A stretch of 64,000 nucleotides of DNA from a virus. Lineage: Duplodnaviria > Heunggongvirae > Uroviricota > Caudoviricetes. The notes below the pieces were generated by a model. The model saw only the letters and a list, made by a program, of their open reading frames with translations, did no database searches and had not been told where the DNA came from. The position numbers and the translations under genes are program-made. Position 1 is the stretch's first letter, and each line of letters begins with the position of its first letter. The stretch covers positions 2,322 through 66,321 of the IMG/VR virus record IMGVR_UViG_2529292920_000018. One strand, written 5' to 3'. Below, piece by piece: positions 1 through 64,000 of this stretch.

Positions 1-235
1 TCAGTTGGGTGAACCCCTTAGCTGTCAGTGTCGCGTCCGGGTGGTTACGGGAACGTACGTGTTCAGCCAGTGACTGTGCGGCTTCCTCCGTTTTTTTCTT
101 CAGCCATTTCGTCCTGTTTGCCAGTTGCCGGGGGGCTCGATTTGATATCCCGTCTGCACCACCCAGAACCGGATCTGATGTCTCCAGTTGATAGATATTT
201 TCTTCCCACTTTTCTGTTTCATTCAGGTTTCCCAT
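1..235 (-). CDS. tail fibre protein, N-terminal fragment (gene continues beyond window start)
   Basis: Manual minus-strand translation from ATG at 235..233: MGNLNETEKWEENIYQLETSDPVLGGADGISNRAPRQLANRTKWLKK...RNHPDATLTAKGFTQL, a typical tail-fibre N-terminus; lies directly downstream of the gpI-like gene. Confidence 0.5.
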   Translation of the reverse strand, partial: MGNLNETEKWEENIYQLETSDPVLGGADGISNRAPRQLANRTKWLKKKTEEAAQSLAEHVRSRNHPDATLTAKGFTQL

Positions 236-237
236 AA

Positions 238-816
238 TCAACTGCTCCCGTGGTTATAACTGCCATCATGGATGGCGGTATTGTTATAGCGAATGGCCAC
301 AGACTGATACTCCAGGCTGGCCAGATGGCAGCGGGCCGGTGCAAATGCAGCCAGCGTCTGACGCAGCATCGCGGCCTGATCGTTAGTAATGGGCTGTTTC
401 AGAATAACGCGATAAACTGCCCAGGCGGCTGCATCTCCATGAACAAACAGTCCGTTATAGCTGCGATTGCCGTCGTAACTGAGACGACCTGTGCCTTCAA
501 TCAGATCCACTTCACCAAAGCCAAAACGGCGGATAACTTCCCGGATTGACCACGGCGTCCCTTTATACCGGTGCAGTTCGATGGCTGCTTTTATAAGCAT
601 GCGGCGAACATCGTCCGATTCCGCCAGCTCCCAGCCATCGCCAGACAGTGAGAACTGCTCGCCCAGCCATGGCAGCGCGGAACTGTCGACGATATCGACG
701 AGAAAGACCATCAGTACGCTCAGGTCGATGTTATCCAGCCGTCCTGCCAGTCTTCCCAGCGTCCTGAGACTGATATCACCCTCAAGCGGTGGCGGGAGTT
801 GTAATGGCTCAGTCAT
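238..816 (-). CDS. tail protein I-like (baseplate/tail-fibre attachment)
   Basis: 192-aa ORF following baseplate J in conserved V-W-J-I order. Confidence 0.75.
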   Translation of the reverse strand: MTEPLQLPPPLEGDISLRTLGRLAGRLDNIDLSVLMVFLVDIVDSSALPWLGEQFSLSGDGWELAESDDVRRMLIKAAIELHRYKGTPWSIREVIRRFGFGEVDLIEGTGRLSYDGNRSYNGLFVHGDAAAWAVYRVILKQPITNDQAAMLRQTLAAFAPARCHLASLEYQSVAIRYNNTAIHDGSYNHGSS

Positions 817-1912
817 CAGACACTCCAGTCATGTTAAGAGTGATTGCCGTACAGTTTGCCCATTCGTTTTCTGCCACCACCCGCAGTGCCGGTGTCACCA
901 GTTCAACCTGGTACACCCCGGAAACGGACAATGCACTGATAATCTGGCTGGGGACAATATCGCGCCCCAGCGTGGCGGCACGTGATGCCACCCAGTTCTG
1001 TATGGCGCTGTTAGCGGCATCTTTTACAGACCTGGCATCCTGATCACGATAGATCGTAATCTTGGCTTCAATGGTGTAATCCACCTTCACTGGTGTTTTA
1101 GCCCGCACTGTATCAGTGAGTGGCCTGACTTTCTCATCAGAGCAGAAACTCTCTACCAGCGTGAGAACACCGCCGTCCGGCAGACCGGTACTGAGCAGCG
1201 GATACAGATCTACGGTCCCGGGAACCGGGGAAAGCACAGCAACATCGACAATGTTGGGATGGGCCTGCATGGCATGAAAGCGGTATGCGCCACGGCTTCC
1301 GGCATTGGTGAATGACTCCGGGGCCAGCCTGATACGCTCCCGGAGCCTGTCATCGTCTTCCTGTTCTGAACCGCCGGAACTGGCCGTCAGATTGCTCACC
1401 AGCAGGTCGACGTTATCAATCTCATCGAGTAACTGACTGACCTGCGCAGGTTGCCAGCCGTTACCAGCGGTACCGGGTTCGGTACAGGTGGACGTGACAT
1501 TGACCAGCAGCAATCCGGCCTTCAGTACCACATCTGTATCGGTGGCAAAAATAACGCTGTCGGAAGCGCTGACGCGGGTGCCTGCCGGGATCAGCACATC
1601 AATGGCCAGTGCCTCATCTACGGAGAACTGGAGCGTGGTAGTGGCAGGCTGCGCGGCAAGACGGTATACACCGACCAGTTCACCGAGGTAATCAATCATC
1701 GGCTCACGGGCAAAGGCGACCAGATTCTGCTTTGCTGCCTCCTGTACCGCAACCCTGACCAGCATTTCGCGATAGGCCCACAGATCAATCAGCAGACGTT
1801 CTGCCTGTGCCGGGTACAGCGTTTTGCCGGTATCCGCTTCATACTTCGCAATCATTTCTGCCGTGATTTTGTCGGCATCGCGTTCAATAAAATCGGGTTC
1901 TGTCAGCGCCAT
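809..1912 (-). CDS. baseplate assembly protein J-like
   Basis: 367-aa ORF in conserved position; overlaps neighbours as in contractile-tail modules. Confidence 0.8.
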   Translation of the reverse strand: MALTEPDFIERDADKITAEMIAKYEADTGKTLYPAQAERLLIDLWAYREMLVRVAVQEAAKQNLVAFAREPMIDYLGELVGVYRLAAQPATTTLQFSVDEALAIDVLIPAGTRVSASDSVIFATDTDVVLKAGLLLVNVTSTCTEPGTAGNGWQPAQVSQLLDEIDNVDLLVSNLTASSGGSEQEDDDRLRERIRLAPESFTNAGSRGAYRFHAMQAHPNIVDVAVLSPVPGTVDLYPLLSTGLPDGGVLTLVESFCSDEKVRPLTDTVRAKTPVKVDYTIEAKITIYRDQDARSVKDAANSAIQNWVASRAATLGRDIVPSQIISALSVSGVYQVELVTPALRVVAENEWANCTAITLNMTGVSDD

Positions 1913-2250
1913 AGCAGCTCCTGAGTCCGGGTCTGTCCGTCTGAGCCTTTCCAGCTCACCCGGAGCGTAAGATGTTCGCCGTCGACGGCGGGTTTAACTG
2001 ACATAAGCTGGCAGCGGGGCTCCCAGCGCCGGATGGCATCGACGGATTCGCGCACCACATGCGGAATGGCCCGGTCTACAGGCCAGTCGATATAAAGATG
2101 CAGATTGCTGCCGAACTCCGGGCGATGCGGGTCGCTGCCGCGGGGAGTCCGCAGGATAATTTGAATCGCCTGCCGGATATCATCCAGCCCCCGGACAATT
2201 TCGCCGGGAGCCTGCAGGGTCGGTTGCCAGAATACTGAGGTTGTTTTCAT
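1903..2250 (-). CDS. baseplate protein W-like (gp25 family)
   Basis: 115-aa ORF with size and position of GPW/gp25 baseplate wedge protein. Confidence 0.8.
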   Translation of the reverse strand: MKTTSVFWQPTLQAPGEIVRGLDDIRQAIQIILRTPRGSDPHRPEFGSNLHLYIDWPVDRAIPHVVRESVDAIRRWEPRCQLMSVKPAVDGEHLTLRVSWKGSDGQTRTQELLWR

Positions 2251-2304
2251 GGGGGCAGTATTGCCCCCGTGCGGGAACGCTGATATTAAAGGCGTTTAAA
2301 AAGC

Positions 2305-2901
2305 TCAGTGGGAGTGGTGGCTGGAGTTTTCGCCATCAGACAACATACTGCCCGTGGCATGGGCATTCCCTTTAATCTCGATATTGCCATGGATGGTCGC
2401 GGTAACACCTTCACCACCAGAACCCGCCATGCCTCCTTCGTAAATCAGCTTACCCCTGACACGCAGATCTCCGGTAAGTTCGGTTTCCGGTGCGTCAATC
2501 GTGGCTTTCTGTGTTTTCAATACCACATCAGCACCACACTCAATGACAATATGCTCAATGCCGCCCCGGATGGTCAGAGTGTGCGTCTTCCGGTTGTAGC
2601 TGTACTCTGCACCATCAGCAAACCGGGTTCCCCGGATATTTTTGTCACTGAACGGTGGTTTATCGACGTCTGAATACACCGCGCCCAGAATAACACCATC
2701 CTCGCCGTTGGCATCGAGCAGTACCTCAACCTGCTCCCCCACGTCAGGGAGCCAGTAATCTTTGTTATCCTGGGTATTGCGCTGCAGCACGTTAAGCCAG
2801 TTTGTGCGCAGGTTATCGCATTCAGGCAGACGAACGCGGGCCTGAACCCTGTCGGCATCAACGGCACTGACCGTACCGACCTGACGAGTGACACCAGTCA
2901 T
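2305..2901 (-). CDS. baseplate spike/assembly protein V-like
   Basis: 198-aa ORF between gpD-like and gpW-like genes; Gly-rich C-terminus. Confidence 0.75.
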   Translation of the reverse strand: MTGVTRQVGTVSAVDADRVQARVRLPECDNLRTNWLNVLQRNTQDNKDYWLPDVGEQVEVLLDANGEDGVILGAVYSDVDKPPFSDKNIRGTRFADGAEYSYNRKTHTLTIRGGIEHIVIECGADVVLKTQKATIDAPETELTGDLRVRGKLIYEGGMAGSGGEGVTATIHGNIEIKGNAHATGSMLSDGENSSHHSH

Positions 2902-4052
2902 TTTTTCTTCTCCTTAATCACCGTCGATGTACTGCCATCCGGGTGATAAACCGTGAGTTTCTGAGTTTTTTGTTTTTTCCCTCTTGTGACTGGCCCCCGT
3001 GCCACTTCCAGCTCTGTGGTGTAGCCGCTGTTACGGTCAAACGCATGGCGGGCAGTGGTTATGAGCCATGGCCCGGATAACTGCCCAAAACCCACCAGTT
3101 CAATTTTGTTGCCTGCTGTCAGTTGAGGTGTTCCCGTCAGCGTCAGGGAGCCGTTCTGCTGGTATTCGTTATGTCTGGCCAGTGCTGAATCCGCTTTAAT
3201 CCGGGCACTGTCCGGGTCGCTGACGCGGCTGTTAACTTTAAGTGAGTCAGCGCTGGTAACCTTACCACCTTTGAGCTTTTTGTCGCTTTCACGGGTACCA
3301 CCATCAGCTTCGTAGACGATCAGTTTTTTACTGCTGCTTTTCTGGTGTTTTACCTTTGCAGATTTATAGACCCGGTTGATGGTGTCACGCAGGGAAAAGC
3401 GGGCCACATCCTGCGGTTTTAACTGCCTGACCGGCTCCTGACTGCGCAGTGTGGCCAGATGAGAAAAAATCAGCTGGTCACTGACCACTTTCACTGCATA
3501 ACCATACTCGCTGGCCAGCCGGCGCAGAAAACCCACGTCGGTTTCAGCATACTGGGTCACCCGGTCGATTCTGATGGACTCAATGCTGCCCACCAGTTTC
3601 AGTCGGTGCTTTCTGGCAATCCGCCCCGCAACAGCTGCCAGCGTGGTGTTCTCAAAACCACGACTGGTTTTAGTCCGCAGGGCACTGTTAACCGAGGTGG
3701 CCACCCCACGGATAGAAACAACGGAAGCGGGCGAACTCACTTCGATCTCGTCTATAGAGAACGTACCGCAGGACAGCAGCTTCTCGCCCTGATAGCCCAT
3801 TTTCAGCGTCAGCGTGTCACCCTTGCCCGGATACCATTTATCCAGCCAGCGGCCATCGGTGTCGTCCAGCTCCACCTCAATGGTATCGGACTCATTTTTG
3901 ATGTTATCGCTCCAGGTCACACGGGTGACATAAGGCGCGATATCAGAGGTGATGTTTTTCTGCAGATACCACAAAGTGAACACCGGTGTCAGCACATCGC
4001 TGACGCCGGTTAACGCTGATGTGACTTGCGCAGTGCTGTTTATCTCAGCCAT
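2898..4052 (-). CDS. tail protein gpD-like (late control D family)
   Basis: 384-aa ORF; size and position match gpD / Mu P; full length, unlike the truncated P2-like copy at 33673. Confidence 0.75.
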   Translation of the reverse strand: MAEINSTAQVTSALTGVSDVLTPVFTLWYLQKNITSDIAPYVTRVTWSDNIKNESDTIEVELDDTDGRWLDKWYPGKGDTLTLKMGYQGEKLLSCGTFSIDEIEVSSPASVVSIRGVATSVNSALRTKTSRGFENTTLAAVAGRIARKHRLKLVGSIESIRIDRVTQYAETDVGFLRRLASEYGYAVKVVSDQLIFSHLATLRSQEPVRQLKPQDVARFSLRDTINRVYKSAKVKHQKSSSKKLIVYEADGGTRESDKKLKGGKVTSADSLKVNSRVSDPDSARIKADSALARHNEYQQNGSLTLTGTPQLTAGNKIELVGFGQLSGPWLITTARHAFDRNSGYTTELEVARGPVTRGKKQKTQKLTVYHPDGSTSTVIKEKKK

Positions 4053-4255
4053 GGGGCAATATCCTCTTCTGTACGGGCTTCTTCAGCCTCAATCACCGGG
4101 ATCAGTAACAACAGCCCGGAGGGCAGCACCGGCGTGATGGCCACGTGCGGATTGGCGGCAATAATCCGGGGATAGCCCAGCGGGTCACCGTAGTACTGCC
4201 ATGCCAGCGAATCCCAGCGCTCTCCGTCACGGGTAACATGTTCAAGAAACATCAC
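4040..4255 (-). CDS. tail protein X-like (LysM-like)
   Basis: 71-aa ORF with WQYYGDP motif resembling the P2 gpX family. Confidence 0.55.
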   Translation of the reverse strand: MMFLEHVTRDGERWDSLAWQYYGDPLGYPRIIAANPHVAITPVLPSGLLLLIPVIEAEEARTEEDIAPWLR

Positions 4256-5136
4256 ACACTCCTCGTCAGTATTCTGGCGGCCATTGCACTTAATCCCGGA
4301 GACATGCGGTTGAATGCTGTGCCGGCGGCGTTAAGCTGCCCGGAAACGGTATCCAGAGCACCTGCAATATTTCTTTTGTCCACACCACTCAGCGCAGACT
4401 GTGCCTGCTGTACATACGTGGCTGCTTCGCTGGCTGTTCTGGCCAGACTGATGGCATCGGGCATGGATTCAGAGAGTGCGTTAAACGCCGGAACACTTTT
4501 CCCCAGAGCCCCGGAGATATTACCCAGTCCGCTCATCAGCCCCGGCACACGGGTCAGTGCGACAACGGGGTTATCCTTCATTTTCTGTGTCACCCGAACG
4601 GCGCTGATAGTGGTCTGGAGTACAGACTGCGCCTGTTTCGCATAGTTGACGCCGTTGCGGATGAACTGCGCCACCCCTGAAGGTGAAGGTATGGCACCGG
4701 AGACCGCCCCGACACCCGGGAGCTTCGTGCGTATTGCCGGTGGTTGCAGAGGATTTTTCGGGTCACCGGTGTATTCCCGGAGAGACACGGTGGCACTGAC
4801 AGCCAGCACGTTGCCGGTACTGTCAGTCTGCTCGCTGGTTGCAGTCACATCGGTAATCACGAACCAGCCGCGATAGTCACCGTTGCCGAAGACCAGCGCC
4901 AGTGCCTGATGGGCTTTCATGGCTGTTCGCAGTCTCGCCAGCTCCACATCGGGTACACAATAATGCTGATGGAAAACCAGAGTTATCTGGATTTCGTCCA
5001 GCCTGTCGCCGACGAACTGCAGGCCAGGCTTACCCCCGATGCGGGCATGCTCCGCATAATCGACGCCGAACGTGGCCTCGAAGCCGTCCCAGTAGGTAAT
5101 CAGCTCAAACTCAATATCACCCAGTACGGCAAACAT
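4252..5136 (-). CDS. tail protein (gpU / Mu N DNA-circulation-like)
   Basis: 294-aa ORF immediately downstream of tape measure, in the position of Mu N / P2 U. Confidence 0.5.
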   Translation of the reverse strand: MFAVLGDIEFELITYWDGFEATFGVDYAEHARIGGKPGLQFVGDRLDEIQITLVFHQHYCVPDVELARLRTAMKAHQALALVFGNGDYRGWFVITDVTATSEQTDSTGNVLAVSATVSLREYTGDPKNPLQPPAIRTKLPGVGAVSGAIPSPSGVAQFIRNGVNYAKQAQSVLQTTISAVRVTQKMKDNPVVALTRVPGLMSGLGNISGALGKSVPAFNALSESMPDAISLARTASEAATYVQQAQSALSGVDKRNIAGALDTVSGQLNAAGTAFNRMSPGLSAMAARILTRSV

Positions 5137-8087
5137 CAGCGGTACTCCTTACGTTGTTTCTGAGCCAGCAGACGCTCCAGCATTTTTTCCAGCTCATGCA
5201 GACTCATATTCAGGGCACCAGTCAGTCCTGCAGGCGCTGTGGTTTCCCTGCCATTGAGGAAAAACTGAGGATTAAAGCTGACCTGGATACCACCAGACGT
5301 TCCACCGCCGGTTGCAGCTGCACCACGGCCTGAATATCCGGCAGCCAGGATTTCAGGCGAGGGGATACGGGGAACATCCGGTGTCATCTCATTTGCCAGA
5401 CGTTGCCCTGGTAAAATCGATGCCCGGGTGGAGAGCGGAATAGCGGGCATGGAAGACAAACTATTGATTACGGCTCCGATCGCATTTTTAGCAGACGACA
5501 TAAACCCATTGATATCGGGCAACGGCATACTGAAGCGAACACCTGAAGTGTTATCCCGTATTTCTGGCCCCTGGATGCTCACGGGCATTCTGGGGAGCAG
5601 TTCACTGGCCATTCGCTGCCCGGCCAGAGCTGCAAGCGGAGTGGTCCGCTGCAGGCCAATGGCGGCCCCCTGCGCGATATTGTCACCAAAGCCCATAAAC
5701 ACGCGGCTCGGCGAATGAATGCCCAGCTTTTCGCTGAACCAGCCACTGATGCTGTCACCCATTCCGGTTACACTGGATTTGAGCGACTCCCATTTGTTTT
5801 TGATACCGTTAATCAGACCATCGACAAGATGGCCACCGAAGTCGGTAAACTTTGCCGGCAGATCAACACCAAGATATTTCAGCGCAGCTGCAAAGGCTTT
5901 ATAGAGCAGACCTGCCGGCGACCAGTTAATCAGCAGCTTACCAGTTCCCGCGATACCGCCGTTAAAGGCTTCCTGAATGTCAGCCCAGCACTGTTTAAAC
6001 CAGCTACTGATGCTGTCACCCATTCCGGTTACACTGGATTTGAGCGACCCCCATTTGTTTTTGATACCGTTAATCAGACCGTCGATAAGATGGCCACCGA
6101 AGTCGGTGAACTTTGCCGGCAGAGCAACGCCGAAATATTTCAGCGCAGCCGCAAAGGCTTTATAGAGCAGGCCTGCCGGCGACCAGTTAATCAGTAACTT
6201 ACCAATTCCCACAATGCCGCCGTTAAAGGCTTCCTGAATGTCTGCCCAGCGCTGTTTAAACCAGCCACTGACTGCCCCCCAGTTGCGGTAGATAAGGTAA
6301 GCTGCTGCCGCGACAGCGGTGATAACGAGACCGATGGGATTCATCATCAGCGCACGTCCAATCCAGAGAACAGCACGTCCGGCGAGCATAATTCCGCGAA
6401 CCAGCCCCCCGGAGAGCACGCCACTCAGTGTTCTGGCTCCTCTGGCGACGGCGCTAAATCCGGTCACCAGCCAGCGGAGCTTACCGCCTTGCCCCAGTGC
6501 GAGCGACAGACGAAGCCAGTTGGCCCGAAGTAAAACAGCATTTTTCCAGACACTTACAAAGGGGGAAATAAGGAGATTCAGCCCCAGTTTGAGACCAACA
6601 GTCGCTATCTTAATCGCAAGGAGCGCACTGATGAGCTTAAAAGCCCCACTGACAAATTGCGGGTGAGTCGCTACCCAGTGTTTTGCCCCCTGAATGAGTG
6701 GAAGCAGTTCCTGAGTCAAAGAAATAAAAGATGGAGCTAATTGATCGCCCAGCGTAATTGCCAGATCGCGACTGCTGACCATAAGTGTTTTAGTGGCTTC
6801 AAGGGGAGATTTCAGCCGCTGATCATAAGCACTGGCAAGCAAATCGTTATCCGCAGCCCTGAGAGCACCGGCACGGATCTCTCGATATCTGTCCATGTTG
6901 GCCAGCATCGGGCGGATAAATGCCATGACCTGCATATCCGCGAACATATCGCCCAGACCAAAGTTTTTCGCCAGAGCCTGAAGTGCCTCATCTCTTGCCG
7001 TATCATTCTTTATTTTCATGGCTGATTTGAAGCCGGCCAGCGCTTCGGGGCTTTTGGCATTGAGGTAACGTTCTATAACACTCAACATCCCTTCAATCGG
7101 AGAGATCCCCGCAGCTTTATAACTCGCAATAGATCCCTGCAAATCAATACCCAGATCAGCAAACTGTTTCTGAGTATCGCGGGCAAAAATTTTGGTAAGA
7201 AAGTTTTTAAAATTATTGGCTGCTTCGTCGGTGGAACCTGCACCGATTTTTGCTATCTGGAGACTGGCCCCTATTTCAGCAACAGCCTCTTTTCCACTGG
7301 CAATACCCGCCATCATTGGGGCCAGGGACTGCATCCACTTGACCTGATCCGGGATTTCAAATGACCCCTGGTCACCGGCATAAGCCATAATATTCTGAAC
7401 GGCACCAAAATCTCTGGCCGCACCTTTCAGGGAGTTTTGCCAGACTGCGGCCACTTTTGCCCAGTCCTGAGCAGACGTGCGTGTTGCCGTTGCCGCGCGG
7501 GCAATATCCGGCATCAGAAAACCGATATCTGACACATTATCAATATTGTCGCTGATGAGTGAACCCACCGCCTCCTGCAGCTCATCCTGATACTGATTGT
7601 ATTTAAGCGCCCAGCCTTTTATCTGTCCGGCAAGTGCATCCCGCGTTTTATTGTCATATTTTGCGGTGATCGACATATCAATCATTTTGTCCTGAAAAGA
7701 CATGGACTGCTGAACGGCAGGGGAAACCGTATGATAAACAGTCTGTGCCATGCCATACGCTTCAATCCCCTGACCATACAGCGCCATGCGGTTAGCTTTC
7801 AGCGCATCACTGGTAGCGGATGCCGCTGACAGACGGCGCTGCTGGCGCTCAATTTGCTCCATGGTGCGGCTTACCCGCAGCAGCTCGCTGTTGAGATGCT
7901 GCATCCGGGAAGAACCCAGTTGACCATAACGTTCTGTTGCACGGGTTAAAGCGTTCTGACGTTCCTGCAGGCGGCGTGAGGTATCGCTCAGGGAATCAAG
8001 CGCACGGCGGGTACCGCTCATTGCAGAACGGAATGTGCTACCAATCATCCCGCCGATAACAACGCCGACTGAAAACTGTCCCGACAT
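5136..8087 (-). CDS. tail tape measure protein
   Basis: 983-aa ORF, Ala/Gly-rich with predicted coiled coil; contains an internal 86-aa tandem duplication. Confidence 0.85.
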   Translation of the reverse strand: MSGQFSVGVVIGGMIGSTFRSAMSGTRRALDSLSDTSRRLQERQNALTRATERYGQLGSSRMQHLNSELLRVSRTMEQIERQQRRLSAASATSDALKANRMALYGQGIEAYGMAQTVYHTVSPAVQQSMSFQDKMIDMSITAKYDNKTRDALAGQIKGWALKYNQYQDELQEAVGSLISDNIDNVSDIGFLMPDIARAATATRTSAQDWAKVAAVWQNSLKGAARDFGAVQNIMAYAGDQGSFEIPDQVKWMQSLAPMMAGIASGKEAVAEIGASLQIAKIGAGSTDEAANNFKNFLTKIFARDTQKQFADLGIDLQGSIASYKAAGISPIEGMLSVIERYLNAKSPEALAGFKSAMKIKNDTARDEALQALAKNFGLGDMFADMQVMAFIRPMLANMDRYREIRAGALRAADNDLLASAYDQRLKSPLEATKTLMVSSRDLAITLGDQLAPSFISLTQELLPLIQGAKHWVATHPQFVSGAFKLISALLAIKIATVGLKLGLNLLISPFVSVWKNAVLLRANWLRLSLALGQGGKLRWLVTGFSAVARGARTLSGVLSGGLVRGIMLAGRAVLWIGRALMMNPIGLVITAVAAAAYLIYRNWGAVSGWFKQRWADIQEAFNGGIVGIGKLLINWSPAGLLYKAFAAALKYFGVALPAKFTDFGGHLIDGLINGIKNKWGSLKSSVTGMGDSISSWFKQCWADIQEAFNGGIAGTGKLLINWSPAGLLYKAFAAALKYLGVDLPAKFTDFGGHLVDGLINGIKNKWESLKSSVTGMGDSISGWFSEKLGIHSPSRVFMGFGDNIAQGAAIGLQRTTPLAALAGQRMASELLPRMPVSIQGPEIRDNTSGVRFSMPLPDINGFMSSAKNAIGAVINSLSSMPAIPLSTRASILPGQRLANEMTPDVPRIPSPEILAAGYSGRGAAATGGGTSGGIQVSFNPQFFLNGRETTAPAGLTGALNMSLHELEKMLERLLAQKQRKEYR

Positions 8088-8162
8088 AGTGGTTAACCTC
8101 CGGGGAAGGTGAAAAGACGTGAGGGGATAACGCAGAACAGCCGCTACTGGCGGCTGTCTGTA

Positions 8163-8420
8163 CTATGATTTGTCGCCGTACTCGCTTTTTATTTGCTCTT
8201 CAGCCTGCTCCAGCCACATCTCCAGATCGTCAGTATCGAGGGCATCAATCTCCCCCGGCTGAAACCGGAACCATCTCGCCAGCAGCCCCTGCGCCTGCGT
8301 CAGCGCCCTGGTTGCTCTCACCCATCCCCGTGATGAGCTGAAATCGTTTCTGTAACTGCAGGTAATCAGCCAGATCCATATTGTCGAGATCTTCCGGGAG
8401 AAGACCAGTACTGCGGGCAA
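8163..8420 (-). CDS. putative frameshift extension of tail assembly chaperone
   Basis: Overlapping alternative frame ending with acidic tail ...FQPGEIDALDTDDLEMWLEQAEEQIKSEYGDKS just before tape measure. Confidence 0.4.
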   Translation of the reverse strand: MPAVLVFSRKISTIWIWLITCSYRNDFSSSRGWVRATRALTQAQGLLARWFRFQPGEIDALDTDDLEMWLEQAEEQIKSEYGDKS

Positions 8421-8580
8421 TCAGCGGTTCGTCCCAGTCTGCCGGGTTTTTGCTGATTTTGCGCACCTGCTTCAGGTCTTTTACCGTCAGGCGTTTCAGT
8501 TCAACCAGCTCAATTCTGGTGCCTGCAGCAGTGGTGAAGGGATAAGACAATTTAAAAGTATCGGATGGGGTCTGTGACAT
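8245..8580 (-). CDS. tail assembly chaperone (upstream frame of a putative frameshifted pair)
   Basis: 111-aa ORF between tube and tape measure; overlapped by ORF 8163..8420 in another frame. Confidence 0.55.
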   Translation of the reverse strand: MSQTPSDTFKLSYPFTTAAGTRIELVELKRLTVKDLKQVRKISKNPADWDEPLIARSTGLLPEDLDNMDLADYLQLQKRFQLITGMGESNQGADAGAGAAGEMVPVSAGGD

Positions 8581-8677
8581 GATTGTGCTCCTGTGTAAGT
8601 TCAGGGCAGTATGTCGGGAGAAGCGCGTGACGGATATTAAAGGAGATTAAGAAGAAGGGGCCGGAGCCCCTGTGATG

Positions 8678-8959
8678 TCAGCAAGTGCGAAACCCCTTGC
8701 AGTTACGCAGGAAAGCGATGAGAAGCGTCTTTCCCTCAGATTTGCCGATGCCGGAGAACCAGTGGTCGGGAGGCTCCCATGCTTCAATCAAATCCGCCAG
8801 TTTGCGGGCCTTTGAACGTGTGCAGTCAATCGGGTCATTGGTTTTACGGGTATTAAAAAGGGTTTCCACCCCCGGAATATCAAGGAGGGTAAACCACGTA
8901 CCATTTGACATGCCCAGTGCCGCACATCGTCCTCCTTTATCCGTCAGTTCAACACTCAC
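8678..8959 (-). CDS. hypothetical protein
   Basis: 93-aa ORF between tail tube and chaperone. Confidence 0.35.
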   Translation of the reverse strand: MSVELTDKGGRCAALGMSNGTWFTLLDIPGVETLFNTRKTNDPIDCTRSKARKLADLIEAWEPPDHWFSGIGKSEGKTLLIAFLRNCKGFRTC

Positions 8960-8961
8960 CG

Positions 8962-9483
8962 TCAGCCCCCGATATTGATACGGTAGTCAGTCAGTTGATC
9001 AACACCGCCGACCCGGAAGATGTTGGCCAGATAGTCCAGTTGCAGCAGCTCTTCACCATCCAGTACCTGTCTGATATACGTGCAGGTGAAGCTACTGGAG
9101 AACTCGGCGTTCTCGTGCTGTTTGAACGTCCCCAGCGGGTTCTTCTTGAACATAATCGTCAGGAAGGTGACCAGCGGGATTTCGTCAATCAGCCCCTGCG
9201 AGCTGTAGCGCTGGACGCTGGAACGACACTGCAGTGCCAGCGACCTGTACGGGTTCGCGGCAGACAGCATCGCATCGCGGTAAAAGCTGTTCCATTTGAT
9301 TTCGCCTTCCAGTTTGTCAAAACCAGCCGGGAGTTCCACCTTACCCACCATCCCCAGCGCCTTGTGTTCCTGCATAATCATGGAGACATCGGGGAGTTTA
9401 ACTTCCTCAGCCCGTCCCAGCAGGTTAGTACCATCCAGATAGATGTTGGCATTCGTGATGCGGTTTATCTCAATCTTTGACAT
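8962..9483 (-). CDS. tail tube protein
   Basis: 173-aa ORF immediately downstream of sheath. Confidence 0.8.
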   Translation of the reverse strand: MSKIEINRITNANIYLDGTNLLGRAEEVKLPDVSMIMQEHKALGMVGKVELPAGFDKLEGEIKWNSFYRDAMLSAANPYRSLALQCRSSVQRYSSQGLIDEIPLVTFLTIMFKKNPLGTFKQHENAEFSSSFTCTYIRQVLDGEELLQLDYLANIFRVGGVDQLTDYRINIGG

Positions 9484-10910
9484 CAGTTGCCCCCTTTCAG
9501 GGTTAACAGGTATTCCGAGGTGATCTCAGTCTCAAACGTCAGTCGCTCCAGCGGCGGTGGTGGCGTATATTTGTAGCTCAGCAACAGGTGCCCGGCGGCC
9601 AGCTCCGTCTCCGGATTGCGGGCCGGATCAAACCAGCAACGGAAGCCCAGTACCGCACCATCACCAGTCATTTTGCGACCGTAGGCGTTGACCGACTCCG
9701 TCAGTGCATCAATCAGCGCCTGAGTAATCGGCATGTCGATGTACTGCTGGCTGAAATAACGAATGGACTCGTTGATCACATCACCGGTGCGGCGAACGTT
9801 CTCAAAGTTACGCATATGGGTGACCGTTGGCCATGCTGCCGTCCGGTTACCCCACAGACGAAGGCCGCTGCCGTAACTGCTGAATACCGTGGTGATCCCC
9901 TGTTCGTTAAGCAGGTTCACCTCACTCTGCGGGTCATCAATCATCGCGGACAGCTGGCGCTCCACGCCGGTGATCCCCAGAATCTCCTGATTGGAGGATG
10001 ACCACCAGTAGCCCTTGTCCAGATCGACTCTGGCACGCAGACCTGCTGCACGCTGGCTGAGCGGCTCCAGACGCTCTGTGTTTGTCACCGGGTCATATAC
10101 CTTCACATGCGGATAGCACAGACGGACGCGGTCGGAGCTGGTATTGAAGTTGATGGTGCCTTCCGGGCCACGACCTGCCAGAGCCTGTGCAAAGGTGGTA
10201 CCGACAGGCGCATCAATGTAGGTTACCGCGCCCAGCTTCTCTGCCATGGCGATAAGCTCAACTGCGACACTCTTCTGGGTGCAGAACACCGGCGCAATCA
10301 GAATTTTGGCGAAATAGCCGTACAGGTTGAAGCTGTCGTTAAGCAGCTTCATGCCGGTTCGGTTTCCGGCGCTGTTCACCCCGCCGATGATGTCCGCCGC
10401 AGTCACCTTCGACGGGTCCGCGTACTCATAGCTCACCTTCACGCTGCCACCGGCCTCAATAGCCTTGCCCAGGTTCGTGAGCACACCCGCCTGCGCATCA
10501 ACACGGTAGTCCGTGTTCGCCGTGTGGGTGGTGCTGCCTTCACTGTTTTTCACCACCACATTAGCGACAACCGGATGCGCCAGTCTGGCCTGCCCTGTCG
10601 ATTTGTCAAAGGTAACCACCTCATCCTCGATCGCCGTTTTATGTTTCGCCGGGTCGAGGACGTTAATGACCAGAACGGTGCCTGCACCATGGTCATAAAT
10701 CGCATCCAGCGCCTGCGGAATGGTAAAGCCGGTGAACTGGCTGCCAAATGCCGCTGCGTCTTTCTCAGACAGGCACTGTACCAGCGTATTGACATCCCCC
10801 ATCGGGGCGGTACCAATCAGGCCAATAACGGCAGATTTCACCGTTTTAACCGGGCGGGCTCCGTTTTCCACCTCAATGGTTTCGGGACCATGCAGATAGT
10901 TAGCTGCCAT
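9483..10910 (-). CDS. contractile tail sheath protein
   Basis: 475-aa ORF; size and position typical of a tail sheath. Confidence 0.85.
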   Translation of the reverse strand: MAANYLHGPETIEVENGARPVKTVKSAVIGLIGTAPMGDVNTLVQCLSEKDAAAFGSQFTGFTIPQALDAIYDHGAGTVLVINVLDPAKHKTAIEDEVVTFDKSTGQARLAHPVVANVVVKNSEGSTTHTANTDYRVDAQAGVLTNLGKAIEAGGSVKVSYEYADPSKVTAADIIGGVNSAGNRTGMKLLNDSFNLYGYFAKILIAPVFCTQKSVAVELIAMAEKLGAVTYIDAPVGTTFAQALAGRGPEGTINFNTSSDRVRLCYPHVKVYDPVTNTERLEPLSQRAAGLRARVDLDKGYWWSSSNQEILGITGVERQLSAMIDDPQSEVNLLNEQGITTVFSSYGSGLRLWGNRTAAWPTVTHMRNFENVRRTGDVINESIRYFSQQYIDMPITQALIDALTESVNAYGRKMTGDGAVLGFRCWFDPARNPETELAAGHLLLSYKYTPPPPLERLTFETEITSEYLLTLKGGN

Positions 10911-11154
10911 GGGCGTCCTCCGTTTTCACTTCGCTGTCACTGCTGCTTCTGCGCTTTGGTGACTGCACAGCCGGTGTGACGGCGGGTTTAGTCTCTTCAG
11001 GTACCGGCGTCAGATGTTTCAGCGCCACCAGTACCTTCACGTAGTCATGCTCCTCCGGCAGGGAAACCGTCTTCCCCGGCCAGAGCAGGATTTCGGTTCC
11101 GTCCGACAGCGTGACGCCGCTGGCCGGGCCGGAATAGCGGTATTCTTTCATCAC
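10900..11154 (-). CDS. hypothetical Mu-like virion protein
   Basis: 84-aa ORF between head-completion genes and sheath. Confidence 0.4.
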   Translation of the reverse strand: MMKEYRYSGPASGVTLSDGTEILLWPGKTVSLPEEHDYVKVLVALKHLTPVPEETKPAVTPAVQSPKRRSSSDSEVKTEDAHGS

Positions 11155-11615
11155 TCGCTTTCCTCATAGTTCACTTCGGTTAACAGCGGGCCGGACGGTA
11201 AATCGCTGTCTTCGATAAAGACGCTTTCAGTCACGAAGTCGAGGGCGTACTGCCACAGCCCCCTGACTTCACCGATAAACACCTCGCGGGTCAGCCAGAT
11301 ACGGCGGCGGCAGCCGGGCGGGGTGTGGCCACCGAGAATGCGGCGGACAGCATCCAGGACATTAATCGCCCCTTTTTTACCGTTGAGCTGGCGGAAGACC
11401 ACCGTGACGCAGAGCTGGATAGTCTGAGACTGGATCACCGCACCGGTATCATCCGGCCTGTCAAAGCGCGAACCGGCATAGCTCAGCAGCAACGCGCCAA
11501 CCGGATGGTTCAGGCGATATTCAGCCGGTTTCTCCGGGAAGTACTCCACCTGCAGTTGCGGCAGCTTCTCGCGTAACCGGGCCAGTACCGCATCAAGGAC
11601 GGGCAGAACGTTCAT
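11151..11615 (-). CDS. Mu gp37-like head-tail joining protein
   Basis: 154-aa ORF in conserved position after the gp36-like gene. Confidence 0.55.
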   Translation of the reverse strand: MNVLPVLDAVLARLREKLPQLQVEYFPEKPAEYRLNHPVGALLLSYAGSRFDRPDDTGAVIQSQTIQLCVTVVFRQLNGKKGAINVLDAVRRILGGHTPPGCRRRIWLTREVFIGEVRGLWQYALDFVTESVFIEDSDLPSGPLLTEVNYEESE

Positions 11616-12061
11616 CAGTATTTCTCCAGTAAACCGTCACGACCGCCGAAAGTGGCCGGGCGACTGCGTACACGAAACTCGCCAGGCTCAGGCACATCTT
11701 TCTGAGTGGACGGCAGCCCCAGCGTGAGCCTGTTATCACGTAACTCCCTGAGTTGCCGCAGCGCTTCTTTGTGGTCATCCTTCACCGTATCCGGGAGGTC
11801 ACCTTCCGGGCGGCGGGCGTAGAGCCGGTAACGGACCAGCGTGATGGCAATGTCCCGCAGAACAGTCGGTATCTCTGCCAGTGGCAGGATATAGCGTCCG
11901 CGCAGATGGGCATCAATCAGCTCGTCGGCATAGCGGATACAGCTGTCCACCACACGGGTATTCACTGTTGCAGGCGAGTCGAAGTCCATCTCTTCACTGG
12001 TGAGCTCGATAAGCGTCCGCTCCGGCACCTGCGCAAGCAAATCCTCCAGGGTGCAGTACAT
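11615..12061 (-). CDS. Mu gp36-like protein
   Basis: Start reassigned to internal ATG at 12061 (MYCTLEDLLAQV...), which overlaps the stop of the upstream gene in an ATGA arrangement. Confidence 0.55.
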   Translation of the reverse strand: MYCTLEDLLAQVPERTLIELTSEEMDFDSPATVNTRVVDSCIRYADELIDAHLRGRYILPLAEIPTVLRDIAITLVRYRLYARRPEGDLPDTVKDDHKEALRQLRELRDNRLTLGLPSTQKDVPEPGEFRVRSRPATFGGRDGLLEKY

Positions 12062-12062
12062 G

Positions 12063-12401
12063 TCACACCCCGCGCAGGATACGAATGACGTCGCCTTCAC
12101 CCCCGGCTTCATCAAGTGCAATACCACAGGATTTACCGTCGCCGGACTGCGGCACGGCTCTGGCCTGAGCATCTGACTGAACAGCCACACCACGGCTGAC
12201 AGCGGCCCCGGCCTCGACAGCAATAATGCCCAGAACGCTCACCGGCGTGCTGTCGCCGGTAACAGCATCCACTTCGGCAACCCCGAGCGCTGCGGCACCG
12301 GCTTTACAGGGGGTATTATCTGCCCCGACAAAACGCTGCTGTGCCAGTGCTGCCCCTGCCGTTACGGTTGTGATCAGAATGACCTGCTGAGTGGTTCCCA
12401 T
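12063..12401 (-). CDS. hypothetical small head protein
   Basis: 112-aa Ala/Gly-rich ORF directly downstream of major capsid gene. Confidence 0.45.
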   Translation of the reverse strand: MGTTQQVILITTVTAGAALAQQRFVGADNTPCKAGAAALGVAEVDAVTGDSTPVSVLGIIAVEAGAAVSRGVAVQSDAQARAVPQSGDGKSCGIALDEAGGEGDVIRILRGV

Positions 12402-12410
12402 AACGCCTCC

Positions 12411-13364
12411 TTATTTACTGATACCGGTAATGAGATACCCGGCATCGCCACCAACCACGGCGACTTTGTAGATATCGGTATAACGGCAGTACTTCACCTT
12501 GCCACCGGCTCCGTCGTATTTGTCGGCAACAGGCATCCCCTTACGCCGCAGGGTGTAGCCGAAGGACGGCTCGTTCTCGTCCGCGCTGTCCGCCCCCGGC
12601 TGCGGTTTGCCGACATAGTGCAGCATCAGATTGTCTCCCCAGATATCCGCCGGCACGCTGTTCTTATCCATTGCCGCTTTCATGGACGGCAGGGAGACTG
12701 GGGCACCGATGACGATCTCTTCGATCTGAAAGAGGTCCTGCAGGATTTCTTTGGTGATGCGCTTGCGTTCGTTGGCTCCGATGGCGGCCTGAATCGCCGG
12801 GTGGAACTTCAGCAGCGCCATCACGCCGGCCCCCATGGTCATCAGGTTAGGACGCAGCCCCGTGGCCGTACGGACCGCTTCCATACCGGCTTCAATCACC
12901 CCGATGGGGTCCCCCTTACCACCGGCCCAGCGATCACTGGCTGTCAGTTTTTTGACGTGCCCGGTACGGTAGACCTTTTCATCCTGAGCCAGACGGGCAG
13001 CGATAAGTTCACGGCGCAGGTTCACGCCATTCGTGGCGCGACGGATGGCCTTGCTCTCTTCGTTAAACATGGACTCCGCCTGCTCGCGATAGTCCACCGG
13101 CGCAGCCAGATCGTGTTCACCCAGCACCAGGTCCAGCGTGCCTGTTTTTTCACGGACCAGAACATTGCTGTCCGCCCCGACGGCACGCTCGGTGTCATAT
13201 TCCACAAAGGCGGTTTTCCCGAAGGTCGGTACACGCACGCCTTCCTTGTCCGTCAGCACGACGGGGAAAATACGTTCGCCGATGAATGCGGCATTTTTAT
13301 AGCCACGGGCGATACTGGTCAGTACCGGATCAACGACACGTTTACCTTTTAAGTAATCAGACAT
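12411..13364 (-). CDS. major capsid protein (Mu T-like)
   Basis: 317-aa ORF downstream of protease/scaffold in Mu head gene order. Confidence 0.8.
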   Translation of the reverse strand: MSDYLKGKRVVDPVLTSIARGYKNAAFIGERIFPVVLTDKEGVRVPTFGKTAFVEYDTERAVGADSNVLVREKTGTLDLVLGEHDLAAPVDYREQAESMFNEESKAIRRATNGVNLRRELIAARLAQDEKVYRTGHVKKLTASDRWAGGKGDPIGVIEAGMEAVRTATGLRPNLMTMGAGVMALLKFHPAIQAAIGANERKRITKEILQDLFQIEEIVIGAPVSLPSMKAAMDKNSVPADIWGDNLMLHYVGKPQPGADSADENEPSFGYTLRRKGMPVADKYDGAGGKVKYCRYTDIYKVAVVGGDAGYLITGISK

Positions 13365-13378
13365 GCTCTCTCCTTAAA

Positions 13379-14494
13379 TTACAGGCAGCGTGCGACAGCA
13401 GCCTCATAGCTGATGCCTTCTTTTTTGGACAGGGCCACTGCTTTCTGATGCAGGGCCAGACGCTCAGGATCGGCTTCCGCAAACTCTGCCACATCCACCT
13501 TCACCGTGTCGCCGACACGCTCTTTTGTGGCCTGTTCGGCGAAATTCATCACCGGCTCCCCGTCGGAGAGCAATGAACGAAAGGCGGTGGCCAGCGGTGT
13601 GCGGCTTTCCCCCTCAGCAAACTCCACCGGCTTGTCGCCACCGGCAACGGCATCCAGCAGGGCAACCACCACGGAGGAGGCGCGGGGAGCCAGACGGCCC
13701 TCTGCGACCAGTTTTTCTGCAAAGGCCACATTGTCCTTATGCAGTTGCTCCTGTCTGACCTGTGCATCACGCGCATCGCGATCAGCAGCCTGCTGCTTCA
13801 GGCGGCGGTTCTCCTCCTGAAGGGCTTCAATCTCTTCTTTTGTCATCGATGATTCCTCGTTACTTGCGGAAGACGGCCCCGGGCCTGTCTCACTGAATTG
13901 TGCACCTGCTGCATCCTGCGACAGTGTGTCGCGGTACGCCTCTTCGCGCAGACTGTTGAGCTGCCATTCCGGCAGGACTTTTTCTGCCTCGTCCAGACTG
14001 AAGCGGGCGATCAGAAAATCGCGCAGCTTTCCCCACAGGGAGGCATTCGTGATGGCCTGCCAGTCGGCGAACTCCACCACACCTTCTTCCTGCTCACTGA
14101 AGGACACCTGTTTCAGCCCCTTGACGGAAGGTGGCTGTGCCCCGAGAAAGCCCACATGGCGAAGGTAGAGCACGCCGGGCTTCGGATTGGACGGTGAATC
14201 CGGGAGGTAGAAAGAGGCGGACACTTTTTTGAATCGTCCGTCGGTGACCATCTCAGCAAACTGCGGGTCCAGCTGGGCAGGCTCTGCCATCAGATCGACG
14301 CCGCTGAGCGACAGGGCTTTCACCCAGCCCCACGCCGGGTCTTCCGTTCTGGGATGACCAATCACGAGTGGTGCTTCATGGACGGACGGGTCATAGGCTT
14401 TCACGCAGGCGGCAAGATCGTCTGGCGTGAACGGCAGTTTTTTGCCGTGCATATCGGTATGAGTACCGGCTTTAAAAATGTGAATGGCTGACAT
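13379..14494 (-). CDS. head maturation protease / scaffold (Mu I-like)
   Basis: 371-aa ORF with charged coiled-coil C-terminal half typical of I/Z protease-scaffold. Confidence 0.75.
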   Translation of the reverse strand: MSAIHIFKAGTHTDMHGKKLPFTPDDLAACVKAYDPSVHEAPLVIGHPRTEDPAWGWVKALSLSGVDLMAEPAQLDPQFAEMVTDGRFKKVSASFYLPDSPSNPKPGVLYLRHVGFLGAQPPSVKGLKQVSFSEQEEGVVEFADWQAITNASLWGKLRDFLIARFSLDEAEKVLPEWQLNSLREEAYRDTLSQDAAGAQFSETGPGPSSASNEESSMTKEEIEALQEENRRLKQQAADRDARDAQVRQEQLHKDNVAFAEKLVAEGRLAPRASSVVVALLDAVAGGDKPVEFAEGESRTPLATAFRSLLSDGEPVMNFAEQATKERVGDTVKVDVAEFAEADPERLALHQKAVALSKKEGISYEAAVARCL

Positions 14495-14708
14495 TTTGCT
14501 GTCCCGCGTTATGTTGTCGGAGACAGTTTGTGAGAAATGCAGGCCCGGCGATTTTAATCTGCTTTAGAAAACATCAGGGGAGAAGGACAGGGAAAGCAAT
14601 ACGGTGAACCGGAGGCGGTTATAAAACAGAGGCTGTAAAGCCTTTATAAAGGTAATACAGCCCCTCATTCGCTGGCAATGATAAATCACCCGCCTGAAGA
14701 GAGAAAAC

Positions 14709-15167
14709 TCAGCGACGGGCCGCTGATTCAAGATGGCGGACAATGGTATCGAGGATGGGGATTACCACTTCAGGCTGTAGTTCTCCATCCCCCGTCACCG
14801 GCAGGAACGGGCGGGCCGGAAGTTCAACAGACTCATTACGCCCCGTTTTACCCCCGAACTGGTGAATGGCACCGTAAACAACGTTGGTCCCCACAACAGC
14901 CTGCCGGTCGTCATGGTCGGTTGATACTGACCCCATCAGACGCCCGGTATCCTGCAGTGTCTGCCCGTCACGTTCTTCCGCTGCCAGCGAGGGCATCCAC
15001 CCCGGACGCCCCTCATCAAGAAAGTTAAACTGTGTTTCCGCCAGCAGGGTTCCGGCGATTTTGCGCATCGCGGGCTCCAGGTCTGTGGCAGCAAGATCCA
15101 GCGCACGGAGGCTCCGGCGCAGGGATTTATCGTTAATGGTGATACTGACCAGGTTATCGGAAGCCAT
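14709..15167 (-). CDS. virion morphogenesis protein (Mu G-like)
   Basis: 152-aa ORF between F-like and I-like genes. Confidence 0.7.
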   Translation of the reverse strand: MASDNLVSITINDKSLRRSLRALDLAATDLEPAMRKIAGTLLAETQFNFLDEGRPGWMPSLAAEERDGQTLQDTGRLMGSVSTDHDDRQAVVGTNVVYGAIHQFGGKTGRNESVELPARPFLPVTGDGELQPEVVIPILDTIVRHLESAARR

Positions 15168-15169
15168 TG

Positions 15170-15991
15170 TTATCCTCTCAGTTCCTGTTGTGCCAGTGGC
15201 TGAAGCGTACCCTGATAGCGGGCCAGGTCGGGACGGTATGCTGCCCCCGGTGCATAAGACCAGCCGACGTCGGTGGTCACCTTCGTGGTGCCGGTATTAA
15301 AGGTGGCCACGTTCCGCATTTCGCCGGTTTTCTCTGAGACCAGTTTCAGTTCCTGGCCCATGGCAGAGCCGGAGCTGATAACCTTCAGGCCACGGGCACG
15401 TACATCCGCCGCACTCAGGGCAATCACACTACAGCGGCAGCGCCAGCCGTTCGGCGGGTAAAATGCCTGCCAGAACGGGTCATCCCAGCGCAGCACCAGA
15501 CCATGCAGCGCCAGATGGCTCCTGCGGGTATGGCTGTCGTTGATGCCGGTATACATCCAGTACGGCCTGTCGTCGACGTTTTCCATCTGTTCCGCCCAAC
15601 GACCGGCGCTGTAGAGTACGGACATATTGGTGCGAAAGATGGTATCGAGCCGCCACGGACTGCCCTGCTGAATGGTGACCGGCTTACCCGTTACCGGGTC
15701 AGTCGTGTCACGTGGTCCCCACCATCCCTTACGCTTCAGCACCGGCTCCAGCTCCTGCCGGAACCAGCGATCGGTTTTTCCTTCATCGACAGCCTGCTGC
15801 AGTGCCCCGCGAATATCTTCCAGGATATCCAGGCGGGTCACTTTAGCAACGGTAAAGGCGCGGGCATGGGCCTCCTGCCACATTTCTTCCCAGTCCCAGG
15901 TAATCTGATACCCTTTGGACTTCAGGTAACTGACTGCCCGCTTCGGGGGAAGCGTCATGCAGTACGCCAGTTCAGCCGTTGTCACGCTCAT
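15170..15991 (-). CDS. head morphogenesis protein (Mu F / gp30-like)
   Basis: Follows portal; start placed at ATG 15991 (MSVTTAEL...) to minimise overlap with portal. Confidence 0.75.
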   Translation of the reverse strand: MSVTTAELAYCMTLPPKRAVSYLKSKGYQITWDWEEMWQEAHARAFTVAKVTRLDILEDIRGALQQAVDEGKTDRWFRQELEPVLKRKGWWGPRDTTDPVTGKPVTIQQGSPWRLDTIFRTNMSVLYSAGRWAEQMENVDDRPYWMYTGINDSHTRRSHLALHGLVLRWDDPFWQAFYPPNGWRCRCSVIALSAADVRARGLKVISSGSAMGQELKLVSEKTGEMRNVATFNTGTTKVTTDVGWSYAPGAAYRPDLARYQGTLQPLAQQELRG

Positions 15992-17468
15992 GCAGACGTC
16001 CCCGGATATTTGCCACAAAGAGAATACGGGCCAGCCGTTCCTGCAGATCGTCCGTGTTCATCTGAGGGTAGAGCTCCGCCAGTTCGCCCAGCAGCTCAGT
16101 CGGGTTAACCCCGTTTTCGACCCGCTTAAACAGAGGTGCCAGGACGGGTTCCAGCGTGCCATTTAACACACCTCCGTTCATCAGAATGTCCAGCGCGTCG
16201 TCAAGCTGCTGCTGAGCCTGAATATCGGCATCAATCGCCTCGGCAAATGACAGCGGCAGCATGTTATTCTGGCGTTCCGACGGTGGTGTCTCGTCAATAT
16301 CGCCGTCCTGCAGCTGGTACTCACGCTTAAAGTATTGCGGGGTCAGACGCAGACCCGCCCGGGTGAGTTTTTCGTCGCGGGTGGCGCGGGTGTCATCAAT
16401 GGTCTCCTGTTCCCACATGGCCCAGACCGGACACGGCACATCGCCGAAGTTCAGGGTGACCACCGTTCTGATAACCTGATTCACTGCTGCCTGAATGATG
16501 TCCGCATCCGCATCGCGGATATCAGCCGTTACCTCCAGCCCGGCCTGTGCAGAGGCCTTGTTACTGTTCGCTTCCGTGGTCTGATTCTGACCAAGTAATG
16601 CAATGGAGATCTCACTGCGTGACAGTGTGATCAGCTCGCGGAATACCTCGCTGCTGTCCGCCTTACCATCCGCGGCTTTGAGTTCGATGCTGCTGTCATC
16701 GGGGATGGCGGCCACCGCGTCCTCCACCATCTGCTCCATGGAGTCCAGCAGTTTTTCAATCTCTGCATCATTTGCACCCCTCGGGTGCTTACCGATCACC
16801 CACGGGGAGCCAAACTTTTCGGCAAAGCGGAGCCAGAATTTCATCCCGCCTTTCTTGAAGGCGACCGGCCAGAAGCACATGGACAGGTCCGGGAAACCGT
16901 AAGGATTGTCATACGAGGCATCCTGTGCCGGCACCACGAATTTTGACGGTGACAGCAGCTCACCCTCCACACCCGCATCACGCGCCCGGAAGCGCAGGCA
17001 GTTGTCCGTATCAAACTGAAACCACTCAGGCGGTTTGCCGACAATATCCGTCACTGCCCACGCCCTGACCGAACGGCCCCACATGATTTCACAGGGCTGA
17101 TACCCGTAGAGCACGGCATCACTCATCTCACCGATGATGCGGGACAGATCCAGATCGTCGAGCATGTCGCGGATGAAACGGAAGACCCGGGCAGAAGCGT
17201 GACCGCGCTCCAGTCCACGCTCCAGTGATTTGAGCGCTGCTTTACGTCTGCGGATACAGCCCCCGACCAGCGGGTCGGTGCGCAGTTCGCGGTAGATACG
17301 GATATCCCGTCCCTGAGCCTTGAGAATGGGATCAGGATTGGGCAGATACATGCCCAGTCCGTAAAAGTCGATCGCGCGGCTGCGGGAGGCAATCTGCGCG
17401 GTCAGTGATTTCTGAGGCTCAGAAAAAGCAACAAATTCATCGGGTGAAACCCAGATACCCCTCGCCAT
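15972..17468 (-). CDS. portal protein (Mu gp29-like)
   Basis: 498-aa ORF directly after terminase large subunit. Confidence 0.8.
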   Translation of the reverse strand: MARGIWVSPDEFVAFSEPQKSLTAQIASRSRAIDFYGLGMYLPNPDPILKAQGRDIRIYRELRTDPLVGGCIRRRKAALKSLERGLERGHASARVFRFIRDMLDDLDLSRIIGEMSDAVLYGYQPCEIMWGRSVRAWAVTDIVGKPPEWFQFDTDNCLRFRARDAGVEGELLSPSKFVVPAQDASYDNPYGFPDLSMCFWPVAFKKGGMKFWLRFAEKFGSPWVIGKHPRGANDAEIEKLLDSMEQMVEDAVAAIPDDSSIELKAADGKADSSEVFRELITLSRSEISIALLGQNQTTEANSNKASAQAGLEVTADIRDADADIIQAAVNQVIRTVVTLNFGDVPCPVWAMWEQETIDDTRATRDEKLTRAGLRLTPQYFKREYQLQDGDIDETPPSERQNNMLPLSFAEAIDADIQAQQQLDDALDILMNGGVLNGTLEPVLAPLFKRVENGVNPTELLGELAELYPQMNTDDLQERLARILFVANIRGRLHERDNG

Positions 17469-19063
17469 CAGAATCCCTCCAGCATACGGGCCGCCTGACG
17501 ACGACGGCGTGAGCTTGCCTTCACCGGCCCTTTGTTAATTTCACGGCTGGCGAAATACGCCAGCGCCAGTGCGATGGCTGAATCCCCGTGGCGTTTACCA
17601 CCGTCAGCCTTTGCTTTTGAGCGTTGCTCCGGTACGCGGGGGACACCGTTCACCACCTGAACGGCCCGCAGGTCATCCAGTGTGTCTTCATCCTTTGGTA
17701 AGTCCACCAGGTTACCGTCTTCCAGTGCAGCTTTGACCGGAGGCATATGCTCCCGGTACCAGCCTTCGGTTGGCATCACCTGCTGAACCCGGCCGGAGCC
17801 GTAGCGCTGCATGGCGTATTCAGCCAGATAGGCACCATTACCACGGGCATCAAACGCTGCACCCAGCAGACCGGGCAGGCCATCCATCAGATACCAGGTG
17901 ATTTGCTCCTGCTGTCTGAACGGCACGTTACGCAGCTCCAGTACGAATGGCACGCGTCGTACCAGGTTCTTCTCCTGCAGCAGGGGATAGTCCACCGACA
18001 AATCACCGCTACGGCCAAAGTCGCGCCCCAGGAAAGAGCGGGCATCAGTGGGGAGTGCCTCCAGCAAGGGTTTCAGATACTCATCAAGCCAGTCCTGCGT
18101 CTCGCGGAAGCGAACCTCATCAGACAGCAGTTCATAACCTTCCTTGCAGGTCAGACGCAATACCGGCGTATCAGCGGACATGCGGGACTCTATCAGGGCA
18201 CGGGACAGCCAGGCACCGCCACCGTTGGCCGGAATACAGTCAAGCTCTTCGGATGCGCCGGCACCGTAGAATTTGTACACCGATGCCATCCAGGCCTGCT
18301 CGGATGCCTCCGACCATTCCTTCCCGGTGCGCAGACAGACGCGCCGGAACAGCCCCTCAGATACGGCTTCCCGGAAAGTGATGCGATGTATGCTGCCTCC
18401 CTGACGTCCGGCACGGATATCCCCGATAAGTGTATTGAACGGATTGTCGTCACCGTCATGGGTGGAGATAACGCGTACCTTTCCCCCCCAGATAAGCATC
18501 GCCAGCGCCGCTTTCAGCAGTTCGTCCAGTTGCTCATGGAACGCCGCTTCGTCGATAACAATAATACCCTGACGGCCACGCAGGTTAGACGGGCGGCTGG
18601 AGAGCGCAACAATACGAAAGCCGGAGTCAGGAAATTTGATGGTGTAAGTCCTGATGTGTTTGTCGTCGTCGTCCTCTTCCCAGAATCCTTCTTCAATTTC
18701 ACTGGCCGCATAGTTGAATGCCCGTGCCCACATCGCACACGCCTGAATGTATTCGACGGTCATGTCCTGGTTATAAGCGATGTAATACACATTCATCCCG
18801 CCTGCTGGCGCAGAAGAGGCGGCGGTCAGTACGTTATCGGATGCCTCAGCCCATGTAATACCGGTACGACGGCTCTTTTCTATCACCTTAAGCGGAGAGG
18901 TGTCTGCCACCCAGCGCTGCTGGTAAGGCAACAGAACGGGAGGAGCATCCAGCGCCGAGGTATCAGGCAAAACGGGAGCAAGGTTATTCCTCCCGTCCAT
19001 GGGACTCATCCCTTCGGGGCCACCGCCAGCGGCGTTTAAAATCACTCCGGATGATTTTGTCAT
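17468..19063 (-). CDS. terminase large subunit (Mu gp28-like)
   Basis: 531-aa ORF with acidic ATPase-like motifs (IVIDEAAF); position before portal. Confidence 0.8.
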   Translation of the reverse strand: MTKSSGVILNAAGGGPEGMSPMDGRNNLAPVLPDTSALDAPPVLLPYQQRWVADTSPLKVIEKSRRTGITWAEASDNVLTAASSAPAGGMNVYYIAYNQDMTVEYIQACAMWARAFNYAASEIEEGFWEEDDDDKHIRTYTIKFPDSGFRIVALSSRPSNLRGRQGIIVIDEAAFHEQLDELLKAALAMLIWGGKVRVISTHDGDDNPFNTLIGDIRAGRQGGSIHRITFREAVSEGLFRRVCLRTGKEWSEASEQAWMASVYKFYGAGASEELDCIPANGGGAWLSRALIESRMSADTPVLRLTCKEGYELLSDEVRFRETQDWLDEYLKPLLEALPTDARSFLGRDFGRSGDLSVDYPLLQEKNLVRRVPFVLELRNVPFRQQEQITWYLMDGLPGLLGAAFDARGNGAYLAEYAMQRYGSGRVQQVMPTEGWYREHMPPVKAALEDGNLVDLPKDEDTLDDLRAVQVVNGVPRVPEQRSKAKADGGKRHGDSAIALALAYFASREINKGPVKASSRRRRQAARMLEGF

Positions 19064-19605
19064 GTGGCAATCCCCAGAATCTCGCGACGAAGCGCCTGTA
19101 CTGCGTCGCTTGACAGTCCCCCCTTACGGGCAATTTTCTCGGCGTTGCTGGCTGCCTGCTGCGCTCTGGCCCGTACTTCAGACTGGAACTTTTTGAGGTT
19201 GACGGACGCGCGGGACAGCGTAGCCACATTCTTCGCCACCTTCGACAGCAGGGCCACGCGTTCTTTAGGATCGACTTCGCCTTCTTCCGCCTCCTGCAAC
19301 TGGACAATACTCTCGAACAGCTCGGTCTGAATAAGGGCTATCACAGCCTCCGAACGCGCATCCTGATCGTCTGCTGCGCCTTCGGTCAGCATGCGGGCCG
19401 CTTCTGTTGCCGCACGGATAGCACCATAGCGGCGCTCAATCTTCTGTCCATAGCGATGGATAGCGGATTTGCTGATGACGTACCCCCGCTCACGCAGCAG
19501 GGACTCCAGCTCGTTATACCCGCTGAAGCCGGATTCAGTCAGCGCCCGTTCAAGCCAGCGGCGCACATCTTCCGGCAGCTTTTCTATTGTGCTGCGTCTG
19601 GCCAT
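19060..19605 (-). CDS. terminase small subunit-like protein (Mu gp27-like)
   Basis: 181-aa ORF immediately upstream of terminase large subunit. Confidence 0.6.
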   Translation of the reverse strand: MARRSTIEKLPEDVRRWLERALTESGFSGYNELESLLRERGYVISKSAIHRYGQKIERRYGAIRAATEAARMLTEGAADDQDARSEAVIALIQTELFESIVQLQEAEEGEVDPKERVALLSKVAKNVATLSRASVNLKKFQSEVRARAQQAASNAEKIARKGGLSSDAVQALRREILGIAT

Positions 19606-19916
19606 TATTCACTCCAGTACTTTTCCGGGCGGGCAATACCCGGACCACATTCCACGGTGTATTCCACCAGGTCTACGCCGAGGCGGGTCAGGTCAGCAAA
19701 CCAGTCGCCAGAAGGTTTTTTCTCCAGATCAACCATTTTACGGTCAGCCAGATAATCCAGTTCGCGGCGCAGTTCCAGCGGTGTGGTGTCCGGGTAGATG
19801 GCACGGGACACATCCAGCAGCAGCGTCTCGCTGGCGGTGTAAGGGCGGGTCTTGTTCAGGGCAACCAGCAGACTCCAGCGCAGGGATTCGCGGCGTACCC
19901 GGGTAATATCGACCAT
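19605..19916 (-). CDS. Mu gp26-like protein
   Basis: 103-aa ORF in conserved position. Confidence 0.45.
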   Translation of the reverse strand: MVDITRVRRESLRWSLLVALNKTRPYTASETLLLDVSRAIYPDTTPLELRRELDYLADRKMVDLEKKPSGDWFADLTRLGVDLVEYTVECGPGIARPEKYWSE

Positions 19917-20242
19917 TATTGACCTCCGGTATTGCGGTACTGCTGTACCACTTCCAGTTTGTTATAAAGCGCGTCCAGTTTGGCCTCAATGACTGTCTGG
20001 CCACGGATATAATCCTCTCGACGGACATAATTCAGCGGTAAATCCGCTTTAAATCGCATAAATTCTTTTTCCAGCTCGCCCCAGTTGGAGGCGGATTGTT
20101 GCAGGGCCTGTTCAAGGGAGGCGAATCGTGCCGCCTGGCGTTCTTCTGTTTTACTGAACAACCATTTGGCGAGCCCTCCCACAAACCCCATGAAGGTGAG
20201 CAGAAAACTCACCACCGTCCAGAATTCAACCTGCAGTGTCAT
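19916..20242 (-). CDS. Mu gp25-like membrane protein
   Basis: 108-aa ORF with N-terminal transmembrane helix. Confidence 0.45.
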   Translation of the reverse strand: MTLQVEFWTVVSFLLTFMGFVGGLAKWLFSKTEERQAARFASLEQALQQSASNWGELEKEFMRFKADLPLNYVRREDYIRGQTVIEAKLDALYNKLEVVQQYRNTGGQ

Positions 20243-20889
20243 TTCTGTAATCCTTCCCGTTCATCCAGTAACGCGTTTATCTGGTTCCGCCAGCGACGAC
20301 ATTGTCCTGCGTTGTCGATGATGTTGGCGAGAACGTCACGCTGGGAGACACCCGAATCGCGTAACCGGGTGTCAGTGGTTTCAGGTTGCCCGGTCGCTGT
20401 GCCAGAGCGGGTGCCAGCGGCGGCAACTGAGTCTGAATGACCGGTGTCGACGGATGCGTTGTCATATCCGAGTGCGGCGTTGTACTGGCGCACGAAACCG
20501 CGAGTAAACACGCACTCAATGGGATGGCTCTTACCTTTTTCATCAATCCAGCGCTGTGTGACATCGTTAATTTGCCCCTGTAGTTGTTTATTCCGGCTCT
20601 CCAGTTGAGCAATCTGCTCAAGATAACCGGCTTCAGCCCGCTGCCCGGCGGCCACCTGCTCCTGATACCGTCTGGCCCAGGCCCGCAGCGCAGCATTCTC
20701 AAGCGTTGCCTGCTCCGTTTTGTACGCGTCAAATGCTGACTGCAACTGACTGAGCGCGGTATCACCGTCACGCTTTGCAGAGTCATGACCACTTCTGTAT
20801 CCCATGGCATACAGGCCGACCAGAAAGGCATTGATAAGAATGGCCAGCAGAATGCCGCGCCACGGCAGCTTTTTAACCAGATGCCACAC
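20239..20889 (-). CDS. i-spanin (Rz-like)
   Basis: N-terminal TM helix WRGILLAILINAFLVGLYAMGY then coiled-coil; start uncertain (GTG at 20889, or upstream ATG at 20991 which would overlap the endolysin). Confidence 0.55.
   Translation of the reverse strand: MWHLVKKLPWRGILLAILINAFLVGLYAMGYRSGHDSAKRDGDTALSQLQSAFDAYKTEQATLENAALRAWARRYQEQVAAGQRAEAGYLEQIAQLESRNKQLQGQINDVTQRWIDEKGKSHPIECVFTRGFVRQYNAALGYDNASVDTGHSDSVAAAGTRSGTATGQPETTDTRLRDSGVSQRDVLANIIDNAGQCRRWRNQINALLDEREGLQK
20277..20543 (-). CDS. o-spanin (Rz1-like lipoprotein) embedded in Rz in the +1 frame
   Basis: MKKVRAIPLSACLLAVSC lipoprotein signal with lipobox, Pro-rich mature part, fully nested in the i-spanin gene. Confidence 0.6.
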   Translation of the reverse strand: MKKVRAIPLSACLLAVSCASTTPHSDMTTHPSTPVIQTQLPPLAPALAQRPGNLKPLTPGYAIRVSPSVTFSPTSSTTQDNVVAGGTR

Positions 20890-21613
20890 AACTGCTGCCT
20901 CCCCATGTGAGATATCGCGGTGCCAGTTCGCGCAGGATGCGCTGCGGATAATGGCGGTTCTCCCGCCAGCTGGCCGCATTGCGTCCGGCATTCACCGTGG
21001 CGACATGTCCGAACCAGCGGGTGCTGTCCAGACCTTTCTGTGATGCAAGCCGCCTGTCCCGTTGTACCCAGCCCAGACCACCGTTATAGCCCGACAGTGT
21101 CATGGCCATACGCTCGCAGTCACTGGCGGCGCTGACACGCTGCCACAGCCAGCGGTCATAGCTGACCAGCGCCCGGATAGCCCATGCCGGATTAAACGGC
21201 TCACGACTGCTCAGCATCGGTATCAACTGGCTTATCCAGTCGGCAGTGGCAGGCATGAACTGCGCCAGTCCCTGAGCGCCAGCCGGCGAGATCGCATCAG
21301 GTCGCCAGCCGCTTTCCTGATGCAGTTGCGCGGCGAAATCGGCCACCGGCGCAGACAGTCCCCATTCAAGCCGGGCATTACGGATCACATCATCGCGATA
21401 CTGCAGCGCAGCCTGCGGAGGTTGTGCTGCGCATGCCTGGCTGAAAAAGCCGCCACACCAGAGCAACATTGCGACAAAGAATACCCATGCCACATGAACC
21501 AGAAAGGTCCCGGCGCGGACTGACAGGCGTTCGGTTCTGATGAAGACCCGAAAGGCTTCGAAAGCCAGTTTCAGGGACATGCATACAATCCAGGTGATCT
21601 GCGGCCAGTTCAT
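20873..21613 (-). CDS. endolysin, lytic transglycosylase with N-terminal signal-anchor-release domain
   Basis: SLT-type motif QESGWRPDAISPAGAQGLAQFMP; hydrophobic N-terminal helix; between holin and spanins; exact start uncertain. Confidence 0.75.
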   Translation of the reverse strand: MNWPQITWIVCMSLKLAFEAFRVFIRTERLSVRAGTFLVHVAWVFFVAMLLWCGGFFSQACAAQPPQAALQYRDDVIRNARLEWGLSAPVADFAAQLHQESGWRPDAISPAGAQGLAQFMPATADWISQLIPMLSSREPFNPAWAIRALVSYDRWLWQRVSAASDCERMAMTLSGYNGGLGWVQRDRRLASQKGLDSTRWFGHVATVNAGRNAASWRENRHYPQRILRELAPRYLTWGGSSCVASG

Positions 21614-21615
21614 GA

Positions 21616-21966
21616 TTAAAGCCCCATCGCAACAGCCAGGCAGACCGCTGCAACAATCAGTGCACGGCGGATTAACGCAGCAGAAAACACCAGGTGAAGG
21701 CCGGTCTGTACCGGGAAACGCCCTTCAGCCATCAGCCTGTCGTCATGTTTCAGGTACTGACCGGGACGGGCTTTGGGGAAGAGCGAACGGTCAAGCCAGT
21801 AACCCAGCACTGCTGCCAGCGTGATGAGTGCCAGCTTGTAGATCACAACAGGCAGCTGCTGTGGTGAGACCAGAGCGATGGTGCCCAGCAACAGCACTGA
21901 GGTCAGCAGCCAGCCGCTGAGGCGAGGTTTTTTAACAGGGGGAATGAATTTTTTCAGGTTTTTCAT
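21616..21966 (-). CDS. putative holin
   Basis: Start at ATG 21966 (MKNLKKF...) with GGAGA 6 nt upstream; multiple TM helices; first gene of lysis cassette. Confidence 0.55.
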   Translation of the reverse strand: MKNLKKFIPPVKKPRLSGWLLTSVLLLGTIALVSPQQLPVVIYKLALITLAAVLGYWLDRSLFPKARPGQYLKHDDRLMAEGRFPVQTGLHLVFSAALIRRALIVAAVCLAVAMGL

Positions 21967-22096
21967 GTGTGTCTCCTTATCTGGTGGAGACAGCATCACA
22001 AATACAGGGCGCGAAGGATTTTAAAGCGCGTTAAGAGAGCCGGGGATACGGGATGTGCAGGATAAACGATGAATTATTCACAGAGGAGAATACGAT

Positions 22097-22825
22097 ATGA
22101 CGCAGACACTGAATCCGGTCATCACTGTCACCGTGTCCGGTCCTGTGGGCAGCGGTAAAAGTTACATATTGGCGCGAATAGAGGAAGTGGTGAAACAGGA
22201 ATTCGGAAACAGCGTCATTGTCGACGCCGCAGACGTGGACGGTGAGCGCCGTATGAGTGGGGATGATCTGAGCACATGGCAGAAACCACGGGCTGGCACA
22301 GTGATCAGGCTGGAGGAATACACGGGACAGGGCCTGTTGTCATACGGCGAGGAGCGTATCTGTCGGACGAATGAGCTGCTGGATGTTATATGCCCCACGG
22401 GCCGGCAACCCTGGATACTGCCCGATGCACTGCATGCCACCATTGCGGCACTGATGACAGTTTACGATCAGGAGCTGCTCATGAAGGAGTTACGTAAACT
22501 CACTGGTCAGTCAACAGAATGTTGTTCGTCCCCGAAGTACGGCAAACAGGAACACATCCCGATTAACCAGCCTCCCCGGTTCTTCGACGAATACCTTCTG
22601 ACACCGGAAAATAAAGCTGAGCATGAAGAGATCAAAGCGGCGTTGTTCCGGGAAATCAGGAAGATTGCTGAAATGCAACTGGAGGGCGGGCTGGACAGAG
22701 TGATGGCGAGAGGAGAATGGGCATCGCTGTTTGAAAGAGTTTCCCCGGAATTACTTCCCCTCGCACTGGCTATCGGGATTATGCAGACAGCGGATAAACC
22801 TCACTTACGTTCATTAAACACGTAA
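22097..22825 (+). CDS. P-loop NTPase-like cargo protein, function unknown
   Basis: Walker A motif GPVGSGKS near N-terminus; plus-strand gene inserted between late operon and Dam. Confidence 0.5.
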   Translation: MTQTLNPVITVTVSGPVGSGKSYILARIEEVVKQEFGNSVIVDAADVDGERRMSGDDLSTWQKPRAGTVIRLEEYTGQGLLSYGEERICRTNELLDVICPTGRQPWILPDALHATIAALMTVYDQELLMKELRKLTGQSTECCSSPKYGKQEHIPINQPPRFFDEYLLTPENKAEHEEIKAALFREIRKIAEMQLEGGLDRVMARGEWASLFERVSPELLPLALAIGIMQTADKPHLRSLNT

Positions 22826-23205
22826 CGCATAATCCGGGATACGCATTCAGCGATGACTGCATTTTCACCGGTTTTTACTGCATCCAGAAGTGACTCTTTA
22901 AATGGTACGGGCCGGGGCTGCAGAAAGGTCGGCATGGCATTGAGCAGACAGAGCGTTTTTTCCGTGAGGACGACATCAGCCGCTCCCACAGCCAGCAACT
23001 GAGAGTAACGAATATAGCTGTTATCCCGAAGCCATATCAGCGTATCAATAAAACACCGGCACTTTTTCTGGTCGTGATCAACCTGGTCCGGGATATCGAA
23101 AAAACCAGAATAAATCAAAACCTGAGGTGCCGGATGCGTGTTCAGTAATCGGCAGAATATTTTGCCGGTGAGTACATAAAAATCATCATTTAAGGAGTGC
23201 ATCAT
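22801..23205 (-). CDS. hypothetical protein
   Basis: 134-aa ORF convergent with and overlapping the P-loop gene 3' end; no good RBS at the first ATG. Confidence 0.3.
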   Translation of the reverse strand: MMHSLNDDFYVLTGKIFCRLLNTHPAPQVLIYSGFFDIPDQVDHDQKKCRCFIDTLIWLRDNSYIRYSQLLAVGAADVVLTEKTLCLLNAMPTFLQPRPVPFKESLLDAVKTGENAVIAECVSRIMRYVFNERK

Positions 23206-23419
23206 GAATCCCCGATTAACGTTAACAGAACATCAGCGCCGTGCTGAAGCAGTGAACAATGTTCTGGAAGATATTATCCGGTTATACCGCGGAGAACTGA
23301 GTGTCTGTCGTGCCGCTTTTCATTTTCAGGGAATACAAAAGCAGTTTGATACTTCTGTTTTTGCAGAAGGTATTACTTATGCCCTGGACCGGATAAGGTC
23401 AGAAAATCGCCCCGGATAA
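23204..23419 (+). CDS. hypothetical small protein
   Basis: 71-aa ORF with AAGGAG 6 nt upstream of ATG. Confidence 0.45.
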   Translation: MNPRLTLTEHQRRAEAVNNVLEDIIRLYRGELSVCRAAFHFQGIQKQFDTSVFAEGITYALDRIRSENRPG

Positions 23420-23609
23420 TCCCTAAACCACATTAACAGAAATCCCGCCATCCCTGCCGCATCATGAAAGAACGACCAGCCCGGCACCCGAAAGCCGGGC
23501 TGGTCATCGCCCCACAGGAATGCGCTGTGAGCCGACCAAGGTTCAGTCAGTCTCGCGAGACCTGACCAGACTGCCATATTTTTTAATAATTGTAAAAGGC
23601 TTACAGATT

Positions 23610-24374
23610 ATGAAAATGCAGACATTACCCATCGTGCCGTGGATTGGTGGCAAACGCCGCCTTGCAAAACACATTCTGCCGCTGTTTCCGGCGCATGAAT
23701 GTTATGTGGAGCCGTTTTGTGGGGCAGCAGCGCTCTATTTTCTTAAGACACCCGGCAAGATCGAAGTCATCAATGATATCAACGGTGAACTGGTGAATCT
23801 GTACCGGGTGGTAAAGCATCACCTGGAAGAATTTGTCCGCCAGTTCAAATGGGCGCTGGTCAGCCGTCAGATCTACAAATGGCTGCAGATCACCCCGGAA
23901 GAAACACTGACGGATATCCAGCGTGCGGCACGGTTCTACTACCTTCAGAAGCAGGCGTTTGGCGGCAAGGTGGCAGAGCACAGCTTCGGTACCTCCACCA
24001 CATCCCCGCCACGCTTCAACCTGCTACGTATTGAAGAAGAACTGTCAGCGGCACACCTGCGGCTTTCCAGAACAGTCATAGAACACATGGACTGGCAACA
24101 GTGCATTGAGCGTTATGATCGTCCGCACACGCTGTTCTACTGCGACCCACCGTACCTGGGTACGGAAGGCTATGGTGTGGATTTTCCTGAAGGGAACTAC
24201 TCGCGGCTGGCAGAGCTGGCCCGGTGCATCAGAGGAAAAATGATAATTTCGGTGAACGACATCCCGCAGATGCGCGAGGTGTTCACTGGACTGAACATAC
24301 AGACAGTGAATATCAACTACAGTCTGGCGGGTAAACCCACGCCGCGCCGTGAACTGCTAATCTGCAACTTCTGA
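23610..24374 (+). CDS. dam: DNA adenine methyltransferase (Dam / D12 class)
   Basis: DPPY catalytic motif and FCGAAALYF SAM-binding motif; start set at ATG 23610 (MKMQTLPIVPW). Confidence 0.85.
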   Translation: MKMQTLPIVPWIGGKRRLAKHILPLFPAHECYVEPFCGAAALYFLKTPGKIEVINDINGELVNLYRVVKHHLEEFVRQFKWALVSRQIYKWLQITPEETLTDIQRAARFYYLQKQAFGGKVAEHSFGTSTTSPPRFNLLRIEEELSAAHLRLSRTVIEHMDWQQCIERYDRPHTLFYCDPPYLGTEGYGVDFPEGNYSRLAELARCIRGKMIISVNDIPQMREVFTGLNIQTVNINYSLAGKPTPRRELLICNF

Positions 24375-24381
24375 AACAAAA

Positions 24382-24404
24382 CCGGAAAGCACAATGCTTT
24401 CCGG
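24382..24404 (-). terminator. perfect 10-bp-stem hairpin, possible bidirectional terminator
   Basis: CCGGAAAGCA-CAA-TGCTTTCCGG; T-tract follows on the minus strand only. Confidence 0.4.
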
Positions 24405-24490
24405 TAAACCAAACAACTTCCACTATGTCACTGGCGATGTTTTCTGAAAGCATCCAGATCAACCACCTGTCCTTTGTGTCCGGGTCAGTA

Positions 24491-24847
24491 TCAGCCTGCG
24501 ATTTTTCCTGGTTTTGGCTGAGTATAGAATCGCCCAATCTCAAGAAATGAGCGTTGTTGGTCTGGTGTCATGTCGTCAAAAGTATCTATTAGTTTTTGTT
24601 TTTCTGGGGAAATTTGATTCTGGTTTCTAGTCATACCATCTGTGCTCATTCCAGTGAGCAACCAATTTACATCAACATTAAACTCTTGATGCATCTTTAA
24701 CAGAAACTCCCCTCCAGGCATCGCCTTTCCATTTTCAATCTGACTGATACCACCATTAGAAATACCTAAACGAGCTGCAAATTCTCTCTGGTTCAACCCT
24801 GCTTTCTTCCTCACAGAAATAACGCGCTCTCCTATATCTTTGCTCAT
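24491..24847 (-). CDS. phage repressor, XRE-family HTH
   Basis: HTH motif QREFAARLGISNGGISQIENGK; divergent from ner. Confidence 0.75.
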   Translation of the reverse strand: MSKDIGERVISVRKKAGLNQREFAARLGISNGGISQIENGKAMPGGEFLLKMHQEFNVDVNWLLTGMSTDGMTRNQNQISPEKQKLIDTFDDMTPDQQRSFLEIGRFYTQPKPGKIAG

Positions 24848-24870
24848 AAAAGTGAATCTCTATCTTGATA

Positions 24871-24888
24871 TGCTCATAATTATGAGCA
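24871..24888. promoter_or_regulatory. putative operator: perfect 18-bp palindrome
   Basis: TGCTCATAATTATGAGCA between TTGATA (24865..24870) and AATAAT (24888..24893); half-site TGCTCATAA repeated at 24841..24849 over the repressor start. Confidence 0.5.
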
Positions 24889-24940
24889 ATAATCTAACAC
24901 ATATAAGGCAAACATCATTGCATCAACAAAGGAGACAACG

Positions 24941-25129
24941 ATGACTGCAGAACAAGTCAAAGCTCTCTTCCGCCAGCGCGGGATCACTTTCACCCGCTGG
25001 GCAGAAGAAAACGGCTACAACCGCAATGAGGTATACCGCGTTCTCAACGGGCAGACCAAAGCCCGTTACGGTAAATCCCATGAAATCGCCGTGAAGTTGG
25101 GACTGAAATCAACAGCTCAGGCGGCCTAA
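24941..25129 (+). CDS. ner: Ner-like DNA-binding regulator
   Basis: 62-aa HTH protein, first gene of rightward early operon. Confidence 0.6.
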   Translation: MTAEQVKALFRQRGITFTRWAEENGYNRNEVYRVLNGQTKARYGKSHEIAVKLGLKSTAQAA

Positions 25130-25175
25130 ATATTTTGAGTCTTTGTAAAAGGTTATCACATATCGCAAAAGAGGT

Positions 25176-25490
25176 ATGCAGATGAGTAAGACGAATGTTT
25201 CAAGCTCCGGCAGTCGCATCCTCCGGGTACTCAAAGCGCTGCGCGGTCATGCCCTGAACGGTATTTCTAACGGTGAACTGGCGACAGCACTGCACGAGTC
25301 ACCGGCAAACATCAACCGGGCACTCAACACCCTCATTGAAGAAGGGCTGGCTCTGAAACTGGAGAACGGACGTTTTGCACCGGGCATCCAGTTACTGCAG
25401 ATCGCCATGGCCCACAGTAACGAGATGGCACGTGCACAGGATCGTATTAACGAAATTAACCAACGTGTCATTTCAGGTAGTCGTTTGTAA
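25176..25490 (+). CDS. hypothetical protein, possible winged-helix DNA-binding
   Basis: 104-aa ORF in early operon. Confidence 0.4.
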   Translation: MQMSKTNVSSSGSRILRVLKALRGHALNGISNGELATALHESPANINRALNTLIEEGLALKLENGRFAPGIQLLQIAMAHSNEMARAQDRINEINQRVISGSRL

Positions 25491-25500
25491 GGAGTAATCA

Positions 25501-26421
25501 ATGGGACGTACCAAATCACCGATTAACACTGAACTGAACGCCGATGTACCGCTGTCGGATGATCTCAACGTCAGCCTGAATGCCATGACACAGCATCGCA
25601 TGGAGATCATGCAGCAGTTTGGTGATGGACTGCCTTATGAACGTGAACGCATCGTTCACGAAGCACGTTTTTATATGGCGCAGAGTGCTGAATCTATGTT
25701 GGAAGCGGGTAAGCGGCTGATCATCTTAAAAGAAAATGAACCGCATGGTGATTTCACAAATATTCTGGAAAACGACCTCGGATTAGCACCACAGGTAGCT
25801 CGTCGCATGATGCAGGCCAGCGTGAAATTTCTCGGCAATGGAGATGAACAGCCAAAACGCTCAGCGCTGAGCGTTTTGGGAAAAACCAAGTTATATGAAC
25901 TGATGGTTCTGGATGACGAAGAACTCGACGCATTAGCTGATGGTGGAACCGTCGCCGGTGCAACGCTTGATGATATTGATCGCATGACCAGCCGCGAACT
26001 GAAGGCCGCCCTGCGTGAAGCGCGCGAAACCAACGCAGCTCAGCAACAGGTGCTTGCCGGAAAGGACGAAAAAATCAACGAACTGGCCACAAAACTGGAG
26101 AAGAAATCGCGCCTGCAACCTCCGCCGCCAGACGAAGAACTGAAAAAATTGCGGGCGGAAGTGACGGCATTAGCGGTTGAGGCCGAATCGGCTATCGCCG
26201 TCCGGCTGTCCAGTGTTTTTGAGACCCTGTGTGAATACTGCACCAAAAACATGATCGATACCCCCAGAGATTTCATGGCCGGTCTGGTCTGCCAGATTGA
26301 ACGCAGTGTTCATGCATTACGTGAGACGTTTGACCTTGAGGCCGCTCCATCGGGTAACGATGCCCCCGCCTGGCTGACCGAACCGGAACCTGAAATCAAC
26401 CGACCGGAGGATATGCAGTAA
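25501..26421 (+). CDS. hypothetical early protein, acidic coiled-coil
   Basis: 306-aa ORF between ner and transposase. Confidence 0.45.
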   Translation: MGRTKSPINTELNADVPLSDDLNVSLNAMTQHRMEIMQQFGDGLPYERERIVHEARFYMAQSAESMLEAGKRLIILKENEPHGDFTNILENDLGLAPQVARRMMQASVKFLGNGDEQPKRSALSVLGKTKLYELMVLDDEELDALADGGTVAGATLDDIDRMTSRELKAALREARETNAAQQQVLAGKDEKINELATKLEKKSRLQPPPPDEELKKLRAEVTALAVEAESAIAVRLSSVFETLCEYCTKNMIDTPRDFMAGLVCQIERSVHALRETFDLEAAPSGNDAPAWLTEPEPEINRPEDMQ

Positions 26422-26738
26422 TGAATACGAATAACACACAAAATACCCTGATGGACAGCCCGGAGGCACTGGGGCACGCACTGTGTAATCTGCTGCCGGA
26501 GATGGTGCAGGGTTTCCGCGTGGTGACCCCTTCCGGTGAAATCTGCGTACCCGCACAGGAGACGCACCCGTTTGTACTGACGATGGAGGTGATGCTGATG
26601 CAGCAGATAAGACGTCTGCAGAATCAGTCAGCATTACGCCCGGTAGTTGCACCGCAACCGGTAAATACCGTGGTGAAAACCTGCGATGGCGAAACACTGT
26701 GCGACCTCGCCAGAAAAATTGCCGCCAGAATCGGATAA
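26421..26738 (+). CDS. hypothetical protein
   Basis: 105-aa ORF overlapping the upstream stop (ATGA). Confidence 0.4.
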   Translation: MNTNNTQNTLMDSPEALGHALCNLLPEMVQGFRVVTPSGEICVPAQETHPFVLTMEVMLMQQIRRLQNQSALRPVVAPQPVNTVVKTCDGETLCDLARKIAARIG

Positions 26739-26753
26739 CAGGGAAGACAAGCT

Positions 26754-28523
26754 ATGACCCCGGCACTGACTGAAAAACTGGTTGAAACAGCCCGCGCGGC
26801 ACGTGACGCGGGGCATGGTAAACGCGGTGCAATATACGACGCTGCCTGTGCTGAACTTGGCATGTCCCGCGCCACTCTGCTGCGCAGGCTGAAGGAGGTA
26901 TCTGTGACTGATAAACGCAAAAAACGCGCCGATGCCGGGCGCAGCGCCCTGACCCGCGACGAAGCCGCGCTGATATCTGCCACACTGCGTGAGGCCACCC
27001 GCAAGAACGGTAAGCGTCTCTATTCCATCGCAGATGCAGTGGAAACCCTGCGGGCTAACGGCTTTATCACCGCAGGCAGAACAGATGAAACCACCGGTGA
27101 GTTTTTCCCGTTGTCTGAAGATGCCATCAGCCGTGCTCTGCGTAACTATGGCCTGCACCCGGAACAACTGGATGCCCCTGCACCACATACCGAAGTGGCC
27201 AGTCTGCATCCCAATCATGTCTGGCAGATTGACGCCTCACTCTGCACGCTTTACTACCTGAGCAATGGACATAAAGGGCTGCAGGTGATGGACAGCGCGA
27301 AGTTCTACAAGAACAAGCCCGCTAACCTTGCCCGTATCGCCAGTGACCGCGTGTGGAGTTACGAGATTACCGACCATGCCAGCGGCTGGATTTACGTTGA
27401 GTATGTGACGGGCGCGGAATCAGGTGAGAACCTGTGTTCTGTGCTTATCAACGCCATGCAGGAGCGTGGCGGCGCAGACGTGCTGCACGGCGTGCCGAAA
27501 ATACTCTATCTCGACCCCGGCTCGGCAAACACCGCGGGTATGACGAAAAACATGTGCCGCTCACTGGGCATCGACCTGATAGCGCACAAGCCGCATAACG
27601 CCCGCGCCACCGGACAGGTGGAAAAGGCGCGTGACATTATCGAACGCAAGCTGGAGCCGGGTCTGAAGTTCCGGCCGGTTCACAGTCTGGAAGAACTCAA
27701 CGCGCTGGCCGCGAAATGGCGCAGCCACTTTAACGCCACGGCTGTTCACAGCCGCCACGGTAAAACCCGCACGGATATCTGGCTGAAGATTACTGCTGAG
27801 CAGCTGAAAAAAGCGCCTTCCGTTAAGGTATGTCGTGAACTGGCTGTGGCGGCACCAGAACTCCGCAAAGTCACGCCAAAACTTCGTGTCTCGTTCCGGG
27901 GCACTGAATTTGACGTATCAACGGTACCGGGCGTACTGGTTGGTGAAAAACTGATGATTACCCGTAACCCATGGCGCAGCGATGTGGCACAGGTGGTTCT
28001 GACTGGTGAGGACGGCCACGAGACGTTCTTCCTGGTCGAAGAGGTCAGAAAGAACGAGTTTGGCTTTGCTGAAGGCGCGGCGGTATTTGGCGAAAGTTAC
28101 AAAGCCCTGCCGGAAACCCCGGCACAGATGGCGGCAAAAGAAACCGAAGCGCTGGTTACCGGTACAGACAACGCCGCAGATGCAGCCGCCGCACGCAAGG
28201 CGAAGGCGCTGCCGTTCGGCGGGCGGCTTGACCCGTATAAACATATCGACGACACCACACTTCCGGCCTATATGCCGAAGCGTGGTCAGGCCTCTGACGT
28301 ACGCGGGCCGCGCACTGAACAACGTCCCATGACTCATGTGGAGGCCGCGAAAGCCCTGCGCGATAAGTTCAGCACCGACGGCCTTACCTGGACGCCGGAA
28401 CATTACCGCCAGTTAACGGCACAGTACCCGGACGGCGTACCGGAAGCCGCACTGGATGAAGTCATGGCCACGCTGACCACACCGGCCCGCAGCAGTGTTA
28501 TCAGCATTGTTAACGGCAACTGA
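26754..28523 (+). CDS. DDE transposase (Mu A-like, integrase-core fold)
   Basis: 589-aa ORF with HVWQIDASL and YLDPGSANT catalytic-core-like motifs; followed by an AAA+ target-selection ATPase. Confidence 0.8.
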   Translation: MTPALTEKLVETARAARDAGHGKRGAIYDAACAELGMSRATLLRRLKEVSVTDKRKKRADAGRSALTRDEAALISATLREATRKNGKRLYSIADAVETLRANGFITAGRTDETTGEFFPLSEDAISRALRNYGLHPEQLDAPAPHTEVASLHPNHVWQIDASLCTLYYLSNGHKGLQVMDSAKFYKNKPANLARIASDRVWSYEITDHASGWIYVEYVTGAESGENLCSVLINAMQERGGADVLHGVPKILYLDPGSANTAGMTKNMCRSLGIDLIAHKPHNARATGQVEKARDIIERKLEPGLKFRPVHSLEELNALAAKWRSHFNATAVHSRHGKTRTDIWLKITAEQLKKAPSVKVCRELAVAAPELRKVTPKLRVSFRGTEFDVSTVPGVLVGEKLMITRNPWRSDVAQVVLTGEDGHETFFLVEEVRKNEFGFAEGAAVFGESYKALPETPAQMAAKETEALVTGTDNAADAAAARKAKALPFGGRLDPYKHIDDTTLPAYMPKRGQASDVRGPRTEQRPMTHVEAAKALRDKFSTDGLTWTPEHYRQLTAQYPDGVPEAALDEVMATLTTPARSSVISIVNGN

Positions 28524-28533
28524 GGAGGGAAAC

Positions 28534-29700
28534 ATGCTGGTACTGAAGCAGCAACTGAAAGAGGCCCGTATTCCACAGGCGGTGGTGGCGAGAGCTGTCG
28601 ATGTTTCTGAGGCCACGCTGGCCCAGATTGTGAATCATAACGCGTGGCCCCGCACCAGCCCCGGAGAAGTGCGCCGGCGTCTTGCGTCCTGGCTGGAAAG
28701 TCAGGGGATTGATACAACGAAGAGTTTTGATGCTGTACAGGGCGCGGCCACGCCCCGTACAGCGGGTACCACAGATAAAACGAGCCTCAGTGAGGAAGAG
28801 AATATGTTACTCAAAAAACAGGTGTTATTTCCAGCAACCAAAAAAGCGTTTGGTCTTTTCCGTGACCCGTTCGCCGACGAAGCCATGCAGGGTTCTGATG
28901 ATGTGTTCACCACCCCGGATATTCGCTACGTGCGTGAGGCGTTGTACCAGACAGCCCGTCATGGTGGGTTTATGGCCGTCATCGGTGAGTCCGGTGCGGG
29001 TAAATCCACGCTGCGCCGCGACCTGACTGAACGTATCAACCGCGAGAATGCGCCGGTAATTGTTATCGAGCCATACATCATCGCTATGGAAGACAACGAT
29101 GTGAAAGGGAAAACCCTGAAGGCAGCAGCGATTGCCGAAGCCATTATCAGTACCATCGCACCACTGGAAAGCATCAGACGCAGTCAGGACGCCCGCTTTC
29201 GCCAGTTGCATCGCGTCCTGAAAGACAGCAGCCAGGCGGGGTTCAGCCACGTTCTGGTGATTGAGGAGGCCCACAGTCTGCCCATTCCGACACTGAAACA
29301 CCTCAAACGCTTTTTTGAGCTGGAGTCCGGTTTCAAAAAACTGCTGTCCATCGTGCTGATTGGCCAGCCGGAACTGGCGACAAAACTGTCTGAACGCAAT
29401 ATGGAAGTCCGTGAAGTCGTTCAGCGCTGTGAGGTGGTCGAACTTCTGCCTCTGGACAATAACCTTGAAGAGTTTCTGACGTTCAAACTGCAACGGGCCG
29501 GTAAACAACTGACGGACATTATGGACGCCAGCGCAGTGGATGCCATACGTGCCCGCCTGAGCAATCCGGGAAGTCATCGTAAAAATATGGTCAGCCTGCT
29601 GTATCCGCTGGCCGTCAGTAACCTGGTAATAGCCGCCATGAATCTGGCCGCTGAAATCGGGGTTCCACAGGTCAACGCTGACGTTGTCAAAGGGGTTTAA
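28534..29700 (+). CDS. transposition ATPase (Mu B / TniB-like AAA+)
   Basis: Walker A GESGAGKST, Walker B VLVIEEAH; start at ATG 28534 with GGAGG upstream. Confidence 0.8.
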   Translation: MLVLKQQLKEARIPQAVVARAVDVSEATLAQIVNHNAWPRTSPGEVRRRLASWLESQGIDTTKSFDAVQGAATPRTAGTTDKTSLSEEENMLLKKQVLFPATKKAFGLFRDPFADEAMQGSDDVFTTPDIRYVREALYQTARHGGFMAVIGESGAGKSTLRRDLTERINRENAPVIVIEPYIIAMEDNDVKGKTLKAAAIAEAIISTIAPLESIRRSQDARFRQLHRVLKDSSQAGFSHVLVIEEAHSLPIPTLKHLKRFFELESGFKKLLSIVLIGQPELATKLSERNMEVREVVQRCEVVELLPLDNNLEEFLTFKLQRAGKQLTDIMDASAVDAIRARLSNPGSHRKNMVSLLYPLAVSNLVIAAMNLAAEIGVPQVNADVVKGV

Positions 29701-29702
29701 TA

Positions 29703-29972
29703 ATGAAATCCACCACAGGTATCAACCAGCAAATCAGCAAAGTGCAGTCAGCCATTATGGCGCTTAAGGCGACGAACACGGATGTACAAAGCATCACCAT
29801 CAGGGGTAACAAACCTGTCATCCGCGTTTCCCGGAGTGCGCATTGCATGCGCATGCTTGAGCAGGGAAAGGCCTGTTATCTGTATACCGGTCATGACCAC
29901 AGGGGACATTTCCGTCAGGGCGTTTTCGAACTGCACGGCTGTCGCGTCGTGTGGCCGGAATCTTTGTGGTAA
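29703..29972 (+). CDS. hypothetical early protein
   Basis: 89-aa ORF immediately after the B-like gene. Confidence 0.45.
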   Translation: MKSTTGINQQISKVQSAIMALKATNTDVQSITIRGNKPVIRVSRSAHCMRMLEQGKACYLYTGHDHRGHFRQGVFELHGCRVVWPESLW

Positions 29973-29999
29973 TCAGCACAACAGGAGGAGTCATAAAAT

Positions 30000-30530
30000 A
30001 TGGCAAAAAGTACAAAAGGGGCAAAACGTATCAAAGCCGCAGCAGCACTCTGGGTGCCGGGGACACGCGAAGAGGTCATTGAGGGAATCAGACTGCTTGG
30101 TGACGCGCAACGTGAACTGGTCAGGGCTGAAACAGAAATGAATGACACCATTGGCGACATCACTGCACGTTATGCCCCGCTCACCGAGAGCCTGAAAAAA
30201 CGCATGGCCGAACTGCAGTCCGGTATCCAGACATGGTGTGAGGCGCACCGTGATGAACTGACCGGCAACGGGAAGGTGAAGTTCGCTAACCTCACCACCG
30301 GCGAGGTGCAGTGGCGAAACCGTCCGCCGTCAGTCAGCATTCGCGGGGCGGATAATGTCATTGAACTGCTGAGACGTCTGGGGCTTGAGCGCTTTATTCG
30401 TGTAAAGGAGGAAATAAATAAAGATGCCATTCTGAATGAAAAAGAGGCTGTGAAAAATATTCCCGGTATTACCATAAAAAGTGATATTGAGGATTTTTCA
30501 ATAATTCCTTTTGAGCAGGATGTGCAGTAA
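30000..30530 (+). CDS. gam: host-nuclease inhibitor Gam-like protein
   Basis: 176-aa ORF with Mu Gam family features. Confidence 0.7.
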   Translation: MAKSTKGAKRIKAAAALWVPGTREEVIEGIRLLGDAQRELVRAETEMNDTIGDITARYAPLTESLKKRMAELQSGIQTWCEAHRDELTGNGKVKFANLTTGEVQWRNRPPSVSIRGADNVIELLRRLGLERFIRVKEEINKDAILNEKEAVKNIPGITIKSDIEDFSIIPFEQDVQ

Positions 30531-30627
30531 ACACACCACGTTAATTATTTAATAAAAACATTTTCTTTTTTATTCCGGCGTCAGCGCCGCGGGCTTCTGC
30601 ACGCCGGAAACAGAGGAGAATTAAATT

Positions 30628-30822
30628 ATGATATTTAAATGTATTCAGTGCGAGAGGGATATAACAGCCCTGCGTTTTCACAGCGCCATCGCCGTGATGT
30701 CCGGTAAGTATCACATACCTGCAGTACGTGTCACCCTGGTCTGCCCGTACTGCAGCCAGCATTTTTCGGCGGACGTGCCCGTCATGGAATTCTCCCGCCC
30801 TGACAGGGAGGACGCGCAATGA
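30628..30822 (+). CDS. small Cys-rich zinc-ribbon protein
   Basis: CxxC ... CPYC motifs in 64 aa. Confidence 0.4.
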   Translation: MIFKCIQCERDITALRFHSAIAVMSGKYHIPAVRVTLVCPYCSQHFSADVPVMEFSRPDREDAQ

Positions 30823-31091
30823 TTACCCCACAGGAAGCACGACAGCGCACCCGAACTCTTGTTGAACACTATGTCAACGAGTGTGAATGCCGCGACCTCA
30901 CCGATGTGAAGCACGTCCTGACGGCGCTAATCAGCATGGTCACACAGGCCATTGTGGCGACCAACGGAAAGGAGGCTGCCCTGCAGGTACTGATGAACAC
31001 ACTCACCCACACGGCAGAGCATGAGGTGCCGTACCGGATGGAAACCACTGCAGAAGGCGGCCTGCACATCACCGTCAGCCGGAAGCACTGA
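30819..31091 (+). CDS. hypothetical protein
   Basis: 90-aa ORF overlapping the upstream stop by 4 nt. Confidence 0.4.
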   Translation: MITPQEARQRTRTLVEHYVNECECRDLTDVKHVLTALISMVTQAIVATNGKEAALQVLMNTLTHTAEHEVPYRMETTAEGGLHITVSRKH

Positions 31092-31100
31092 GGGCGCGGC

Positions 31101-31397
31101 ATGACACGAAACACCGAACTCACCCGCACCGCCCTCTACCGTCTGGCCCTGCAGCGTTTCGGGCCGGACGCACAGGCCCTGAAACTGGCAGAAGAGGCCG
31201 CTGAACTGGCGGCCAGTGCCGCCCGCAACCTGAACGGACAGGGCAGCGAAAGTGACCTCGCGGCAGAGCTGGCAGACGTGGAAATCATGACAGAGCAACT
31301 GCGCCTTCAGGGGATGGACCGGCTGATTGACTTCCACAAACAGAAAAAACTGGAACGTCTGGCTGCACGACTGGGCGTGATTTACACGAACGAGTAA
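31101..31397 (+). CDS. MazG-like nucleotide pyrophosphohydrolase domain protein
   Basis: EEAAEL ... AELADVEIM all-alpha NTP-PPase-like motif pattern. Confidence 0.45.
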   Translation: MTRNTELTRTALYRLALQRFGPDAQALKLAEEAAELAASAARNLNGQGSESDLAAELADVEIMTEQLRLQGMDRLIDFHKQKKLERLAARLGVIYTNE

Positions 31398-31411
31398 CCG
31401 GGAGGCATTCA

Positions 31412-31627
31412 ATGGCTGACATACTCAGGGAAATCACCGCATGGACACTGATTCTTACTGGCCTGGCGACATGCCTCAGTGCGGGGGCAGCCCTGGCTGC
31501 CCTGCTGATGCACATAACAACACAGTGGTTATGGGAAAAGCTTAAAGCAGCATACAGCCTGAAAGAGCTGTCCGACGCTGTCCGGGCATGGAAACGGCAG
31601 AAAAATACCGGAGATACAGAACAATGA
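31412..31627 (+). CDS. small membrane protein
   Basis: 71-aa ORF with one TM helix. Confidence 0.35.
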   Translation: MADILREITAWTLILTGLATCLSAGAALAALLMHITTQWLWEKLKAAYSLKELSDAVRAWKRQKNTGDTEQ

Positions 31628-32307
31628 CAGACCAGAATAAACACATTGAGAAACTGAAAAAGTTGCTGGCGCTGGCCGCATCCGGCAACCCGCACGAGGC
31701 CGCTCTGGCACTGCGCCGAGCCCGTAAACTGATGGATGTTCACGGCATCACACATTCCGACATTGCTATGAGTGATATTGATGAAACCATCAGTCACTAC
31801 TGGCCGACAGGCAGTCTCCGTCCACCGCGCTACATGCTGGGCCTGATGAACATCATCCGCGAGGTATTTGGTGTTAACTCCATCATTCACCCCGGCACGC
31901 ATCCGTCTGTGGGGTTCTACGGCAACCGGGAACGTGCGGCACTGGCTGCATACACCTGGGAAGTGCTGGCCCGTCAGCTGAAAAAGGCGCGTCAGCAGTA
32001 TATCAGTGCACAGAACAAAAGAATAAAAACCGCCACCCGCACCAGCCGTGGAGACCAGTTTGCCGAAGGCTGGGTGCTGGCCGTTATCAGTGAAATACAG
32101 TCCTTTGCCCTGACCGATGATGAGCGTGAACTGATGCAGCAGTGGCTGGAACATAAATACCCGCAGACGCAAACCACCAGGGCGCGTAAACCGGGAAGAA
32201 GCCGCAATGGCGACGCCTCGCGCTATGCGGGGTTTCGTGAAGGGCAGAACGTCAGACTGCACCGCCCGGTCAGTGGGCAGGAACAACAGAAACTGGAGGC
32301 CAGATGA
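31624..32307 (+). CDS. DUF2786-like protein
   Basis: N-terminal IEKLKKLLALAASGNPHEAALALRRARKLM motif; start set at ATG 31624. Confidence 0.5.
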   Translation: MTDQNKHIEKLKKLLALAASGNPHEAALALRRARKLMDVHGITHSDIAMSDIDETISHYWPTGSLRPPRYMLGLMNIIREVFGVNSIIHPGTHPSVGFYGNRERAALAAYTWEVLARQLKKARQQYISAQNKRIKTATRTSRGDQFAEGWVLAVISEIQSFALTDDERELMQQWLEHKYPQTQTTRARKPGRSRNGDASRYAGFREGQNVRLHRPVSGQEQQKLEAR

Positions 32308-32523
32308 TTACGCTATCAGGTAAAAGCCGGAAATTAAAAGCCTGCCGAATATCTGCCAGATACCTTTTTGCCCGCGCCTTTTTTAAGAACGTCAGGCCGG
32401 GGATCACAATTGGTGTTATTGCCGGACGCGAACAGGTTGAAAAATACATGTCAGGTGCATGGTGGAATAACGACCCTGTCATTGCTGCCCGTAATATTCA
32501 TATCGAATGGGGAGGTATTCAGA

Positions 32524-32730
32524 ATGACTACTGAAACCATTGTCTGTTTTCTTTTCTGGTATATGTACGCAGGATCATGCAGCGCAAGACTTCATCGTTC
32601 CCTGGGCTATGGCAGGCACTACGACACCGCGCATTACATCCTGTACATGACCGCCGTCATGTTGTTCTGGCCAGTCACCCTGCCAGCTGCAACCGACATT
32701 GTTGCCGACAGACTGAAAAAAAGGAGATGA
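32524..32730 (+). CDS. small membrane protein
   Basis: 69-aa ORF with two hydrophobic helices, start ATG 32524. Confidence 0.3.
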   Translation: MTTETIVCFLFWYMYAGSCSARLHRSLGYGRHYDTAHYILYMTAVMLFWPVTLPAATDIVADRLKKRR

Positions 32731-32731
32731 T

Positions 32732-33181
32732 ATGCAGAAAAAACGCCTGATACAGCTTATCCATATTGCCCGTAATGAACTGGGTATGGATGAAGACACC
32801 TACCGCCAGATGTTACAGGGGCTGACCGGTAAAGCCTCAACCAAAGGAATGGATACCACACAACTAAACTGCGTGCTGGAATCCATGAAAAAGAAAGGCT
32901 TTCGCGTTAAACCAGCCAGAAAAGCCAGCTCCGGTTTACCGCTGGATAACCATCCGCAGTCCAGGAAAATTCGTGCGCTATGGCTTGAAATGGCTGCTGC
33001 CGGCATTGTTCGTGACCGTTCAGAAAATGCATTAGCGAGGTGGATCAAGCGGGAAACGGGCATCAGCGCCCTGCGCTGGCTCAGTACTGAACAGGCAAGC
33101 AGTGTTATTGAGAAACTGAAGAAGTGGCAGCGCAGAGCTGCGGGAGTCAAACATGAGCGACCTGAATCAGTTTCGAAGTAA
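32732..33181 (+). CDS. gemA: GemA-like regulatory protein (Mu gp16 family)
   Basis: 149-aa ORF immediately upstream of mor as in Mu. Confidence 0.7.
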   Translation: MQKKRLIQLIHIARNELGMDEDTYRQMLQGLTGKASTKGMDTTQLNCVLESMKKKGFRVKPARKASSGLPLDNHPQSRKIRALWLEMAAAGIVRDRSENALARWIKRETGISALRWLSTEQASSVIEKLKKWQRRAAGVKHERPESVSK

Positions 33182-33542
33182 GGGGCCGGAACTCCTGGTG
33201 GAACTGGCACAGCATACCTCTGAGACCGTTCGCGAGATTATTGATATTGAGCCCGAAGTTGCCGACCAGATTGGTCAGGCCGTCGCGAACCGAATGATGC
33301 AGGTCTGGGGCGGGCAAAACGTTTATTTCCCGATGGGCATGGTATGGAAGGTCAGTCAGCGCGACCGGGAAATCTTCAGGGAGTTTAACGGACGCAACCA
33401 CCACGAACTGGCCCGCAAATTTGGTGTTTCGCTTCAGTGGGTCTACAGCGTGGTTAAGCGGGTAAGAAAAGAAGAACTGGATCGGATGCAGGGCAAGCTA
33501 TTTGCTGATGAACCCGATGCAGATACGGAGAAAAAAGAGTAA
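33153..33542 (+). CDS. mor: Mor-family middle-operon transcription activator
   Basis: QVWGGQNVYFP ... ELARKFGVSLQWVYSVV Mor/C-family C-terminal HTH. Confidence 0.75.
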   Translation: MSDLNQFRSKGPELLVELAQHTSETVREIIDIEPEVADQIGQAVANRMMQVWGGQNVYFPMGMVWKVSQRDREIFREFNGRNHHELARKFGVSLQWVYSVVKRVRKEELDRMQGKLFADEPDADTEKKE

Positions 33543-33571
33543 TATCTGCAATCAGGCTGGCGCGAGTTCTG

Positions 33572-34376
<805 letters not shown>

Positions 34377-34377
<1 letters not shown>

Positions 34378-34856
34378 TATCCCGCCCCCGTCATACCCGT
34401 GAATTTAGTCGCCATACTGCCAGCCTTACCGATGAGCGATTCCGCCTGTTTACCGATATCGCCATAAAGCGCGGCCAGTGATTCATCAACGCGGGTGAGC
34501 GACAGCGTAAAATCAATTTTCCGGGGTGTGCCATCTGCAAAGAAAATACTCCCTGTTTCACTCACCTTGCTGATGACATACATGCCGTAAATCATGCCGG
34601 TGCCATCCAGCAACGGCCACGCCCGCCCCTCCTCTGCCATCAGCCTGAGCGTGGTCATCGTCAGCTTGCCGCCGGTCAGTTCGGGATAAAGCACACCGGC
34701 AAGCGTGATGTTTTCCTCACCCACACCGAGAAACTGAAAAGCGTCCCGTTTACCGATACGGGAATTTGACGGCCAGCGATAATCTGATTCACGCTGCATG
34801 GTCTGGTGTGGCAGCGTCTGGCGCATAAAAACAAACATACCTAACGCGAGCATCAT
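34377..34856 (-). CDS. U: tail protein U
   Basis: 159-aa ORF between T and D as in P2. Confidence 0.75.
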
Positions 34857-34870
34857 TTTTCGTCACCTCC

Positions 34871-37318
34871 TTAACCGTCATGCATCATGCTGGCACGGGC
34901 GCGCGCACGTTTATCCCGCTCGTATTTTTCGAGCGCATCCTGTAACTGGCGGTCGAGCTGTGTCCCCGGCGCAGTACCACCCGTCAGGCTGATGTGATAT
35001 TCGTTTTTACTCTGGTCTACATAAGAGCGGCCAGCCGGTGCCGTGACCGGCTGATAAGCCTGATAACCTGCATAAGAGCTGGTCGCCGGAATATAACCAC
35101 CGCTGCCATACGTGGCGGCTTGAGTTCTGGCGGCGGTCTGGTCAAGTGTGTCTGACTCTTTGTTGATAACACCGAGTTTTTCCAGTACCCAGTCAATACC
35201 ACTGCGCAGTTTGTTGAACGCATTAAGCGGCAGCATCAGCGCGTCAGCCAGTGCCTGCCCAAACATGACGCCCGTGTCACGGCAACGGTTCAGGGTGTCC
35301 TGGGTGGCTTTGACCGGGGCAATCAGGTTTTTAAACCACTGCCACGCGGCCTGTAACTTTTCACCCAGCCAGTCAAACACCGGTTTAAGTGGCGTGAACA
35401 GTTCCCCCACCGGCGCAAATGCCGCTTTCAGCCCTTCCACCACACCGCCAAAGAATGCGCTGACAGGCTCCCAGTATTTACGGATAAGCAACGCCCCGGC
35501 GACAATTGCAGCCACCACGGCCACAACCGGCCAGCTAATCGCCCCGATGGCGGTTATAACAGCACTGCCAACCGTCGTGAAGATTGCCCCCATTGCGCCT
35601 GCTGCCGCGATGATGGCATTGATGCCGGTGATAACCGGCCAGGCTACGAGGCCAATGGCACCGATGACACCAATCAGTGCCAGTGCACCACCGACAATGA
35701 TGCCGATGGTTGACGCCAGTGATTTGTTTTTCTGGATCCAGCCGTCGAGTTTTAACACATACTTTGTGGCCGTCTGCGTGAGATTACGCAGTGCGCCTTC
35801 CTGCTGGTCAAACAGGTCAGTCCCCACCGCCTCATAAGCGGACTGAAACTCCTTAAAGTCACCGCCGAGGTTGTCCTGCATGATATTTACCAGCTCTGCG
35901 GTCTTCCCGTCTGAGGCTTTAAACGCAGCGGTCAGTTTGTCCAGCTTTCCGGTTGAGGCGGCAGTCATCAGCACAGCGGCGGCTGAGCTGGCCTCCTCCC
36001 CGAAAATGGTTTTCATGTATTCAGCCTGCTGGGCAGTACCGAGCCGGTTTTTCTCAAAACTGGCCTGCATTTCTTTCAGAATGGTAAATATTGGCCGGGT
36101 GTTTCCCTTGCTGTCTGAGGTTTTCACTCCAAGCTCTTTGAGTGCATCCCATGCTTTTCCCGTCGGTGCCTGCAGGCGGCTTAACACGGCACGGCTTCCC
36201 GTCCCCGCCATTGAGCCTGTGATTTTTGCATCATGCAGCGCCCCGACCATTGCGGCAGTTTCTTCAATGCTGACACCGGCATTTTTTGCCACAGGTGCGG
36301 CATAGGTCAGCGCATCGCTCATGCCGTCAAAATCGGCGGCGGTTTTGTTCATCGTCATGGAGAGAACATCCCCGATATGAGCGACCTTATCGTTTGAAAG
36401 CTGAAAGGCGGATTTCATCCCCATCAGCAGGGCGGCGTTTTCTTCCATCGTGCGGCGGTTCGCCAGCGCCATATTCAGCGTGACCGGCGTTGCCGCCTGA
36501 ATGGCATCAACATCCCCACCCGCTTTCGCGATGATTATCTGTGCACCGGCCGCATCATCCGCCGAGGCGGCGGTATTGTCGCCGAGCTGGCGCGCCTGTT
36601 TGCGTAGTGCGGTCATTTCGGCGGAGTCTTTTGCCACTCCGAGCACGGCCTGCAATTCTGAGTTTTTCTGCGCAAACTCATAACCGGGCATCAGCAACTT
36701 AACTCCGGTCATCGTTCCCGCCGCCGCAATCCCCACACCGGCAGCGCCTACTGAGGCCATATTTCCGGCCAGTTCCTTTCCGGCCTGATAACGCTGTTTG
36801 ACTGCGTTAAGTTTTGCCTGTTGCGCACTGACACGCGCCAGCGCGTCGCGCTGACGGTTAAGCTGTGCGGTGGTTTCACTGATACGGTTTTTCAGTCCCT
36901 GCTCATCATGTGCAAGATTGCGGGTATTAATTCCCACAGCGGCCAGTTCCCGCTGCTGGCGTTTAACGGAATCTGTCAGGCGGTTATATTTCGCCTGTAA
37001 GTCCTCCGCCGCACGCTTTGCGGATTCCAGCACTTTCGCCTGACCACGGGTCGGACGTTCGGTGTTTTTAAACTGTGTGGCAAGGGCTTCGGCCTCCTGC
37101 CGTGCCTTTTCAAGTGCATGACCAGTCACGGCGAGCTGTGCACTGGTCTTGCGGAATCCCTCAATACGGGATGCCTGACCGTTCAGCTCGCGCAGTGATT
37201 TTTGTGTTTCCCGGATATCCCCCGACAGCGATTTGCTCGCTGTGCGGATGGATTTAAACGGACGGGATGCCTGGTCAACAGCCCTGAGCAATACCTGTAA
37301 TTTTACATTGTTACTCAT
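34871..37318 (-). CDS. T: tail tape measure protein
   Basis: 815-aa Ala/Gly-rich ORF. Confidence 0.85.
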   Translation of the reverse strand: MSNNVKLQVLLRAVDQASRPFKSIRTASKSLSGDIRETQKSLRELNGQASRIEGFRKTSAQLAVTGHALEKARQEAEALATQFKNTERPTRGQAKVLESAKRAAEDLQAKYNRLTDSVKRQQRELAAVGINTRNLAHDEQGLKNRISETTAQLNRQRDALARVSAQQAKLNAVKQRYQAGKELAGNMASVGAAGVGIAAAGTMTGVKLLMPGYEFAQKNSELQAVLGVAKDSAEMTALRKQARQLGDNTAASADDAAGAQIIIAKAGGDVDAIQAATPVTLNMALANRRTMEENAALLMGMKSAFQLSNDKVAHIGDVLSMTMNKTAADFDGMSDALTYAAPVAKNAGVSIEETAAMVGALHDAKITGSMAGTGSRAVLSRLQAPTGKAWDALKELGVKTSDSKGNTRPIFTILKEMQASFEKNRLGTAQQAEYMKTIFGEEASSAAAVLMTAASTGKLDKLTAAFKASDGKTAELVNIMQDNLGGDFKEFQSAYEAVGTDLFDQQEGALRNLTQTATKYVLKLDGWIQKNKSLASTIGIIVGGALALIGVIGAIGLVAWPVITGINAIIAAAGAMGAIFTTVGSAVITAIGAISWPVVAVVAAIVAGALLIRKYWEPVSAFFGGVVEGLKAAFAPVGELFTPLKPVFDWLGEKLQAAWQWFKNLIAPVKATQDTLNRCRDTGVMFGQALADALMLPLNAFNKLRSGIDWVLEKLGVINKESDTLDQTAARTQAATYGSGGYIPATSSYAGYQAYQPVTAPAGRSYVDQSKNEYHISLTGGTAPGTQLDRQLQDALEKYERDKRARARASMMHDG

Positions 37319-37738
37319 TCGTGTTTCCGCTTCGCCGGAGCGCCTTTTCGTGCCATGTGATGAGTTCGGTCAGGCTCATGGGATACAGTTCTGATGGCGG
37401 CCAGTGAAATATCACTGCCACATCCGCCATCAGGTCATCGACCGAGAGATTTTTCGGAAACGTCACTGCACCGAGTTCGGCGACAAAAAACCGACCACCT
37501 TACCGGCCAGCGCCACAAGGTCAGGCAGTTCCAGCGCGGCGACTTCCTGCTCGGTCAGCATCGGTGCCGTCATGCGCGGCAGCACTTTAATCAGTGCATC
37601 GACTTCGGAGTTCGCGACTGCAGCCAGACTGACACCGCGCAGCGTCCCGGCATTGGGTTTCATCAGCGTGACCTGTTCGATAACCTGCTCACCACGTTTG
37701 ACCGGATTGTCCAGGGTAATGACGTTTTCTTTGTTCAT
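37311..37738 (-). CDS. E': E+E' tail chaperone fusion via programmed -1 frameshift
   Basis: Slippery heptamer TTTTTTG at 37484..37490; the -1 frame stays open for 60 codons to TAA at 37311..37313 overlapping the T start. Confidence 0.7.
37463..37738 (-). CDS. E: tail assembly chaperone E
   Basis: 91-aa ORF ending ...KVVGFLSPNSVQ; contains slippery T TTT TTG. Confidence 0.8.
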   Translation of the reverse strand: MNKENVITLDNPVKRGEQVIEQVTLMKPNAGTLRGVSLAAVANSEVDALIKVLPRMTAPMLTEQEVAALELPDLVALAGKVVGFLSPNSVQ

Positions 37739-37794
37739 GGTTTTCTCACTTCTGAATCGGGGTTAACCGGTCAGCCAGGCTGACCGGATGAAAA

Positions 37795-38313
37795 TCACAG
37801 GCCGATATTGCGGCGGTGTTGCTCCAGCCGGTCGACGCCGTTCACCTTCTCAATCATGTTGATGGTGTCGATTTCGACCAGCTCCTTACCGTCTATCGTC
37901 AGCCGGAAATAGGTGCAGACCACGGAGATTTTCGACTCGGTGTCTTCTCCCTGTTTACCCTCGCCGGTGTCGATTTCTTTCTGACGTCCACGCATGACCA
38001 CTTCAACGGCCACCGTTTCGCCGGTATCGTCACGCTGGTAAGAGCCTGCAAAACGAATCGGCACAGCATCCACACCGGTTGCGGCGTAAAGCTCCCAGAT
38101 AACCGAATCCGGGAAACCACCGAGCGACCACTCCATTGACAGCGCATCGTCATCAAGGCCGAGGTCTACCGGTGCGCTGCCGTTCATCCCCGCACCGCGA
38201 TAGTTTTCGAGCTTACGGGTCAGTTTTGGCAGCGTGACGGACTTCGCGACGCCCTGATAGCTGTAGCCGTTCAGAAAGACGTTCATTAACTTGAGTTTGC
38301 GCGGCATTGCCAT
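37795..38313 (-). CDS. FII: tail tube protein FII
   Basis: 172-aa ORF following sheath. Confidence 0.85.
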   Translation of the reverse strand: MAMPRKLKLMNVFLNGYSYQGVAKSVTLPKLTRKLENYRGAGMNGSAPVDLGLDDDALSMEWSLGGFPDSVIWELYAATGVDAVPIRFAGSYQRDDTGETVAVEVVMRGRQKEIDTGEGKQGEDTESKISVVCTYFRLTIDGKELVEIDTINMIEKVNGVDRLEQHRRNIGL

Positions 38314-38325
38314 CGGTCAGGCTCC

Positions 38326-39516
38326 TTAATTGCTGTTAACCGAGGTGACCAGATTTGCCAGGTATTTATCAGTAATACGCTGGCGCAGGGTCAGGTTTTC
38401 AAGAGGAGGCACCGGTGTATAGTCGTAGTCGATATACAGTTTTCCGGCCTTGAGGGTTTCCGCATCGTTGGATTCTTCGCTGAACCAGCAGGTCGCATCC
38501 ACGATATAGCCGTTTGTTTTCAGCTCACGGAATTTGGCATTGATGCCGTCAACGATGTCGCGAATCAGCGTTGCGGTGATGGGCTTGTCCACCGCCCACA
38601 TGTGCGCCTCAGCCATCGTGTCGGCCAGCACCTGCGCGGTGCGGGTGTAGTTTTCAAAGAGGAACAGCGGGTCATCAGAGCAGGTACGGTTACCCCAGAA
38701 TCGGAAACCGTCGCGGCGAATCAGCGTAGTGACACCTGACTCGTTAAGCAGGTCAGCATCGGTGCCGGACTCCTGCAAATCCCAGAATACAGATGCGCTG
38801 ATGCCGGTAACACCGTTTACCCCGACGTTGGACAGCGTTTTATGCCAGCCCTGCTCCTGGTCGATTTTAGCGCGCAGACCCAGCGCACGGGCGGTGGCAT
38901 ACGCGGTGGCGGTGGTACTGGTGACCGTATCCCATGCGAGGAAATCCGGCCAGATGACCATCAGCTCACGCTGGCTGAAATTCTGGCGGTAGGCTTTCAC
39001 CTCGGAAATGGTCTTACAGCCCCATGCGCTGATATATCCGAAAGCACGCAGCTTCTGACAGACTGATGCCAGTGCAACAGCCACCTCTTTGGTATCCAGT
39101 CCCGGCACGCCGAGAATACGCGGTTTAACACCGGTTACCGACTCCGCCGCCAGCAGGGCTTTCAGTCCGGTGTACTGACCGTTTTCGTCGGTGGTGCCGA
39201 TGATATTGGAAACGGTCTGCGCGAGTTTCGTTTCCTCGTCGTCGCCGGTGCCGTCTTCCACACGTACGACAACGGTGACCGGTTTTGACTGGTCGGCGAT
39301 GGCCTGCAACGATGCCGCCAGCGTGCCTTTTTTACCGGCCTTTGCAATTGCACTCTGCACATTGGTAATCAGCACCGGTTTATTGAGGGGGAAGGTTTCC
39401 GCATCCGCATCGCTGGCCGTGCAGACCATGCCGACAATGGCAGTGGATACGGTGGAAATGACGCGGGTGCCGTCGTTAATCTCCAGCACCTGCACGCCGT
39501 GATGATAGTCACTCAT
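38326..39516 (-). CDS. FI: tail sheath protein FI
   Basis: 396-aa ORF. Confidence 0.85.
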   Translation of the reverse strand: MSDYHHGVQVLEINDGTRVISTVSTAIVGMVCTASDADAETFPLNKPVLITNVQSAIAKAGKKGTLAASLQAIADQSKPVTVVVRVEDGTGDDEETKLAQTVSNIIGTTDENGQYTGLKALLAAESVTGVKPRILGVPGLDTKEVAVALASVCQKLRAFGYISAWGCKTISEVKAYRQNFSQRELMVIWPDFLAWDTVTSTTATAYATARALGLRAKIDQEQGWHKTLSNVGVNGVTGISASVFWDLQESGTDADLLNESGVTTLIRRDGFRFWGNRTCSDDPLFLFENYTRTAQVLADTMAEAHMWAVDKPITATLIRDIVDGINAKFRELKTNGYIVDATCWFSEESNDAETLKAGKLYIDYDYTPVPPLENLTLRQRITDKYLANLVTSVNSN

Positions 39517-39575
39517 CCGTTTAACTCCGTGGTTAATGGGTGAGTGGTATTTTCAGTTGTGCCGGAGATGTCAGG

Positions 39576-40175
39576 CTATTTGTCCCGGTTGGCTAAGGGA
39601 TGACACAATTTATTCTTTGTCGCTGATGAGGGAAATTTTTTATAGAGCGTGGACAGGCCAATATCAAAAATCAGTGCCACGCGTTGACGTGACTCCCCTG
39701 CAGCCAGCAAACGCCCGGCCTGCTCCCACTCACTCGCGGTGAGTTTCGGTCGTCTGCCACCAATACGACCTTTGGCTCTGGCCGCTTCCAGTCCGGCGCG
39801 TGTCCGCTCGACAATGAGTTCTCGCTCCATTTCAGCCAGGGCACCCATCACATGAAAGAAAAAACGCCCCATCGGTGTGCTGGTATCAATAGCATCCGTC
39901 AGGCTGCGAAAATTAACGCCGCGTTCGCGCAGTTCCTCAACCAGAATGACCAGATGCCGCATACTACGCCCCAGCCGGTCCAGCTTCCAGACCACCAGTG
40001 TATCCCCCTCCGATAATGTCCTGAGCAGTTTTTTCAGTCCCGGTCGGTCGGACTTCGTGCCGCTGATTTTATCCTCAAAAATCAGCTCACATCCTGCGCA
40101 CTCCAGCGCGTTACGCTGCAATTCCGTATTCTGGTCATTTGTTGACACGCGTACATAGCCAATAAGCATGAGCAT
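39576..40175 (-). CDS. site-specific DNA invertase, serine recombinase (Hin/Gin/Pin/Cin family)
   Basis: N-terminal IGYVRVSTNDQ catalytic serine motif and C-terminal HTH; adjacent to invertible segment. Confidence 0.9.
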   Translation of the reverse strand: MLMLIGYVRVSTNDQNTELQRNALECAGCELIFEDKISGTKSDRPGLKKLLRTLSEGDTLVVWKLDRLGRSMRHLVILVEELRERGVNFRSLTDAIDTSTPMGRFFFHVMGALAEMERELIVERTRAGLEAARAKGRIGGRRPKLTASEWEQAGRLLAAGESRQRVALIFDIGLSTLYKKFPSSATKNKLCHPLANRDK

Positions 40176-40250
40176 CCCCCTGAATAAAAACCGGAGATGA
40201 TGCCAGTTAGCCGTAATCTCTGCATTTTCTTAAACGTTGGTTTGGGAGAA

Positions 40251-40769
40251 GGTGCTCCAGCTATTGGCGTTCCGTTCTTCTGGCCGTCCGCAGCAATGCC
40301 AGATACCGTAATCGATAGCTGGTCCAGCATGGTGTTTTTGAAGTTCAACGGCGCGAAATTCTCTGCCACTGATTACCCTGTGCTGGCGAAAGTGTTTCCG
40401 GCGCTGGCATTACCTGACGCACGCGGTGATTTCATTCGTATCTGGGATGACGGGCGCGGGATTGATGTCGGACGTACCCTACTTTCAGGGCAATCACACA
40501 CAATTATGGATCATGCGCACAATATGGAATTGTGGACGGGGGACGGGCTTGCCGCAGGAAGTGCACGGGAAGGAGTAAACCCAGGAATACTGGCTACATA
40601 TGGTGACGGGGGAATAGTTAAAACGGACGAACCCGGTCTTAGGGTGCCTTCCTCACTACGAGCTCTTAGCTCTCGTAGTGTTAAACGTTATGGTGAAATT
40701 AGTGGAAATGTAGGTACAGAAACCCGTCCACGAAATATTGCATTTAACTTTCTGGTGAGGGCTAAATAA
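40251..40769 (+). CDS. silent alternative tail-fibre C-terminal cassette (no own start; would fuse to H after inversion)
   Basis: Reading frame runs through the crossover site encoding GLGE exactly as in H (..AYLGLGE..). Confidence 0.6.
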   Translation, partial: GAPAIGVPFFWPSAAMPDTVIDSWSSMVFLKFNGAKFSATDYPVLAKVFPALALPDARGDFIRIWDDGRGIDVGRTLLSGQSHTIMDHAHNMELWTGDGLAAGSAREGVNPGILATYGDGGIVKTDEPGLRVPSSLRALSSRSVKRYGEISGNVGTETRPRNIAFNFLVRAK

Positions 40770-41362
40770 TGAAACCTGTTTTTGATGAAAATGGGCTGGC
40801 TACAGTACCGGGTAATATGCGTTGTTTTTATTATGATGCTGAAACATCTGAGTATACGGGCTGGTCTGATGAATATATTAATACTGGTGTAAGTATGCCC
40901 GACTGTTCCACTGGTATTGACCCTGGCGAATACATTCCGGGGAAAGTGGCAGTATTTACGGGTAAGGGATGGAGCCATGAAGAAGACCACCGCAATGAGA
41001 CTGTTTACTCAATCGAAAATGGCGCAGCTGTTACAGTGGATTATATCGGTGCCATCAAAGACGGTTATGTCACGCTTTCACCGTTAACGCCATACGATAA
41101 ATGGGATGGTGAGAAATGGGTGACGGATACCGAGGCACAGCATAGCGCCGCACTAGACGCGGCAGAAGTAAAGCGCCAGTCGCTGATTGATGCTGCAATG
41201 GCTTCCATCAGTCTGATTCAACTGAAATTACAGGCCGGGCGGAAGCTGACGCAGCCAGAAAACACCCGACTTAACGCTGTGCTGGATTATATTGACGCGG
41301 TGACGGCAACAGATACCAGCACCGCACCGGATGTCATCTGGCCTGAACTGCCGGAGGCGTAG
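40769..41362 (+). CDS. alternative tail fibre assembly chaperone
   Basis: C-terminal ...NAVLDYIDAVTATDTSTAPDVIWPELP parallels the end of the G gene product. Confidence 0.7.
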   Translation: MKPVFDENGLATVPGNMRCFYYDAETSEYTGWSDEYINTGVSMPDCSTGIDPGEYIPGKVAVFTGKGWSHEEDHRNETVYSIENGAAVTVDYIGAIKDGYVTLSPLTPYDKWDGEKWVTDTEAQHSAALDAAEVKRQSLIDAAMASISLIQLKLQAGRKLTQPENTRLNAVLDYIDAVTATDTSTAPDVIWPELPEA

Positions 41363-41774
41363 GCCATTCAATATCTGGCGCACCGGAAGTATCGACCAGT
41401 TCCAGTGCGTCCAGATAATCCAGCCACAAATTATATTGCACCAGTTCCTCACCTTTCAGGCGACCAATCGCCGCTTTACCAGGCCATTGCTTACTGTTTA
41501 TGTATTCGTTGACCTGATTAATCAATTGCTGCTTTTTCAGTTCGGCTGCGGCAATTTGTTCCTCATGAGTTGGCGGTGGAATATCAATCCATGCAGGCAT
41601 TCCGTCGATGACACCTCTGTATTTTCCTTCTGGTGCTTCCTTCATAAATTCGGCAGCAACAGTGTCGTCAATTTCGATTCCATCATCGGGCCATTCGCCG
41701 GATTCCTGATAAGCGATTTTAAGCTCCACAGGGAAAAACGCATTTTTATCGGCACTGAAAATATATTTCTGCAT
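41334..41774 (-). CDS. G: tail fibre assembly protein G (current orientation)
   Basis: 146-aa ORF after H; C-terminal ...NLWLDYLDALELVDTSGAPDIEWP. Confidence 0.8.
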   Translation of the reverse strand: MQKYIFSADKNAFFPVELKIAYQESGEWPDDGIEIDDTVAAEFMKEAPEGKYRGVIDGMPAWIDIPPPTHEEQIAAAELKKQQLINQVNEYINSKQWPGKAAIGRLKGEELVQYNLWLDYLDALELVDTSGAPDIEWPTPPAVQAR

Positions 41775-41776
41775 TT

Positions 41777-42961
41777 CTACCGTCCTATCGAAATATAACT
41801 GAATCTGTATTGCTGTGAGATATCACTGGTTGCCACACGCCACGCTGAATTACTGATATGTTCAAAATTTACAGACAAAACCTGCGGGGCAGGAATCGAC
41901 GGGTCTGACTGAACGGCATCAGACATAACACTGACTGAAACCATCGGCTGATTAGGGAATGGTATAGGGAAGTGTCCACTGATAAAGCGGGTCGTGTTTC
42001 CTGCAAAAGTGCCAAACTGAACAATATATCCACCTGGTAGCCTGAACCATCCCGAACCAGAAGCGAATGCTCCCATATCCGGTATCTGATTATCTCCTGT
42101 GCCCACATTCCGTTTTGCCGCTTCTCCCAAACCAAGGTATGCGAGAAGACCGGCAACATCCTTTCCACTCAAATGAGTCAGCGTATTGTCCAGCGGTTGT
42201 TTACCTGCCAGCGCATTGTTAATGGTAGTGCTGAATTTCGGGTCATTGTTAATGGCCGCGGCAATTTCTTTCAGTGTGTCCAGCGTGGCTGGCGCGCCGT
42301 TAATCAGAGCGGTAATAGCAGCCTGAACAAACTCAGTGGTCGCAATCCGCGTGGTGTTATTTCCTGCGGCAGGCGTCGGCGCTTTTGGTTCTCCGGTAAA
42401 TGTCGGATTATGTTTCTGTGCATACTGGGTATGAGGATCCTGTGCGGCAATGTGGTTTCTCATCTGGTCATCCACATACAGCTTTAATTCCAGGACTTTA
42501 TCATCCACGTATTTACGGGTCGCCAGTACCACCGACGGGTCGATTTTCAGCGTGATGGCTTCGGTATTCGTGACAACCAGAATCATGCGGATAGTCTGGG
42601 TACGACCACTGCCTTCCTGCAACTGCGGTTTGTACGTTTCCGGGCAGTTCGCCACCGCAATGAGTACGCCTTCATCATCATAAAGCCCAATCTCACGGAT
42701 CCAGAATCCGCCCTCGTTCTCAGGGATGATTTGCTCCGCAATAATCTGGCTCTGGTTGTTCGGGTCAACACTCAGAAGATTCAGCGGCGCGATGCGTTTC
42801 TGGTTAATCAGTTTTGTCTGTGCCGGGTCTGGTGTCGGCAAGACACCATTCGCATCACCAACGGCCATTTGCGTCAGATTCAGCTTACTGCCGAGCATCG
42901 TCGCGTTAGCCAGCCGTGCTGCGCCCTGATTAGTCAGAATGGCGTAGTATTTCACTGTCAT
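41777..42961 (-). CDS. H: tail fibre protein H (constant N-terminus plus currently expressed variable C-terminus)
   Basis: N-terminus with MAVGDANG...GGFWIREIGLYDDEGVLIAVAN as in the P2 H family; crossover site inside the gene at 42122..42147. Confidence 0.85.
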   Translation of the reverse strand: MTVKYYAILTNQGAARLANATMLGSKLNLTQMAVGDANGVLPTPDPAQTKLINQKRIAPLNLLSVDPNNQSQIIAEQIIPENEGGFWIREIGLYDDEGVLIAVANCPETYKPQLQEGSGRTQTIRMILVVTNTEAITLKIDPSVVLATRKYVDDKVLELKLYVDDQMRNHIAAQDPHTQYAQKHNPTFTGEPKAPTPAAGNNTTRIATTEFVQAAITALINGAPATLDTLKEIAAAINNDPKFSTTINNALAGKQPLDNTLTHLSGKDVAGLLAYLGLGEAAKRNVGTGDNQIPDMGAFASGSGWFRLPGGYIVQFGTFAGNTTRFISGHFPIPFPNQPMVSVSVMSDAVQSDPSIPAPQVLSVNFEHISNSAWRVATSDISQQYRFSYISIGR

Positions 42962-43569
42962 GCGTTTACTCTCAGGTTATCAATTAAATGAATGGCCGAG
43001 GCCGGGAAATAATCCCCTCCGACAATAATGGCCTCCGGGGTGTAGGGATAAACCGTCAGGGCGTCGCCGTGATAGCATCCCGCACCGGCAAAAATGTTGC
43101 CGTTTGTACTTAAACTGATAGCCAGTCCCGTCAGATGGCGGCTTGCCGGTTTTGCATCAGCAACGAGGCGCTCCAGCTCCTGATACATTTCTTCGGTAAT
43201 ACCCTGCTCAAGCACGCCAACAACGATACGGAACGTCCCCGGCTCCTCGTTGAGCTGCCACCACTCCCTTACCTCAATCAGATAGCCGAGCGGCTCCACC
43301 ACACGCCGGATTGCGCCTATAGTGCCCTTATGGCAGTGAATGAAATACGCATCGCGGATAACAGCGCGTTTTGTCGCTTCCGGCCACTTATCATCCCAGC
43401 GGTCAACCGAAAATGACCACGCCAGCCACGGCAGCAGATTTGCCGGGCAGGTGTCCGGGTTCCACAGTTCACGAATACTGACCGGTGTTTTTTCAATTTC
43501 CGCACAGGCTTTTGCGGCGGCAACTTCAAGCGGTGATGAGCCGGTCGGCAGCAGTCGCGAATCACTCAT
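42958..43569 (-). CDS. I: baseplate/tail protein I
   Basis: 203-aa ORF in P2 order. Confidence 0.8.
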   Translation of the reverse strand: MSDSRLLPTGSSPLEVAAAKACAEIEKTPVSIRELWNPDTCPANLLPWLAWSFSVDRWDDKWPEATKRAVIRDAYFIHCHKGTIGAIRRVVEPLGYLIEVREWWQLNEEPGTFRIVVGVLEQGITEEMYQELERLVADAKPASRHLTGLAISLSTNGNIFAGAGCYHGDALTVYPYTPEAIIVGGDYFPASAIHLIDNLRVNA

Positions 43570-44470
43570 CCGAGCCTCCGGTCACGACGCGGTATTCGGT
43601 ACAGAAAGACGCCTGCGTACTGTTGAGCACGATGTCGGCCAGTGGTGCTGCCAGCTCGACACGCTGCACGCCTTCCACATGCAAAGCGGCATAAATGGCA
43701 GACAGACGGATGTCGCGCCCCAGCCGGTGCTGTGCCGTGATGTACGCTTCCAGCTTTTTCACGGCGGCGGCGCGAATGGGTTCGCTTTCGGGACCAGGGT
43801 AAAGATACAGCGTGGCGTTTATCTGGTATTCAACGATGGCGGCAGACTGCACGGTCACGCGGTCGGCCACCGGCCTGACGTCCTCGCCATTAAGGGCGTT
43901 ACGCACCACGGCCAGCAGGTCTTCGGATGCGACGCCGTTATTTTCACGTGACAGCACGGAGATGGTGACGCAGGCCGGAGACGGACTGGTGACAGAGATA
44001 TCCGCGACACGCCCGTCAGCACTGCGACCATGATACTGATAGGCCCCCACCGACCCGGCGACGCTTAAGCCCTCAAACGCCTGCTGAATACGCAGACGAT
44101 AATCGGTGTCAGACTCCATCACTGCCGGTGTCGGCGGGATAGTCGAATCATCTGCCGGGGTGATAATCAGGCGCGTGGTGTTGTAATTGGCACCAATCAC
44201 ATCAAGGTCATTACCGGCGGCACAAGCCAGCATCACCGCCCGTGCGGCCTCATTCACACGCTGACGCCAGATAAGCTCACGATAAGCATTTTCCTCCAGC
44301 AGTTTGACGAGAGGCTCAGATTCCAGCGTCAGGGTACGGGCGACCGCCTCCTGCTGGTCTTCCGGGTAAAGGGAAATCAGTGTCGCCTTGCGTTCGGCAA
44401 GAATGGTTTCAAAGTCCAGCTCCTCGACCACATCCGGTGCGGGTAGCTGGTTCAGGTCGATAATCGGCAT
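43562..44470 (-). CDS. J: baseplate assembly protein J
   Basis: 302-aa ORF. Confidence 0.85.
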   Translation of the reverse strand: MPIIDLNQLPAPDVVEELDFETILAERKATLISLYPEDQQEAVARTLTLESEPLVKLLEENAYRELIWRQRVNEAARAVMLACAAGNDLDVIGANYNTTRLIITPADDSTIPPTPAVMESDTDYRLRIQQAFEGLSVAGSVGAYQYHGRSADGRVADISVTSPSPACVTISVLSRENNGVASEDLLAVVRNALNGEDVRPVADRVTVQSAAIVEYQINATLYLYPGPESEPIRAAAVKKLEAYITAQHRLGRDIRLSAIYAALHVEGVQRVELAAPLADIVLNSTQASFCTEYRVVTGGSDE

Positions 44471-44474
44471 GGTT

Positions 44475-44822
44475 TCAACTCACAGGGATGATTAACGAAA
44501 GTAGCTGGCCGGTGTCGTTGTGCTGACCGGTTAACGTGACCGTCATTCGCCCGTCAAAACTGCGCGCCGTGGTGACGGATGACAGGGTGACGCGGGGTTC
44601 CCATTTCAGCACTGCCATGTAACAGGCGACCTTAATCTGCAACTCAAGCGCCGGAGTCTGCGGCTGGTCAATCATTGACGCCAGCAACGAGCCGTAATCA
44701 CGACGCATCACCCGTGAGCCGACCGGTGTGCGCAGGATATCGCCGATACTCTGGCTGATATGCTCAAGGTCAGTGACCGTCAGGCCATCACTGCGATTCA
44801 TTCCGAGATAACGCGCTGTCAT
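44475..44822 (-). CDS. W: baseplate protein W
   Basis: 115-aa ORF, gp25-like. Confidence 0.85.
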   Translation of the reverse strand: MTARYLGMNRSDGLTVTDLEHISQSIGDILRTPVGSRVMRRDYGSLLASMIDQPQTPALELQIKVACYMAVLKWEPRVTLSSVTTARSFDGRMTVTLTGQHNDTGQLLSLIIPVS

Positions 44823-45454
44823 AAAGGACTCCCGGTTGTGCCGCCGCTGTCGCCGGGGTGTTTGTGGGTATGCAGTACCTTACCGTTTGATGAGAGTTCA
44901 CCGCCGGTGTGTTCAATGTTGCCGCGCATCGTCCCGCCCTTCTGCACTTCCAGCGTGCCGGTAGTCAGTTTGTTAGTGCAGACCACTTCCGGTGTGTCCA
45001 GGGTGACACGGGTTGACGCTTTCACCATGACCACCGGTACCGTGGCAGTAACAGAATCAGAAGCCGTCACGCTGGCCGTTTTAATTCCGCTTACCGTGAG
45101 TGCACTGGTTTCGGGTTCATACTCAATCACCGCCCCGTCAGGGAAACGGATATGCAGGGCATCCGCCGACGCAGACGGCGCGCGGTTATCGCCGGAATAA
45201 ATCCCCGGCAGAACGAACGCCGTGTCGAGTTCACCGCCCACGGCCAGAATCAGCACCTGTTCCCCCACGGAAGGTGCCCACCATGTGCGCGAACGTCCGG
45301 CGCGATGGGTCAGCCACTGAAGCCAGTCGGTGCACATGCCGCCGGTCTGCACACGGCAGCGACCGGCGTTAAGGTCGGTTTCGACGATAATGCCGGTGCG
45401 GATCATGTTGCGCAGTGCGCGCGCGAGTTCCTGAATATTTGCGAGAGTGTTCAT
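44819..45454 (-). CDS. V: baseplate spike protein V
   Basis: 211-aa ORF. Confidence 0.8.
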   Translation of the reverse strand: MNTLANIQELARALRNMIRTGIIVETDLNAGRCRVQTGGMCTDWLQWLTHRAGRSRTWWAPSVGEQVLILAVGGELDTAFVLPGIYSGDNRAPSASADALHIRFPDGAVIEYEPETSALTVSGIKTASVTASDSVTATVPVVMVKASTRVTLDTPEVVCTNKLTTGTLEVQKGGTMRGNIEHTGGELSSNGKVLHTHKHPGDSGGTTGSPL

Positions 45455-45520
45455 AACGGGAAGGATGCCGCCGGGTCATACCGGCGGCAATGTGACGATG
45501 AGGTGTCGGGAATGGCACAA

Positions 45521-45973
45521 CTAACGGTCGAGGTGAGCCAGGATAATCTCTTCAATCATCTGCACATCCTCACAGGTAAAGCCGAGCAGAGGACGCGCCG
45601 GATAATCAATTTTCTTACCGTCTTTCCGGTTTTCTTCCGACAGACCGAACTGATGCACACTGGCGATTTTCGGCGACTTCCCGCCGTAAAATTCCATTGA
45701 TGCCTGCTCCGGGCTGGCACGGATATGCAAAAAACGACTGGTGATAAGTTTCGCAAACATTTTTCGCTTAACACGACCGGTCTTTTTTCTGGCGCTCTGC
45801 TGCTGGCGTGGCGCGTAGGGTGTGCCGTCCGGGGCTTTCTGAGCCATCACCCGACGCTGCTGACTCTGCCGCAGACGTTTCGCCAGTTCGGCGCTCAGTC
45901 GCCGACGCCCTGACGGTGACAGCGATTCAATCAGTCCGGTCAGCCGGTCTTCAAAACGCTTAAACTCATTCAT
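45521..45973 (-). CDS. S: tail completion protein S
   Basis: 150-aa ORF. Confidence 0.75.
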   Translation of the reverse strand: MNEFKRFEDRLTGLIESLSPSGRRRLSAELAKRLRQSQQRRVMAQKAPDGTPYAPRQQQSARKKTGRVKRKMFAKLITSRFLHIRASPEQASMEFYGGKSPKIASVHQFGLSEENRKDGKKIDYPARPLLGFTCEDVQMIEEIILAHLDR

Positions 45974-46433
45974 CCCACTTGCTCACCAGTTCGCCATTGA
46001 TATAAAGCTCCACCGGGCGGGTGACCGGCTCCGGCGGCGTGGGTTCCGGGATATTCTTCACATGCAGTGCGCCGTCCACCTCACTGACCAGCGTGCGCTC
46101 GGTCAGCATCAGGCTGATGCTGATATCAAAGCTGCTGTCATTGTTGATGTCTGCATAAAACGTGAAGCCCTTTTTCTGGCCTGCGTCGGTGGTCATGATG
46201 TCGGGCTGATTTTCCCGCAGCCACGCCAGCACCGGCACGATGAGCAGGTCAAAATCACCGGTAAAGTCGGTCACAATCACATTGAGCGTGTAACGCTTTT
46301 CGAATGACAACGACGTCGCCAGCGTGGAGGCAATACTCCCGTTATCAACGAATATCCGCAGCATCTCGGGACTGGTTTTCAGCACCGTGACGGCATCAGT
46401 CAGCGCCCTGCGCAGGCTGTCGGGTTTGAGCAT
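45966..46433 (-). CDS. R: tail completion protein R
   Basis: 155-aa ORF. Confidence 0.75.
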   Translation of the reverse strand: MLKPDSLRRALTDAVTVLKTSPEMLRIFVDNGSIASTLATSLSFEKRYTLNVIVTDFTGDFDLLIVPVLAWLRENQPDIMTTDAGQKKGFTFYADINNDSSFDISISLMLTERTLVSEVDGALHVKNIPEPTPPEPVTRPVELYINGELVSKWDE

Positions 46434-46686
46434 CGTTTTCGTCCTGACAGTGTTTAATCATTTTTACCTGGCTGGCACAGCGTGCCAGCGCGTTCTCAAG
46501 CTGCCGGATATCGGCACTTAAATCGCCGTTCGTCTCCGGGTCACTGCCCGGCATCGGGCAAAGACTCACTTTCGGGCAGGCGTTGTGGACAATCACTGGC
46601 GTCAGTGCAGGCCGGGCGCTGGTGCAACCGGCGCACAGCATCAGGCAGGTCAGCACCGTACCAGCGGCGAAAATCCTCGTTTTCAT
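46396..46686 (-). CDS. lysC: o-spanin LysC (lipoprotein), partly embedded in lysB
   Basis: MKTRIFAAGTVLTCLMLCAGC lipoprotein signal and lipobox; start ATG 46686. Confidence 0.6.
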   Translation of the reverse strand: MKTRIFAAGTVLTCLMLCAGCTSARPALTPVIVHNACPKVSLCPMPGSDPETNGDLSADIRQLENALARCASQVKMIKHCQDENDAQTRQPAQGAD

Positions 46687-46966
46687 TAAGTAACCTCGTG
46701 ATGGTTTTCTCGCGCTGTGCTTCACGTTTCGCGGCGTTCTCCAGTTCCTGACGCAGTGCCACCTGCGCCAGCTCGTTTTTGTCTGCCCTGGTGAGGGCAA
46801 CATGAAGCTGATTTTTCAGCATGGTGATGGTCGTCTGCTGTTCACTGGCGACGTTATTCGCCCTGTCCAGCGAGGCGCGCAGGCTGGCATTTTTGTGTTT
46901 CACCAGAAACAGACCGGCCACCGCCAGTGATAACAACACAACCAGCACAGTCATCAGCTTTGACAT
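46541..46966 (-). CDS. lysB: i-spanin LysB
   Basis: N-terminal TM helix then coiled coil. Confidence 0.65.
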   Translation of the reverse strand: MSKLMTVLVVLLSLAVAGLFLVKHKNASLRASLDRANNVASEQQTTITMLKNQLHVALTRADKNELAQVALRQELENAAKREAQREKTITRLLNENEDFRRWYGADLPDAVRRLHQRPACTDASDCPQRLPESESLPDAGQ

Positions 46967-47379
46967 GGTTCCCGCCCCTCAAAACGCTGACGGCAGGCCG
47001 TACGTATCAGCCGGAAAAACAGCGACGCCACAAGATAAATCAGCGCAGTAAAAATCCACCCGGCAGCGACCAGCGAGATAAACGTCACCACCATCACCAC
47101 CAGAGCCGCCGCCCGTCTGCGCCACGGCACCGGCTGCAAAAACAGCGACGTGACAATCTTCACGGCCAGCGATTCCGGCGGCAGCTCCCGCCCGTAGCGT
47201 TCCAGTACATACTCCGTGGCATACACGCCGACACCACCGGCAACCACACAGATAACCGTCGCCAGAATCGCCCAGGTGGCGACAAAACTGACGGCCACGC
47301 TCTGCGGGTAAGTCAGGGACAGTGCCAGCATCAGCGTCAGCGACACGTTCAGCATCAGTGAAAGGGATAATTTCTTCAT
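46954..47379 (-). CDS. lysA: LysA membrane protein (lysis timing)
   Basis: 141-aa polytopic membrane ORF between K and lysB. Confidence 0.6.
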   Translation of the reverse strand: MKKLSLSLMLNVSLTLMLALSLTYPQSVAVSFVATWAILATVICVVAGGVGVYATEYVLERYGRELPPESLAVKIVTSLFLQPVPWRRRAAALVVMVVTFISLVAAGWIFTALIYLVASLFFRLIRTACRQRFEGREPCQS

Positions 47380-47393
47380 GGTGTTTACTCCGT

Positions 47394-47891
47394 TTAAGCC
47401 GGTACGCCGCCAGCGGTACGCCAGACGGTGACCAGTTTTTCCAGTGAATGCTCACGCTGACCGTAACCGGCACCCGGCAGGGACGCCCAGATATTGCGAC
47501 AGCGTGAAATGGCGCGCTCAATGCGTCCCGCCCGGATGTCGTCCAGTGCACCGCGTTCGCGGATCAACTGAATGGCGAGCCTGTCCTGTGACAGCGGACT
47601 GAAATCCGGCAGGGCAAGCTGTTTGCGGTAGTGCGGCCAGAACAGGTAAAGCTGCTGATAGCGACCGGAGGCCGTGGATTTTTCACCGCGACGGTTAAAC
47701 ACCTTCGCCGGTCGGCCATGCGCGAACGGGTGGTCACTGTAGTCAGTGAAGATTTCCGGCTTTCCGTCCAGTCCGGTGACTATCACGTCATAGCCCCGGT
47801 TTTTCGTCAGCGGATGGTTCGCCGTCCCTTCGGACACGGCCAGCATGTCGAGAAAGGCCGCGATATTCTGGTGCGTGTTAATTACCGGCAT
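47394..47891 (-). CDS. K: endolysin (lysozyme K)
   Basis: 165-aa ORF following the holin. Confidence 0.8.
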   Translation of the reverse strand: MPVINTHQNIAAFLDMLAVSEGTANHPLTKNRGYDVIVTGLDGKPEIFTDYSDHPFAHGRPAKVFNRRGEKSTASGRYQQLYLFWPHYRKQLALPDFSPLSQDRLAIQLIRERGALDDIRAGRIERAISRCRNIWASLPGAGYGQREHSLEKLVTVWRTAGGVPA

Positions 47892-48172
47892 TACTGTTTC
47901 CCCCTGCCCTTAAAACGGCGCTGAATGGCAATCTCAATCACCTGATAACCGGCGATACCCAGCATGGAGCCGATGCCGCACACCGCAGGCAGTGACAGGT
48001 CAGGAAACTGCACCAGAACAACACCGGCGACCATCGAGACAAAACCACCGAGCAACATGCGCCCGATAAACAGACGCGGGGTGATGGGTTCACCACCGGC
48101 AAGCACCTTGCCGACAACAATCAGCACCCCAATCATGAAAAGCGACAGGACGCTTTTTTCTTCTGCTGTCAT
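47891..48172 (-). CDS. Y: holin Y
   Basis: 93-aa ORF with TM helices and a basic C-terminus. Confidence 0.7.
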   Translation of the reverse strand: MTAEEKSVLSLFMIGVLIVVGKVLAGGEPITPRLFIGRMLLGGFVSMVAGVVLVQFPDLSLPAVCGIGSMLGIAGYQVIEIAIQRRFKGRGKQ

Positions 48173-48175
48173 GCG

Positions 48176-48379
48176 TTACTCCCACAGATTGACAGTTTCA
48201 GCCACGGGCGCGGTCTGAACGTCGGGCAGTTCGACGGCGGTGCCGTGTGGCAGCACCGCACCCAGTTCAGCCAGTCCCGGATTTGCGGCGAGCACGGTTT
48301 CAACCACGCCCTCAGTGCGCCCGTAATACCGGACACAAATGGCGTCGAGCGTGTCGCCCTGTAGCGCAAAGGTCTTCAT
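48176..48379 (-). CDS. X: tail protein X
   Basis: 67 aa from ATG 48379 (MKTFALQGDTL...), overlapping the L stop. Confidence 0.75.
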   Translation of the reverse strand: MKTFALQGDTLDAICVRYYGRTEGVVETVLAANPGLAELGAVLPHGTAVELPDVQTAPVAETVNLWE

Positions 48380-48948
48380 CAGATTTGACTCACGATGCAG
48401 CGCGGCTTGTCCTGGATGCGCGCCACTGCCCAGCGCATATCCCGCCACAGTTCATCAATGGTGCTGTCAATGCTGTCGGCCTTCTTGTCGCCTTTCGCAC
48501 TGGCATCCACGCCGCGATAACGCTCATAAAGCGATGCGGTCGCCATCGCACACACGGCGCGCTCGTAGTAAAAAACTTTGATGCTTTCACCGTCGATGTC
48601 GTCCGCCGGGACGTCAGCCAGACGCGTAAAACCGGCGGCAATTTTCTGTTCGCGGTACTCGTACAGCTCCGCATTCGTTTCAGCCATGCCTGACTTGATG
48701 GCCTCACGCAGACGGGCGGGGGCGACGGTCTGCTCAAGGCGCATACGTTCCCGGACGCGCTTCGGGTCGATATTGGGAAAAAAGAACGTGTTTTTAATCA
48801 CCGGCTCGTCGCCTGCCGGTTGCGGGATGACCACCGTACCCTCACCGGATACGGGAGCCTCCTTTCGCGGAATAATCAGCGTCATCATGACTACCTCTGA
48901 AAAGTCGGGCGGTGGACGCCGGTGCAGTGTCAGATGATTCACCCTCAC
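48379..48948 (-). CDS. L: head completion protein L
   Basis: 189-aa ORF. Confidence 0.8.
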   Translation of the reverse strand: MRVNHLTLHRRPPPDFSEVVMMTLIIPRKEAPVSGEGTVVIPQPAGDEPVIKNTFFFPNIDPKRVRERMRLEQTVAPARLREAIKSGMAETNAELYEYREQKIAAGFTRLADVPADDIDGESIKVFYYERAVCAMATASLYERYRGVDASAKGDKKADSIDSTIDELWRDMRWAVARIQDKPRCIVSQI

Positions 48949-48987
48949 TGACCGGCGTGCCGCCCTGGCGCGGGGCGCATTCGGTTG

Positions 48988-49731
48988 TTAACTGGCTTTC
49001 TTTTTCGGGCGTCCACGTTTTGCCGGTGTCGCACTCCGGGTCTTACGCGGGGCGCGGGTGGCCGCTTTGGGCTGCGGCTCCGGCTTCGGTTTCAGCTCCC
49101 GCTCCAGTCGTTCAATCTCTTTTTTGACGCCTGCCTGACAGTCGAGCTGTGTCGCACGTTGCAGGTGAGCCAGCGCACCGGCGGCATCACCAGCGTCACG
49201 CAGAAACAGACCGGTGATTTTGTGCAGCTTTGCGCGCACTTCATCAGGCATGTCAGCCGTGGCGGTCAGTTCAAGGGTGTCCGTCAGCAGGCGGGTATCC
49301 ACAGACTCACCGGCAGCGTGGGCACGCATGGCCGCGAGTGCCACCTCCTCGGTGAACATGTACGGCGGGGTACGGCGGTGTTTGCCCGGCATGGTCAGAC
49401 CGTACTTCAGGGCATAACGGGCAATCTCCAGCGCACCGGCAATATCGCCGGTATCCAGACGCCACAGCATGACCGTCATCAGAATGTCATCCTGTGCACC
49501 TTTGCCCTGCTCCAGCACGCCGTTCACCCACGGCAACCAGAACGGCAGCAGTTCGCGCTTTTTCGCGGCCTTAAGCTCTTTTGAATAAATCGCTTTCAGT
49601 GTGCGCTGGTCTGCGGCCAGCTTGACCAGCATCTGCTCATAGACAGTTGCATGTCGCAGCGGGGCGGCTTCCCGCTGCGCGGTCATCGCTGCCGAGACCC
49701 GCATCATGTGGCGCTGTGCGGGACTCGTCAT
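48988..49731 (-). CDS. M: terminase endonuclease (small) subunit M
   Basis: 247-aa ORF with a basic C-terminus. Confidence 0.8.
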   Translation of the reverse strand: MTSPAQRHMMRVSAAMTAQREAAPLRHATVYEQMLVKLAADQRTLKAIYSKELKAAKKRELLPFWLPWVNGVLEQGKGAQDDILMTVMLWRLDTGDIAGALEIARYALKYGLTMPGKHRRTPPYMFTEEVALAAMRAHAAGESVDTRLLTDTLELTATADMPDEVRAKLHKITGLFLRDAGDAAGALAHLQRATQLDCQAGVKKEIERLERELKPKPEPQPKAATRAPRKTRSATPAKRGRPKKKAS

Positions 49732-49734
49732 CGG

Positions 49735-50808
49735 TTACGCTCCCGGCTCTGCGGTCGCCTTAGCCGGTGTGGAGAAATCACCGACCTTGATTTTTTCCAC
49801 CAGACAACCGGCGGCGTAGTCTTCCACCACATAATCAATGTTCATTGACTCGTAGTTCTCCACGCGGTCGAGTTTCGGGTTTTCCTCAATCACGCGGCGA
49901 TGGCTGTCATCCATGTAGTAGATGGACAGGTTTTCCAGCTTCGTGATGAGCATCGCATCCGCCGGGAAGTACGGGACGCGTACCGCCGGCAGGTTACCGA
50001 TGCGTTTCTGGCTGATGATGACGTCAGCGGCCAGCATTTCGCTGTTGTCCTGCTCCCTGTTGACGATGGGGAAATACTTGTCCGCCAGTAGCTGACGTCC
50101 CACAATCACCACAAGGTCATGGTCTTCCTGATACCACGGCTCAATCAGGTTATTGGTCGCATCCATCACCAGTGCGTCAAGGCTGGCATAATCACCGCCC
50201 TTGCCCACGCGGATGACCTCAGAGGTCGTGTGCCCTTCCTCGTCAGTGACCTTGCTCATCACGCGCGCCGGTGCTTCATTGCGGTATTTCTGCAGCCAGC
50301 CGACCGCCACATCCTGCAGCATCGGATTACTGCTGCGGTCAGAGGTTTCGGCACGCCTCACGCCGTTAAAACCGGCCATGATTAAATCAAGGGACTGGCG
50401 TTTGATAATGGCGTTACGGACACGGAGCTGGAAATCCTGATAACGCGCCCACAGGTCCAGCGTTTTGTAGCGGATATAAAAATCGAAGTTAATCTGGTCG
50501 CATTCGTACTTGTTTGACGCCAGCTTCGAGAAGTCCTTCGGCTGACGCTCGGTGCCACCGGCGGTGTCGGTGGTGCTGGCGATGGAGCCGGTGACACCGA
50601 TGCCAATTTTTTCCCCTTTCATTTCGCTGACCGGCACAATGTTGATGCGGGTCAGAAAGTCAGAAGACTCCTGCATAGTGTTCATCAGGGTCTGGGTGAC
50701 CGACGGTTCAACGGTGAATTTTTTCGACACATCACCGGCGTCGATGCCGTTCAGTTCGGCAACACGGGACAGGTAGGCATTAAATTTAAAGCGGGTTTCC
50801 TGGCGCAT
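49735..50808 (-). CDS. N: major capsid protein N
   Basis: 357-aa ORF. Confidence 0.85.
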   Translation of the reverse strand: MRQETRFKFNAYLSRVAELNGIDAGDVSKKFTVEPSVTQTLMNTMQESSDFLTRINIVPVSEMKGEKIGIGVTGSIASTTDTAGGTERQPKDFSKLASNKYECDQINFDFYIRYKTLDLWARYQDFQLRVRNAIIKRQSLDLIMAGFNGVRRAETSDRSSNPMLQDVAVGWLQKYRNEAPARVMSKVTDEEGHTTSEVIRVGKGGDYASLDALVMDATNNLIEPWYQEDHDLVVIVGRQLLADKYFPIVNREQDNSEMLAADVIISQKRIGNLPAVRVPYFPADAMLITKLENLSIYYMDDSHRRVIEENPKLDRVENYESMNIDYVVEDYAAGCLVEKIKVGDFSTPAKATAEPGA

Positions 50809-50866
50809 AGTTTTTCCTGAAATTAAGGGTTAATCGTGAAGGTTTTCCCGGACTGACTGACGCCGG

Positions 50867-51721
50867 TCAGCAGTTCGTCATCAGGGCGTCACCGCCACCG
50901 CCGGTGGCCTTGCTGCGGCGCTGCTGGGTCAGACTTTCGGTGTGGTCGAGACTGTTTTTCAGGCGGGTGAATGCCTGACTGGTTTCATCCGCCCTGTCAG
51001 TCACCTCCTGCTTAAGTGCGGAAAAGGCGGTTTCCATCTCAGCAAGGCGCTGCTCAGTAGCGCTCAGTTTTTCCTGCACATGCTCAGCGACAGCGGTCAC
51101 CGCTTCATGCACGTCATTCAGACGGGCGTCATCGCTGGCCTGTTTGCGGCCAAAAATGGATTTCACCTTTTCGGTCAGGGCTGTGAACACGGTTTCAGGC
51201 AGGTCTTCAAATTCCAGCTCAACAGGCGTTGCCACTGAAATCAGGTTTTCAGGGCTTAATTTGAAGCGATTCAGGGGGTTGTGTTTTGCCGTGCGGCAGA
51301 ATTCCAGGTATTCCGTGCCGAGGCTTGCCGGGTCATCGGTGACGGCCAGCCCCACCAGATAACATTTGCCGGTGTTGGCAAAGTTCGGCTCAATTTCCAT
51401 TGAGGTGTAGACCTTCTGCGCGGCCTTGTTCATCGCGATAAGGTCATCGGTCGGGGTGATTTTCGCAAACAGCGCCCATTTGCCTTTCAGCGCCGAATCA
51501 TCGTCAATCTTTTCGGCCTTCAGTTCGGCCACATCGCCATAACGTTTAAAAATACCGTCAGGCAGGATGCCGCGCAGATGTTCCAGGTTAATGCGGCAAC
51601 CATAGACGCGCGGGTCAAAGGTTTCGGCCATTTCCTGAATATCCTGCGCACTGATGACACGCCCGTCACAGGTGTCACCCTCAACGCCGATACGAAAGAA
51701 TTTTGAGACTTTTTTTGCCAT
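50867..51721 (-). CDS. O: capsid scaffold protein O
   Basis: 284 aa from ATG 51721 (MAKKVSKFF...), matching P2 gpO length. Confidence 0.8.
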   Translation of the reverse strand: MAKKVSKFFRIGVEGDTCDGRVISAQDIQEMAETFDPRVYGCRINLEHLRGILPDGIFKRYGDVAELKAEKIDDDSALKGKWALFAKITPTDDLIAMNKAAQKVYTSMEIEPNFANTGKCYLVGLAVTDDPASLGTEYLEFCRTAKHNPLNRFKLSPENLISVATPVELEFEDLPETVFTALTEKVKSIFGRKQASDDARLNDVHEAVTAVAEHVQEKLSATEQRLAEMETAFSALKQEVTDRADETSQAFTRLKNSLDHTESLTQQRRSKATGGGGDALMTNC

Positions 51722-51894
51722 TGTCAGGAGTCCTGAATAGTGATTAGAGGAGTCACATGTCGGCATCAGTTTCCCGACGATGCGCATCCTCCGCCATCAG
51801 TCCCGGATGGCTTATCACTGACACAACAGCACCTTAGCGAATCGCGTGGCGCGACTCAGTAGCCTTGCCGTGTATTCATCACGGCGAGGTATTC

Positions 51895-53667
51895 ATGACC
51901 ATCACCACAGACACCACTCTTTTACACGACCCGCGTCGTCAGGCGGCGCTGCTGTACTGGCAGGGATTTTCCGTGCCGCAGATTGCCGCCATGTTGCAGA
52001 TGAAACGCCCGACGGTGCAGAGCTGGAAACAGCGCGACGGCTGGGACAGCGTTGCCCCCATCAGCCGTGTCGAAATGAGTCTGGAAGCGCGGCTGACCCA
52101 GCTCATCATCAAACCGCAGAAAACCGGCGGTGACTTCAAGGAAATTGACCTGCTCGGACGCCAGATTGAACGACTGGCACGGGTCAACCGTTACAGTCAG
52201 ACCGGCAACGAGGCAGACCTTAATCCGAACGTCGCTAACCGCAACAAAGGCGGGCGTCGCAAACCGAAAAAGAATTTTTTCAGTGACGAGGCCATCGAAA
52301 AGCTGGAGCAGATTTTCTTTGAGCAGTCTTTCGACTATCAGTTGCACTGGTATCGCGCAGGGCTTGAGCACCGCATCCGCGATATCCTGAAATCCCGCCA
52401 GATTGGCGCGACGTTTTATTTTTCCCGCGAGGCGCTGCTGCGCGCCCTGAAAACCGGTCATAACCAGATTTTTCTGTCGGCCAGTAAAACGCAGGCGTAT
52501 GTGTTCCGCGAATACATCATCGCCTTTGCCCGGCTGGTTGACGTTGACCTGACCGGTGACCCGATTGTCCTGGGCAATAACGGCGCAAAACTGATTTTTC
52601 TCGGCACCAACTCCAACACCGCGCAGAGCCATAACGGCGACCTGTACGTCGACGAGATTTTCTGGATCCCGAATTTTCAGGTACTGCGTAAGGTGGCATC
52701 AGGTATGGCCTCACAGAGTCACCTGCGCTCGACCTATTTCTCCACCCCGTCCACACTGGCGCACGACGCCTACCCGTTCTGGTCGGGTGAACTGTTTAAC
52801 CGGGGACGCGCCAGCGCCGCCGAACGCGTGGAAATCGACGTCAGTCATAACGCCCTTGCCGGTGGGCTTCTCTGTGCGGACGGCCAGTGGCGGCAGATTG
52901 TCACCATTGAGGACGCCCTGAAAGGCGGCTGCACGCTGTTCGACATTGAGCAGCTCAAACGTGAAAACAGCGCCGACGATTTTAAAAACCTGTTCATGTG
53001 TGAATTTGTTGACGACAAGGCGTCGGTGTTCCCGTTCGAGGAGCTGCAACGCTGCATGGTCGACACGCTGGAAGAATGGGAAGACTATGCGCCGTTTGCC
53101 ACGAATCCGTTCGGCTCCCGCCCGGTCTGGATTGGTTACGACCCGTCACACCGTGGCGACAGTGCCGGATGCGTGGTGCTGGCACCGCCGGTGGTGGCCG
53201 GTGGCAAATTCAGAATACTTGAGCGTCACCAGTGGAAAGGCATGGACTTTGCCACCCAGGCAGAATCCATCCGCAAACTCACCGAAAAATACAACGTCGA
53301 ATACATCGGAATTGATGCCACCGGCCTCGGTGTCGGCGTGTTCCAGCTCGTTCGCTCGTTCTATCCCGCCGCGCGCGATATCCGCTACACGCCGGAAATG
53401 AAAACCGCAATGGTGCTCAAGGCAAAAGACGTTATTCGCCGTGGCTGTCTGGAATATGACGTCAGCGCCACCGACATCACCAGCTCGTTCATGGCTATCC
53501 GCAAGACCATGACCAGCAGCGGACGCAGCGCCACCTATGAGGCCAGCCGCAGCGAGGAAGCCAGCCACGCCGACCTCGCCTGGGCGACCATGCACGCCCT
53601 GTTAAATGAGCCACTCACCGCCGGTATCAGCACTCCGCTGACATCCACCATTCTGGAGTTTTACTGA
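51895..53667 (+). CDS. P: terminase ATPase (large) subunit P
   Basis: 590 aa from MTITTDTTLLHDP..., divergent from O as in P2. Confidence 0.85.
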   Translation: MTITTDTTLLHDPRRQAALLYWQGFSVPQIAAMLQMKRPTVQSWKQRDGWDSVAPISRVEMSLEARLTQLIIKPQKTGGDFKEIDLLGRQIERLARVNRYSQTGNEADLNPNVANRNKGGRRKPKKNFFSDEAIEKLEQIFFEQSFDYQLHWYRAGLEHRIRDILKSRQIGATFYFSREALLRALKTGHNQIFLSASKTQAYVFREYIIAFARLVDVDLTGDPIVLGNNGAKLIFLGTNSNTAQSHNGDLYVDEIFWIPNFQVLRKVASGMASQSHLRSTYFSTPSTLAHDAYPFWSGELFNRGRASAAERVEIDVSHNALAGGLLCADGQWRQIVTIEDALKGGCTLFDIEQLKRENSADDFKNLFMCEFVDDKASVFPFEELQRCMVDTLEEWEDYAPFATNPFGSRPVWIGYDPSHRGDSAGCVVLAPPVVAGGKFRILERHQWKGMDFATQAESIRKLTEKYNVEYIGIDATGLGVGVFQLVRSFYPAARDIRYTPEMKTAMVLKAKDVIRRGCLEYDVSATDITSSFMAIRKTMTSSGRSATYEASRSEEASHADLAWATMHALLNEPLTAGISTPLTSTILEFY

Positions 53668-54701
53668 TGAGTAAGAAAAAAGGGAAAACACCGCAGCCAG
53701 CGGTGAAAACAATGACTGCCAGCGCCCCGAAAATGGAGGCATTCACCTTTGGTGAGCCGGTGCCGGTACTCGACCGCCGTGATATTCTGGATTACGTCGA
53801 GTGCATCAGTAACGGCAGATGGTATGAGCCACCGGTCAGCTTTACCGGTCTGGCAAAAAGCCTGCGTGCTGCCGTGCATCACAGCTCACCGATTTACGTC
53901 AAACGTAATATTCTGGCCTCAACGTTTATCCCGCACCCGTGGCTTTCCCAGCAGGATTTCAGCCGCTTTGTGCTGGATTTTCTGGTGTTCGGTAATGCGT
54001 TTCTGGAAAAGCGCTACAGCACTACCGGTAAGGTCATCAGACTGGAAACCTCACCTGCAAAATATACCCGCCGTGGCGTGGAGGAGGATGTTTACTGGTG
54101 GGTGCCATCCTTCAACGAGCCGACACCTTTCGCGCCCGGCTCCGTGTTTCACCTGCTGGAGCCGGATATCAATCAGGAGCTGTACGGCCTGCCGGAATAT
54201 CTCAGCGCCCTTAACTCTGCCTGGCTGAATGAGTCAGCCACACTGTTCCGCCGCAAGTATTACGAAAACGGCGCGCATGCCGGATATATCATGTACGTCA
54301 CCGATGCCGTGCAGGATCGCAACGATATCGAAATGCTTCGCGAAAACATGGTGAAGTCGAAAGGCCGCAACAACTTTAAAAATCTGTTTCTCTATGCCCC
54401 ACAGGGAAAAGCCGACGGCATTAAAATTATCCCGCTCAGTGAAGTGGCGACGAAGGACGATTTTTTTAATATCAAAAAAGCCAGTGCCGCAGACCTGCTG
54501 GACGCGCACCGCATCCCCTTTCAGTTGATGGGCGGCAAGCCGGAGAACGTCGGGTCGCTGGGTGATATTGAGAAAGTGGCAAAGGTCTTTGTCCGCAATG
54601 AGCTTATCCCGTTACAGGACAGGATCCGCGAGATAAACGGCTGGCTCGGTCAGGAGGTCATCCGCTTTAAAAACTACTCACTGGACACTGACAACGGCTG
54701 A
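53667..54701 (+). CDS. Q: portal protein Q
   Basis: 344-aa ORF downstream of P, adjacent to cos. Confidence 0.85.
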   Translation: MSKKKGKTPQPAVKTMTASAPKMEAFTFGEPVPVLDRRDILDYVECISNGRWYEPPVSFTGLAKSLRAAVHHSSPIYVKRNILASTFIPHPWLSQQDFSRFVLDFLVFGNAFLEKRYSTTGKVIRLETSPAKYTRRGVEEDVYWWVPSFNEPTPFAPGSVFHLLEPDINQELYGLPEYLSALNSAWLNESATLFRRKYYENGAHAGYIMYVTDAVQDRNDIEMLRENMVKSKGRNNFKNLFLYAPQGKADGIKIIPLSEVATKDDFFNIKKASAADLLDAHRIPFQLMGGKPENVGSLGDIEKVAKVFVRNELIPLQDRIREINGWLGQEVIRFKNYSLDTDNG

Positions 54702-54705
54702 ACAT

Positions 54706-54730
54706 CGCCGCCTGCGGGCGGCTTTTTTAT
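54706..54730 (+). terminator. rho-independent terminator after Q
   Basis: CGCCGCC-TGCG-GGCGGC hairpin followed by TTTTTT. Confidence 0.6.
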
Positions 54731-54870
54731 ACCCCGTCATCACGCCCTCACACGCTCACCACCGCACAAAACAGCCCGCATACACACCAACGCCCCGGCG
54801 GACAATCTAAACGCCATCACGACGCGCTCAGACGCTGAAAAAATAAAATCAGCACCACCGCCAGCGCGCA

Positions 54871-54889
54871 GTGCTTTCCCCGCCTCGCC
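54871..54889. other. cos: cos cohesive-end sequence, P2 type
   Basis: Reverse complement reads GGCGAGGCGGGGAAAGCAC, which matches the P2/186 19-nt cohesive end as I recall it. Confidence 0.6.
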
Positions 54890-55049
54890 CGCCCGCTTCA
54901 TGGGGCGGTTTTAATGCAGTTGCATTACCATACAGAAGTACTGCCACGTCTGACAATTCATAGCTAGAATGTATAGCATATGTTGCATGCAAAATAATGC
55001 ATATAAAGAATGCTTTTCACTCAATACTTCATCATACGATTTTGTTGGC

Positions 55050-55832
55050 TCATTTTAGAAGCCCTATTATAGCTGCAATCATACTTCCTACGCCGCCGAC
55101 TGCTGCGAAAAAAGTAGCCCAAAACATTTTCTTCTGAGTACTCAAATTCTCTCTGTACCGCACCTCATCTTTATTGAATGTAGATATTGTGTTCAGTGCC
55201 TTTCCTGTTGGCCTAAATCCACTACTTGTTTCAACAAGATCTCCATTCTGAACAAGAGAATTCAGGCATAAACGAAGCTCTTTACGCATCCTGTTTTTAT
55301 CGTCATGGTATACCCATAAACTACCAGCGACTTCGGTCATTATTGAAAACTCACTAAACACAGTTTGAGCATCCCATTCACGATACATTCTTATAATCGT
55401 TGAGAGAACAAACATCACATCAGTTATTTCTTTTTTTTGCTGTCGATAAATATATTTTTCACGACTAAATTTTATATTTTCATAATTAGACCTTACTCTA
55501 AAGAACAACTCCCTTAAAAATGTTAAATCATTTAAAGAGTTAAATCGCAACTCATGCGCACGGTAGTAGTAAACACCAAAAAAAGAATCAGGCGTAACCT
55601 CAGAAATATCCAAGCATGAACTTATATGAAATCTACGCTCCTCATCATCCCATTTAAAAGCCTTTATCTTCCCATCAACCAAACAGTCAAAGAGGTATTC
55701 TGTATCATTTTTATCTTTAATATATACAGAGTACATATCATACTTAATCGCGTTTTCATATAACAAACTAATACGGCCATCATCTGGCGTTCTTTTCTTA
55801 TCAAACTTCTTAAGTTGGTTTATAACTTTCAT
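55050..55832 (-). CDS. hypothetical cargo protein with C-terminal membrane anchor
   Basis: 260-aa ORF in an AT-rich island; C-terminal TM MFWATFFAAVGGVGSMIAAIIGLL. Confidence 0.5.
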   Translation of the reverse strand: MKVINQLKKFDKKRTPDDGRISLLYENAIKYDMYSVYIKDKNDTEYLFDCLVDGKIKAFKWDDEERRFHISSCLDISEVTPDSFFGVYYYRAHELRFNSLNDLTFLRELFFRVRSNYENIKFSREKYIYRQQKKEITDVMFVLSTIIRMYREWDAQTVFSEFSIMTEVAGSLWVYHDDKNRMRKELRLCLNSLVQNGDLVETSSGFRPTGKALNTISTFNKDEVRYRENLSTQKKMFWATFFAAVGGVGSMIAAIIGLLK

Positions 55833-55941
55833 AACATTCTCGCAGTGCTAATCTCATACGCAACAAATCTCGGCTCTGCCGCTCTAATAGTCAAAAAATG
55901 CCGACACCCAATTAAATATTCAGCGTCGGCATTGTAAGATA

Positions 55942-56673
55942 TCAATTATCTATGATTGATATCACCTTACCAGTTTTTATATCAACACGCGCAGCAATCG
56001 TCTGTTTCACCACTCCGCCATAAGCATTTTTTCCGCGAAACGTGGTTTTCACAATGGCATGAGGGTCTTTATTCAAAACCAGATGATATACCGTTGACAC
56101 ATGTTTATAAGATGAATCATCGTTCATATTATCTTTAATTAGTTTTTCCAATGGACGATAAGAACCATCCCAACCACTAAAATTACTCTGAAATGTATCA
56201 AGATTGATTTTATTGTTTAGTGAATTCGGGTCATTTTCATAATCATTAAAGCACCACCCAAGAACATCACCGAGTTTCAACTCATCATCTTTGGTAAATG
56301 TATATTCACTCATGCAGGCATAAAACGCATCTGACGCGGTGGCTGGAACTTCCTTAAAATCAATGTAACTATTCACAATATCGTGTCGTGTTTTCTTTGA
56401 CTCGTTCCGATATTCCTTGAGTGTTTTTTTACCATATTTGAATGTTTTTTGGACTTTATGTTCTGCAACGGTTGATGTTTCAGTTTTATCAACTGGCTGG
56501 CTTTTTTCTGTTGGATAGAGTATTGAACCAATTATGCTCAATACAAAACCTCCTCCGAGATAAACCGCACTTGCACGTTTGCGGTTTGGCATTCGCACCA
56601 GTGATGGCTTGATTAACCCGATGAAGAAAGCAACGAAAAAAGCGAGTGATAGAAAAGCGATTATAGTATCCAT
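55942..56673 (-). CDS. hypothetical cargo membrane protein
   Basis: Start at ATG 56673 with AGGA 7 nt upstream; two N-terminal TM helices; AT-rich codon usage. Confidence 0.5.
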   Translation of the reverse strand: MDTIIAFLSLAFFVAFFIGLIKPSLVRMPNRKRASAVYLGGGFVLSIIGSILYPTEKSQPVDKTETSTVAEHKVQKTFKYGKKTLKEYRNESKKTRHDIVNSYIDFKEVPATASDAFYACMSEYTFTKDDELKLGDVLGWCFNDYENDPNSLNNKINLDTFQSNFSGWDGSYRPLEKLIKDNMNDDSSYKHVSTVYHLVLNKDPHAIVKTTFRGKNAYGGVVKQTIAARVDIKTGKVISIIDN

Positions 56674-56896
56674 AGCTATCCTTTTTGCATCATCCACATA
56701 AAAAATCGACCTCATGTTAGCAACAGGATGCTTACTTTTGAATATTTGTAAGTTGTTAGCTCTCCAACCTAACTCCTTTCAACCGTCAAAAACCGGCACC
56801 AACGCAGTAAAAATATGTCTGTCAACTAACGCCTCGCTACGCTCGTTGTTCAACCCCGCCAGCCCTGAAAACAAGTTTCACGACTGGCGGCGTTCT

Positions 56897-57115
56897 CTAT
56901 CGTCTTCGTGGTGGTGGCGCAACTCTGGACTGACCGATATAGTTAAGCCGCCCGTAATTATCCCGAACTATTTCGGCACACCCGACCAGCTCATCGGGCG
57001 TCAGATTTTCGTTGACCATAATCCGCTGTAAACGCTGAACAATAGCCATCAGCTTGATATTTTTAGTTTTATGGTGCGGTATCTCGCCTGGTATTCTGTG
57101 CATTATCCAAGCCAC
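56897..57115 (-). CDS. hypothetical small protein
   Basis: 72-aa ORF overlapping the end of the upstream gene; weak support. Confidence 0.25.
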   Translation of the reverse strand: MAWIMHRIPGEIPHHKTKNIKLMAIVQRLQRIMVNENLTPDELVGCAEIVRDNYGRLNYIGQSRVAPPPRRR

Positions 57116-57558
57116 CCGTTTTGCTTTGCACGCTCCACCTGTTCATCTGAATAGTTCCATATCCCATCCGCAGCAACCACTGCCCCGCCAGACAGCCCCG
57201 TCTCTGGTTCATACATAACAGCAAGGCCGAGCTGATGCATAATTTCATGATTAATTCTGAATACCAGACCACGTTCACTAAGTTCTTTCCAGTTCACAAT
57301 CTTATATGCGCCCGTATTAAGCAGCTCAATACTTAGCAAGACATAATCTTCCAGCCAGTCTGACAGGTCAGTAACATCTGTTATCCGGGCTTCAACCTTT
57401 CGCCCCGTAAACACACCCTGCACCCATTCATGCAAAATCAACGTGTCCCCGCGCTCATAATTACGGTCATTTTTCCGAAACTCTGCGCGTTTTTTTCCTT
57501 CCAGTACAAGGTCGAAATATTTTGCGTGCAGCTTTACCTCGTGAATTTTTGCCATCAT
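57103..57558 (-). CDS. ASCH/DUF3850-like domain protein with HExxH motif
   Basis: N-terminal KIHEVKLHAKYFDLVLEGKKRAEFRKNDRNYERGDTLILHEW; INHEIMHQLG near C-terminus; GGAG RBS; start abuts the A stop. Confidence 0.5.
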   Translation of the reverse strand: MMAKIHEVKLHAKYFDLVLEGKKRAEFRKNDRNYERGDTLILHEWVQGVFTGRKVEARITDVTDLSDWLEDYVLLSIELLNTGAYKIVNWKELSERGLVFRINHEIMHQLGLAVMYEPETGLSGGAVVAADGIWNYSDEQVERAKQNGWLG

Positions 57559-59840
57559 GTCCACTCCATTACTGTTGAGAATCCCGGCCACTCATCAGCG
57601 ACCGGATACGTGAATTTTTTCCCGTCATAATTTACGGTTGCCCCACGCGCCAGCGCCTCAAGCTCCCATCGCTGCGGCCTGATACCGTTCTGAGCAAGGT
57701 CAACGCGGATACGGGTAATTTGCATTCGTTCCGACCGGGTCAGTCTGGCCGATGGTGCCATTTCATGCGGTTTTAACGGGCTTCCGTTTCTTTGCTGGCG
57801 ATTTGGTGTTCTCAGGCCATGTTTTAATGCACCTCTGAGCGCCCTCACGACCTCCGGGTCATTCCATTCGATGACACCGTCATCAACCAGATTAAGCACT
57901 GCTGCGGCGTGCTCAGAAGGTGTGGGAGCTGGTAACGAAGTATCACCACCGGTGAGCTTTCCACAGTTATTGACAGGACTCCGAGGCGCGGCGATGCCGC
58001 TTTTTAAAGTCAAAGGCTCAACGACCGGAACTTTCGGCACAATGCGCCAGTCCGTCGTTCTGGTGATATGAATATGACGCGCGCCGAGATGCGGCGCGTA
58101 AATGCCGACCACTCTCTCGACTTCTTCCTCGTACTCGTTAACGTCATCCGACGGGCTACGGGCAACCCTGACAGTCTGACAATCGCGCGGGACATTTGCC
58201 CCACCCTGCGCGCTGATATACAACGCAAAATCACCACTGTCTGCGGCAGCGCGAGCAGCCTCGACGCGTTCGTCAAACTCATCAGCAATACTGACGCCGC
58301 GAGGCAATTTGCGTAGTTCACGGTAAGCCCCCATTGTCGGCAGTCCAACCGTTTTAAATTGCGGGATGCGCCACGTTGACGCCCATGCGGTAACAGCCGC
58401 GGCAGTATCTTTAAGCGGCTTACCGGTATCGTTATCGAGCTGACCATCCAGTGCATAGCCGTCGATATTTTTTGAAATGTATTTCGCGATATATCCCGCA
58501 GCACCGCCCCGGTTAAGGTGCTTTGCCTGAAAACGGTTTCGCGCTGCTCCTCTTTCGTCGCCATCCTCTTTGAGCGCATAGCGACGCATGATTTCAATAA
58601 TCTGGTTACGCTGGCGTGGATTACAAAAAAGCATCATATGCCAGTGCGGCGTTCCGTCGTGGTGTGGCTCAACGACACGCAAACCGTAGGCCTGTAAATC
58701 ATTATCCTTGAATGCCGTGCGCATCAGGCTCCAGATACGGCAGAGATAACGCTGCGCATCCTTTGGATTAAATGCCTCATGGTTCCAGCCGTGATTAAGC
58801 TGGACGGTTTTACTTTCGCCTTTTCCGACCTGACGTGTCGGGTGATACTTTGACGGCGCGGTCAGCGTGATAAACATCCCCACATCACCCTCTGCGGCGG
58901 CGTAACGCTCAATTCCGGCGATGGTGTTCATCAGCTCCATCCGGCGAATTTCTGGATTAGAAATACTGCCCATCACCTTACTGATAAGGTCGATGCGTTC
59001 GCCGGTTTCCCTGTTTTCAAGGTCACACGATTTAAGAAATTCCAGATTTGCCTGGCGGCGCGCACGCACATCACGAATAGCATGTTTACTGGCATAAGGT
59101 GAACGGTCTTTATTGACCTCCCCGACAGCAATCAGTAACGCCTCATGCCAACGCATACGCTGGCCTTTAAGCTGATGAGTCCACCACTCATCGTTAAACA
59201 GACGGGCAATGGCAGAATATGCCTGCCTCGTGGTCATCTGCCCTTTACGGTATTTTTTCCAGTAGAGAGGGGAAATATTGAAAGCACGTGCAGCGCCAGC
59301 AACATGACCATACAGGTGAGCCTGCGCCTCATCCGTAAACAGCGATTCTTTTTCGCCATGCGCATCCACCCAGGCATCGCAGAGTTCCTCATACATCATG
59401 AAAAGCTGCGATGAGATACGGGCGGCAAACTTTTTCAGCTCCTTGTCATTCATTCCCGGCAGGCGTGCATAGTGGTCACGCTCTGCCAAAAACAGCAACG
59501 ACGCGTCGGTGTTCATTTCATGGCGCTGATTCACACGCTCAATACGCGGCCATAAACGACGCTGAAAAGTGGATGTGAGGAAATAAAACCCGTGCACCGG
59601 GCTTTTATTGCGCCGGATGTAGTCATAGCGTGAAGTAAACAGCGAGCGCAAAAAATAAGGCAGGCGATTTATCGTGGATAAAACACCTTGCACCTGACGC
59701 ATCTCGTCACGTGTAAGGGGTCTTTCGCGCCCGACGGCCTCGCGTGGCGCGTTCCATGCATAAGCACCGGTAAACGCCTTACCGGTGCCTGCAGCAAATG
59801 CTGAAGGAGGGACAAAACGCCCGGAGGCTTTAACGGCCAT
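57555..59840 (-). CDS. A: replication initiation protein A (rolling-circle)
   Basis: 761 aa from ATG 59840 (MAVKASGRFVPPSAF...), very close to P2 gpA as recalled. Confidence 0.85.
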   Translation of the reverse strand: MAVKASGRFVPPSAFAAGTGKAFTGAYAWNAPREAVGRERPLTRDEMRQVQGVLSTINRLPYFLRSLFTSRYDYIRRNKSPVHGFYFLTSTFQRRLWPRIERVNQRHEMNTDASLLFLAERDHYARLPGMNDKELKKFAARISSQLFMMYEELCDAWVDAHGEKESLFTDEAQAHLYGHVAGAARAFNISPLYWKKYRKGQMTTRQAYSAIARLFNDEWWTHQLKGQRMRWHEALLIAVGEVNKDRSPYASKHAIRDVRARRQANLEFLKSCDLENRETGERIDLISKVMGSISNPEIRRMELMNTIAGIERYAAAEGDVGMFITLTAPSKYHPTRQVGKGESKTVQLNHGWNHEAFNPKDAQRYLCRIWSLMRTAFKDNDLQAYGLRVVEPHHDGTPHWHMMLFCNPRQRNQIIEIMRRYALKEDGDERGAARNRFQAKHLNRGGAAGYIAKYISKNIDGYALDGQLDNDTGKPLKDTAAAVTAWASTWRIPQFKTVGLPTMGAYRELRKLPRGVSIADEFDERVEAARAAADSGDFALYISAQGGANVPRDCQTVRVARSPSDDVNEYEEEVERVVGIYAPHLGARHIHITRTTDWRIVPKVPVVEPLTLKSGIAAPRSPVNNCGKLTGGDTSLPAPTPSEHAAAVLNLVDDGVIEWNDPEVVRALRGALKHGLRTPNRQQRNGSPLKPHEMAPSARLTRSERMQITRIRVDLAQNGIRPQRWELEALARGATVNYDGKKFTYPVADEWPGFSTVMEWT

Positions 59841-60105
59841 ATGAGCCAAAAGCCTCTGAACAACGCCTGCTGAGTTGCTCAACCTGCGCGTTTAAATCAG
59901 CAAAAGACTTTGCGCTTCCGGTCAGAATATCGTGATGCATCAGGCCGGAAACGAGCTGGCTTAATTTCGGATAATAACCAACCACTGCCAGCCATTCCTG
60001 ACCGGCGTTTTTACCGCTTTCCGCTCTCTTTTTCTCGTGGAGAATAAACTGAAAGCTGTCACTGGTAACGACATAACGTTCGCCAATTTCAATACGAATA
60101 CTCAT
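59830..60105 (-). CDS. hypothetical P2-type early protein
   Basis: 91-aa ORF upstream of A. Confidence 0.5.
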   Translation of the reverse strand: MSIRIEIGERYVVTSDSFQFILHEKKRAESGKNAGQEWLAVVGYYPKLSQLVSGLMHHDILTGSAKSFADLNAQVEQLSRRCSEAFGSYGR

Positions 60106-60326
60106 GCCGTTCTCCGGTAATGTTTGTTTTTTGCTTCAAAGACTGACTGGCAGGAAACACAACGCGTGGCTGACGGATAAGCCGCACGACGGGCAGCAGG
60201 TATTGGCGCGTCACACTCTTCGCAAACCAGCGCAGAAGCACCGCAATGTTTTACCCTTGCCGCGTTAATCTGACGCTCCAGTAATTCAGCCTGTTGTTCC
60301 TGAATAAAATCTACGTTGTCCGGCAT
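60102..60326 (-). CDS. TraR/DksA-family C4 zinc-finger protein
   Basis: CxxC...CxxC motif HCGASALVCEECDAPIP...RCVSCQ. Confidence 0.65.
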   Translation of the reverse strand: MPDNVDFIQEQQAELLERQINAARVKHCGASALVCEECDAPIPAARRAAYPSATRCVSCQSVFEAKNKHYRRTA

Positions 60327-60631
60327 TACCAGCTCCTTTTGTCGTTAAGTTTTTTAAATTCATCAGCGCAATAGCTGGCAATTTCTGTCGTTAATTTCGT
60401 CAGTTCATCCACGGAGGAGATTTGCTTGTGAAATACAGCGCGTTTAACAAGTAAATTGACCACATCAGACAGGAGGTTTAATTCATTCTGATAAATCGCG
60501 ATAACAGATTCAGTGATGTCGCGTTTTTCTTTATCAAGACAAAGTTGAATAAGAGACAAATCGCCATTTTTCATAACGGCGATTTTTAAGGCGTTATTCA
60601 GTAATACAACTGAATGAGAACAGGACATCAA
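60326..60631 (-). CDS. hypothetical early protein
   Basis: 101-aa ORF, overlapping stop/start with neighbours. Confidence 0.45.
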
Positions 60632-60852
60632 AGCACCTCCCCGCGAGACAATCCGATATTGTGAAATTTTTCCGACTCCTGACTGAGCAGCTCGACTATC
60701 TCCACGCGGGATAACTCCGCCTTTGTGATGTGGCGAATCATGGTGTCAAGATGAGAAGAAAAGCGCGTCGCAGCGTCAGCCTGTGCTTCGGTTCTGGCCT
60801 GTTGCAGCAGTAATGCGTATTTACCGCACTGATTTTCAGAAACTGTATGCAT
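60628..60852 (-). CDS. hypothetical early protein
   Basis: 74-aa ORF. Confidence 0.45.
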
Positions 60853-60915
60853 GACTTTCTCCAGGCAAAAAGAAGCCCCGCACGATTAAGTGCGTTAAAA
60901 ACTCTGGTTAATTAT

Positions 60916-61416
60916 TTAATGCAGATATTGCTCTGGTTTTACCGACGTCAGAATTGTCGGTGCATACTCAAACAGGCTGAATAATTCACGTAATGCACGG
61001 AATAAAGCATCACGCCAGTAACATGATTCTTCATTAATTCGCCAGTATGGCTGGTTGAATTCTTTTTCAGTCAATCCGGCATGCATAAATAAAGTACGAC
61101 GCTGACTGACTGTTAAAAAACTAATATATGCATACTCACTTGCGCCAACCTGACGGCGTTTTGAGAATGCCCCACGCAATTCATCAATTGCACAAACCAG
61201 CCGTTCACGTTCGACGTCGTTCATTTCTTCAAAACGCATCGTTGCGTGACGCTGTTTTAACTGCGCATGGAAGCAAACCGTTAACCGTTCGCGCTCCATC
61301 ATCTGATTATAATAATCACATGTATCCTGCCAGCGAGGAACGGCAAGATGCTTACCAATTATCCGGCGCATAGCTGCTGGCTGTTTTTCAACGAGATTGA
61401 GCGTCATCACTGTCAT
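60916..61416 (-). CDS. B: replication protein B
   Basis: 166-aa ORF after cox as in P2. Confidence 0.75.
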   Translation of the reverse strand: MTVMTLNLVEKQPAAMRRIIGKHLAVPRWQDTCDYYNQMMERERLTVCFHAQLKQRHATMRFEEMNDVERERLVCAIDELRGAFSKRRQVGASEYAYISFLTVSQRRTLFMHAGLTEKEFNQPYWRINEESCYWRDALFRALRELFSLFEYAPTILTSVKPEQYLH

Positions 61417-61607
61417 TTCCAGACCCTCCGGCTTTTCAGAAAGGTCAGAGCCTTTTTTAACGGACTCTGTTTTTTGGTGCGGATAATGATTCCCTTACGC
61501 CCCTTACCGTGGGTGATGGTGAAGTCAATCGCCCTGGGGCTTTCGTTACGCAATAACTGAGCAATACAACGAGGCTCATTCATACGGTTCTCCTTAACGT
61601 GGTTCAC
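61413..61607 (-). CDS. hypothetical small basic protein
   Basis: 64-aa ORF between cox and B. Confidence 0.35.
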   Translation of the reverse strand: MNHVKENRMNEPRCIAQLLRNESPRAIDFTITHGKGRKGIIIRTKKQSPLKKALTFLKSRRVWK

Positions 61608-61869
61608 CGAGACCTAACCACATCAACCAGCCGTCACGAATCTCTTTAGGACGGCTTTCATAAGCCAGTTTTAGTCCGTTATTCCATGCCGGAAGGTATA
61701 CCCAATATTCACCAGCACGCCCCGATACTGACTGAGGGTCAGTAATCTCAATAACTGGTAATTTCCCTTTCTCAATCATGCCCCTTACAGCTCTTGGAGT
61801 TTTACCAATGAGTTTTGCAAACTCCTGATAAGGCACGGCATCAGTCACGCTTACAAGCTGTCTATTCAT
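61594..61869 (-). CDS. cox: Cox excisionase/regulator
   Basis: C-terminal ...GRAGEYWVYLPAWNNGLKLAYESRPKEIRDGWLMWLGLGEPR as in P2 Cox; divergent from C. Confidence 0.8.
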   Translation of the reverse strand: MNRQLVSVTDAVPYQEFAKLIGKTPRAVRGMIEKGKLPVIEITDPQSVSGRAGEYWVYLPAWNNGLKLAYESRPKEIRDGWLMWLGLGEPR

Positions 61870-61990
61870 CTGCTACGATTCTCCCTTAGTGCTTCTAATG
61901 GCTCCTAATGGCTAATTATTGCCTAAAAGGATAACTCCAGAAGCACAATATTTCACACTATCAGCAAGAAATTACGCAATCGGAGTAATT

Positions 61991-62290
61991 ATGTCAATAG
62001 ACGTTTCGGAGAAGTTGAAGCTAATCCGTGAATCTGAAAGGTTAAACCGTAAAGAATTCAGTGAATTAACTGGTGTAGCCTACAGCTCACTTTCGAGCTA
62101 TGAGAGCCGGTCAAAAAACGCTGGAGTTGAAGCCATAATGAAGGTCTTACAACATCCCAGATTTACTAAATATACTTTGTGGTTCATGACTGATCAGGTA
62201 GCTCCAGAAGCCGGGCAAATTGCGCCCGCTCTCGCACACTTTGGGCAAAACGAAACAACGTCGCCCCACTCCGGTCAAAAGACTGGTTAA
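61991..62290 (+). CDS. C: immunity repressor C
   Basis: 99 aa from ATG 61991 with GGAG RBS; C-terminus ...FTKYTLWFMTDQVAPEAGQIAPALAHFGQNETTSPHSGQKTG P2 C-like, N-terminal half divergent. Confidence 0.8.
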   Translation: MSIDVSEKLKLIRESERLNRKEFSELTGVAYSSLSSYESRSKNAGVEAIMKVLQHPRFTKYTLWFMTDQVAPEAGQIAPALAHFGQNETTSPHSGQKTG

Positions 62291-62404
62291 CAATCTATCG
62301 TGAATATATTCATCACAAGTGCCTACTATTGGTGGCTAAATTTCAGCCACCACGAAAAAAGCGATTAGTAGTAGCAAAAAAAGTACCACTCGGAGGGTTT
62401 TCTG

Positions 62405-63418
62405 ATGGCAATCAAAAAACTCGATGATGGTCGATATGAAGTGGACATCCGCCCTACTGGACGTAACGGAAAACGCATCCGTAGGAAGTTTGATAAGAAA
62501 AGCGAAGCTGTCGCTTTCGAAAAATACACGTTGTACAACCACCACAATAAAGAATGGCTATCAAAACCAACAGACAAACGACGTCTGTCGGAACTGACAC
62601 AGATCTGGTGGGATTTAAAGGGTAAACACGAAGAGCATGGGAAATCTAATCTTGGAAAAATTGAAATCTTCACAAAAATAACGAATGACCCATGCGCATT
62701 TCAAATCACGAAATCCCTTATCAGCCAGTACTGCGCCACCCGAAGAAGTCAGGGTATTAAACCTTCGAGTATCAATCGTGATTTAACATGTATTAGCGGC
62801 ATGTTTACAGCCCTGATTGAAGCGGAGTTATTCTTTGGTGAGCACCCTATCAGAGGGACAAAGAGGCTTAAGGAGGAAAAACCAGAAACAGGCTATCTCA
62901 CACAGGAAGAAATTGCCTTACTGCTTGCAGCACTTGACGGCGACAATAAAAAGATTGCGATTCTTTGCCTGAGTACAGGAGCACGTTGGGGAGAAGCAGC
63001 TCGTTTGAAAGCAGAAAATATCATCCATAACCGCGTCACGTTTGTTAAAACGAAAACAAACAAACCACGCACCGTCCCGATCTCAGAGGCTGTTGCCAAA
63101 ATGATCGCGGATAACAAACGAGGTTTTTTATTCCCTGATGCTGATTACCCTCGCTTCAGACGAACAATGAAAGCAATAAAACCGGATTTGCCAACGGGGC
63201 AAGCCACACATGCACTAAGGCACAGCTTTGCCACTCATTTCATGATTAATGGAGGAAGTATTATCACACTACAACGGATACTAGGTCACACGCGGATTGA
63301 GCAAACTATGGTTTACGCTCATTTTGCGCCAGAGTACCTTCAGGACGCCATTTCTCTTAATCCGCTAAGAGGTGGTACTGAAGCCGAGAGTGTCCACACA
63401 GTGTCCACAGTAGAGTAA
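62405..63418 (+). CDS. int: tyrosine integrase
   Basis: 337-aa ORF with RHSFATH and HTRIEQTMVYAH catalytic motifs. Confidence 0.9.
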   Translation: MAIKKLDDGRYEVDIRPTGRNGKRIRRKFDKKSEAVAFEKYTLYNHHNKEWLSKPTDKRRLSELTQIWWDLKGKHEEHGKSNLGKIEIFTKITNDPCAFQITKSLISQYCATRRSQGIKPSSINRDLTCISGMFTALIEAELFFGEHPIRGTKRLKEEKPETGYLTQEEIALLLAALDGDNKKIAILCLSTGARWGEAARLKAENIIHNRVTFVKTKTNKPRTVPISEAVAKMIADNKRGFLFPDADYPRFRRTMKAIKPDLPTGQATHALRHSFATHFMINGGSIITLQRILGHTRIEQTMVYAHFAPEYLQDAISLNPLRGGTEAESVHTVSTVE

Positions 63419-63497
63419 CGTTTAAGGGCTTTCAGTGGTAATTTATGCCGCTCAAACCCGCATTGTACCGTTGAAAGCCCCTACTGGTGACACCCTA

Positions 63498-63524
63498 AAT
63501 CTCCCTTACACGGGCTTATTTTTT
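63498..63524. other. att: attachment-site core, P2 type (prophage/host junction)
   Basis: Reverse complement reads AAAAAATAAGCCCGTGTAAGGGAGATT, matching the P2 att core as I recall it; ~80 bp downstream of int. Confidence 0.55.
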
Positions 63525-63682
63525 ATGCATAAGCCCTATCCCTGGTCACCGTCTTCCATTGACCACATCGATAGAATCCTCCTTCATAGCACGATGCCTT
63601 TTACTTATCGACATCGTACTCGCACAGGTTCCGGTTACGCACAGCCAGAACGCGCATGTTTGACGCTTACCAAAAAATATTC

Positions 63683-64000
63683 TCACTCTCCACATTTGAA
63701 TGTCAGACGAGCGACGCCATGTAATCCTGCACCTTCTGTCTTCAGGTCAACTATCTGCATTTTTTTGCCCTGAGTAACACAGAAATGAGTTGCATCATTT
63801 TTTACTATATTTTCTGCACCAGATATTCTACCCTTGGCTAAAGAAGCTTCGGCTTCGGTGTAGTATTGGTTATCGAGTTTACGCTGAATATTACTTTTAT
63901 ATGCAAGGCCAAAATTACCGATACTTGTCTCATCATTATGCACAGCACAACCAGACATAAGAAAAACACTAATTAATGATATAGCAGCTATCTTTTTCAC
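63683..64000 (-). CDS. host lipoprotein, start at or beyond the window edge
   Basis: Signal peptide with lipobox LMSGC; outside the prophage. Confidence 0.45.
   Translation of the reverse strand: MKKIAAISLISVFLMSGCAVHNDETSIGNFGLAYKSNIQRKLDNQYYTEAEASLAKGRISGAENIVKNDATHFCVTQGKKMQIVDLKTEGAGLHGVARLTFKCGE

Follow-up and report, generated by a model that had tools for sequence, protein, structure and literature searches.

Most of a BcepMu-family transposable prophage of Escherichia coli inside a P2-like gene D, with four candidate late promoters

Identity of the element

Positions 1–33704 of the window, the whole 64,000-nt stretch of viral DNA analysed here, almost certainly hold the greater part of a single copy of an Escherichia coli myovirus that is temperate, transposable and of the BcepMu family (Bcepmuvirus). 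An earlier note, made from the sequence, had read this DNA as a BcepMu-type prophage; that reading is correct, yet the element is already known. Two details are new: an insertion into a P2-like gene D, and four late-promoter candidates with a fixed geometry and a presumed dependence on Mor. About 33.7 kb of the ~37.1-kb element is present, and the tail-fibre/invertase end is past the window edge.

Escherichia phage PhiKM (GenBank PQ738613), according to its record an isolate obtained on uropathogenic E. coli, and placed by NCBI in Bcepmuvirus, was 99.2% identical over 25 kb. Its record is a partial, permuted assembly without the invertible tail-fibre region. Prophages of >99% identity were found in hundreds of complete E. 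coli genomes, and those of strains EcPF7 and MLI121 were collinear with 1–33704 at ~99.5%, in two HSPs split only at a duplication in the tape measure gene. PhiKM and the prophages of EcPF7, MLI121, FCI23, E94 and FDAARGOS_1267 are essentially the same phage (99.2–99.7% nucleotide identity over 1–33704), alike in gene order, ends and cargo genes. The present copy differs from the E. coli copies in its insertion site and in carrying the tape-measure duplication. A Klebsiella KP12 clone had 85.9% identity and the same layout. The tnpA-exeA segment occurred in 640 of 5426 complete E. coli genomes, with a maximum of three copies per genome; roughly one sequenced E. coli genome in nine carries a prophage of this kind.

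The whole-genome comparison with BcepMu and its relatives that had been proposed earlier gave the predicted result. BcepMu matches were obtained for 36 of 50 ORFs, strictly reverse-collinear and at 31–76% identity, as against only 9 for Mu; together with the placement of PhiKM, this upholds a BcepMu-type rather than a canonical Mu element. Identities to BcepMu were 67.8% for the transposase, 58.9% for the ExeA-like ATPase, 58.9% for the portal, 62.6% for the large terminase (TerL) and 75.9% for the sheath. A search of the element for homologues of MuA, MuB, c, Ner, Lys, C and Mom gave no match at E<0.1. The domains identified were rve, AAA_22, Mu Gam, GemA, Mor, Holin_2-3, SLT, Portal_Mu, Mu_F, Mu_Gp27, Mu_Gp36, the P2 tail set and NCBIfam BcepMu_gp16. 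From these matches, heads are predicted to be Mu-type (portal, F, TerL, gp27) and tails P2-type.

Ends and insertion site

The element is a single mobile unit. Its termini read 5′-TG...CA-3′, with subterminal repeats in pairs spaced 23 bp apart. Its right side and the interrupted target are as follows.

33662–33704 (−): right transposon end, terminating ...CA-3′ at 33704, subterminal repeats 23 bp apart
33705–34377 (−): P2-like prophage gene D, first 224 codons, truncated by the insertion; target hexamer TATAGG

The right (mor-side) end lies at 33704 (...TCTAATCA), 162 bp past the mor stop codon, and its repeats are GAGATAAAT (33685–33693) and GAGATATTT (33662–33670). Both BcepMu ends show an identical layout. 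The extent of 1–33542 given in the earlier note was therefore right as to the prophage and wrong as to both ends: the left end, with the second target-duplication copy of this insertion, falls outside the window, and position 1 is a mere window edge, 235 nt into the tail-fibre gene.

The ~37-kb unit occurs at four unrelated chromosomal sites in E. coli, each time flanked by a 6-bp target duplication (CCATTT, GTGAAC, TCGACT and ATTATT). These full copies are longer by ~3.4 kb, which encodes the remaining tail fibre and a Gin-like invertase (76.7% identity to Mu Gin) and takes in an invertible segment and the left end. The present copy jumped into a resident P2-like prophage, within its tail gene D, and the junction was absent from all 5426 complete E. 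coli genomes searched. On its left side, a tail-fibre/invertase segment ending TGATGCGCC... would be expected beside TATAGG and the remainder of P2 gene D.

Late block: head and tail genes

The divergent orientation described earlier was confirmed. The main ORFs of 238–21966 (baseplate, tail, head, terminase and lysis) are all on the minus strand, the late block running leftward from 21966, while the ORFs of 24941–33542 are on the plus strand, the early block running rightward from 24941. The contrast drawn with Mu, where a single strand carries both the early and the late genes, also stands.

1–235 (−): tail-fibre gene, 5′ part (78 codons), cut by the window edge
238–816 (−): P2 gpI-like baseplate (Pfam Tail_P2_I)
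809–1912 (−): gpJ-like baseplate (Baseplate_J)
1903–2250 (−): gpW/gp25-like baseplate (GPW_gp25)
2305–2901 (−): gpV-like spike (Phage_base_V)
2898–4052 (−): gpD-like hub (Phage_GPD)
4040–4255 (−): gpX-like (Phage_tail_X)
4252–5136 (−): gpU-like (Phage_P2_GpU)
5136–8087 (−): tape measure protein, 983 aa (PhageMin_Tail)
8245–8580 and overlapping 8163–8420 (−): tail assembly chaperone pair, gpE / E+E′ type (Phage_TAC_7)
8678–8959 (−): 93-aa gene
8962–9483 (−): tail tube FII (Phage_tube)
9483–10910 (−): tail sheath (Phage_sheath_1)
10900–11154 (−): 84-aa gene
11151–11615 (−): Gp37 (Pfam Gp37)
11615–12061 (−): Mu gp36-like adaptor (Phage_Mu_Gp36)
12063–12401 (−): DUF2190/cement protein (Phage_cement_2)
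12411–13364 (−): major capsid protein, 44% to BcepMu gp34
13379–14494 (−): head protease/scaffold, Mu I/Z equivalent, 50% to BcepMu gp32
14709–15167 (−): Mu G-like (Phage_tail_S)
15170–16018 (−): Mu F-like (Phage_Mu_F)
15972–17468 (−): Mu-type portal (Portal_Mu)
17468–19063 (−): large terminase, BcepMu identity as above
19060–19605 (−): small terminase, Mu gp27-type (Phage_Mu_Gp27)
19605–19916 (−): gp26-like small conserved gene, 57% to BcepMu gp26
19916–20242 (−): gp25-like membrane protein, 52% to BcepMu gp25

Full orthologues of the tail-fibre gene adjoin gpI in the E. coli copies. Identities were 55–63% to BcepMu gp51, gp50 and gp49 for the baseplate genes (238–2250), 46–56% to gp48–45 for the spike, hub, gpX and gpU genes (2305–5136), 49–76% to gp40–35 for the genes of 8678–12401, and 44–67% to gp31–27 for those of 14709–19605; F, portal and TerL also matched Mu, at 27–49%. 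The capsid/protease region (12411–14494) gave a weak Pfam Phage_cap_E match, and the chaperone-pair orthologues are annotated in RefSeq as GpE family and tail assembly protein. The in-frame 261-nt tandem duplication of the tape measure lies at 5737–6271 (TRF: period 261, 2.0 copies, 92% matches); the EcPF7 and MLI121 proteins have a single copy of the unit and 896 aa.

Lysis cassette

20239–20889 (−): Rz-type i-spanin, 216 aa, N-terminal transmembrane segment in the translation, 32% to BcepMu gp23
20277–20543 (−): Rz1-type o-spanin, 88 aa, 39% over 56 aa to BcepMu gp24
20873–21613 (−): SLT-domain lytic transglycosylase endolysin (Pfam SLT), 55% to BcepMu gp22
21616–21966 (−): holin, 116 aa (Pfam Holin_2-3, E=1e-41), 52% to BcepMu gp21

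Embedded Rz/Rz1 spanins, as claimed earlier, were recovered: Rz1 lies wholly inside Rz in the +1 frame, with a lipobox LLAVSC and a proline-rich mature part, and the RefSeq name of the Rz orthologue is 'lysis system spanin subunit'.

The transglycosylase had also been called signal-anchor-release (SAR) type, that is, tethered by its N-terminus and freed when the holin depolarises the membrane. Hydropathy and composition indicate one N-terminal hydrophobic export segment (aa 35–58, mean Kyte-Doolittle ~2.0) preceded by four Arg, and the gene directly follows a small holin gene; among Gram-negative phage endolysins, those that have an N-terminal transmembrane segment are commonly of the SAR type. 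However, the segment is Phe- and Trp-rich, with just 29% Gly/Ala/Ser/Thr, as against 55–62% in the P21 R and P1 Lyz SAR domains. An AXA-type signal-peptidase motif (ACA↓AQ) comes after it, and the BcepMu gp22 N-terminus (MRVLIAFVVALLGAAAPVAA↓Q) resembles an ordinary cleavable signal peptide. No documentation of SAR behaviour for this endolysin family was found in the literature searched. The hydrophobic segment is thus present, with a composition unlike that of a typical SAR domain, and we consider a true SAR endolysin possible though somewhat doubtful. Lysis would proceed by the holin, a Sec-exported SLT transglycosylase and the embedded Rz/Rz1 pair.

Central cargo and immunity region

22097–23419 (mixed strands): variable cargo locus (PHROGs of unknown function)
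22097–22825 (+): cargo 242-aa protein, Walker A motif
22801–23205 (−): cargo 134-aa protein
23204–23419 (+): cargo 71-aa protein
23610–24374 (+): orphan D12-class DNA adenine methyltransferase (Pfam MethyltransfD12; PADLOC MTase_II)
24381–24405 (−): terminator-like hairpin, 11-bp stem and T run, downstream of the repressor gene
24491–24847 (−): cI/Cro-type HTH immunity repressor, 118 aa (Pfam HTH_3, Phage_CI_repr), 23% to BcepMu gp17
24865–24893 (+): candidate early promoter TTGATA-N17-AATAAT

The cargo locus had no significant PADLOC (marginal only, E ~0.002), Pfam or PDB match. Its homologues were found in E. coli only, and BcepMu and KP12 have other genes at this position. GC content is 0.46–0.49 at 23000–25000, against 0.55–0.60 on either side; this low-GC stretch is variable cargo plus the immunity module within the element. 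A perfect 16-bp palindrome, GCTCATAATTATGAGC (24872–24887), occupies the spacer of the candidate early promoter, and a further half-site is at 24842–24849.

Early block

24941–25129 (+): BcepMu gp16-family DNA-binding protein (NCBIfam TIGR04111 BcepMu_gp16, 97 bits against a cutoff of 34)
25176–25490 (+): IclR-type HTH protein (Pfam)
25501–26421 (+): DUF3102 protein (Pfam)
26421–26738 (+): 105-aa protein
26754–28523 (+): DDE (rve) transposase, BcepMu gp09 lineage (Pfam rve)
28534–29700 (+): ExeA-like AAA ATPase (Pfam AAA_22), matching BcepMu gp08
29703–32730 (+): semi-essential early region with an 89-aa ORF, Gam, small ORFs and a DUF2786/DUF7168 protein (Pfam, PHROGs)
30000–30530 (+): Mu-type Gam (Pfam Phage_Mu_Gam), 61.5% to Mu Gam
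31101–31397 (+): small ORF, NTP-pyrophosphohydrolase similarity
31588–32307 (+): DUF2786/DUF7168 protein
32732–33181 (+): GemA (Pfam GemA), 44% to BcepMu gp02
33153–33542 (+): Mor (Pfam Mor), 54% to BcepMu gp01

The genes of 24941–26738 had 33–46% identity to BcepMu gp16, gp12 and gp10, and Gam is not in BcepMu. The rightward transposase/B/gam/gemA/mor operon named earlier stands in its direction, not in its "B" label: the ATPase shows no similarity to MuB, nor the transposase to MuA, and the ExeA-like protein is presumed to be the functional counterpart of MuB. Mor is the sole Mor/C-family activator, as no second paralogue was found in the element. No intrinsic terminator was found after mor.

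Candidate late promoters and a proposed cascade

2256–2290 (−): candidate late promoter 4 (baseplate unit), TTTAATATC-N19-AATACT-G
8607–8641 (−): candidate late promoter 3 (tail unit), TTTAATATC-N19-CATACT-G
14524–14558 (−): candidate late promoter 2 (head unit), ATTAAAATC-N19-CAAACT-G
21991–22025 (−): candidate late promoter 1 (lysis unit), TTTAAAATC-N19-GATGCT-G

The four candidates have a common geometry, WTTAAWATC-N19-NAWRCT-G. The composite motif occurred exactly 4 times in 64 kb, with 0 expected, although the pattern was built from these same four sites and then recovered, so that independent support comes from conservation in BcepMu and KP12 only. Each of the four non-coding spacers holds one occurrence, always on the late strand; candidate 2 sits in a 214-bp gap upstream of the protease gene. 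Orthologous boxes precede BcepMu gp21 (candidate 1) and gp32 (candidate 2), and the box and spacing of candidate 4 recur upstream of BcepMu gp49 and its KP12 orthologue. A relaxed motif matched in orthologous spacers only, three times in BcepMu and four times in KP12, the 19-nt spacer being kept in length and divergent in sequence.

We infer the promoter and operator assignments from sequence. The cI-type repressor would bind GCTCATAATTATGAGC in the early-promoter spacer and shut off the rightward early operon. Once the prophage is induced, early transcription would proceed outward to the right end and supply the gp16-like regulator, the proteins of replicative transposition (transposase and ATPase), Gam for DNA-end protection, GemA and, last, Mor. 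Mor may then act in trans on the four leftward late promoters, with starts predicted ~7 nt downstream of the NAWRCT hexamers, turning on the units for lysis/packaging, head, tail and baseplate/fibre. This would be a two-tier cascade, as against Mor-then-C in Mu.

Alternative readings

The early note's layout could also arise from two abutting elements, an early one (24941–33704) and a late one (1–21966), with a boundary between 22000 and 24900. The GC dip at 23000–25000 and the absence of BcepMu homologues for the genes of 22097–24374 would fit. No such boundary, which the earlier note had named as refuting evidence, was found, however: all of 1–33704, including 22000–24900, is collinear with prophages at the four unrelated sites, where 6-bp duplications occur at the outer ends only. 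The whole stretch also matches the PhiKM record, the KP12 match is unbroken from 111 to 24321, and BcepMu holds both blocks in one 36.7-kb virion genome. Two elements are therefore extremely improbable. We give equally little credence to a canonical Mu-family (Muvirus) prophage with its left arm inverted by local rearrangement or assembly error, a reading that could draw on the Mu homologues of Gam, GemA, Mor, F, portal and TerL and on the Gin-like invertase of the full copies. It is refuted by gene content, since the seven Mu homologues sought above are missing, and since transposase and tail genes are of rve/BcepMu gp09 type and P2 type, respectively. Moreover, orientation is alike in BcepMu, KP12, PhiKM and independent E. 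coli copies, and the target duplications are of 6 bp, not the 5 bp of Mu.

That the present copy is a defective or immobilised remnant, not a functional phage, is unlikely. Some ~3.4 kb at the left end is outside the window, the tape-measure duplication is unusual, and pseudogenes occur in some E. coli copies, for example those of EcPF7 and MLI121 (an internal stop in a tail assembly gene and a frameshifted small ORF) and that of E94 (a degenerate invertase). Against this, none of the 50 window ORFs examined is interrupted or shortened when set against BcepMu and the E. coli orthologues, the right end and its repeats are intact, the duplication is in frame, and the 99.2%-identical PhiKM sequence was deposited as an isolated phage.

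Relation to known systems

The BcepMu-family element resembles BcepMu (Burkholderia phage, NC_005882) in its diverging early and late blocks with Mor beside one end; in its rve transposase, ExeA-like ATPase, gp16-family regulator and holin-SLT-embedded Rz/Rz1 cassette; in Mu-type head genes, P2-type tail genes and the late-promoter box; and in TG...CA ends with paired [GC][AC]GATAWWT repeats 23 bp apart. It differs in the middle of the early operon (Mu-type Gam and DUF2786/DUF7168 here, SSB, HU, DUF3164 and MazG-like in BcepMu), in the lysis–immunity cargo (orphan genes and Dam, against gp18–20), in having no terminal acyltransferase, and in the invertible tail-fibre segment and Gin-like invertase of the full E. 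coli copies; BcepMu is reported to have no inversion system (PMC2771037). SalMu, PhotoMu and ChromoMu prophages are reported BcepMu relatives (PMC2771037, PMC3091646, PMC3417384), and the bottom-strand/top-strand split of BcepMu and the inversion common to its gammaproteobacterial relatives have been described (PMC2771037, PMC3091646).

With Mu (Escherichia phage, NC_000929) the element shares a temperate transposable myovirus character, Gam, GemA, Mor, F, portal, TerL and terminal TG...CA. Mu has four late promoters, and four late transcription units are apparent in both. The co-directional early and late genes, MuA/MuB, Mor-then-C cascade, own tail genes and Mom/Com of Mu have no counterpart here. 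The Pseudomonas transposable siphoviruses JD18, JBD25, Fc02, H71/H72 and relatives have the same transposase lineage (~57% full-length identity) and are a different phage group, set apart by record names.

Relationship to BcepMu and Mu

The 50 ORFs of the transposable prophage were compared with reference phages by tblastn. Matches in BcepMu, the Burkholderia phage, were found for 36, at 31–76% identity and in strict reverse-collinear order, as against 9 in Mu (gp47, G, F, portal, TerL, Gam, GemA, Mor and one weak match). The transposase was 67.8% identical to BcepMu gp09 over 98% of its length and ~57% identical to those of Pseudomonas transposable phages, e.g. JD18 and JBD25; nothing meaningful was matched among PDB sequences. 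The ExeA-like ATPase was 58.9% identical to BcepMu gp08. Among closer relatives, Escherichia phage PhiKM (PQ738613) was 99.2% identical to window 1–25000 over its full length, and a clone of Klebsiella phage KP12 was 85.9% identical to the window with the same layout. The PhiKM record gives isolation on uropathogenic E. coli, and NCBI places the phage in Bcepmuvirus; a literature search for a PhiKM paper returned phiKMV-type matches only. Membership of the BcepMu-like transposable phages (Bcepmuvirus) is supported by these comparisons, as is the view in the earlier note of a BcepMu-style rather than canonical Mu phage.

The ORF map showed uninterrupted minus-strand genes at 238–21966, mixed strands at 22097–24847, and uninterrupted plus-strand genes at 24941–33542. 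The divergence of rightward early and leftward late genes, also proposed in that note, is therefore real, whereas Mu carries all these functions on one strand. The blocks encode the following.

Genes of the early and late blocks
Within 24941–33542, plus strand: BcepMu gp16-family DNA-binding protein, IclR-type HTH protein and DUF3102 protein
26754–28523, plus strand: rve DDE transposase (Pfam rve above cutoff)
28534–29700, plus strand: ExeA-like ATPase, directly 3′ of the transposase (Pfam AAA_22; RefSeq name "ExeA family protein")
Within the plus-strand run: Mu-type Gam (30000–30530), DUF2786/DUF7168 protein, GemA and Mor (domain searches)
Within the minus-strand run: lysis genes, namely holin (Holin_2-3), SLT transglycosylase and Rz (domain searches)
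Minus strand: head genes, namely Mu gp27-type small terminase, large terminase, Mu-type portal, Mu F, Mu G-type, protease/scaffold, capsid and Mu gp36
Minus strand: complete P2-type tail and baseplate (sheath, tube, chaperone, tape measure, U, X, D, V, W, J, I)

The Pfam families were Portal_Mu, Mu_F, Mu_Gp27 and Mu_Gp36 for the head, and P2 tube, sheath, U, X, D, V, W, J and I for the tail. An Rfam scan of the entire window gave no RNA family reaching its gathering score.

A rearranged canonical Mu (Muvirus), with which the element shares the nine matches, was considered and rejected. Mu A, B, c, Ner, Lys and Mom gave no tblastn match at E < 0.1, a search that for MuA and MuB covered both the window and the full E. 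coli element; the operons diverge; and Mu Mor and Mu C both matched just one gene, at 33153–33542. The repressor gene also lies ~8.9 kb from the nearest element end, not beside the left end as in canonical Mu.

The original BcepMu paper is reportedly that of Summer et al. 2004, which the later BcepMu-family papers cite. Published accounts of the family's inverted early arm, and of its occurrence in enterobacteria, go back to 2004, and there is little discovery value here: the phage type is already known, the form is very common in E. coli, and this exact phage has already been deposited. Two gene clusters on opposite strands, a Tn552/IS1604-type transposase, terminal CA dinucleotides and a P2-like tail have been described for BcepMu (PMC2771037), as has inversion of its early operon relative to Mu (PMC2771037, PMC3091646). 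SalMu, PhotoMu and ChromoMu have been named (PMC3417384).

Element ends and target duplication

The element proved longer than the interval 1–33542 that had been proposed for it. At the left, the window opens 235 nt into the tail-fibre gene and the element continues beyond it. At the right, mor stops at 33542 and the element runs on for a further 162 bp to its true end at 33704; Mor adjoins the genome end, as in BcepMu. Prophage-bearing E. coli genomes match up to 33704, and P2-like prophage sequence begins at 33705. The right end reads ...TCTAATCA, and the junction ...TCTCAAGTCTAATCA/TATAGG. Annotation should carry the Mu-like element past the mor stop codon to a boundary at 33704.

Full copies in E. 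coli strains EcPF7 and MLI121 were ~37.1 kb and carried, beyond the part held in the window, tail fibre and fibre-assembly genes, a recombinase and an alternative set of fibre genes in inverted orientation. Their left end, seen only in such related copies, reads 5′-TGATGCGCCGCGCGATAAATG inward (minus strand: ...CATTTATCGCGCGGCGCATCA). The ends thus have the form 5′-TG...CA-3′ with BcepMu-type subterminal repeats: TGAW, then [GC][AC]GATAWWT at nt 12–20 and nt 35–43, was common to all four ends compared, two from the E. coli element and two from BcepMu. In the window the repeats occupy 33685–33693 and 33662–33670, positions identical at both BcepMu ends. The motif itself (SMGATAWWT) was not enriched genome-wide (3 found versus 5.4 expected), so it counts as evidence only through its terminal placement and its agreement with BcepMu.

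Copies of the element were found between otsB and araH (strains EcPF7 and FCI23) and beside yibQ (FDAARGOS_1267); two others interrupted genes, cbtA in MLI121 and an SDR oxidoreductase gene in E94. A different 6-bp direct repeat was present at each of four unrelated sites of these related copies (CCATTT, GTGAAC, TCGACT, ATTATT); for the window copy, one junction only is visible. Annotation can record that the BcepMu-type family makes 6-bp target duplications. No report of the target-duplication size of BcepMu was found in the literature searched, which excluded the original Summer et al. 2004 description. Of 5426 complete E. coli genomes, 640 (~12%) contained the tnpA–exeA segment, at 709 places and in up to three copies per genome. 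Replicative transposition, with variable host sequence at both ends of virion DNA, has been reported for BcepMu (PMC2771037).

The early and late blocks form one element, as the earlier note had held, and no boundary was found in the interval 22000–24900. Window 1–33704 was collinear at ~99.5% with the prophages of EcPF7 and MLI121, interrupted solely by a 261-nt duplication in the tape-measure gene. Two abutting elements were rejected as an explanation, since the whole unit is collinear elsewhere and is flanked by 6-bp repeats at each site. The GC content does dip at 23–25 kb; the dip corresponds to a variable module of cargo and immunity genes rather than to a boundary, and KP12 and BcepMu have unrelated genes at the same position.

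Insertion into a P2-like prophage

From 33705 the window consists of a P2-like prophage (gene D, tail, lysis and head genes, integrase), followed by host DNA near yegS. The transposable phage was inserted 673 nt into the 1164-nt gene D, after codon 224, at TATAGG, where an intact relative reads TGTAGG. The insertion junction was absent from all 5426 complete E. coli genomes; the left junction and duplication were thus not recovered. Because an essential tail gene is split, the P2-like phage is presumably no longer able to make tails. The window should accordingly be annotated as two nested prophages, the P2-like one lacking an intact tail gene D.

The P2-type prophage extended over 33705–~63300, with tail, lysis, capsid, terminase, portal, replication gene A, cox and repressor genes and an integrase near 62.3–63.3 kb. 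Between its portal gene and replication region, at 55050–56715, lay two AT-rich genes (GC 0.36–0.41) encoding 260 and 257 aa, neither of which had a Pfam or PADLOC match. This position in P2-like phages often carries accessory or defence cargo.

Candidate operator and late promoters

A sigma-70-like promoter, TTGATA-N17-AATAAT, was identified at 24865–24893, in the gap that separates the repressor start (24847) from the first early gene (24941). Within the spacer of this candidate early promoter lies a perfect 16-bp palindrome, GCTCATAATTATGAGC (24872–24887), and a further half-site overlaps the repressor start codon. The palindrome is plausibly the operator for the HTH_3/cI-type repressor. 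A hairpin followed by a T-run was present 3′ of the repressor gene (24381–24405); a search for an intrinsic terminator after mor found none.

The late block contained exactly four non-coding spacers, each with WTTAAWATC, exactly 19 nt, then NAWRCT-G.

Candidate late promoters (composite motif)
21991–22025, minus strand
14524–14558, minus strand
8607–8641, minus strand
2256–2290, minus strand

The WTTAAWATC box alone was found at 8 places in the window, where 1.3 would be expected. The composite WTTAAWATC-N19-NAWRCT-G was found 4 times in the window against 0 expected, all on the late strand, a count that is partly circular because the pattern was derived from those four sites. Independent support for the putative late-promoter motif comes from BcepMu and KP12. 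The relaxed form WTTAAWA-N22-ANNNTG had only 3 matches in BcepMu, upstream of gp21 (holin), gp32 (protease) and gp49 (W), and 4 in KP12, at orthologous spacers. In both phages the intervening 19 nt had diverged in sequence and kept their length.

In Mu, Mor activates C, and C then activates the four Mu late promoters. Mu thus uses two sequential activators, whereas the element has a single Mor/C-family gene. The simplest model is therefore that Mor, the product of the last early gene, would directly activate all four late units. The conserved geometry offers a cheap, testable handle on a single Mor-type activator running the whole late programme.

Lysis cassette

Rz (20239–20889, minus strand; 216 aa) had an N-terminal transmembrane segment, GILLAILINAFLVGLYAMGY; the periplasmic part after it was, by eye, rich in charged and polar residues. 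Rz1 (20277–20543, minus strand; 88 aa) lay entirely inside Rz in the +1 frame, with the lipoprotein signal MKKVRAIPLSACLLAVS/C (...LLAVS/C) and a Pro-rich mature part. The two were 32% and 39% identical to BcepMu gp23 and gp24, respectively, which bears out the proposal of embedded Rz/Rz1 spanins. Embedded spanin groups are known to include BcepMu (PMC6139136).

The SLT endolysin retained the ES, GLAQ and YNGG motifs. A single N-terminal hydrophobic segment (aa 35–58) was present, with four arginines before it and the SLT domain after it, but the proposed signal-anchor-release (SAR) label of this transglycosylase was not confirmed. The segment comprised 29% Gly/Ala/Ser/Thr, was rich in Phe and Trp, and was followed by ACA/AQ. 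The SAR segments of P21 R and P1 Lyz comprise 55–62% of these four residues. Together with the N-terminus of BcepMu gp22, which resembles an ordinary cleavable signal peptide, the composition and the ACA/AQ site make export by Sec likely. SAR behaviour is unproven, and the composition of the segment argues somewhat against it. No report of SAR behaviour of the BcepMu endolysin was found in the literature searched, the original Summer et al. 2004 description being outside it.

Differences from BcepMu

The mid-early operon of BcepMu is different, the element here having Gam and several small PHROG families of unknown function. Gam was 61.5% identical to Mu Gam, whereas no Gam match was found in BcepMu. 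The Mu-like Gam indicates that the two lineages of transposable phages have exchanged modules in enterobacteria. BcepMu has been reported to lack an inversion system (PMC2771037), whereas the E. coli members have one for tail fibres. The recombinase of the full E. coli copies was 76.7% identical to Mu Gin. This region is a Mu G-segment-like host-range switch on a BcepMu backbone.

This Gin-like invertase and the alternative tail-fibre/assembly genes, in both orientations, were seen in the full E. coli copies L007 (6933–10843), L008 (7056–10966) and L013. In the E94 copy, the invertase was degenerate and the fibre gene different.

The duplication in the tape-measure gene was in frame and in tandem (5737–6271; 2.0 copies, 92% matches), giving a tape measure of 983 aa, whereas that of EcPF7 and MLI121 has 896 aa. 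If tail length tracks tape-measure length, a longer tail is predicted here. The PhiKM record has a sequencing gap at the duplication site.

Cargo locus

Cargo genes
22097–23419 and the Dam gene, mixed strands: 242-aa protein with a Walker A motif, 134-aa protein, 71-aa protein, and an orphan D12-class Dam methylase

In searches of these ORFs against PADLOC, Pfam and PDB sequences, the methyltransferase alone was recognised. The 242-aa protein had 19 homologues, all from E. coli and none with a Pfam domain, and its AlphaFold model, built from a shallow alignment, was unusable (mean pLDDT 44). At the corresponding loci, KP12 and BcepMu carry orphans unrelated to these, and the content differed in every family member examined. 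Two more novel readings are given a low probability: the E. coli-restricted orphan genes at 22097–23419 may form an undescribed phage-carried exclusion or defence module, and the WTTAAWATC-N19-NAWRCT promoters may define a one-step Mor regulon replacing Mor-then-C.

The 134-aa gene is convergent to the 242-aa Walker A gene, overlapping its 3′ end by 25 nt. The start codons of the 134-aa (minus strand) and 71-aa (plus strand) ORFs overlap back to back, as CATG at 23203–23206, which leaves no space for a promoter between them.

Follow-up and report, generated by a model that had tools for sequence, protein, structure and literature searches.

A tandemly duplicated 87-residue module in the tape measure gene of a BcepMu-like Escherichia coli prophage, with natural alleles of one, two and three units

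The stretch of DNA analysed here, referred to as the window, comprises 64,000 nucleotides (positions 2,322 to 66,321 of IMG/VR record IMGVR_UViG_2529292920_000018) and carries on its minus strand a run of tail genes, one of which contains a head-to-tail repeat:

9483..10910, minus strand: contractile tail sheath protein (Pfam PF04984, PF17482)
8962..9483, minus strand: tail tube protein of the FII type, a polymer whose length is set by the tape measure (PF04985, E 2.9e-53)
8245..8580, minus strand: tail assembly chaperone of the gpE type, 111 aa, upstream of the tape measure (PF10109 Phage_TAC_7, E 5.5e-21)
5136..8087, minus strand: tape measure protein gene, 983 aa, which holds the repeat (ORF, Pfam, TIGR, PHROG and RefSeq)
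6564..6656, minus strand: hydrophobic segment, tape measure aa 478-508 (Kyte-Doolittle)
6288..6353, minus strand: hydrophobic segment, aa 579-600, immediately upstream of the repeat (Kyte-Doolittle)
6259..6271, no strand assigned: boundary motif AACCAGCCACTGA (coding strand TCAGTGGCTGGTT, Ser-Gly-Trp-Phe), just upstream of unit 1
6003..6263, minus strand: repeat unit 1, aa 609-695, 261 bp or 87 codons
5998..6010, no strand assigned: boundary motif at the junction of units 1 and 2
5742..6002, minus strand: repeat unit 2, aa 696-782, 261 bp or 87 codons
5737..5749, no strand assigned: boundary motif at the end of unit 2
5977..6165, plus strand: antisense ORF, 62 aa, a repeated copy of the ORF at 5719-5904 (ORF list)
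5719..5904, plus strand: antisense ORF, 61 aa, wholly within the minus-strand tape measure gene (ORF list)
4252..5136, minus strand: gpU-like tail protein, directly downstream of the tape measure (PF06995, E 7.4e-39)
4040..4255, minus strand: gpX (minus-strand tail gene order)
2898..4052, minus strand: gpD (minus-strand tail gene order)

That the gene at 5136-8087 codes for a tape measure had been proposed in a first-pass annotation made from the letters alone, and the family matches bear this out. PF10145 (PhageMin_Tail) covers residues 159-340 (E 2e-20, 74 bits, cut-off 33.2) and TIGR01760 (tape_meas_TP901) residues 119-493 (E 5e-16, 58.6 bits, cut-off 28.8); PHROG tape-measure families are matched, phrog_28 ('tail length tape measure protein') at E 8e-135, and RefSeq applies the label 'phage tail tape measure protein' in E. 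coli MEI3O-23, which matches the window at 100% identity across the 1,201-bp repeat region. Moreover, the minus-strand order runs sheath, tube, chaperone, tape measure, gpU, gpX and gpD, which places the gene between a gpE-type chaperone and gpU/X/D, the position of a tape measure. The two hydrophobic segments were called from Kyte-Doolittle windows of 19 residues scoring at least 1.6.

The phage, a transposable prophage of E. coli, is BcepMu-like and has a contractile tail of the P2 type, so that its earlier description as Mu-like is true in the broad sense. In MEI3O-23, on whose RefSeq annotation the Mu-like gene set rests, the prophage carries a Mor activator, Gam, an ExeA-family (MuB-like) ATPase and an integrase-catalytic-domain protein (DDE transposase), together with head genes for a DUF935 portal and for head morphogenesis and virion morphogenesis proteins; in this one strain a LysR-family gene is interrupted by the prophage and left as an N-terminal and a C-terminal fragment. 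Among phage records PhiKM (PQ738613) is the closest, and it is classified in Bcepmuvirus. Homologous tape measures are found at 33-36% identity in BcepMu (the region annotated as gp43/gp44) and phiE255 (gp18), and at 64% identity in Klebsiella phage KP12 and Escherichia phage Phi06_2974 B. In the latter two, 964 query residues match, in three pieces, over only ~800 codons of the record, which suggests that their tape measures have one unit fewer than that of the window.

Tandem Repeats Finder places a head-to-tail repeat at 5737-6271 (period 261, 2.0 copies, 92% matches, no indels, score 937), and a second repeat search returned 5737-5997 and 5998-6258 at 93% identity; a match of this identity over 261 bp lies well beyond chance. 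A tandem duplication within the tape measure gene had been reported at 5720-6260 and described as in frame: a direct repeat does lie there, with its units in register within the 983-residue minus-strand ORF. The unit, however, given before as 258 bp or 86 codons, has a measured period of 261 bp (87 x 3, that is, 87 codons), and the copies follow one another without a spacer, the ORF remaining open. The shorter figure was probably taken because the ATG starts of the mirrored antisense ORFs, which the same annotation had located correctly, lie 258 bp apart, whereas the ORF ends are 261 bp apart. Units 1 and 2 are 92.7% identical at the DNA level, with 19 differences that result in 8 amino-acid changes (79 of 87 residues identical), and comparison of the two gives dS 0.21, dN 0.04 and an omega (dN/dS) of 0.19. 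Both units are real, have diverged, and are under purifying selection.

A 13-nt boundary motif, AACCAGCYACTGA, stands at 5737, 5998 and 6259, that is, in three copies spaced by exactly 261 bp; 0.01 matches are expected by chance, and three copies were reached in no shuffle. The occurrence at the end of unit 2 is what had been described as the start of a third copy: the motif does recur at that point, but the likeness extends for 13 nt only. In the one-copy relatives L003 and L002, the microhomology of the boundary motif is found on both sides of the single unit, and the first duplication probably arose at this 13-nt microhomology (TCAGTGGCTGGTT).

Comparison of copy number in orthologous tape measures, a check proposed along with the original observation, revealed one, two and three units. 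The E. coli alleles have genes of 2691, 2952 and 3213 bp, coding for proteins of 896, 983 and 1070 residues with 1, 2 and 3 units, respectively; their flanks are 96-99.8% identical, and the same three length classes occur in the protein database. One unit is carried, for instance, by ECKH-100 and EcPF7, two by IAI39 and MEI3O-23, and three by EC11 and ABU 83972. About 12% of complete E. coli genomes, ST131 strains included, carry such alleles; the two-unit allele occurs in hundreds of them, and at 99-100% identity in many. A census of 60 evenly spaced rows from the 634 matching complete genomes, with copy number read from the record spans, gave three units in 13 rows, two in 40 and one in 6 (~22%, 67% and 10%), proportions which lean toward higher copy number for genomes with several prophages; the rows are a rank-ordered sample of the best match per genome. 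Counting short-flank BLAST queries at '80% coverage' was rejected as a means of separating the copy classes, because the boundary motif brings alignments to exactly 80%, and because alignment pieces merge when the subject has fewer copies. The reading frame is open in all alleles examined, and only whole-unit, in-frame variants of one to three copies were seen; no four-unit protein was present among the best-scoring protein database matches, in which three-unit proteins outscored two-unit ones. Some of the three-unit genes are nevertheless called pseudogenes by PGAP, the automatic annotation of NCBI. Our literature searches returned no account of this 1/2/3-unit polymorphism, nor any tail lengths for BcepMu-like phages of E. 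coli.

The 19 diagnostic sites, each scored as being in the unit-1 (1) or unit-2 (2) state, allow chimeric units to be recognised. Among one-unit alleles, L002 and L010 read 111111111/2222222222 (the slash marks the switch) and L009 reads 111111121111111111/2; these are clean switches from unit 1 to unit 2 at two different positions. The middle unit of three-unit alleles is all-1 in L004, 222222/1211111111111 in L005 and L012, and 22222222/11111111111 in L011, with switches from unit 2 to unit 1 at two further positions. In L013, a two-unit allele of the ST131 type, the first unit is a mosaic. Since clean crossovers occur at several different positions, unequal recombination has acted repeatedly and in both directions. 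As judged from the allele sequences, whole units have been lost and gained more than once through unequal homologous recombination or slippage between units, as the chimeric units record; this is in line with the earlier view of the site as prone to recombination.

The unit itself carries two strongly conserved motifs, NWSP.GL.Y and LP..F..FG, with invariant Pro and Gly. An AlphaFold model of the unit, of low confidence (pLDDT 56.5), is all-helical and supports the helices but not their arrangement; it was used for secondary structure alone, and a fold search was omitted since a low-confidence model returns meaningless matches. The conserved G16, P29 and P49 break the unit into four helices, which could fold back and so add less length. 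No sub-repeat above background was detected within the 87 residues (best circular shift -0.18), and the resemblance between FNGGIVGIGKLLINW and FGGHLIDGLINGIKNKW, considered as an internal sub-repeat, was dropped since no shift beat background. Pfam holds no family for the unit, the matches being at chance level only (E > 0.001), and a single-sequence search with the whole tape measure against PDB sequences gave non-significant matches only. A profile of the unit, when compared with solved tail structures, matches tape measures through its C-terminal half: 9d93 (E 8.9e-6), 80alpha gp57 (6v8i, E 3e-4), 9m8o Gp14 and 9h4p, over a range of E 8.9e-6 to 1.2e-3. The pattern matched, F.dfG..iidGl.nGi...l..vk..i..lg..i, corresponds in these four proteins to repeated motifs near the C-terminal 'GIHSPS' region, although the match covers only ~35 residues, with the NWSP half not found in them and a very low overall identity. 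As judged by sequence comparison, the module has been amplified independently among distant tape measures, 2-4 copies with periods of 55-118 residues being present in 23 of the 91 full-length representatives. Tandem repeats are a recognised contributor to tape-measure length (PMC3271669; PMC13585406), and Staphylococcus phages, among others, have tape measures in which tandem repeats vary in number and evolve by duplication and loss (Belcaid et al. 2011, PMC3271669). The units described there, however, have a period of 11 residues (or 11-11-18) marked by Trp/Phe, while the unit reported here has 87 residues and no detectable internal period. Variation of this kind is already known, and the locus illustrates it clearly in nature.

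Among molecular rulers, tape measures are the standard case, the evidence coming mostly from engineered mutants of a few siphophages. Lambda gpH, the TP901-1 TMP and T4 gp29 are tail-length rulers which share with the present protein its gene position and protein family (PF10145/TIGR01760). In-frame deletions or duplications in those proteins change tail length proportionally, as described in PMC5099701 and, for Katsura and Hendrix (1984) and Abuladze (1994), as cited in PMC13585406; the constant is 0.145 nm per residue for TP901-1 and 0.15 for lambda (PMC5099701). We consider it likely that the same applies here, so that the tandemly duplicated module of 87 residues, which lies in frame in the C-terminal half of the protein, is predicted to be helical and varies in copy number by unequal recombination, should affect the length of the tail. 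By analogy with other phages, mostly siphophages, polymerisation of the tail tube would stop at the end of the extended helical tape measure. If each residue spans ~0.145-0.15 nm, one 87-residue unit would add ~12.6-13 nm of tail, or roughly three rings of tube and sheath, a lengthening that the first-pass annotation had also anticipated, and the alleles of 896, 983 and 1070 residues would specify three discrete tail lengths. The tail encoded here is contractile and P2-like, in contrast to those from which most of the ruler evidence comes. Moreover, the changes made in the lambda, TP901-1 and T4 rulers were engineered in the laboratory, whereas the series of one, two and three units is natural, segregates among E. 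coli prophages and is known from sequence. Staphylococcus phage SA3821 was considered as an experimental parallel and proved uninformative, the changes in its tape measure lying outside the repeats and its tail length being unaltered.

Possibly, though we think it rather unlikely, the module lies outside the length-measuring stretch and acts after ejection, for example in a conduit through the periplasm and the inner membrane, its copy number tuning DNA delivery or host compatibility. The units directly follow the two hydrophobic segments, their conserved motifs with invariant Pro and Gly are more than a simple spacer needs, and tape measures are believed to leave the tail on ejection and to help in the transit of DNA (PMC5099701). 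However, deletion in TP901-1 of a region beside the hydrophobic segments still shortened the tail, all but ~127 residues of the protein counting toward its length (PMC5099701). Before ejection, moreover, the tape measure must fit the lumen of the tube, so that 87 extra helical residues need to be accommodated; and in any event, roles in a post-ejection conduit and in measuring length are not mutually exclusive.

It appears improbable that the variation is selectively neutral recombination noise in a mostly defective prophage, without functional consequence. E. coli prophages are often defective, and the pseudogene labels given to some three-unit genes would fit such a scenario; yet the frame is open in every allele examined, the dN/dS between units is 0.19, a close relative, PhiKM, has been deposited as a phage record, and the variants are confined to whole in-frame units in one to three copies, with no four-unit protein among the best-scoring matches. 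The number of units might also be a selected and reversible 'length dial', by which unequal recombination would let this widespread E. coli prophage lineage move between three quantised tail lengths and thereby alter the reach of the tube after contraction. We regard this extension as unlikely; if true, the alleles would be maintained because host envelopes that differ in the thickness of capsule or O-antigen favour different lengths, and the apparent ceiling of three units would be a functional limit.

The plus-strand ORFs at 5719-5904 and 5977-6165 are by-products of the repeat: that they are genuine small genes is very improbable, for although they are open over 61 and 62 codons and begin with ATG, they are enclosed by an opposite-strand gene with strong family support and are doubled solely through duplication of the underlying DNA. 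Lastly, an assembly artefact (a collapsed or expanded repeat, the true phage having one copy), which the first-pass annotation had named as the outcome that would undo its claim, can be practically dismissed: short-read assemblies do struggle with repeats of such size, and the PhiKM record has a sequencing gap of 100 N exactly within the repeat and its tape measure annotated as two pieces, but a pile-up of reads would not yield 19 differences between copies in a pattern of purifying selection, the two-unit allele, 99-100% identical, recurs in many complete genomes that were assembled independently of one another (about two thirds of the 634 matching genomes, as estimated from the 60-row sample), and the one- and three-unit alleles contain the chimeric junction units that biological recombination predicts.

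The repeat has a practical side, in that it disrupts short-read assemblies, as in PhiKM, and misleads automatic annotation, by which some intact three-unit genes are called pseudogenes. The natural series of 896, 983 and 1070 residues, occurring in near-isogenic backgrounds and in a phage with a contractile tail, allows a direct test of the nm-per-residue relation in a tail of the P2/BcepMu type, and the same series of alleles permits testing whether infection depends on tail length.

The tandem duplication lies in frame within a tape measure gene, as the first-pass annotation had proposed. The 983-aa product scores 74 bits against PF10145 (cut-off 33.2) and also matches TIGR01760 and tape-measure PHROGs, and the gene stands between those for a gpE-type chaperone and a gpU-like protein, in the following minus-strand order:

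9483-10910, minus strand, sheath
8962-9483, minus strand, FII tube
8245-8580, minus strand, gpE-type chaperone (PF10109)
5136-8087, minus strand, tape measure
4252-5136, minus strand, gpU-like
4040-4255, minus strand, gpX
2898-4052, minus strand, gpD

Upstream of the tape measure, the chaperone ORF overlaps a further minus-strand ORF (8163-8420), a second-frame ORF that carries the annotation 'GpE family phage tail protein' in a relative (L003, strain 3-72); such a pair is the usual arrangement for a programmed frameshift product, E+E'. Tandem Repeats Finder detected a single array between 3000 and 10000, at 5737-6271 (period 261, 2.0 copies, 92% matches, no indels, score 937), and a second repeat search placed the copies at 5737-5997 and 5998-6258 (93% identity). 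In codon register the units are:

6003-6263, minus strand, unit 1 (aa 609-695)
5742-6002, minus strand, unit 2 (aa 696-782)

Thus, the duplication first reported is real in substance, but its period is 261 bp (87 codons) rather than 258 bp (86 codons). The sequence read as the beginning of a third copy amounts to 13 nt, AACCAGCYACTGA on the plus strand. This motif encodes Ser-Gly/Ser-Trp-Phe on the coding strand; the window contains it only at 5737, 5998 and 6259, against a chance expectation of 0.01 matches. The plus-strand ORFs 5719-5904 and 5977-6165, also pointed out earlier, are present; their ends are offset by 261 bp and their ATG starts by 258 bp, and both are by-products, on the antisense strand, of the repeat.

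The source of the window is E. coli, and over the 1,201 bp surrounding the repeat it shares 100% identity with strain MEI3O-23 and 99.7% with IAI39. The MEI3O-23 prophage is annotated with Mor, Gam, an ExeA/MuB-like ATPase, a DDE-type transposase, a DUF935 portal and genes for Mu-type head morphogenesis; PhiKM, the nearest phage record, belongs by classification to Bcepmuvirus, and the tape measures of BcepMu and phiE255 are 33-36% identical to that of the window. In the broad sense, then, 'Mu-like' holds: this is a BcepMu-like transposable phage whose contractile tail module is of the P2 type. In MEI3O-23 the prophage interrupts a LysR-family gene beside the his operon and near the yefM-yoeB toxin-antitoxin pair, which is consistent with a transposition-type insertion. 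The N- and C-terminal fragments of this gene lie at the two prophage ends (L007 7898-8668 and L006 30047-30214, both fetched from MEI3O-23); the former corresponds to about 34500-35200 of the window. Just past window position 1, and outside the window (L006 26366-29967), a tail fibre gene precedes tail-fibre assembly genes, encoded on both strands, and a small 'recombinase family protein'; the arrangement resembles a Gin/Cin-type invertible host-range segment.

A search with the 87-aa unit over 1.84 billion representative proteins yielded matches in 604 clusters (E <= 1e-3). Re-scanning of the best 150 of these 604 gave 91 proteins of at least 700 aa, with one (68), two (21), three (one) or four copies (one), and showed periods of 55 to 118 aa and 9 to 69% identity between successive copies; given these multi-copy proteins, amplification of the module is recurrent in this tape-measure superfamily. 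Alignment of 35 units yields the consensus.F...W.....AF.GGI.GI..L..NWSPLGLFY.AF..VL..FG..LP..F..FG..I..GL..GI.......K..I...G, in which P29, P49 and G56 are invariant. Pfam has no model for the 87-aa unit. A unit profile matched, via the C-terminal half of the unit, tape measures in solved tail structures (9d93, E 8.9e-6; 80alpha gp57 in 6v8i, E 3e-4; 9m8o, E 5e-4; 9h4p, E 1.2e-3). The AlphaFold2 model built with the unit alignment has low confidence (pLDDT 56.5) and contains four predicted helices, at residues 2-13, 17-26, 29-43 and 50-86.

In TP901-1 the tail shortens linearly with the size of tape-measure deletions, by 0.145 nm per residue, and all residues except about 127 contribute to length; the estimate for lambda is 0.15 nm per residue (PMC5099701). 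The tape measure of the myophage T4 is likewise reported to control tail length, and tandem repeats are recognised as one source of tape-measure length (PMC13585406; PMC3271669). At the TP901-1 and lambda rates, therefore, an 87-aa unit should add 12.6-13.0 nm. Tube rings have a rise of about 4 nm, at which each unit would correspond to roughly three tube/sheath rings. Alternatively, the module may serve a post-ejection conduit rather than a ruler. Ahead of the repeat lie two hydrophobic segments (aa 478-508 and 579-600). In the TP901-1 tape measure, a deletion beside that protein's own hydrophobic segments shortens the tail too (PMC5099701). A conduit role is compatible with an effect on length, and tail lengthening by added units is plausible.

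The two units differ at 19 nucleotides (about 11 synonymous and 8 non-synonymous changes), with dS 0.21, dN 0.04 and omega 0.19, so that both copies are maintained as coding sequence. These differences, and the recurrence of the two-unit allele in many independently finished genomes, rule out the assembly artefact that the first-pass annotation had feared. In the PhiKM record (PQ738613.1), a 100-N sequencing gap falls exactly within the repeat (L001, the fetched PhiKM sequence, 7915-8014; record around 13435-13534), and the annotation splits the gene into two parts called 'tape measure protein'; evidently, this assembly was defeated by the repeat. The repeat troubles assembly, yet the duplication is biological.

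Tape measure alleles with one, two or three units
ECKH-100 (L002): gene 2691 bp, protein 896 aa, 1 unit
Window: gene 2952 bp, protein 983 aa, 2 units
EC11 (L004) and B20123 (L005): gene 3213 bp, protein 1070 aa, 3 units

The flanks of the 896- and 1070-aa alleles are 96-99.8% identical to the window, and strain 3-72 (L003, 821 aa), of a more distant lineage, has one unit, 88.5% identical to both window units. Close homologues in the protein database have the discrete lengths 896, 983 and 1070 aa only (one to three units), and no 1157-aa (four-unit) protein occurs among the best-scoring matches, where three-unit proteins outrank two-unit ones; a 1084-aa relative (P0018, 87% identity) is also among the matches. 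A three-unit query matched 634 of 5,426 complete E. coli genomes. Among 60 evenly spaced rows, 13 (about 22%) had three units (span 1041-1043 bp), 40 (about 67%) two (780-783 bp) and six (about 10%) one (511-519 bp), proportions that lean towards higher copy numbers because the sample is rank-ordered and takes the best place in each genome. ECKH-100 (NZ_CM181230.1) carries a one-unit allele (26066-28756) and a two-unit allele (around 1257802-1258584) in two separate related prophages. All alleles examined are open in frame. RefSeq/PGAP calls the three-unit genes of B20123 (L005 1203-4415) and O25:H4 18044 (L012) pseudogenes ('incomplete; missing C-terminus', or two fragments); the L005 frame is open across the whole 1070 codons and the fetched 1,641-bp L012 stretch has one frame free of stops, and the calls are probably an annotation artefact from the extra unit.

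That the site is prone to recombination, as had been suggested, is directly shown by scoring each unit at the 19 sites that separate unit 1 from unit 2 of the window (states 1 and 2). One-unit alleles are clean unit-1/unit-2 chimeras: L002 and L010 read 111111111|2222222222 (crossover between unit nt 93 and 114), L008 has its exchange in the same region on a different parental background, and L009 reads 111111121111111111|2 (between nt 215 and 259). In three-unit alleles the first unit stays unit-1-type and the last unit-2-type, and the middle unit varies, being unit-1 type throughout in L004, 222222|1211111111111 in L005 and L012, and 22222222|11111111111 in L011. In L013, the two-unit allele of ST131 type, the first unit is a mosaic, 1|2222222|11111111111. 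Such patterns are just the reciprocal products to be expected of unequal crossing-over or slipped realignment between units, and the different breakpoints show several independent contractions and expansions. In one-copy relatives the microhomology TCAGTnnCTGGTT already lies on either side of the single unit, and it is a plausible site at which the founding duplication may have occurred. No earlier account of this particular polymorphism turned up in the literature searched; the kind of variation is known, and this is a clear natural example of it.

Follow-up and report, generated by a model that had tools for sequence, protein, structure and literature searches.

Gene order and reading frames at the locus

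The window analysed here is a stretch of 64,000 nucleotides of DNA from a virus of the Caudoviricetes (positions 2,322 to 66,321 of IMG/VR virus record IMGVR_UViG_2529292920_000018). Every gene in the part of the window described below is carried by the minus strand, on which the tail sheath and tail tube genes are followed by a small ORF, a 111-aa ORF overlapped by a second open frame, and the tape-measure gene (Table 1). The 111-aa ORF matched the Pfam family Phage_TAC_7 (PF10109) over residues 8-81 with 74.8 bits (E 5.5e-21), which passed the cut-off of 25 bits, and the same family was matched by 19 of the 19 relatives scanned. A chaperone and extension placed between the tube and tape-measure genes is the arrangement expected for the lambda G/GT class. 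The tape-measure gene bears the same label in phage PhiKM and in the RefSeq annotation, and its product would be the expected client of the chaperone.

Table 1. Features of the tail gene region, with coordinates given as positions in the window and read in the direction of the minus strand.
Feature	Coordinates	Strand	Remarks
Tail sheath gene	10910..9483	minus	Pfam Phage_sheath_1
Tail tube gene	9483..8962	minus	Pfam Phage_tube
Small ORF, 93 aa	8959..8678	minus	between the tube and chaperone genes
Tail assembly chaperone, short form, 111 aa	8580..8245 (including stop)	minus	frame 0, ATG...TGA; Phage_TAC_7
Second ORF, open from stop to stop	8420..8163	minus	frame +1 nt (equivalently -2) relative to the chaperone
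Candidate +1 shift site CGA_UUU_C	8346..8340	minus	Arg79-Phe80 and the first base of codon 81
+1-frame extension, 58 codons and TAG	8339..8163	minus	SSSRGWVRATRALTQAQGLLARWFRFQPGEIDALDTDDLEMWLEQAEEQIKSEYGDKS, read after the predicted shift
Conserved extension core, fusion residues 100-132	8282..8184	minus	LLARWFRFQPGEIDALDTDDLEMWLEQAEEQIK; putative counterpart of the P2 E' domain
G5 run, GCC GGG GGA GAT TGA	8256..8252	minus	precedes the frame-0 stop; rejected as shift site
Hairpin ACAGCCGC-CAGTA-GCGGCTGT	8157..8137	minus	between the extension stop and the tape-measure start
Tape-measure gene, 983 aa	8087..5136	minus	Pfam PhageMin_Tail, E 2e-20

In the +1 frame, five stops fall within the first 53 codons of the chaperone gene and its last 85 codons are free of them; the frame terminates in ...EQAEEQIKSEYGDKS* with a TAG at 8165..8163. 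A gap of 75 nt separates this end (8163) from the tape-measure ATG at 8087. The hairpin within the gap recurs with sequence variants in the alignments of relatives; a terminator scan did not report it because it is without a T tract.

A first-pass annotation of this DNA had described an overlap of about 170 nt between the 111-aa ORF and the second frame. The ORFs do overlap by 176 nt (8420..8245), but the functionally relevant part, which begins at the proposed shift site and ends with the frame-0 stop, would amount to only ~96 nt (8340..8245). The ORF layout also agrees with the earlier assignment of the second frame to +1 (equivalently -2) rather than the usual -1, the -1 frame being stopped in nearly all relatives, and the second frame does end, as had been noted, just ahead of the tape measure (stop at 8163, gene start at 8087). 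The label "Mu-like" calls for qualification: the element is a BcepMu-like prophage (genus Bcepmuvirus) with tail genes of the P2 type, and its candidate shift site is not that of Mu.

Conservation of the second frame

Relatives were drawn from 78 loci in IMG/VR, 42 loci in GTDB species genomes and 18 loci around BcepMu and Pseudomonas phage Bise. BcepMu, Mu and P2 were added as reference phages, together with a Salmonella prophage and with Ralstonia, Pseudomonas and Pasteurella phages. The detailed check covered 63 relatives that share the layout, with 50 distinct extension sequences and chaperone identities down to ~30%, and ranged from Enterobacterales to Pandoraea, Ralstonia, Verminephrobacter, Burkholderia and Pseudomonas.

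In all 63 relatives the +1 frame is uninterrupted from the UUU_C of Phe80 through the end of the extension, while the -1 frame carries stops in nearly every one. Within the chaperone body, the mean entropies at frame-0 codon positions 1/2/3 were 0.65/0.44/1.12, and within the extension those at frame +1 codon positions 1/2/3 were 0.58/0.38/1.10. In the 21 nt ahead of the earliest frame-0 stop, the entropy at frame +1 position 3 was already 0.44, versus 0.03 and 0.14 at the other two. The peptide consensus of the extension reads ...LLARWFRFQP[GS]E[IL]..L...[DE]....W[LVI]..A..QI..., and it varies less than the frame-0 C-terminal tail, the stop of which shifts in position among relatives. The second frame is under purifying selection as a coding frame.

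Two checks proposed in the first-pass annotation, conservation of the second frame in relatives and the pattern of synonymous-site variation, are thereby answered: the frame is kept as protein down to ~30% chaperone identity, and the variable sites move from frame-0 to frame +1 third positions, which fits dual coding.

Identity of the extension

The extension in the window aligned with Pfam Phage_P2_GpE (PF06528) over profile positions 4-36 of 37 at 16.4-18.4 bits (E 0.0015 at 18.4 bits), which is below the 23-bit cut-off of the family. Nine of 19 diverse relatives matched the same family at E <= 0.01, the best of them at 2.9e-7. When a profile of the fusion was compared with P2 gpE+E' using hhalign, a probability of 94% (E 1.3e-7) was obtained over 126 columns that extend across both parts. 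These profile comparisons make the extension a homologue of E' in P2 gpE+E'. Together with the Phage_TAC_7 match of the 111-aa ORF, this homology supports the earlier reading of the pair as chaperone ORFs joined by a frameshift.

The extension also matched PHROG 8286, a family of unknown function, at E 1.3e-32, a match which means that some phage records call it as a stand-alone small ORF. NCBIfam was searched and held no model for the extension or the fusion, and a sequence search of the PDB returned no match. AlphaFold run on the single fusion sequence gave a pLDDT of 55, which is too low to use.

The candidate shift site

The interval in which a shift could lie was bounded by stops in the relatives. 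A +1-frame stop occurs three codons upstream of the TTT in Pandoraea, Ralstonia, Verminephrobacter and Pseudomonas phage Komp_PAO1_1, and a frame-0 stop occurs 10-11 codons past the Phe80 equivalent in the group of phage Bise. A shared shift site is therefore confined to ~14 codons around UUU_C. The only invariant bases within this interval are TTT and the C that follows, and UUU_C at Phe80 is the only shift-prone motif conserved across the family. This narrowing assumes one homologous site for the whole family and also draws on synonymous-site conservation. For the enterobacterial clade taken alone, the stops bracket the site to ~30 codons (-5 to +25 around Phe80).

In the window the motif reads CGA TTT CAG (8346..8338), with TTT encoding Phe80. 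TTT followed by C was found in 63 of 63 relatives; the next codon specifies Q, H, L or R, always with C as its first base. Seven of the eight positions from -3 to +4 had a per-site entropy of 0, the exception being the third base of the Arg codon (0.18). TTT is retained even in high-GC hosts (BcepMu uses TTT for 17 of its 90 Phe codons), although its conservation is partly ordinary protein constraint, since Phe80 is conserved as an amino acid. Where Arg precedes it, the codon is CGA in 43 of 44 cases, while the share of CGA among the Arg codons of these phages is ~5%. The BcepMu and Pseudomonas groups have TCC, GCC, GTG, GCA or AAA instead of CGA, which is not essential for that reason.

For a conserved slippery motif in the overlap of related phages, which the first-pass annotation had proposed to look for after failing to find a site, the invariant, +1-prone UUU_C is a candidate, with its copy in the window at 8343..8340. 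The candidate stands towards the beginning of the overlap, not towards its end, and it implies a shift of +1 and not of -2.

Elements that might accompany such a site were also sought. The overlap holds no X_XXY_YYZ heptamer, and its frame would also be wrong for a -1 shift. No Shine-Dalgarno-like sequence was seen upstream of UUU_C. No conserved RNA structure was detected downstream with RNAalifold on 17 diverse sequences (-3.1 kcal/mol, 6 pairs, no covariation). The frame-0 A-site codon in the window, CAG, is not rare. UUU_C is a weak, context-free candidate site, the efficiency of which is not predictable from sequence.

Alternative explanations

A chance open frame, or a decaying remnant without a product, would agree with the second frame being unannotated in the RefSeq records sampled, and short ORFs overlapping GC-rich genes are common. 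The comparative data effectively refute such an origin: the frame is open in 63 of 63 relatives over several orders of Proteobacteria, its substitutions are of the coding type and it shows homology to a Pfam family. The probability that we would still attach to it is negligible. The frame might also be a separate small gene with its own start codon, as suggested by PHROG 8286 and by database entries of 85-86 aa, often called stand-alone, and by BcepMu gp42, which is annotated with an ATG start. A conserved +1-frame start codon was sought among 44 distinct sequences and none was found; the best start position is present in 15 of 44, and in the window the only candidates are TTG at -77 and GTG at +22. 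Fusion to the chaperone is therefore the only conserved expression route. The homologous P2 E' is, according to its record annotation, proven as a frameshift fusion, and the fusion profile matches gpE+E' from end to end. A stand-alone gene is accordingly rated as quite improbable.

The remaining alternatives accept a frameshift and differ in its place or direction. A slip of tRNA-Gly on a G run, -2 as in Mu or +1, could use the G5 run or GGG_G at 8289..8286 (GCA GGG GCT). Mu, the model for a chaperone extension in the +1 frame, shifts -2 on CGG_GGG_CGA; the G5 run of the window stands three codons ahead of the frame-0 stop, a usual place for shift sites; and database fusion proteins of 138 aa join the two frames at assorted homopolymers, several of them exactly at the G5 run. 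Those fusion proteins look like indel errors and are uninformative. In many relatives the frame-0 stop (GTT TAG) is upstream of the G5 run, and in many others the run is absent and the sequence reads CCGAGTGAG, with the upstream +1 peptide QxLLARWFRFQP still conserved. A shift at G5 would omit the conserved LLARWFRFQP, which is encoded upstream of it. GGG_G at 8289..8286 varies as GGC, GGA and GCG, changes that are synonymous in frame +1 and so indicate that this frame is already being read there. A Mu-type -2 site, which here would consist of an unconserved G run lying past the frame-0 stop in many relatives, was accordingly rejected, and we give a slip on either G run only a slight chance.

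A +1 shift may also be real but occur at some other, lineage-specific place in the enterobacterial lineage, between Phe80 and about codon 97. The wide bracket left by the enterobacterial stops alone allows this, and from UUU_C to ~+26 nt (~8 codons) the variation still follows frame 0, with both frames looking constrained near GAC GCA GGC GCA; by sequence constraint alone, the shift in this clade could lie anywhere from Phe80 to ~17 codons downstream. No other shift-prone motif is conserved in that interval even within Enterobacterales, where GCA, ACA and CCA vary, and a site elsewhere would leave unexplained the synonymous-position conservation of TTT, of the following C and of CGA. We consider such a site unlikely. 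In a variant of the same explanation, the frame could be changed by non-slippage "out-of-frame A-site binding", with UUU_C conserved for other reasons.

Further candidate sites were discarded on inspection. A P2-type -1 shift does not suit a locus in which the extension is in +1, the T run has a length of 3 and stops close off the -1 frame. Re-pairing of tRNA-Ala at -2 from GCA to GCG in GGC GCA is broken where relatives read GGT GCA, GGC ACA or GGC CCA. Several Enterobacterales have GGC, AGC or GGT in place of GGG_N after ACN (8325..8322). Transcriptional slippage was dismissed because a T3 run would be too short for it.

Proposed mechanism

We consider it probable that the locus encodes the tail assembly chaperone pair of a BcepMu-like prophage and that the long form is made by a +1 slip at UUU_C. 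Most ribosomes would stay in frame 0 and produce the 111-aa chaperone. A minority would slip by +1 when peptidyl-tRNA-Phe on UUU (8343..8341) re-pairs with the overlapping UUC (8342..8340), and would go on in the +1 frame for 58 codons, as far as the TAG at 8165..8163. In frame 0 the UUU is followed by a pyrimidine, so that tRNA-Phe can re-pair at +1; its anticodon is GAA and from UUU can re-pair perfectly with UUC. At the UUU of Phe80, re-pairing at -2 is impossible. We infer that a shift occurs at UUU_C and that it is +1 rather than -2.

The predicted product has 138 aa, being encoded by 8580..8341 and the extension (...LQKRF|SSSRGWVRATRALTQAQGLLARWFRFQPGEIDALDTDDLEMWLEQAEEQIKSEYGDKS). It would start with the chaperone domain (residues 1-80) and continue through a short linker into a conserved helical tail of the E' type, and it would include QAQGLLARWFRFQP, as expected if the shift lies upstream of both G runs. 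The analogy of lambda gpGT suggests a division of labour in which the N-terminal region common to both products would bind the tape-measure protein and the extension would bring in the tube protein, with the tube polymerising around the tape measure.

With no conserved downstream structure detected, no Shine-Dalgarno-like element seen and an A-site codon that is not rare, the predicted shift is probably inefficient. A low efficiency would suit a ratio such as that of lambda G to GT, which is ~30:1 (PMC5009743). The near-invariant rare CGA, which is decoded with an I:A wobble, may act from the E site to promote the slip; this is speculation. A more far-reaching proposal is that CGA_UUU_C is a dedicated bacterial +1 cassette tuned by the E-site CGA, and that the chaperone family has switched between -1, -2 and +1 near the same boundary. 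We put it forward tentatively and think it rather doubtful. If its first part were true, CGA would set the ratio of chaperone to fusion, in place of a hungry A-site codon, a Shine-Dalgarno-like element or an RNA structure. If its second part were true, the shift would be -1 in P2 and the Pasteurellaceae phages, -2 in Mu and +1 in the BcepMu clade, with the extension domain kept throughout.

Distribution and annotation

The stretch is 99.6% identical to Escherichia phage PhiKM (genus Bcepmuvirus), in which only "tail protein E" (111 aa) is annotated. The same DNA was found in 641 of 5,426 complete E. coli genomes (~12%). For the best 12 of the E. coli matches, RefSeq annotates only a "phage tail assembly protein" under the match, and in NZ_CP025851.1 the 157 nt ahead of the tape-measure gene are unannotated. 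The long form of an essential tail gene is thus absent from the sampled records of a prophage present in ~12% of complete E. coli genomes.

The training set of PRFect contains 350 forward cases (PMC10274946). Gene-finding programs built around -1 heptamers will continue to overlook this clade. No description of a UUU_C site for the clade was found in the literature searched; what appears to be new here is a specific candidate slippery site, inferred from sequence comparison, for a known class of phage tail chaperone frameshift. The picture of tail construction is unchanged, the element being an ordinary and expected one of phages with an uncommon shift direction. The short conserved +1 motif, with its synonymous-site conservation, is directly testable in E. 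coli.

Comparison with known systems

Shifts of -1, -2 and +1 are all on record for tail chaperones (PMC5009743). The chaperone pair of the window belongs to the class of lambda G/GT, P2 E/E+E' and Mu gp41, and it is neither of the Mu -2 type nor of the P2 -1 type.

For P2 gpE+E', record AF063097 and PMC3931495 give a programmed -1 frameshift at T_TTT_TTG, referring to Christie et al. 2002. The window shares with P2 the gene position (sheath FI, tube FII, E/E', tape measure T), a Phage_TAC_7 chaperone and a homologous Phage_P2_GpE extension that align end to end as profiles. In both, a Phe codon at the C-terminal limit of the chaperone domain carries the shift site (here a candidate), and the linker to the FxWPP/FRFQP core is similar (24 vs 27 residues). 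In P2, by contrast, the extension is in -1 instead of +1 and the T run is 6-7 instead of 3. Protein and profile alignments put the slippery Phe of P2 ~3 residues beyond Phe80, and only in the DNA alignment do the T runs fall in the same columns; as judged from these alignments, the two sites are "at the same domain boundary" rather than at the same codon. Within the TAC_7/GpE family, a -1 shift at G_GGA_AAG is found in Pasteurella phage AFS-2018a and a Volucribacter prophage.

A verified -2 frameshift is recorded for Mu gp41/Mu_56 by AF083977 and PMC5009743, with reference to Xu, Hendrix & Duda 2004. Mu has a chaperone of the same Pfam family, an extension in the frame reached by +1 or -2, and a tape measure immediately downstream. 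Its site differs from the one proposed here: it is a G5 run, CGG_GGG_CGA, ~20 codons past the Phe80 equivalent, on which tRNA-Gly re-pairs at -2, whereas G runs are unconserved in the family of the window. On inspection, the Mu extension was without evident similarity. Mu is the closest proven relative with a +1-frame extension, yet it uses -2, which counts against +1 here.

Lambda gpG/gpGT resembles the pair in gene position and in having two products that share their N terminus and are made in a fixed proportion. In lambda, contact with the tape measure is made by the part common to both products and contact with the tube protein by the extension (PMC5009743). Lambda is unlike the window in that there is no sequence similarity, the shift is -1 at G_GGA_AAG and the tail is non-contractile.

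According to PMC5009743, UUU_Ynn is a sequence at which bacterial ribosomes are especially liable to shift by +1. Known UUU_Y +1 sites include the argI error site of E. coli, YopN-TyeA of Yersinia, the apparent site of a functional shift, and the influenza A PA-X cassette UCC_UUU_CGU (PMC5009743). The candidate shares with them the tetranucleotide and the re-pairing proposed for tRNA-Phe, from UUU to UUC, and BcepMu reads UCC_UUU_CGC at this position, which is nearly the PA-X cassette. Those sites lie in unrelated genes; here the A site usually holds CAG, which is not a rare codon, and what is conserved beside the motif is the CGA upstream of it.

In the type phage BcepMu (AY539836), gp41 is the homologue of the chaperone and gp42 that of the extension, also in frame +1. 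In the record it is gp42 and gp43 that are treated as the G/T equivalents, whereas the comparative data pair gp41 with gp42, and the region of gp43 is absent from the window; the record thus appears to pair the wrong ORFs. For the study of recoding, one chaperone and its extension, joined by -1, -2 or +1 in different lineages, offer a natural comparison.

Frame changes towards the 3' end of the chaperone gene

Several sequences, namely two Erwinia tracheiphila loci (L075 and L098 among the relative loci compared with the window) and the database proteins P0003-P0005 and P0007, have lost a single base at or just 5' of the G5 run that precedes the frame-0 stop of the 111-aa chaperone gene; in L075, the aligned gap falls within the CC preceding the run. 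The loss joins frame 0 directly to ...EIDALD... and leaves out LLARWFRFQP, the conserved +1-frame peptide. Either the homopolymer was misread during sequencing or these sequences are pseudogenes; the G5 run is an indel hot spot.

In two distant members of the chaperone/extension family, from Pasteurella phage AFS-2018a (L085) and Volucribacter psittacicida (L130), the extension is in the -1 frame and the chaperone gene has a classic G_GGA_AAG heptamer at its end; the Pasteurella phage record leaves this heptamer unannotated. Another relative, the 8.2-kb contig NZ_PJIO01000028.1 (L089; coverage 6.9), is filed under 'Arthrobacter sp. GMC3' and shows 99% protein-level identity to the E. coli prophage of the window. 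Its presence in an actinobacterial genome probably reflects contamination of that assembly.

Assignment of the BcepMu chaperone pair

In record AY539836, BcepMu gp43 is annotated as an alternative C terminus of gp42, equivalent to lambda T. This annotation looks mis-assigned, and gp41 and gp42, the homologues of the 111-aa chaperone and of its +1-frame extension, appear to be the true pair. The gp43 insert, which has ...CAT at its end and for which the phage Bise annotation gives the minus strand, is absent from the window.

Features around the chaperone gene and in related loci (window coordinates unless another record is named).
Feature	Position	Strand	Location or further loci
Tandem duplication	5737-6271	minus	within tape-measure gene 5136..8087
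GC-rich hairpin ACAGCCGC CAGTA GCGGCTGT	8137-8157	minus	between +1 extension stop and tape-measure start
Terminator-like hairpin AGGGGC TCCG GCCCCT, then T-rich tail	8656-8671	minus	between 93-aa ORF and chaperone gene
93-aa ORF	8678-8959	minus	between tube and chaperone genes
gp43 region	BcepMu AY539836 (L081) 4859-5364		further loci L100-L105, L127-L129, L083, L084, L086

Neighboring features

The duplication within the tape-measure gene has a 261-nt unit (87 aa) present in 2.0 copies with 92% matching. The tape measure is 983 aa long in the window versus 1070 aa in one E. coli strain from RefSeq whose flanking sequence is otherwise identical, longer by exactly one repeat unit. Variation in copy number at this site would be expected to alter tail length. 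A sequencing gap in the record of Escherichia phage PhiKM also falls in this gene.

The GC-rich hairpin is conserved, with relatives carrying sequence variants of it in the alignments, and is not a classic terminator because it lacks a T tract. The terminator-like hairpin sits within what should be a single late tail operon. The adjacent 93-aa ORF matched PHROG 1239, a phage protein family of unknown function (E = 4.7e-48), and gave only a weak, sub-threshold match to DUF7739. Neither P2 nor BcepMu has a gene between the tube and chaperone genes.
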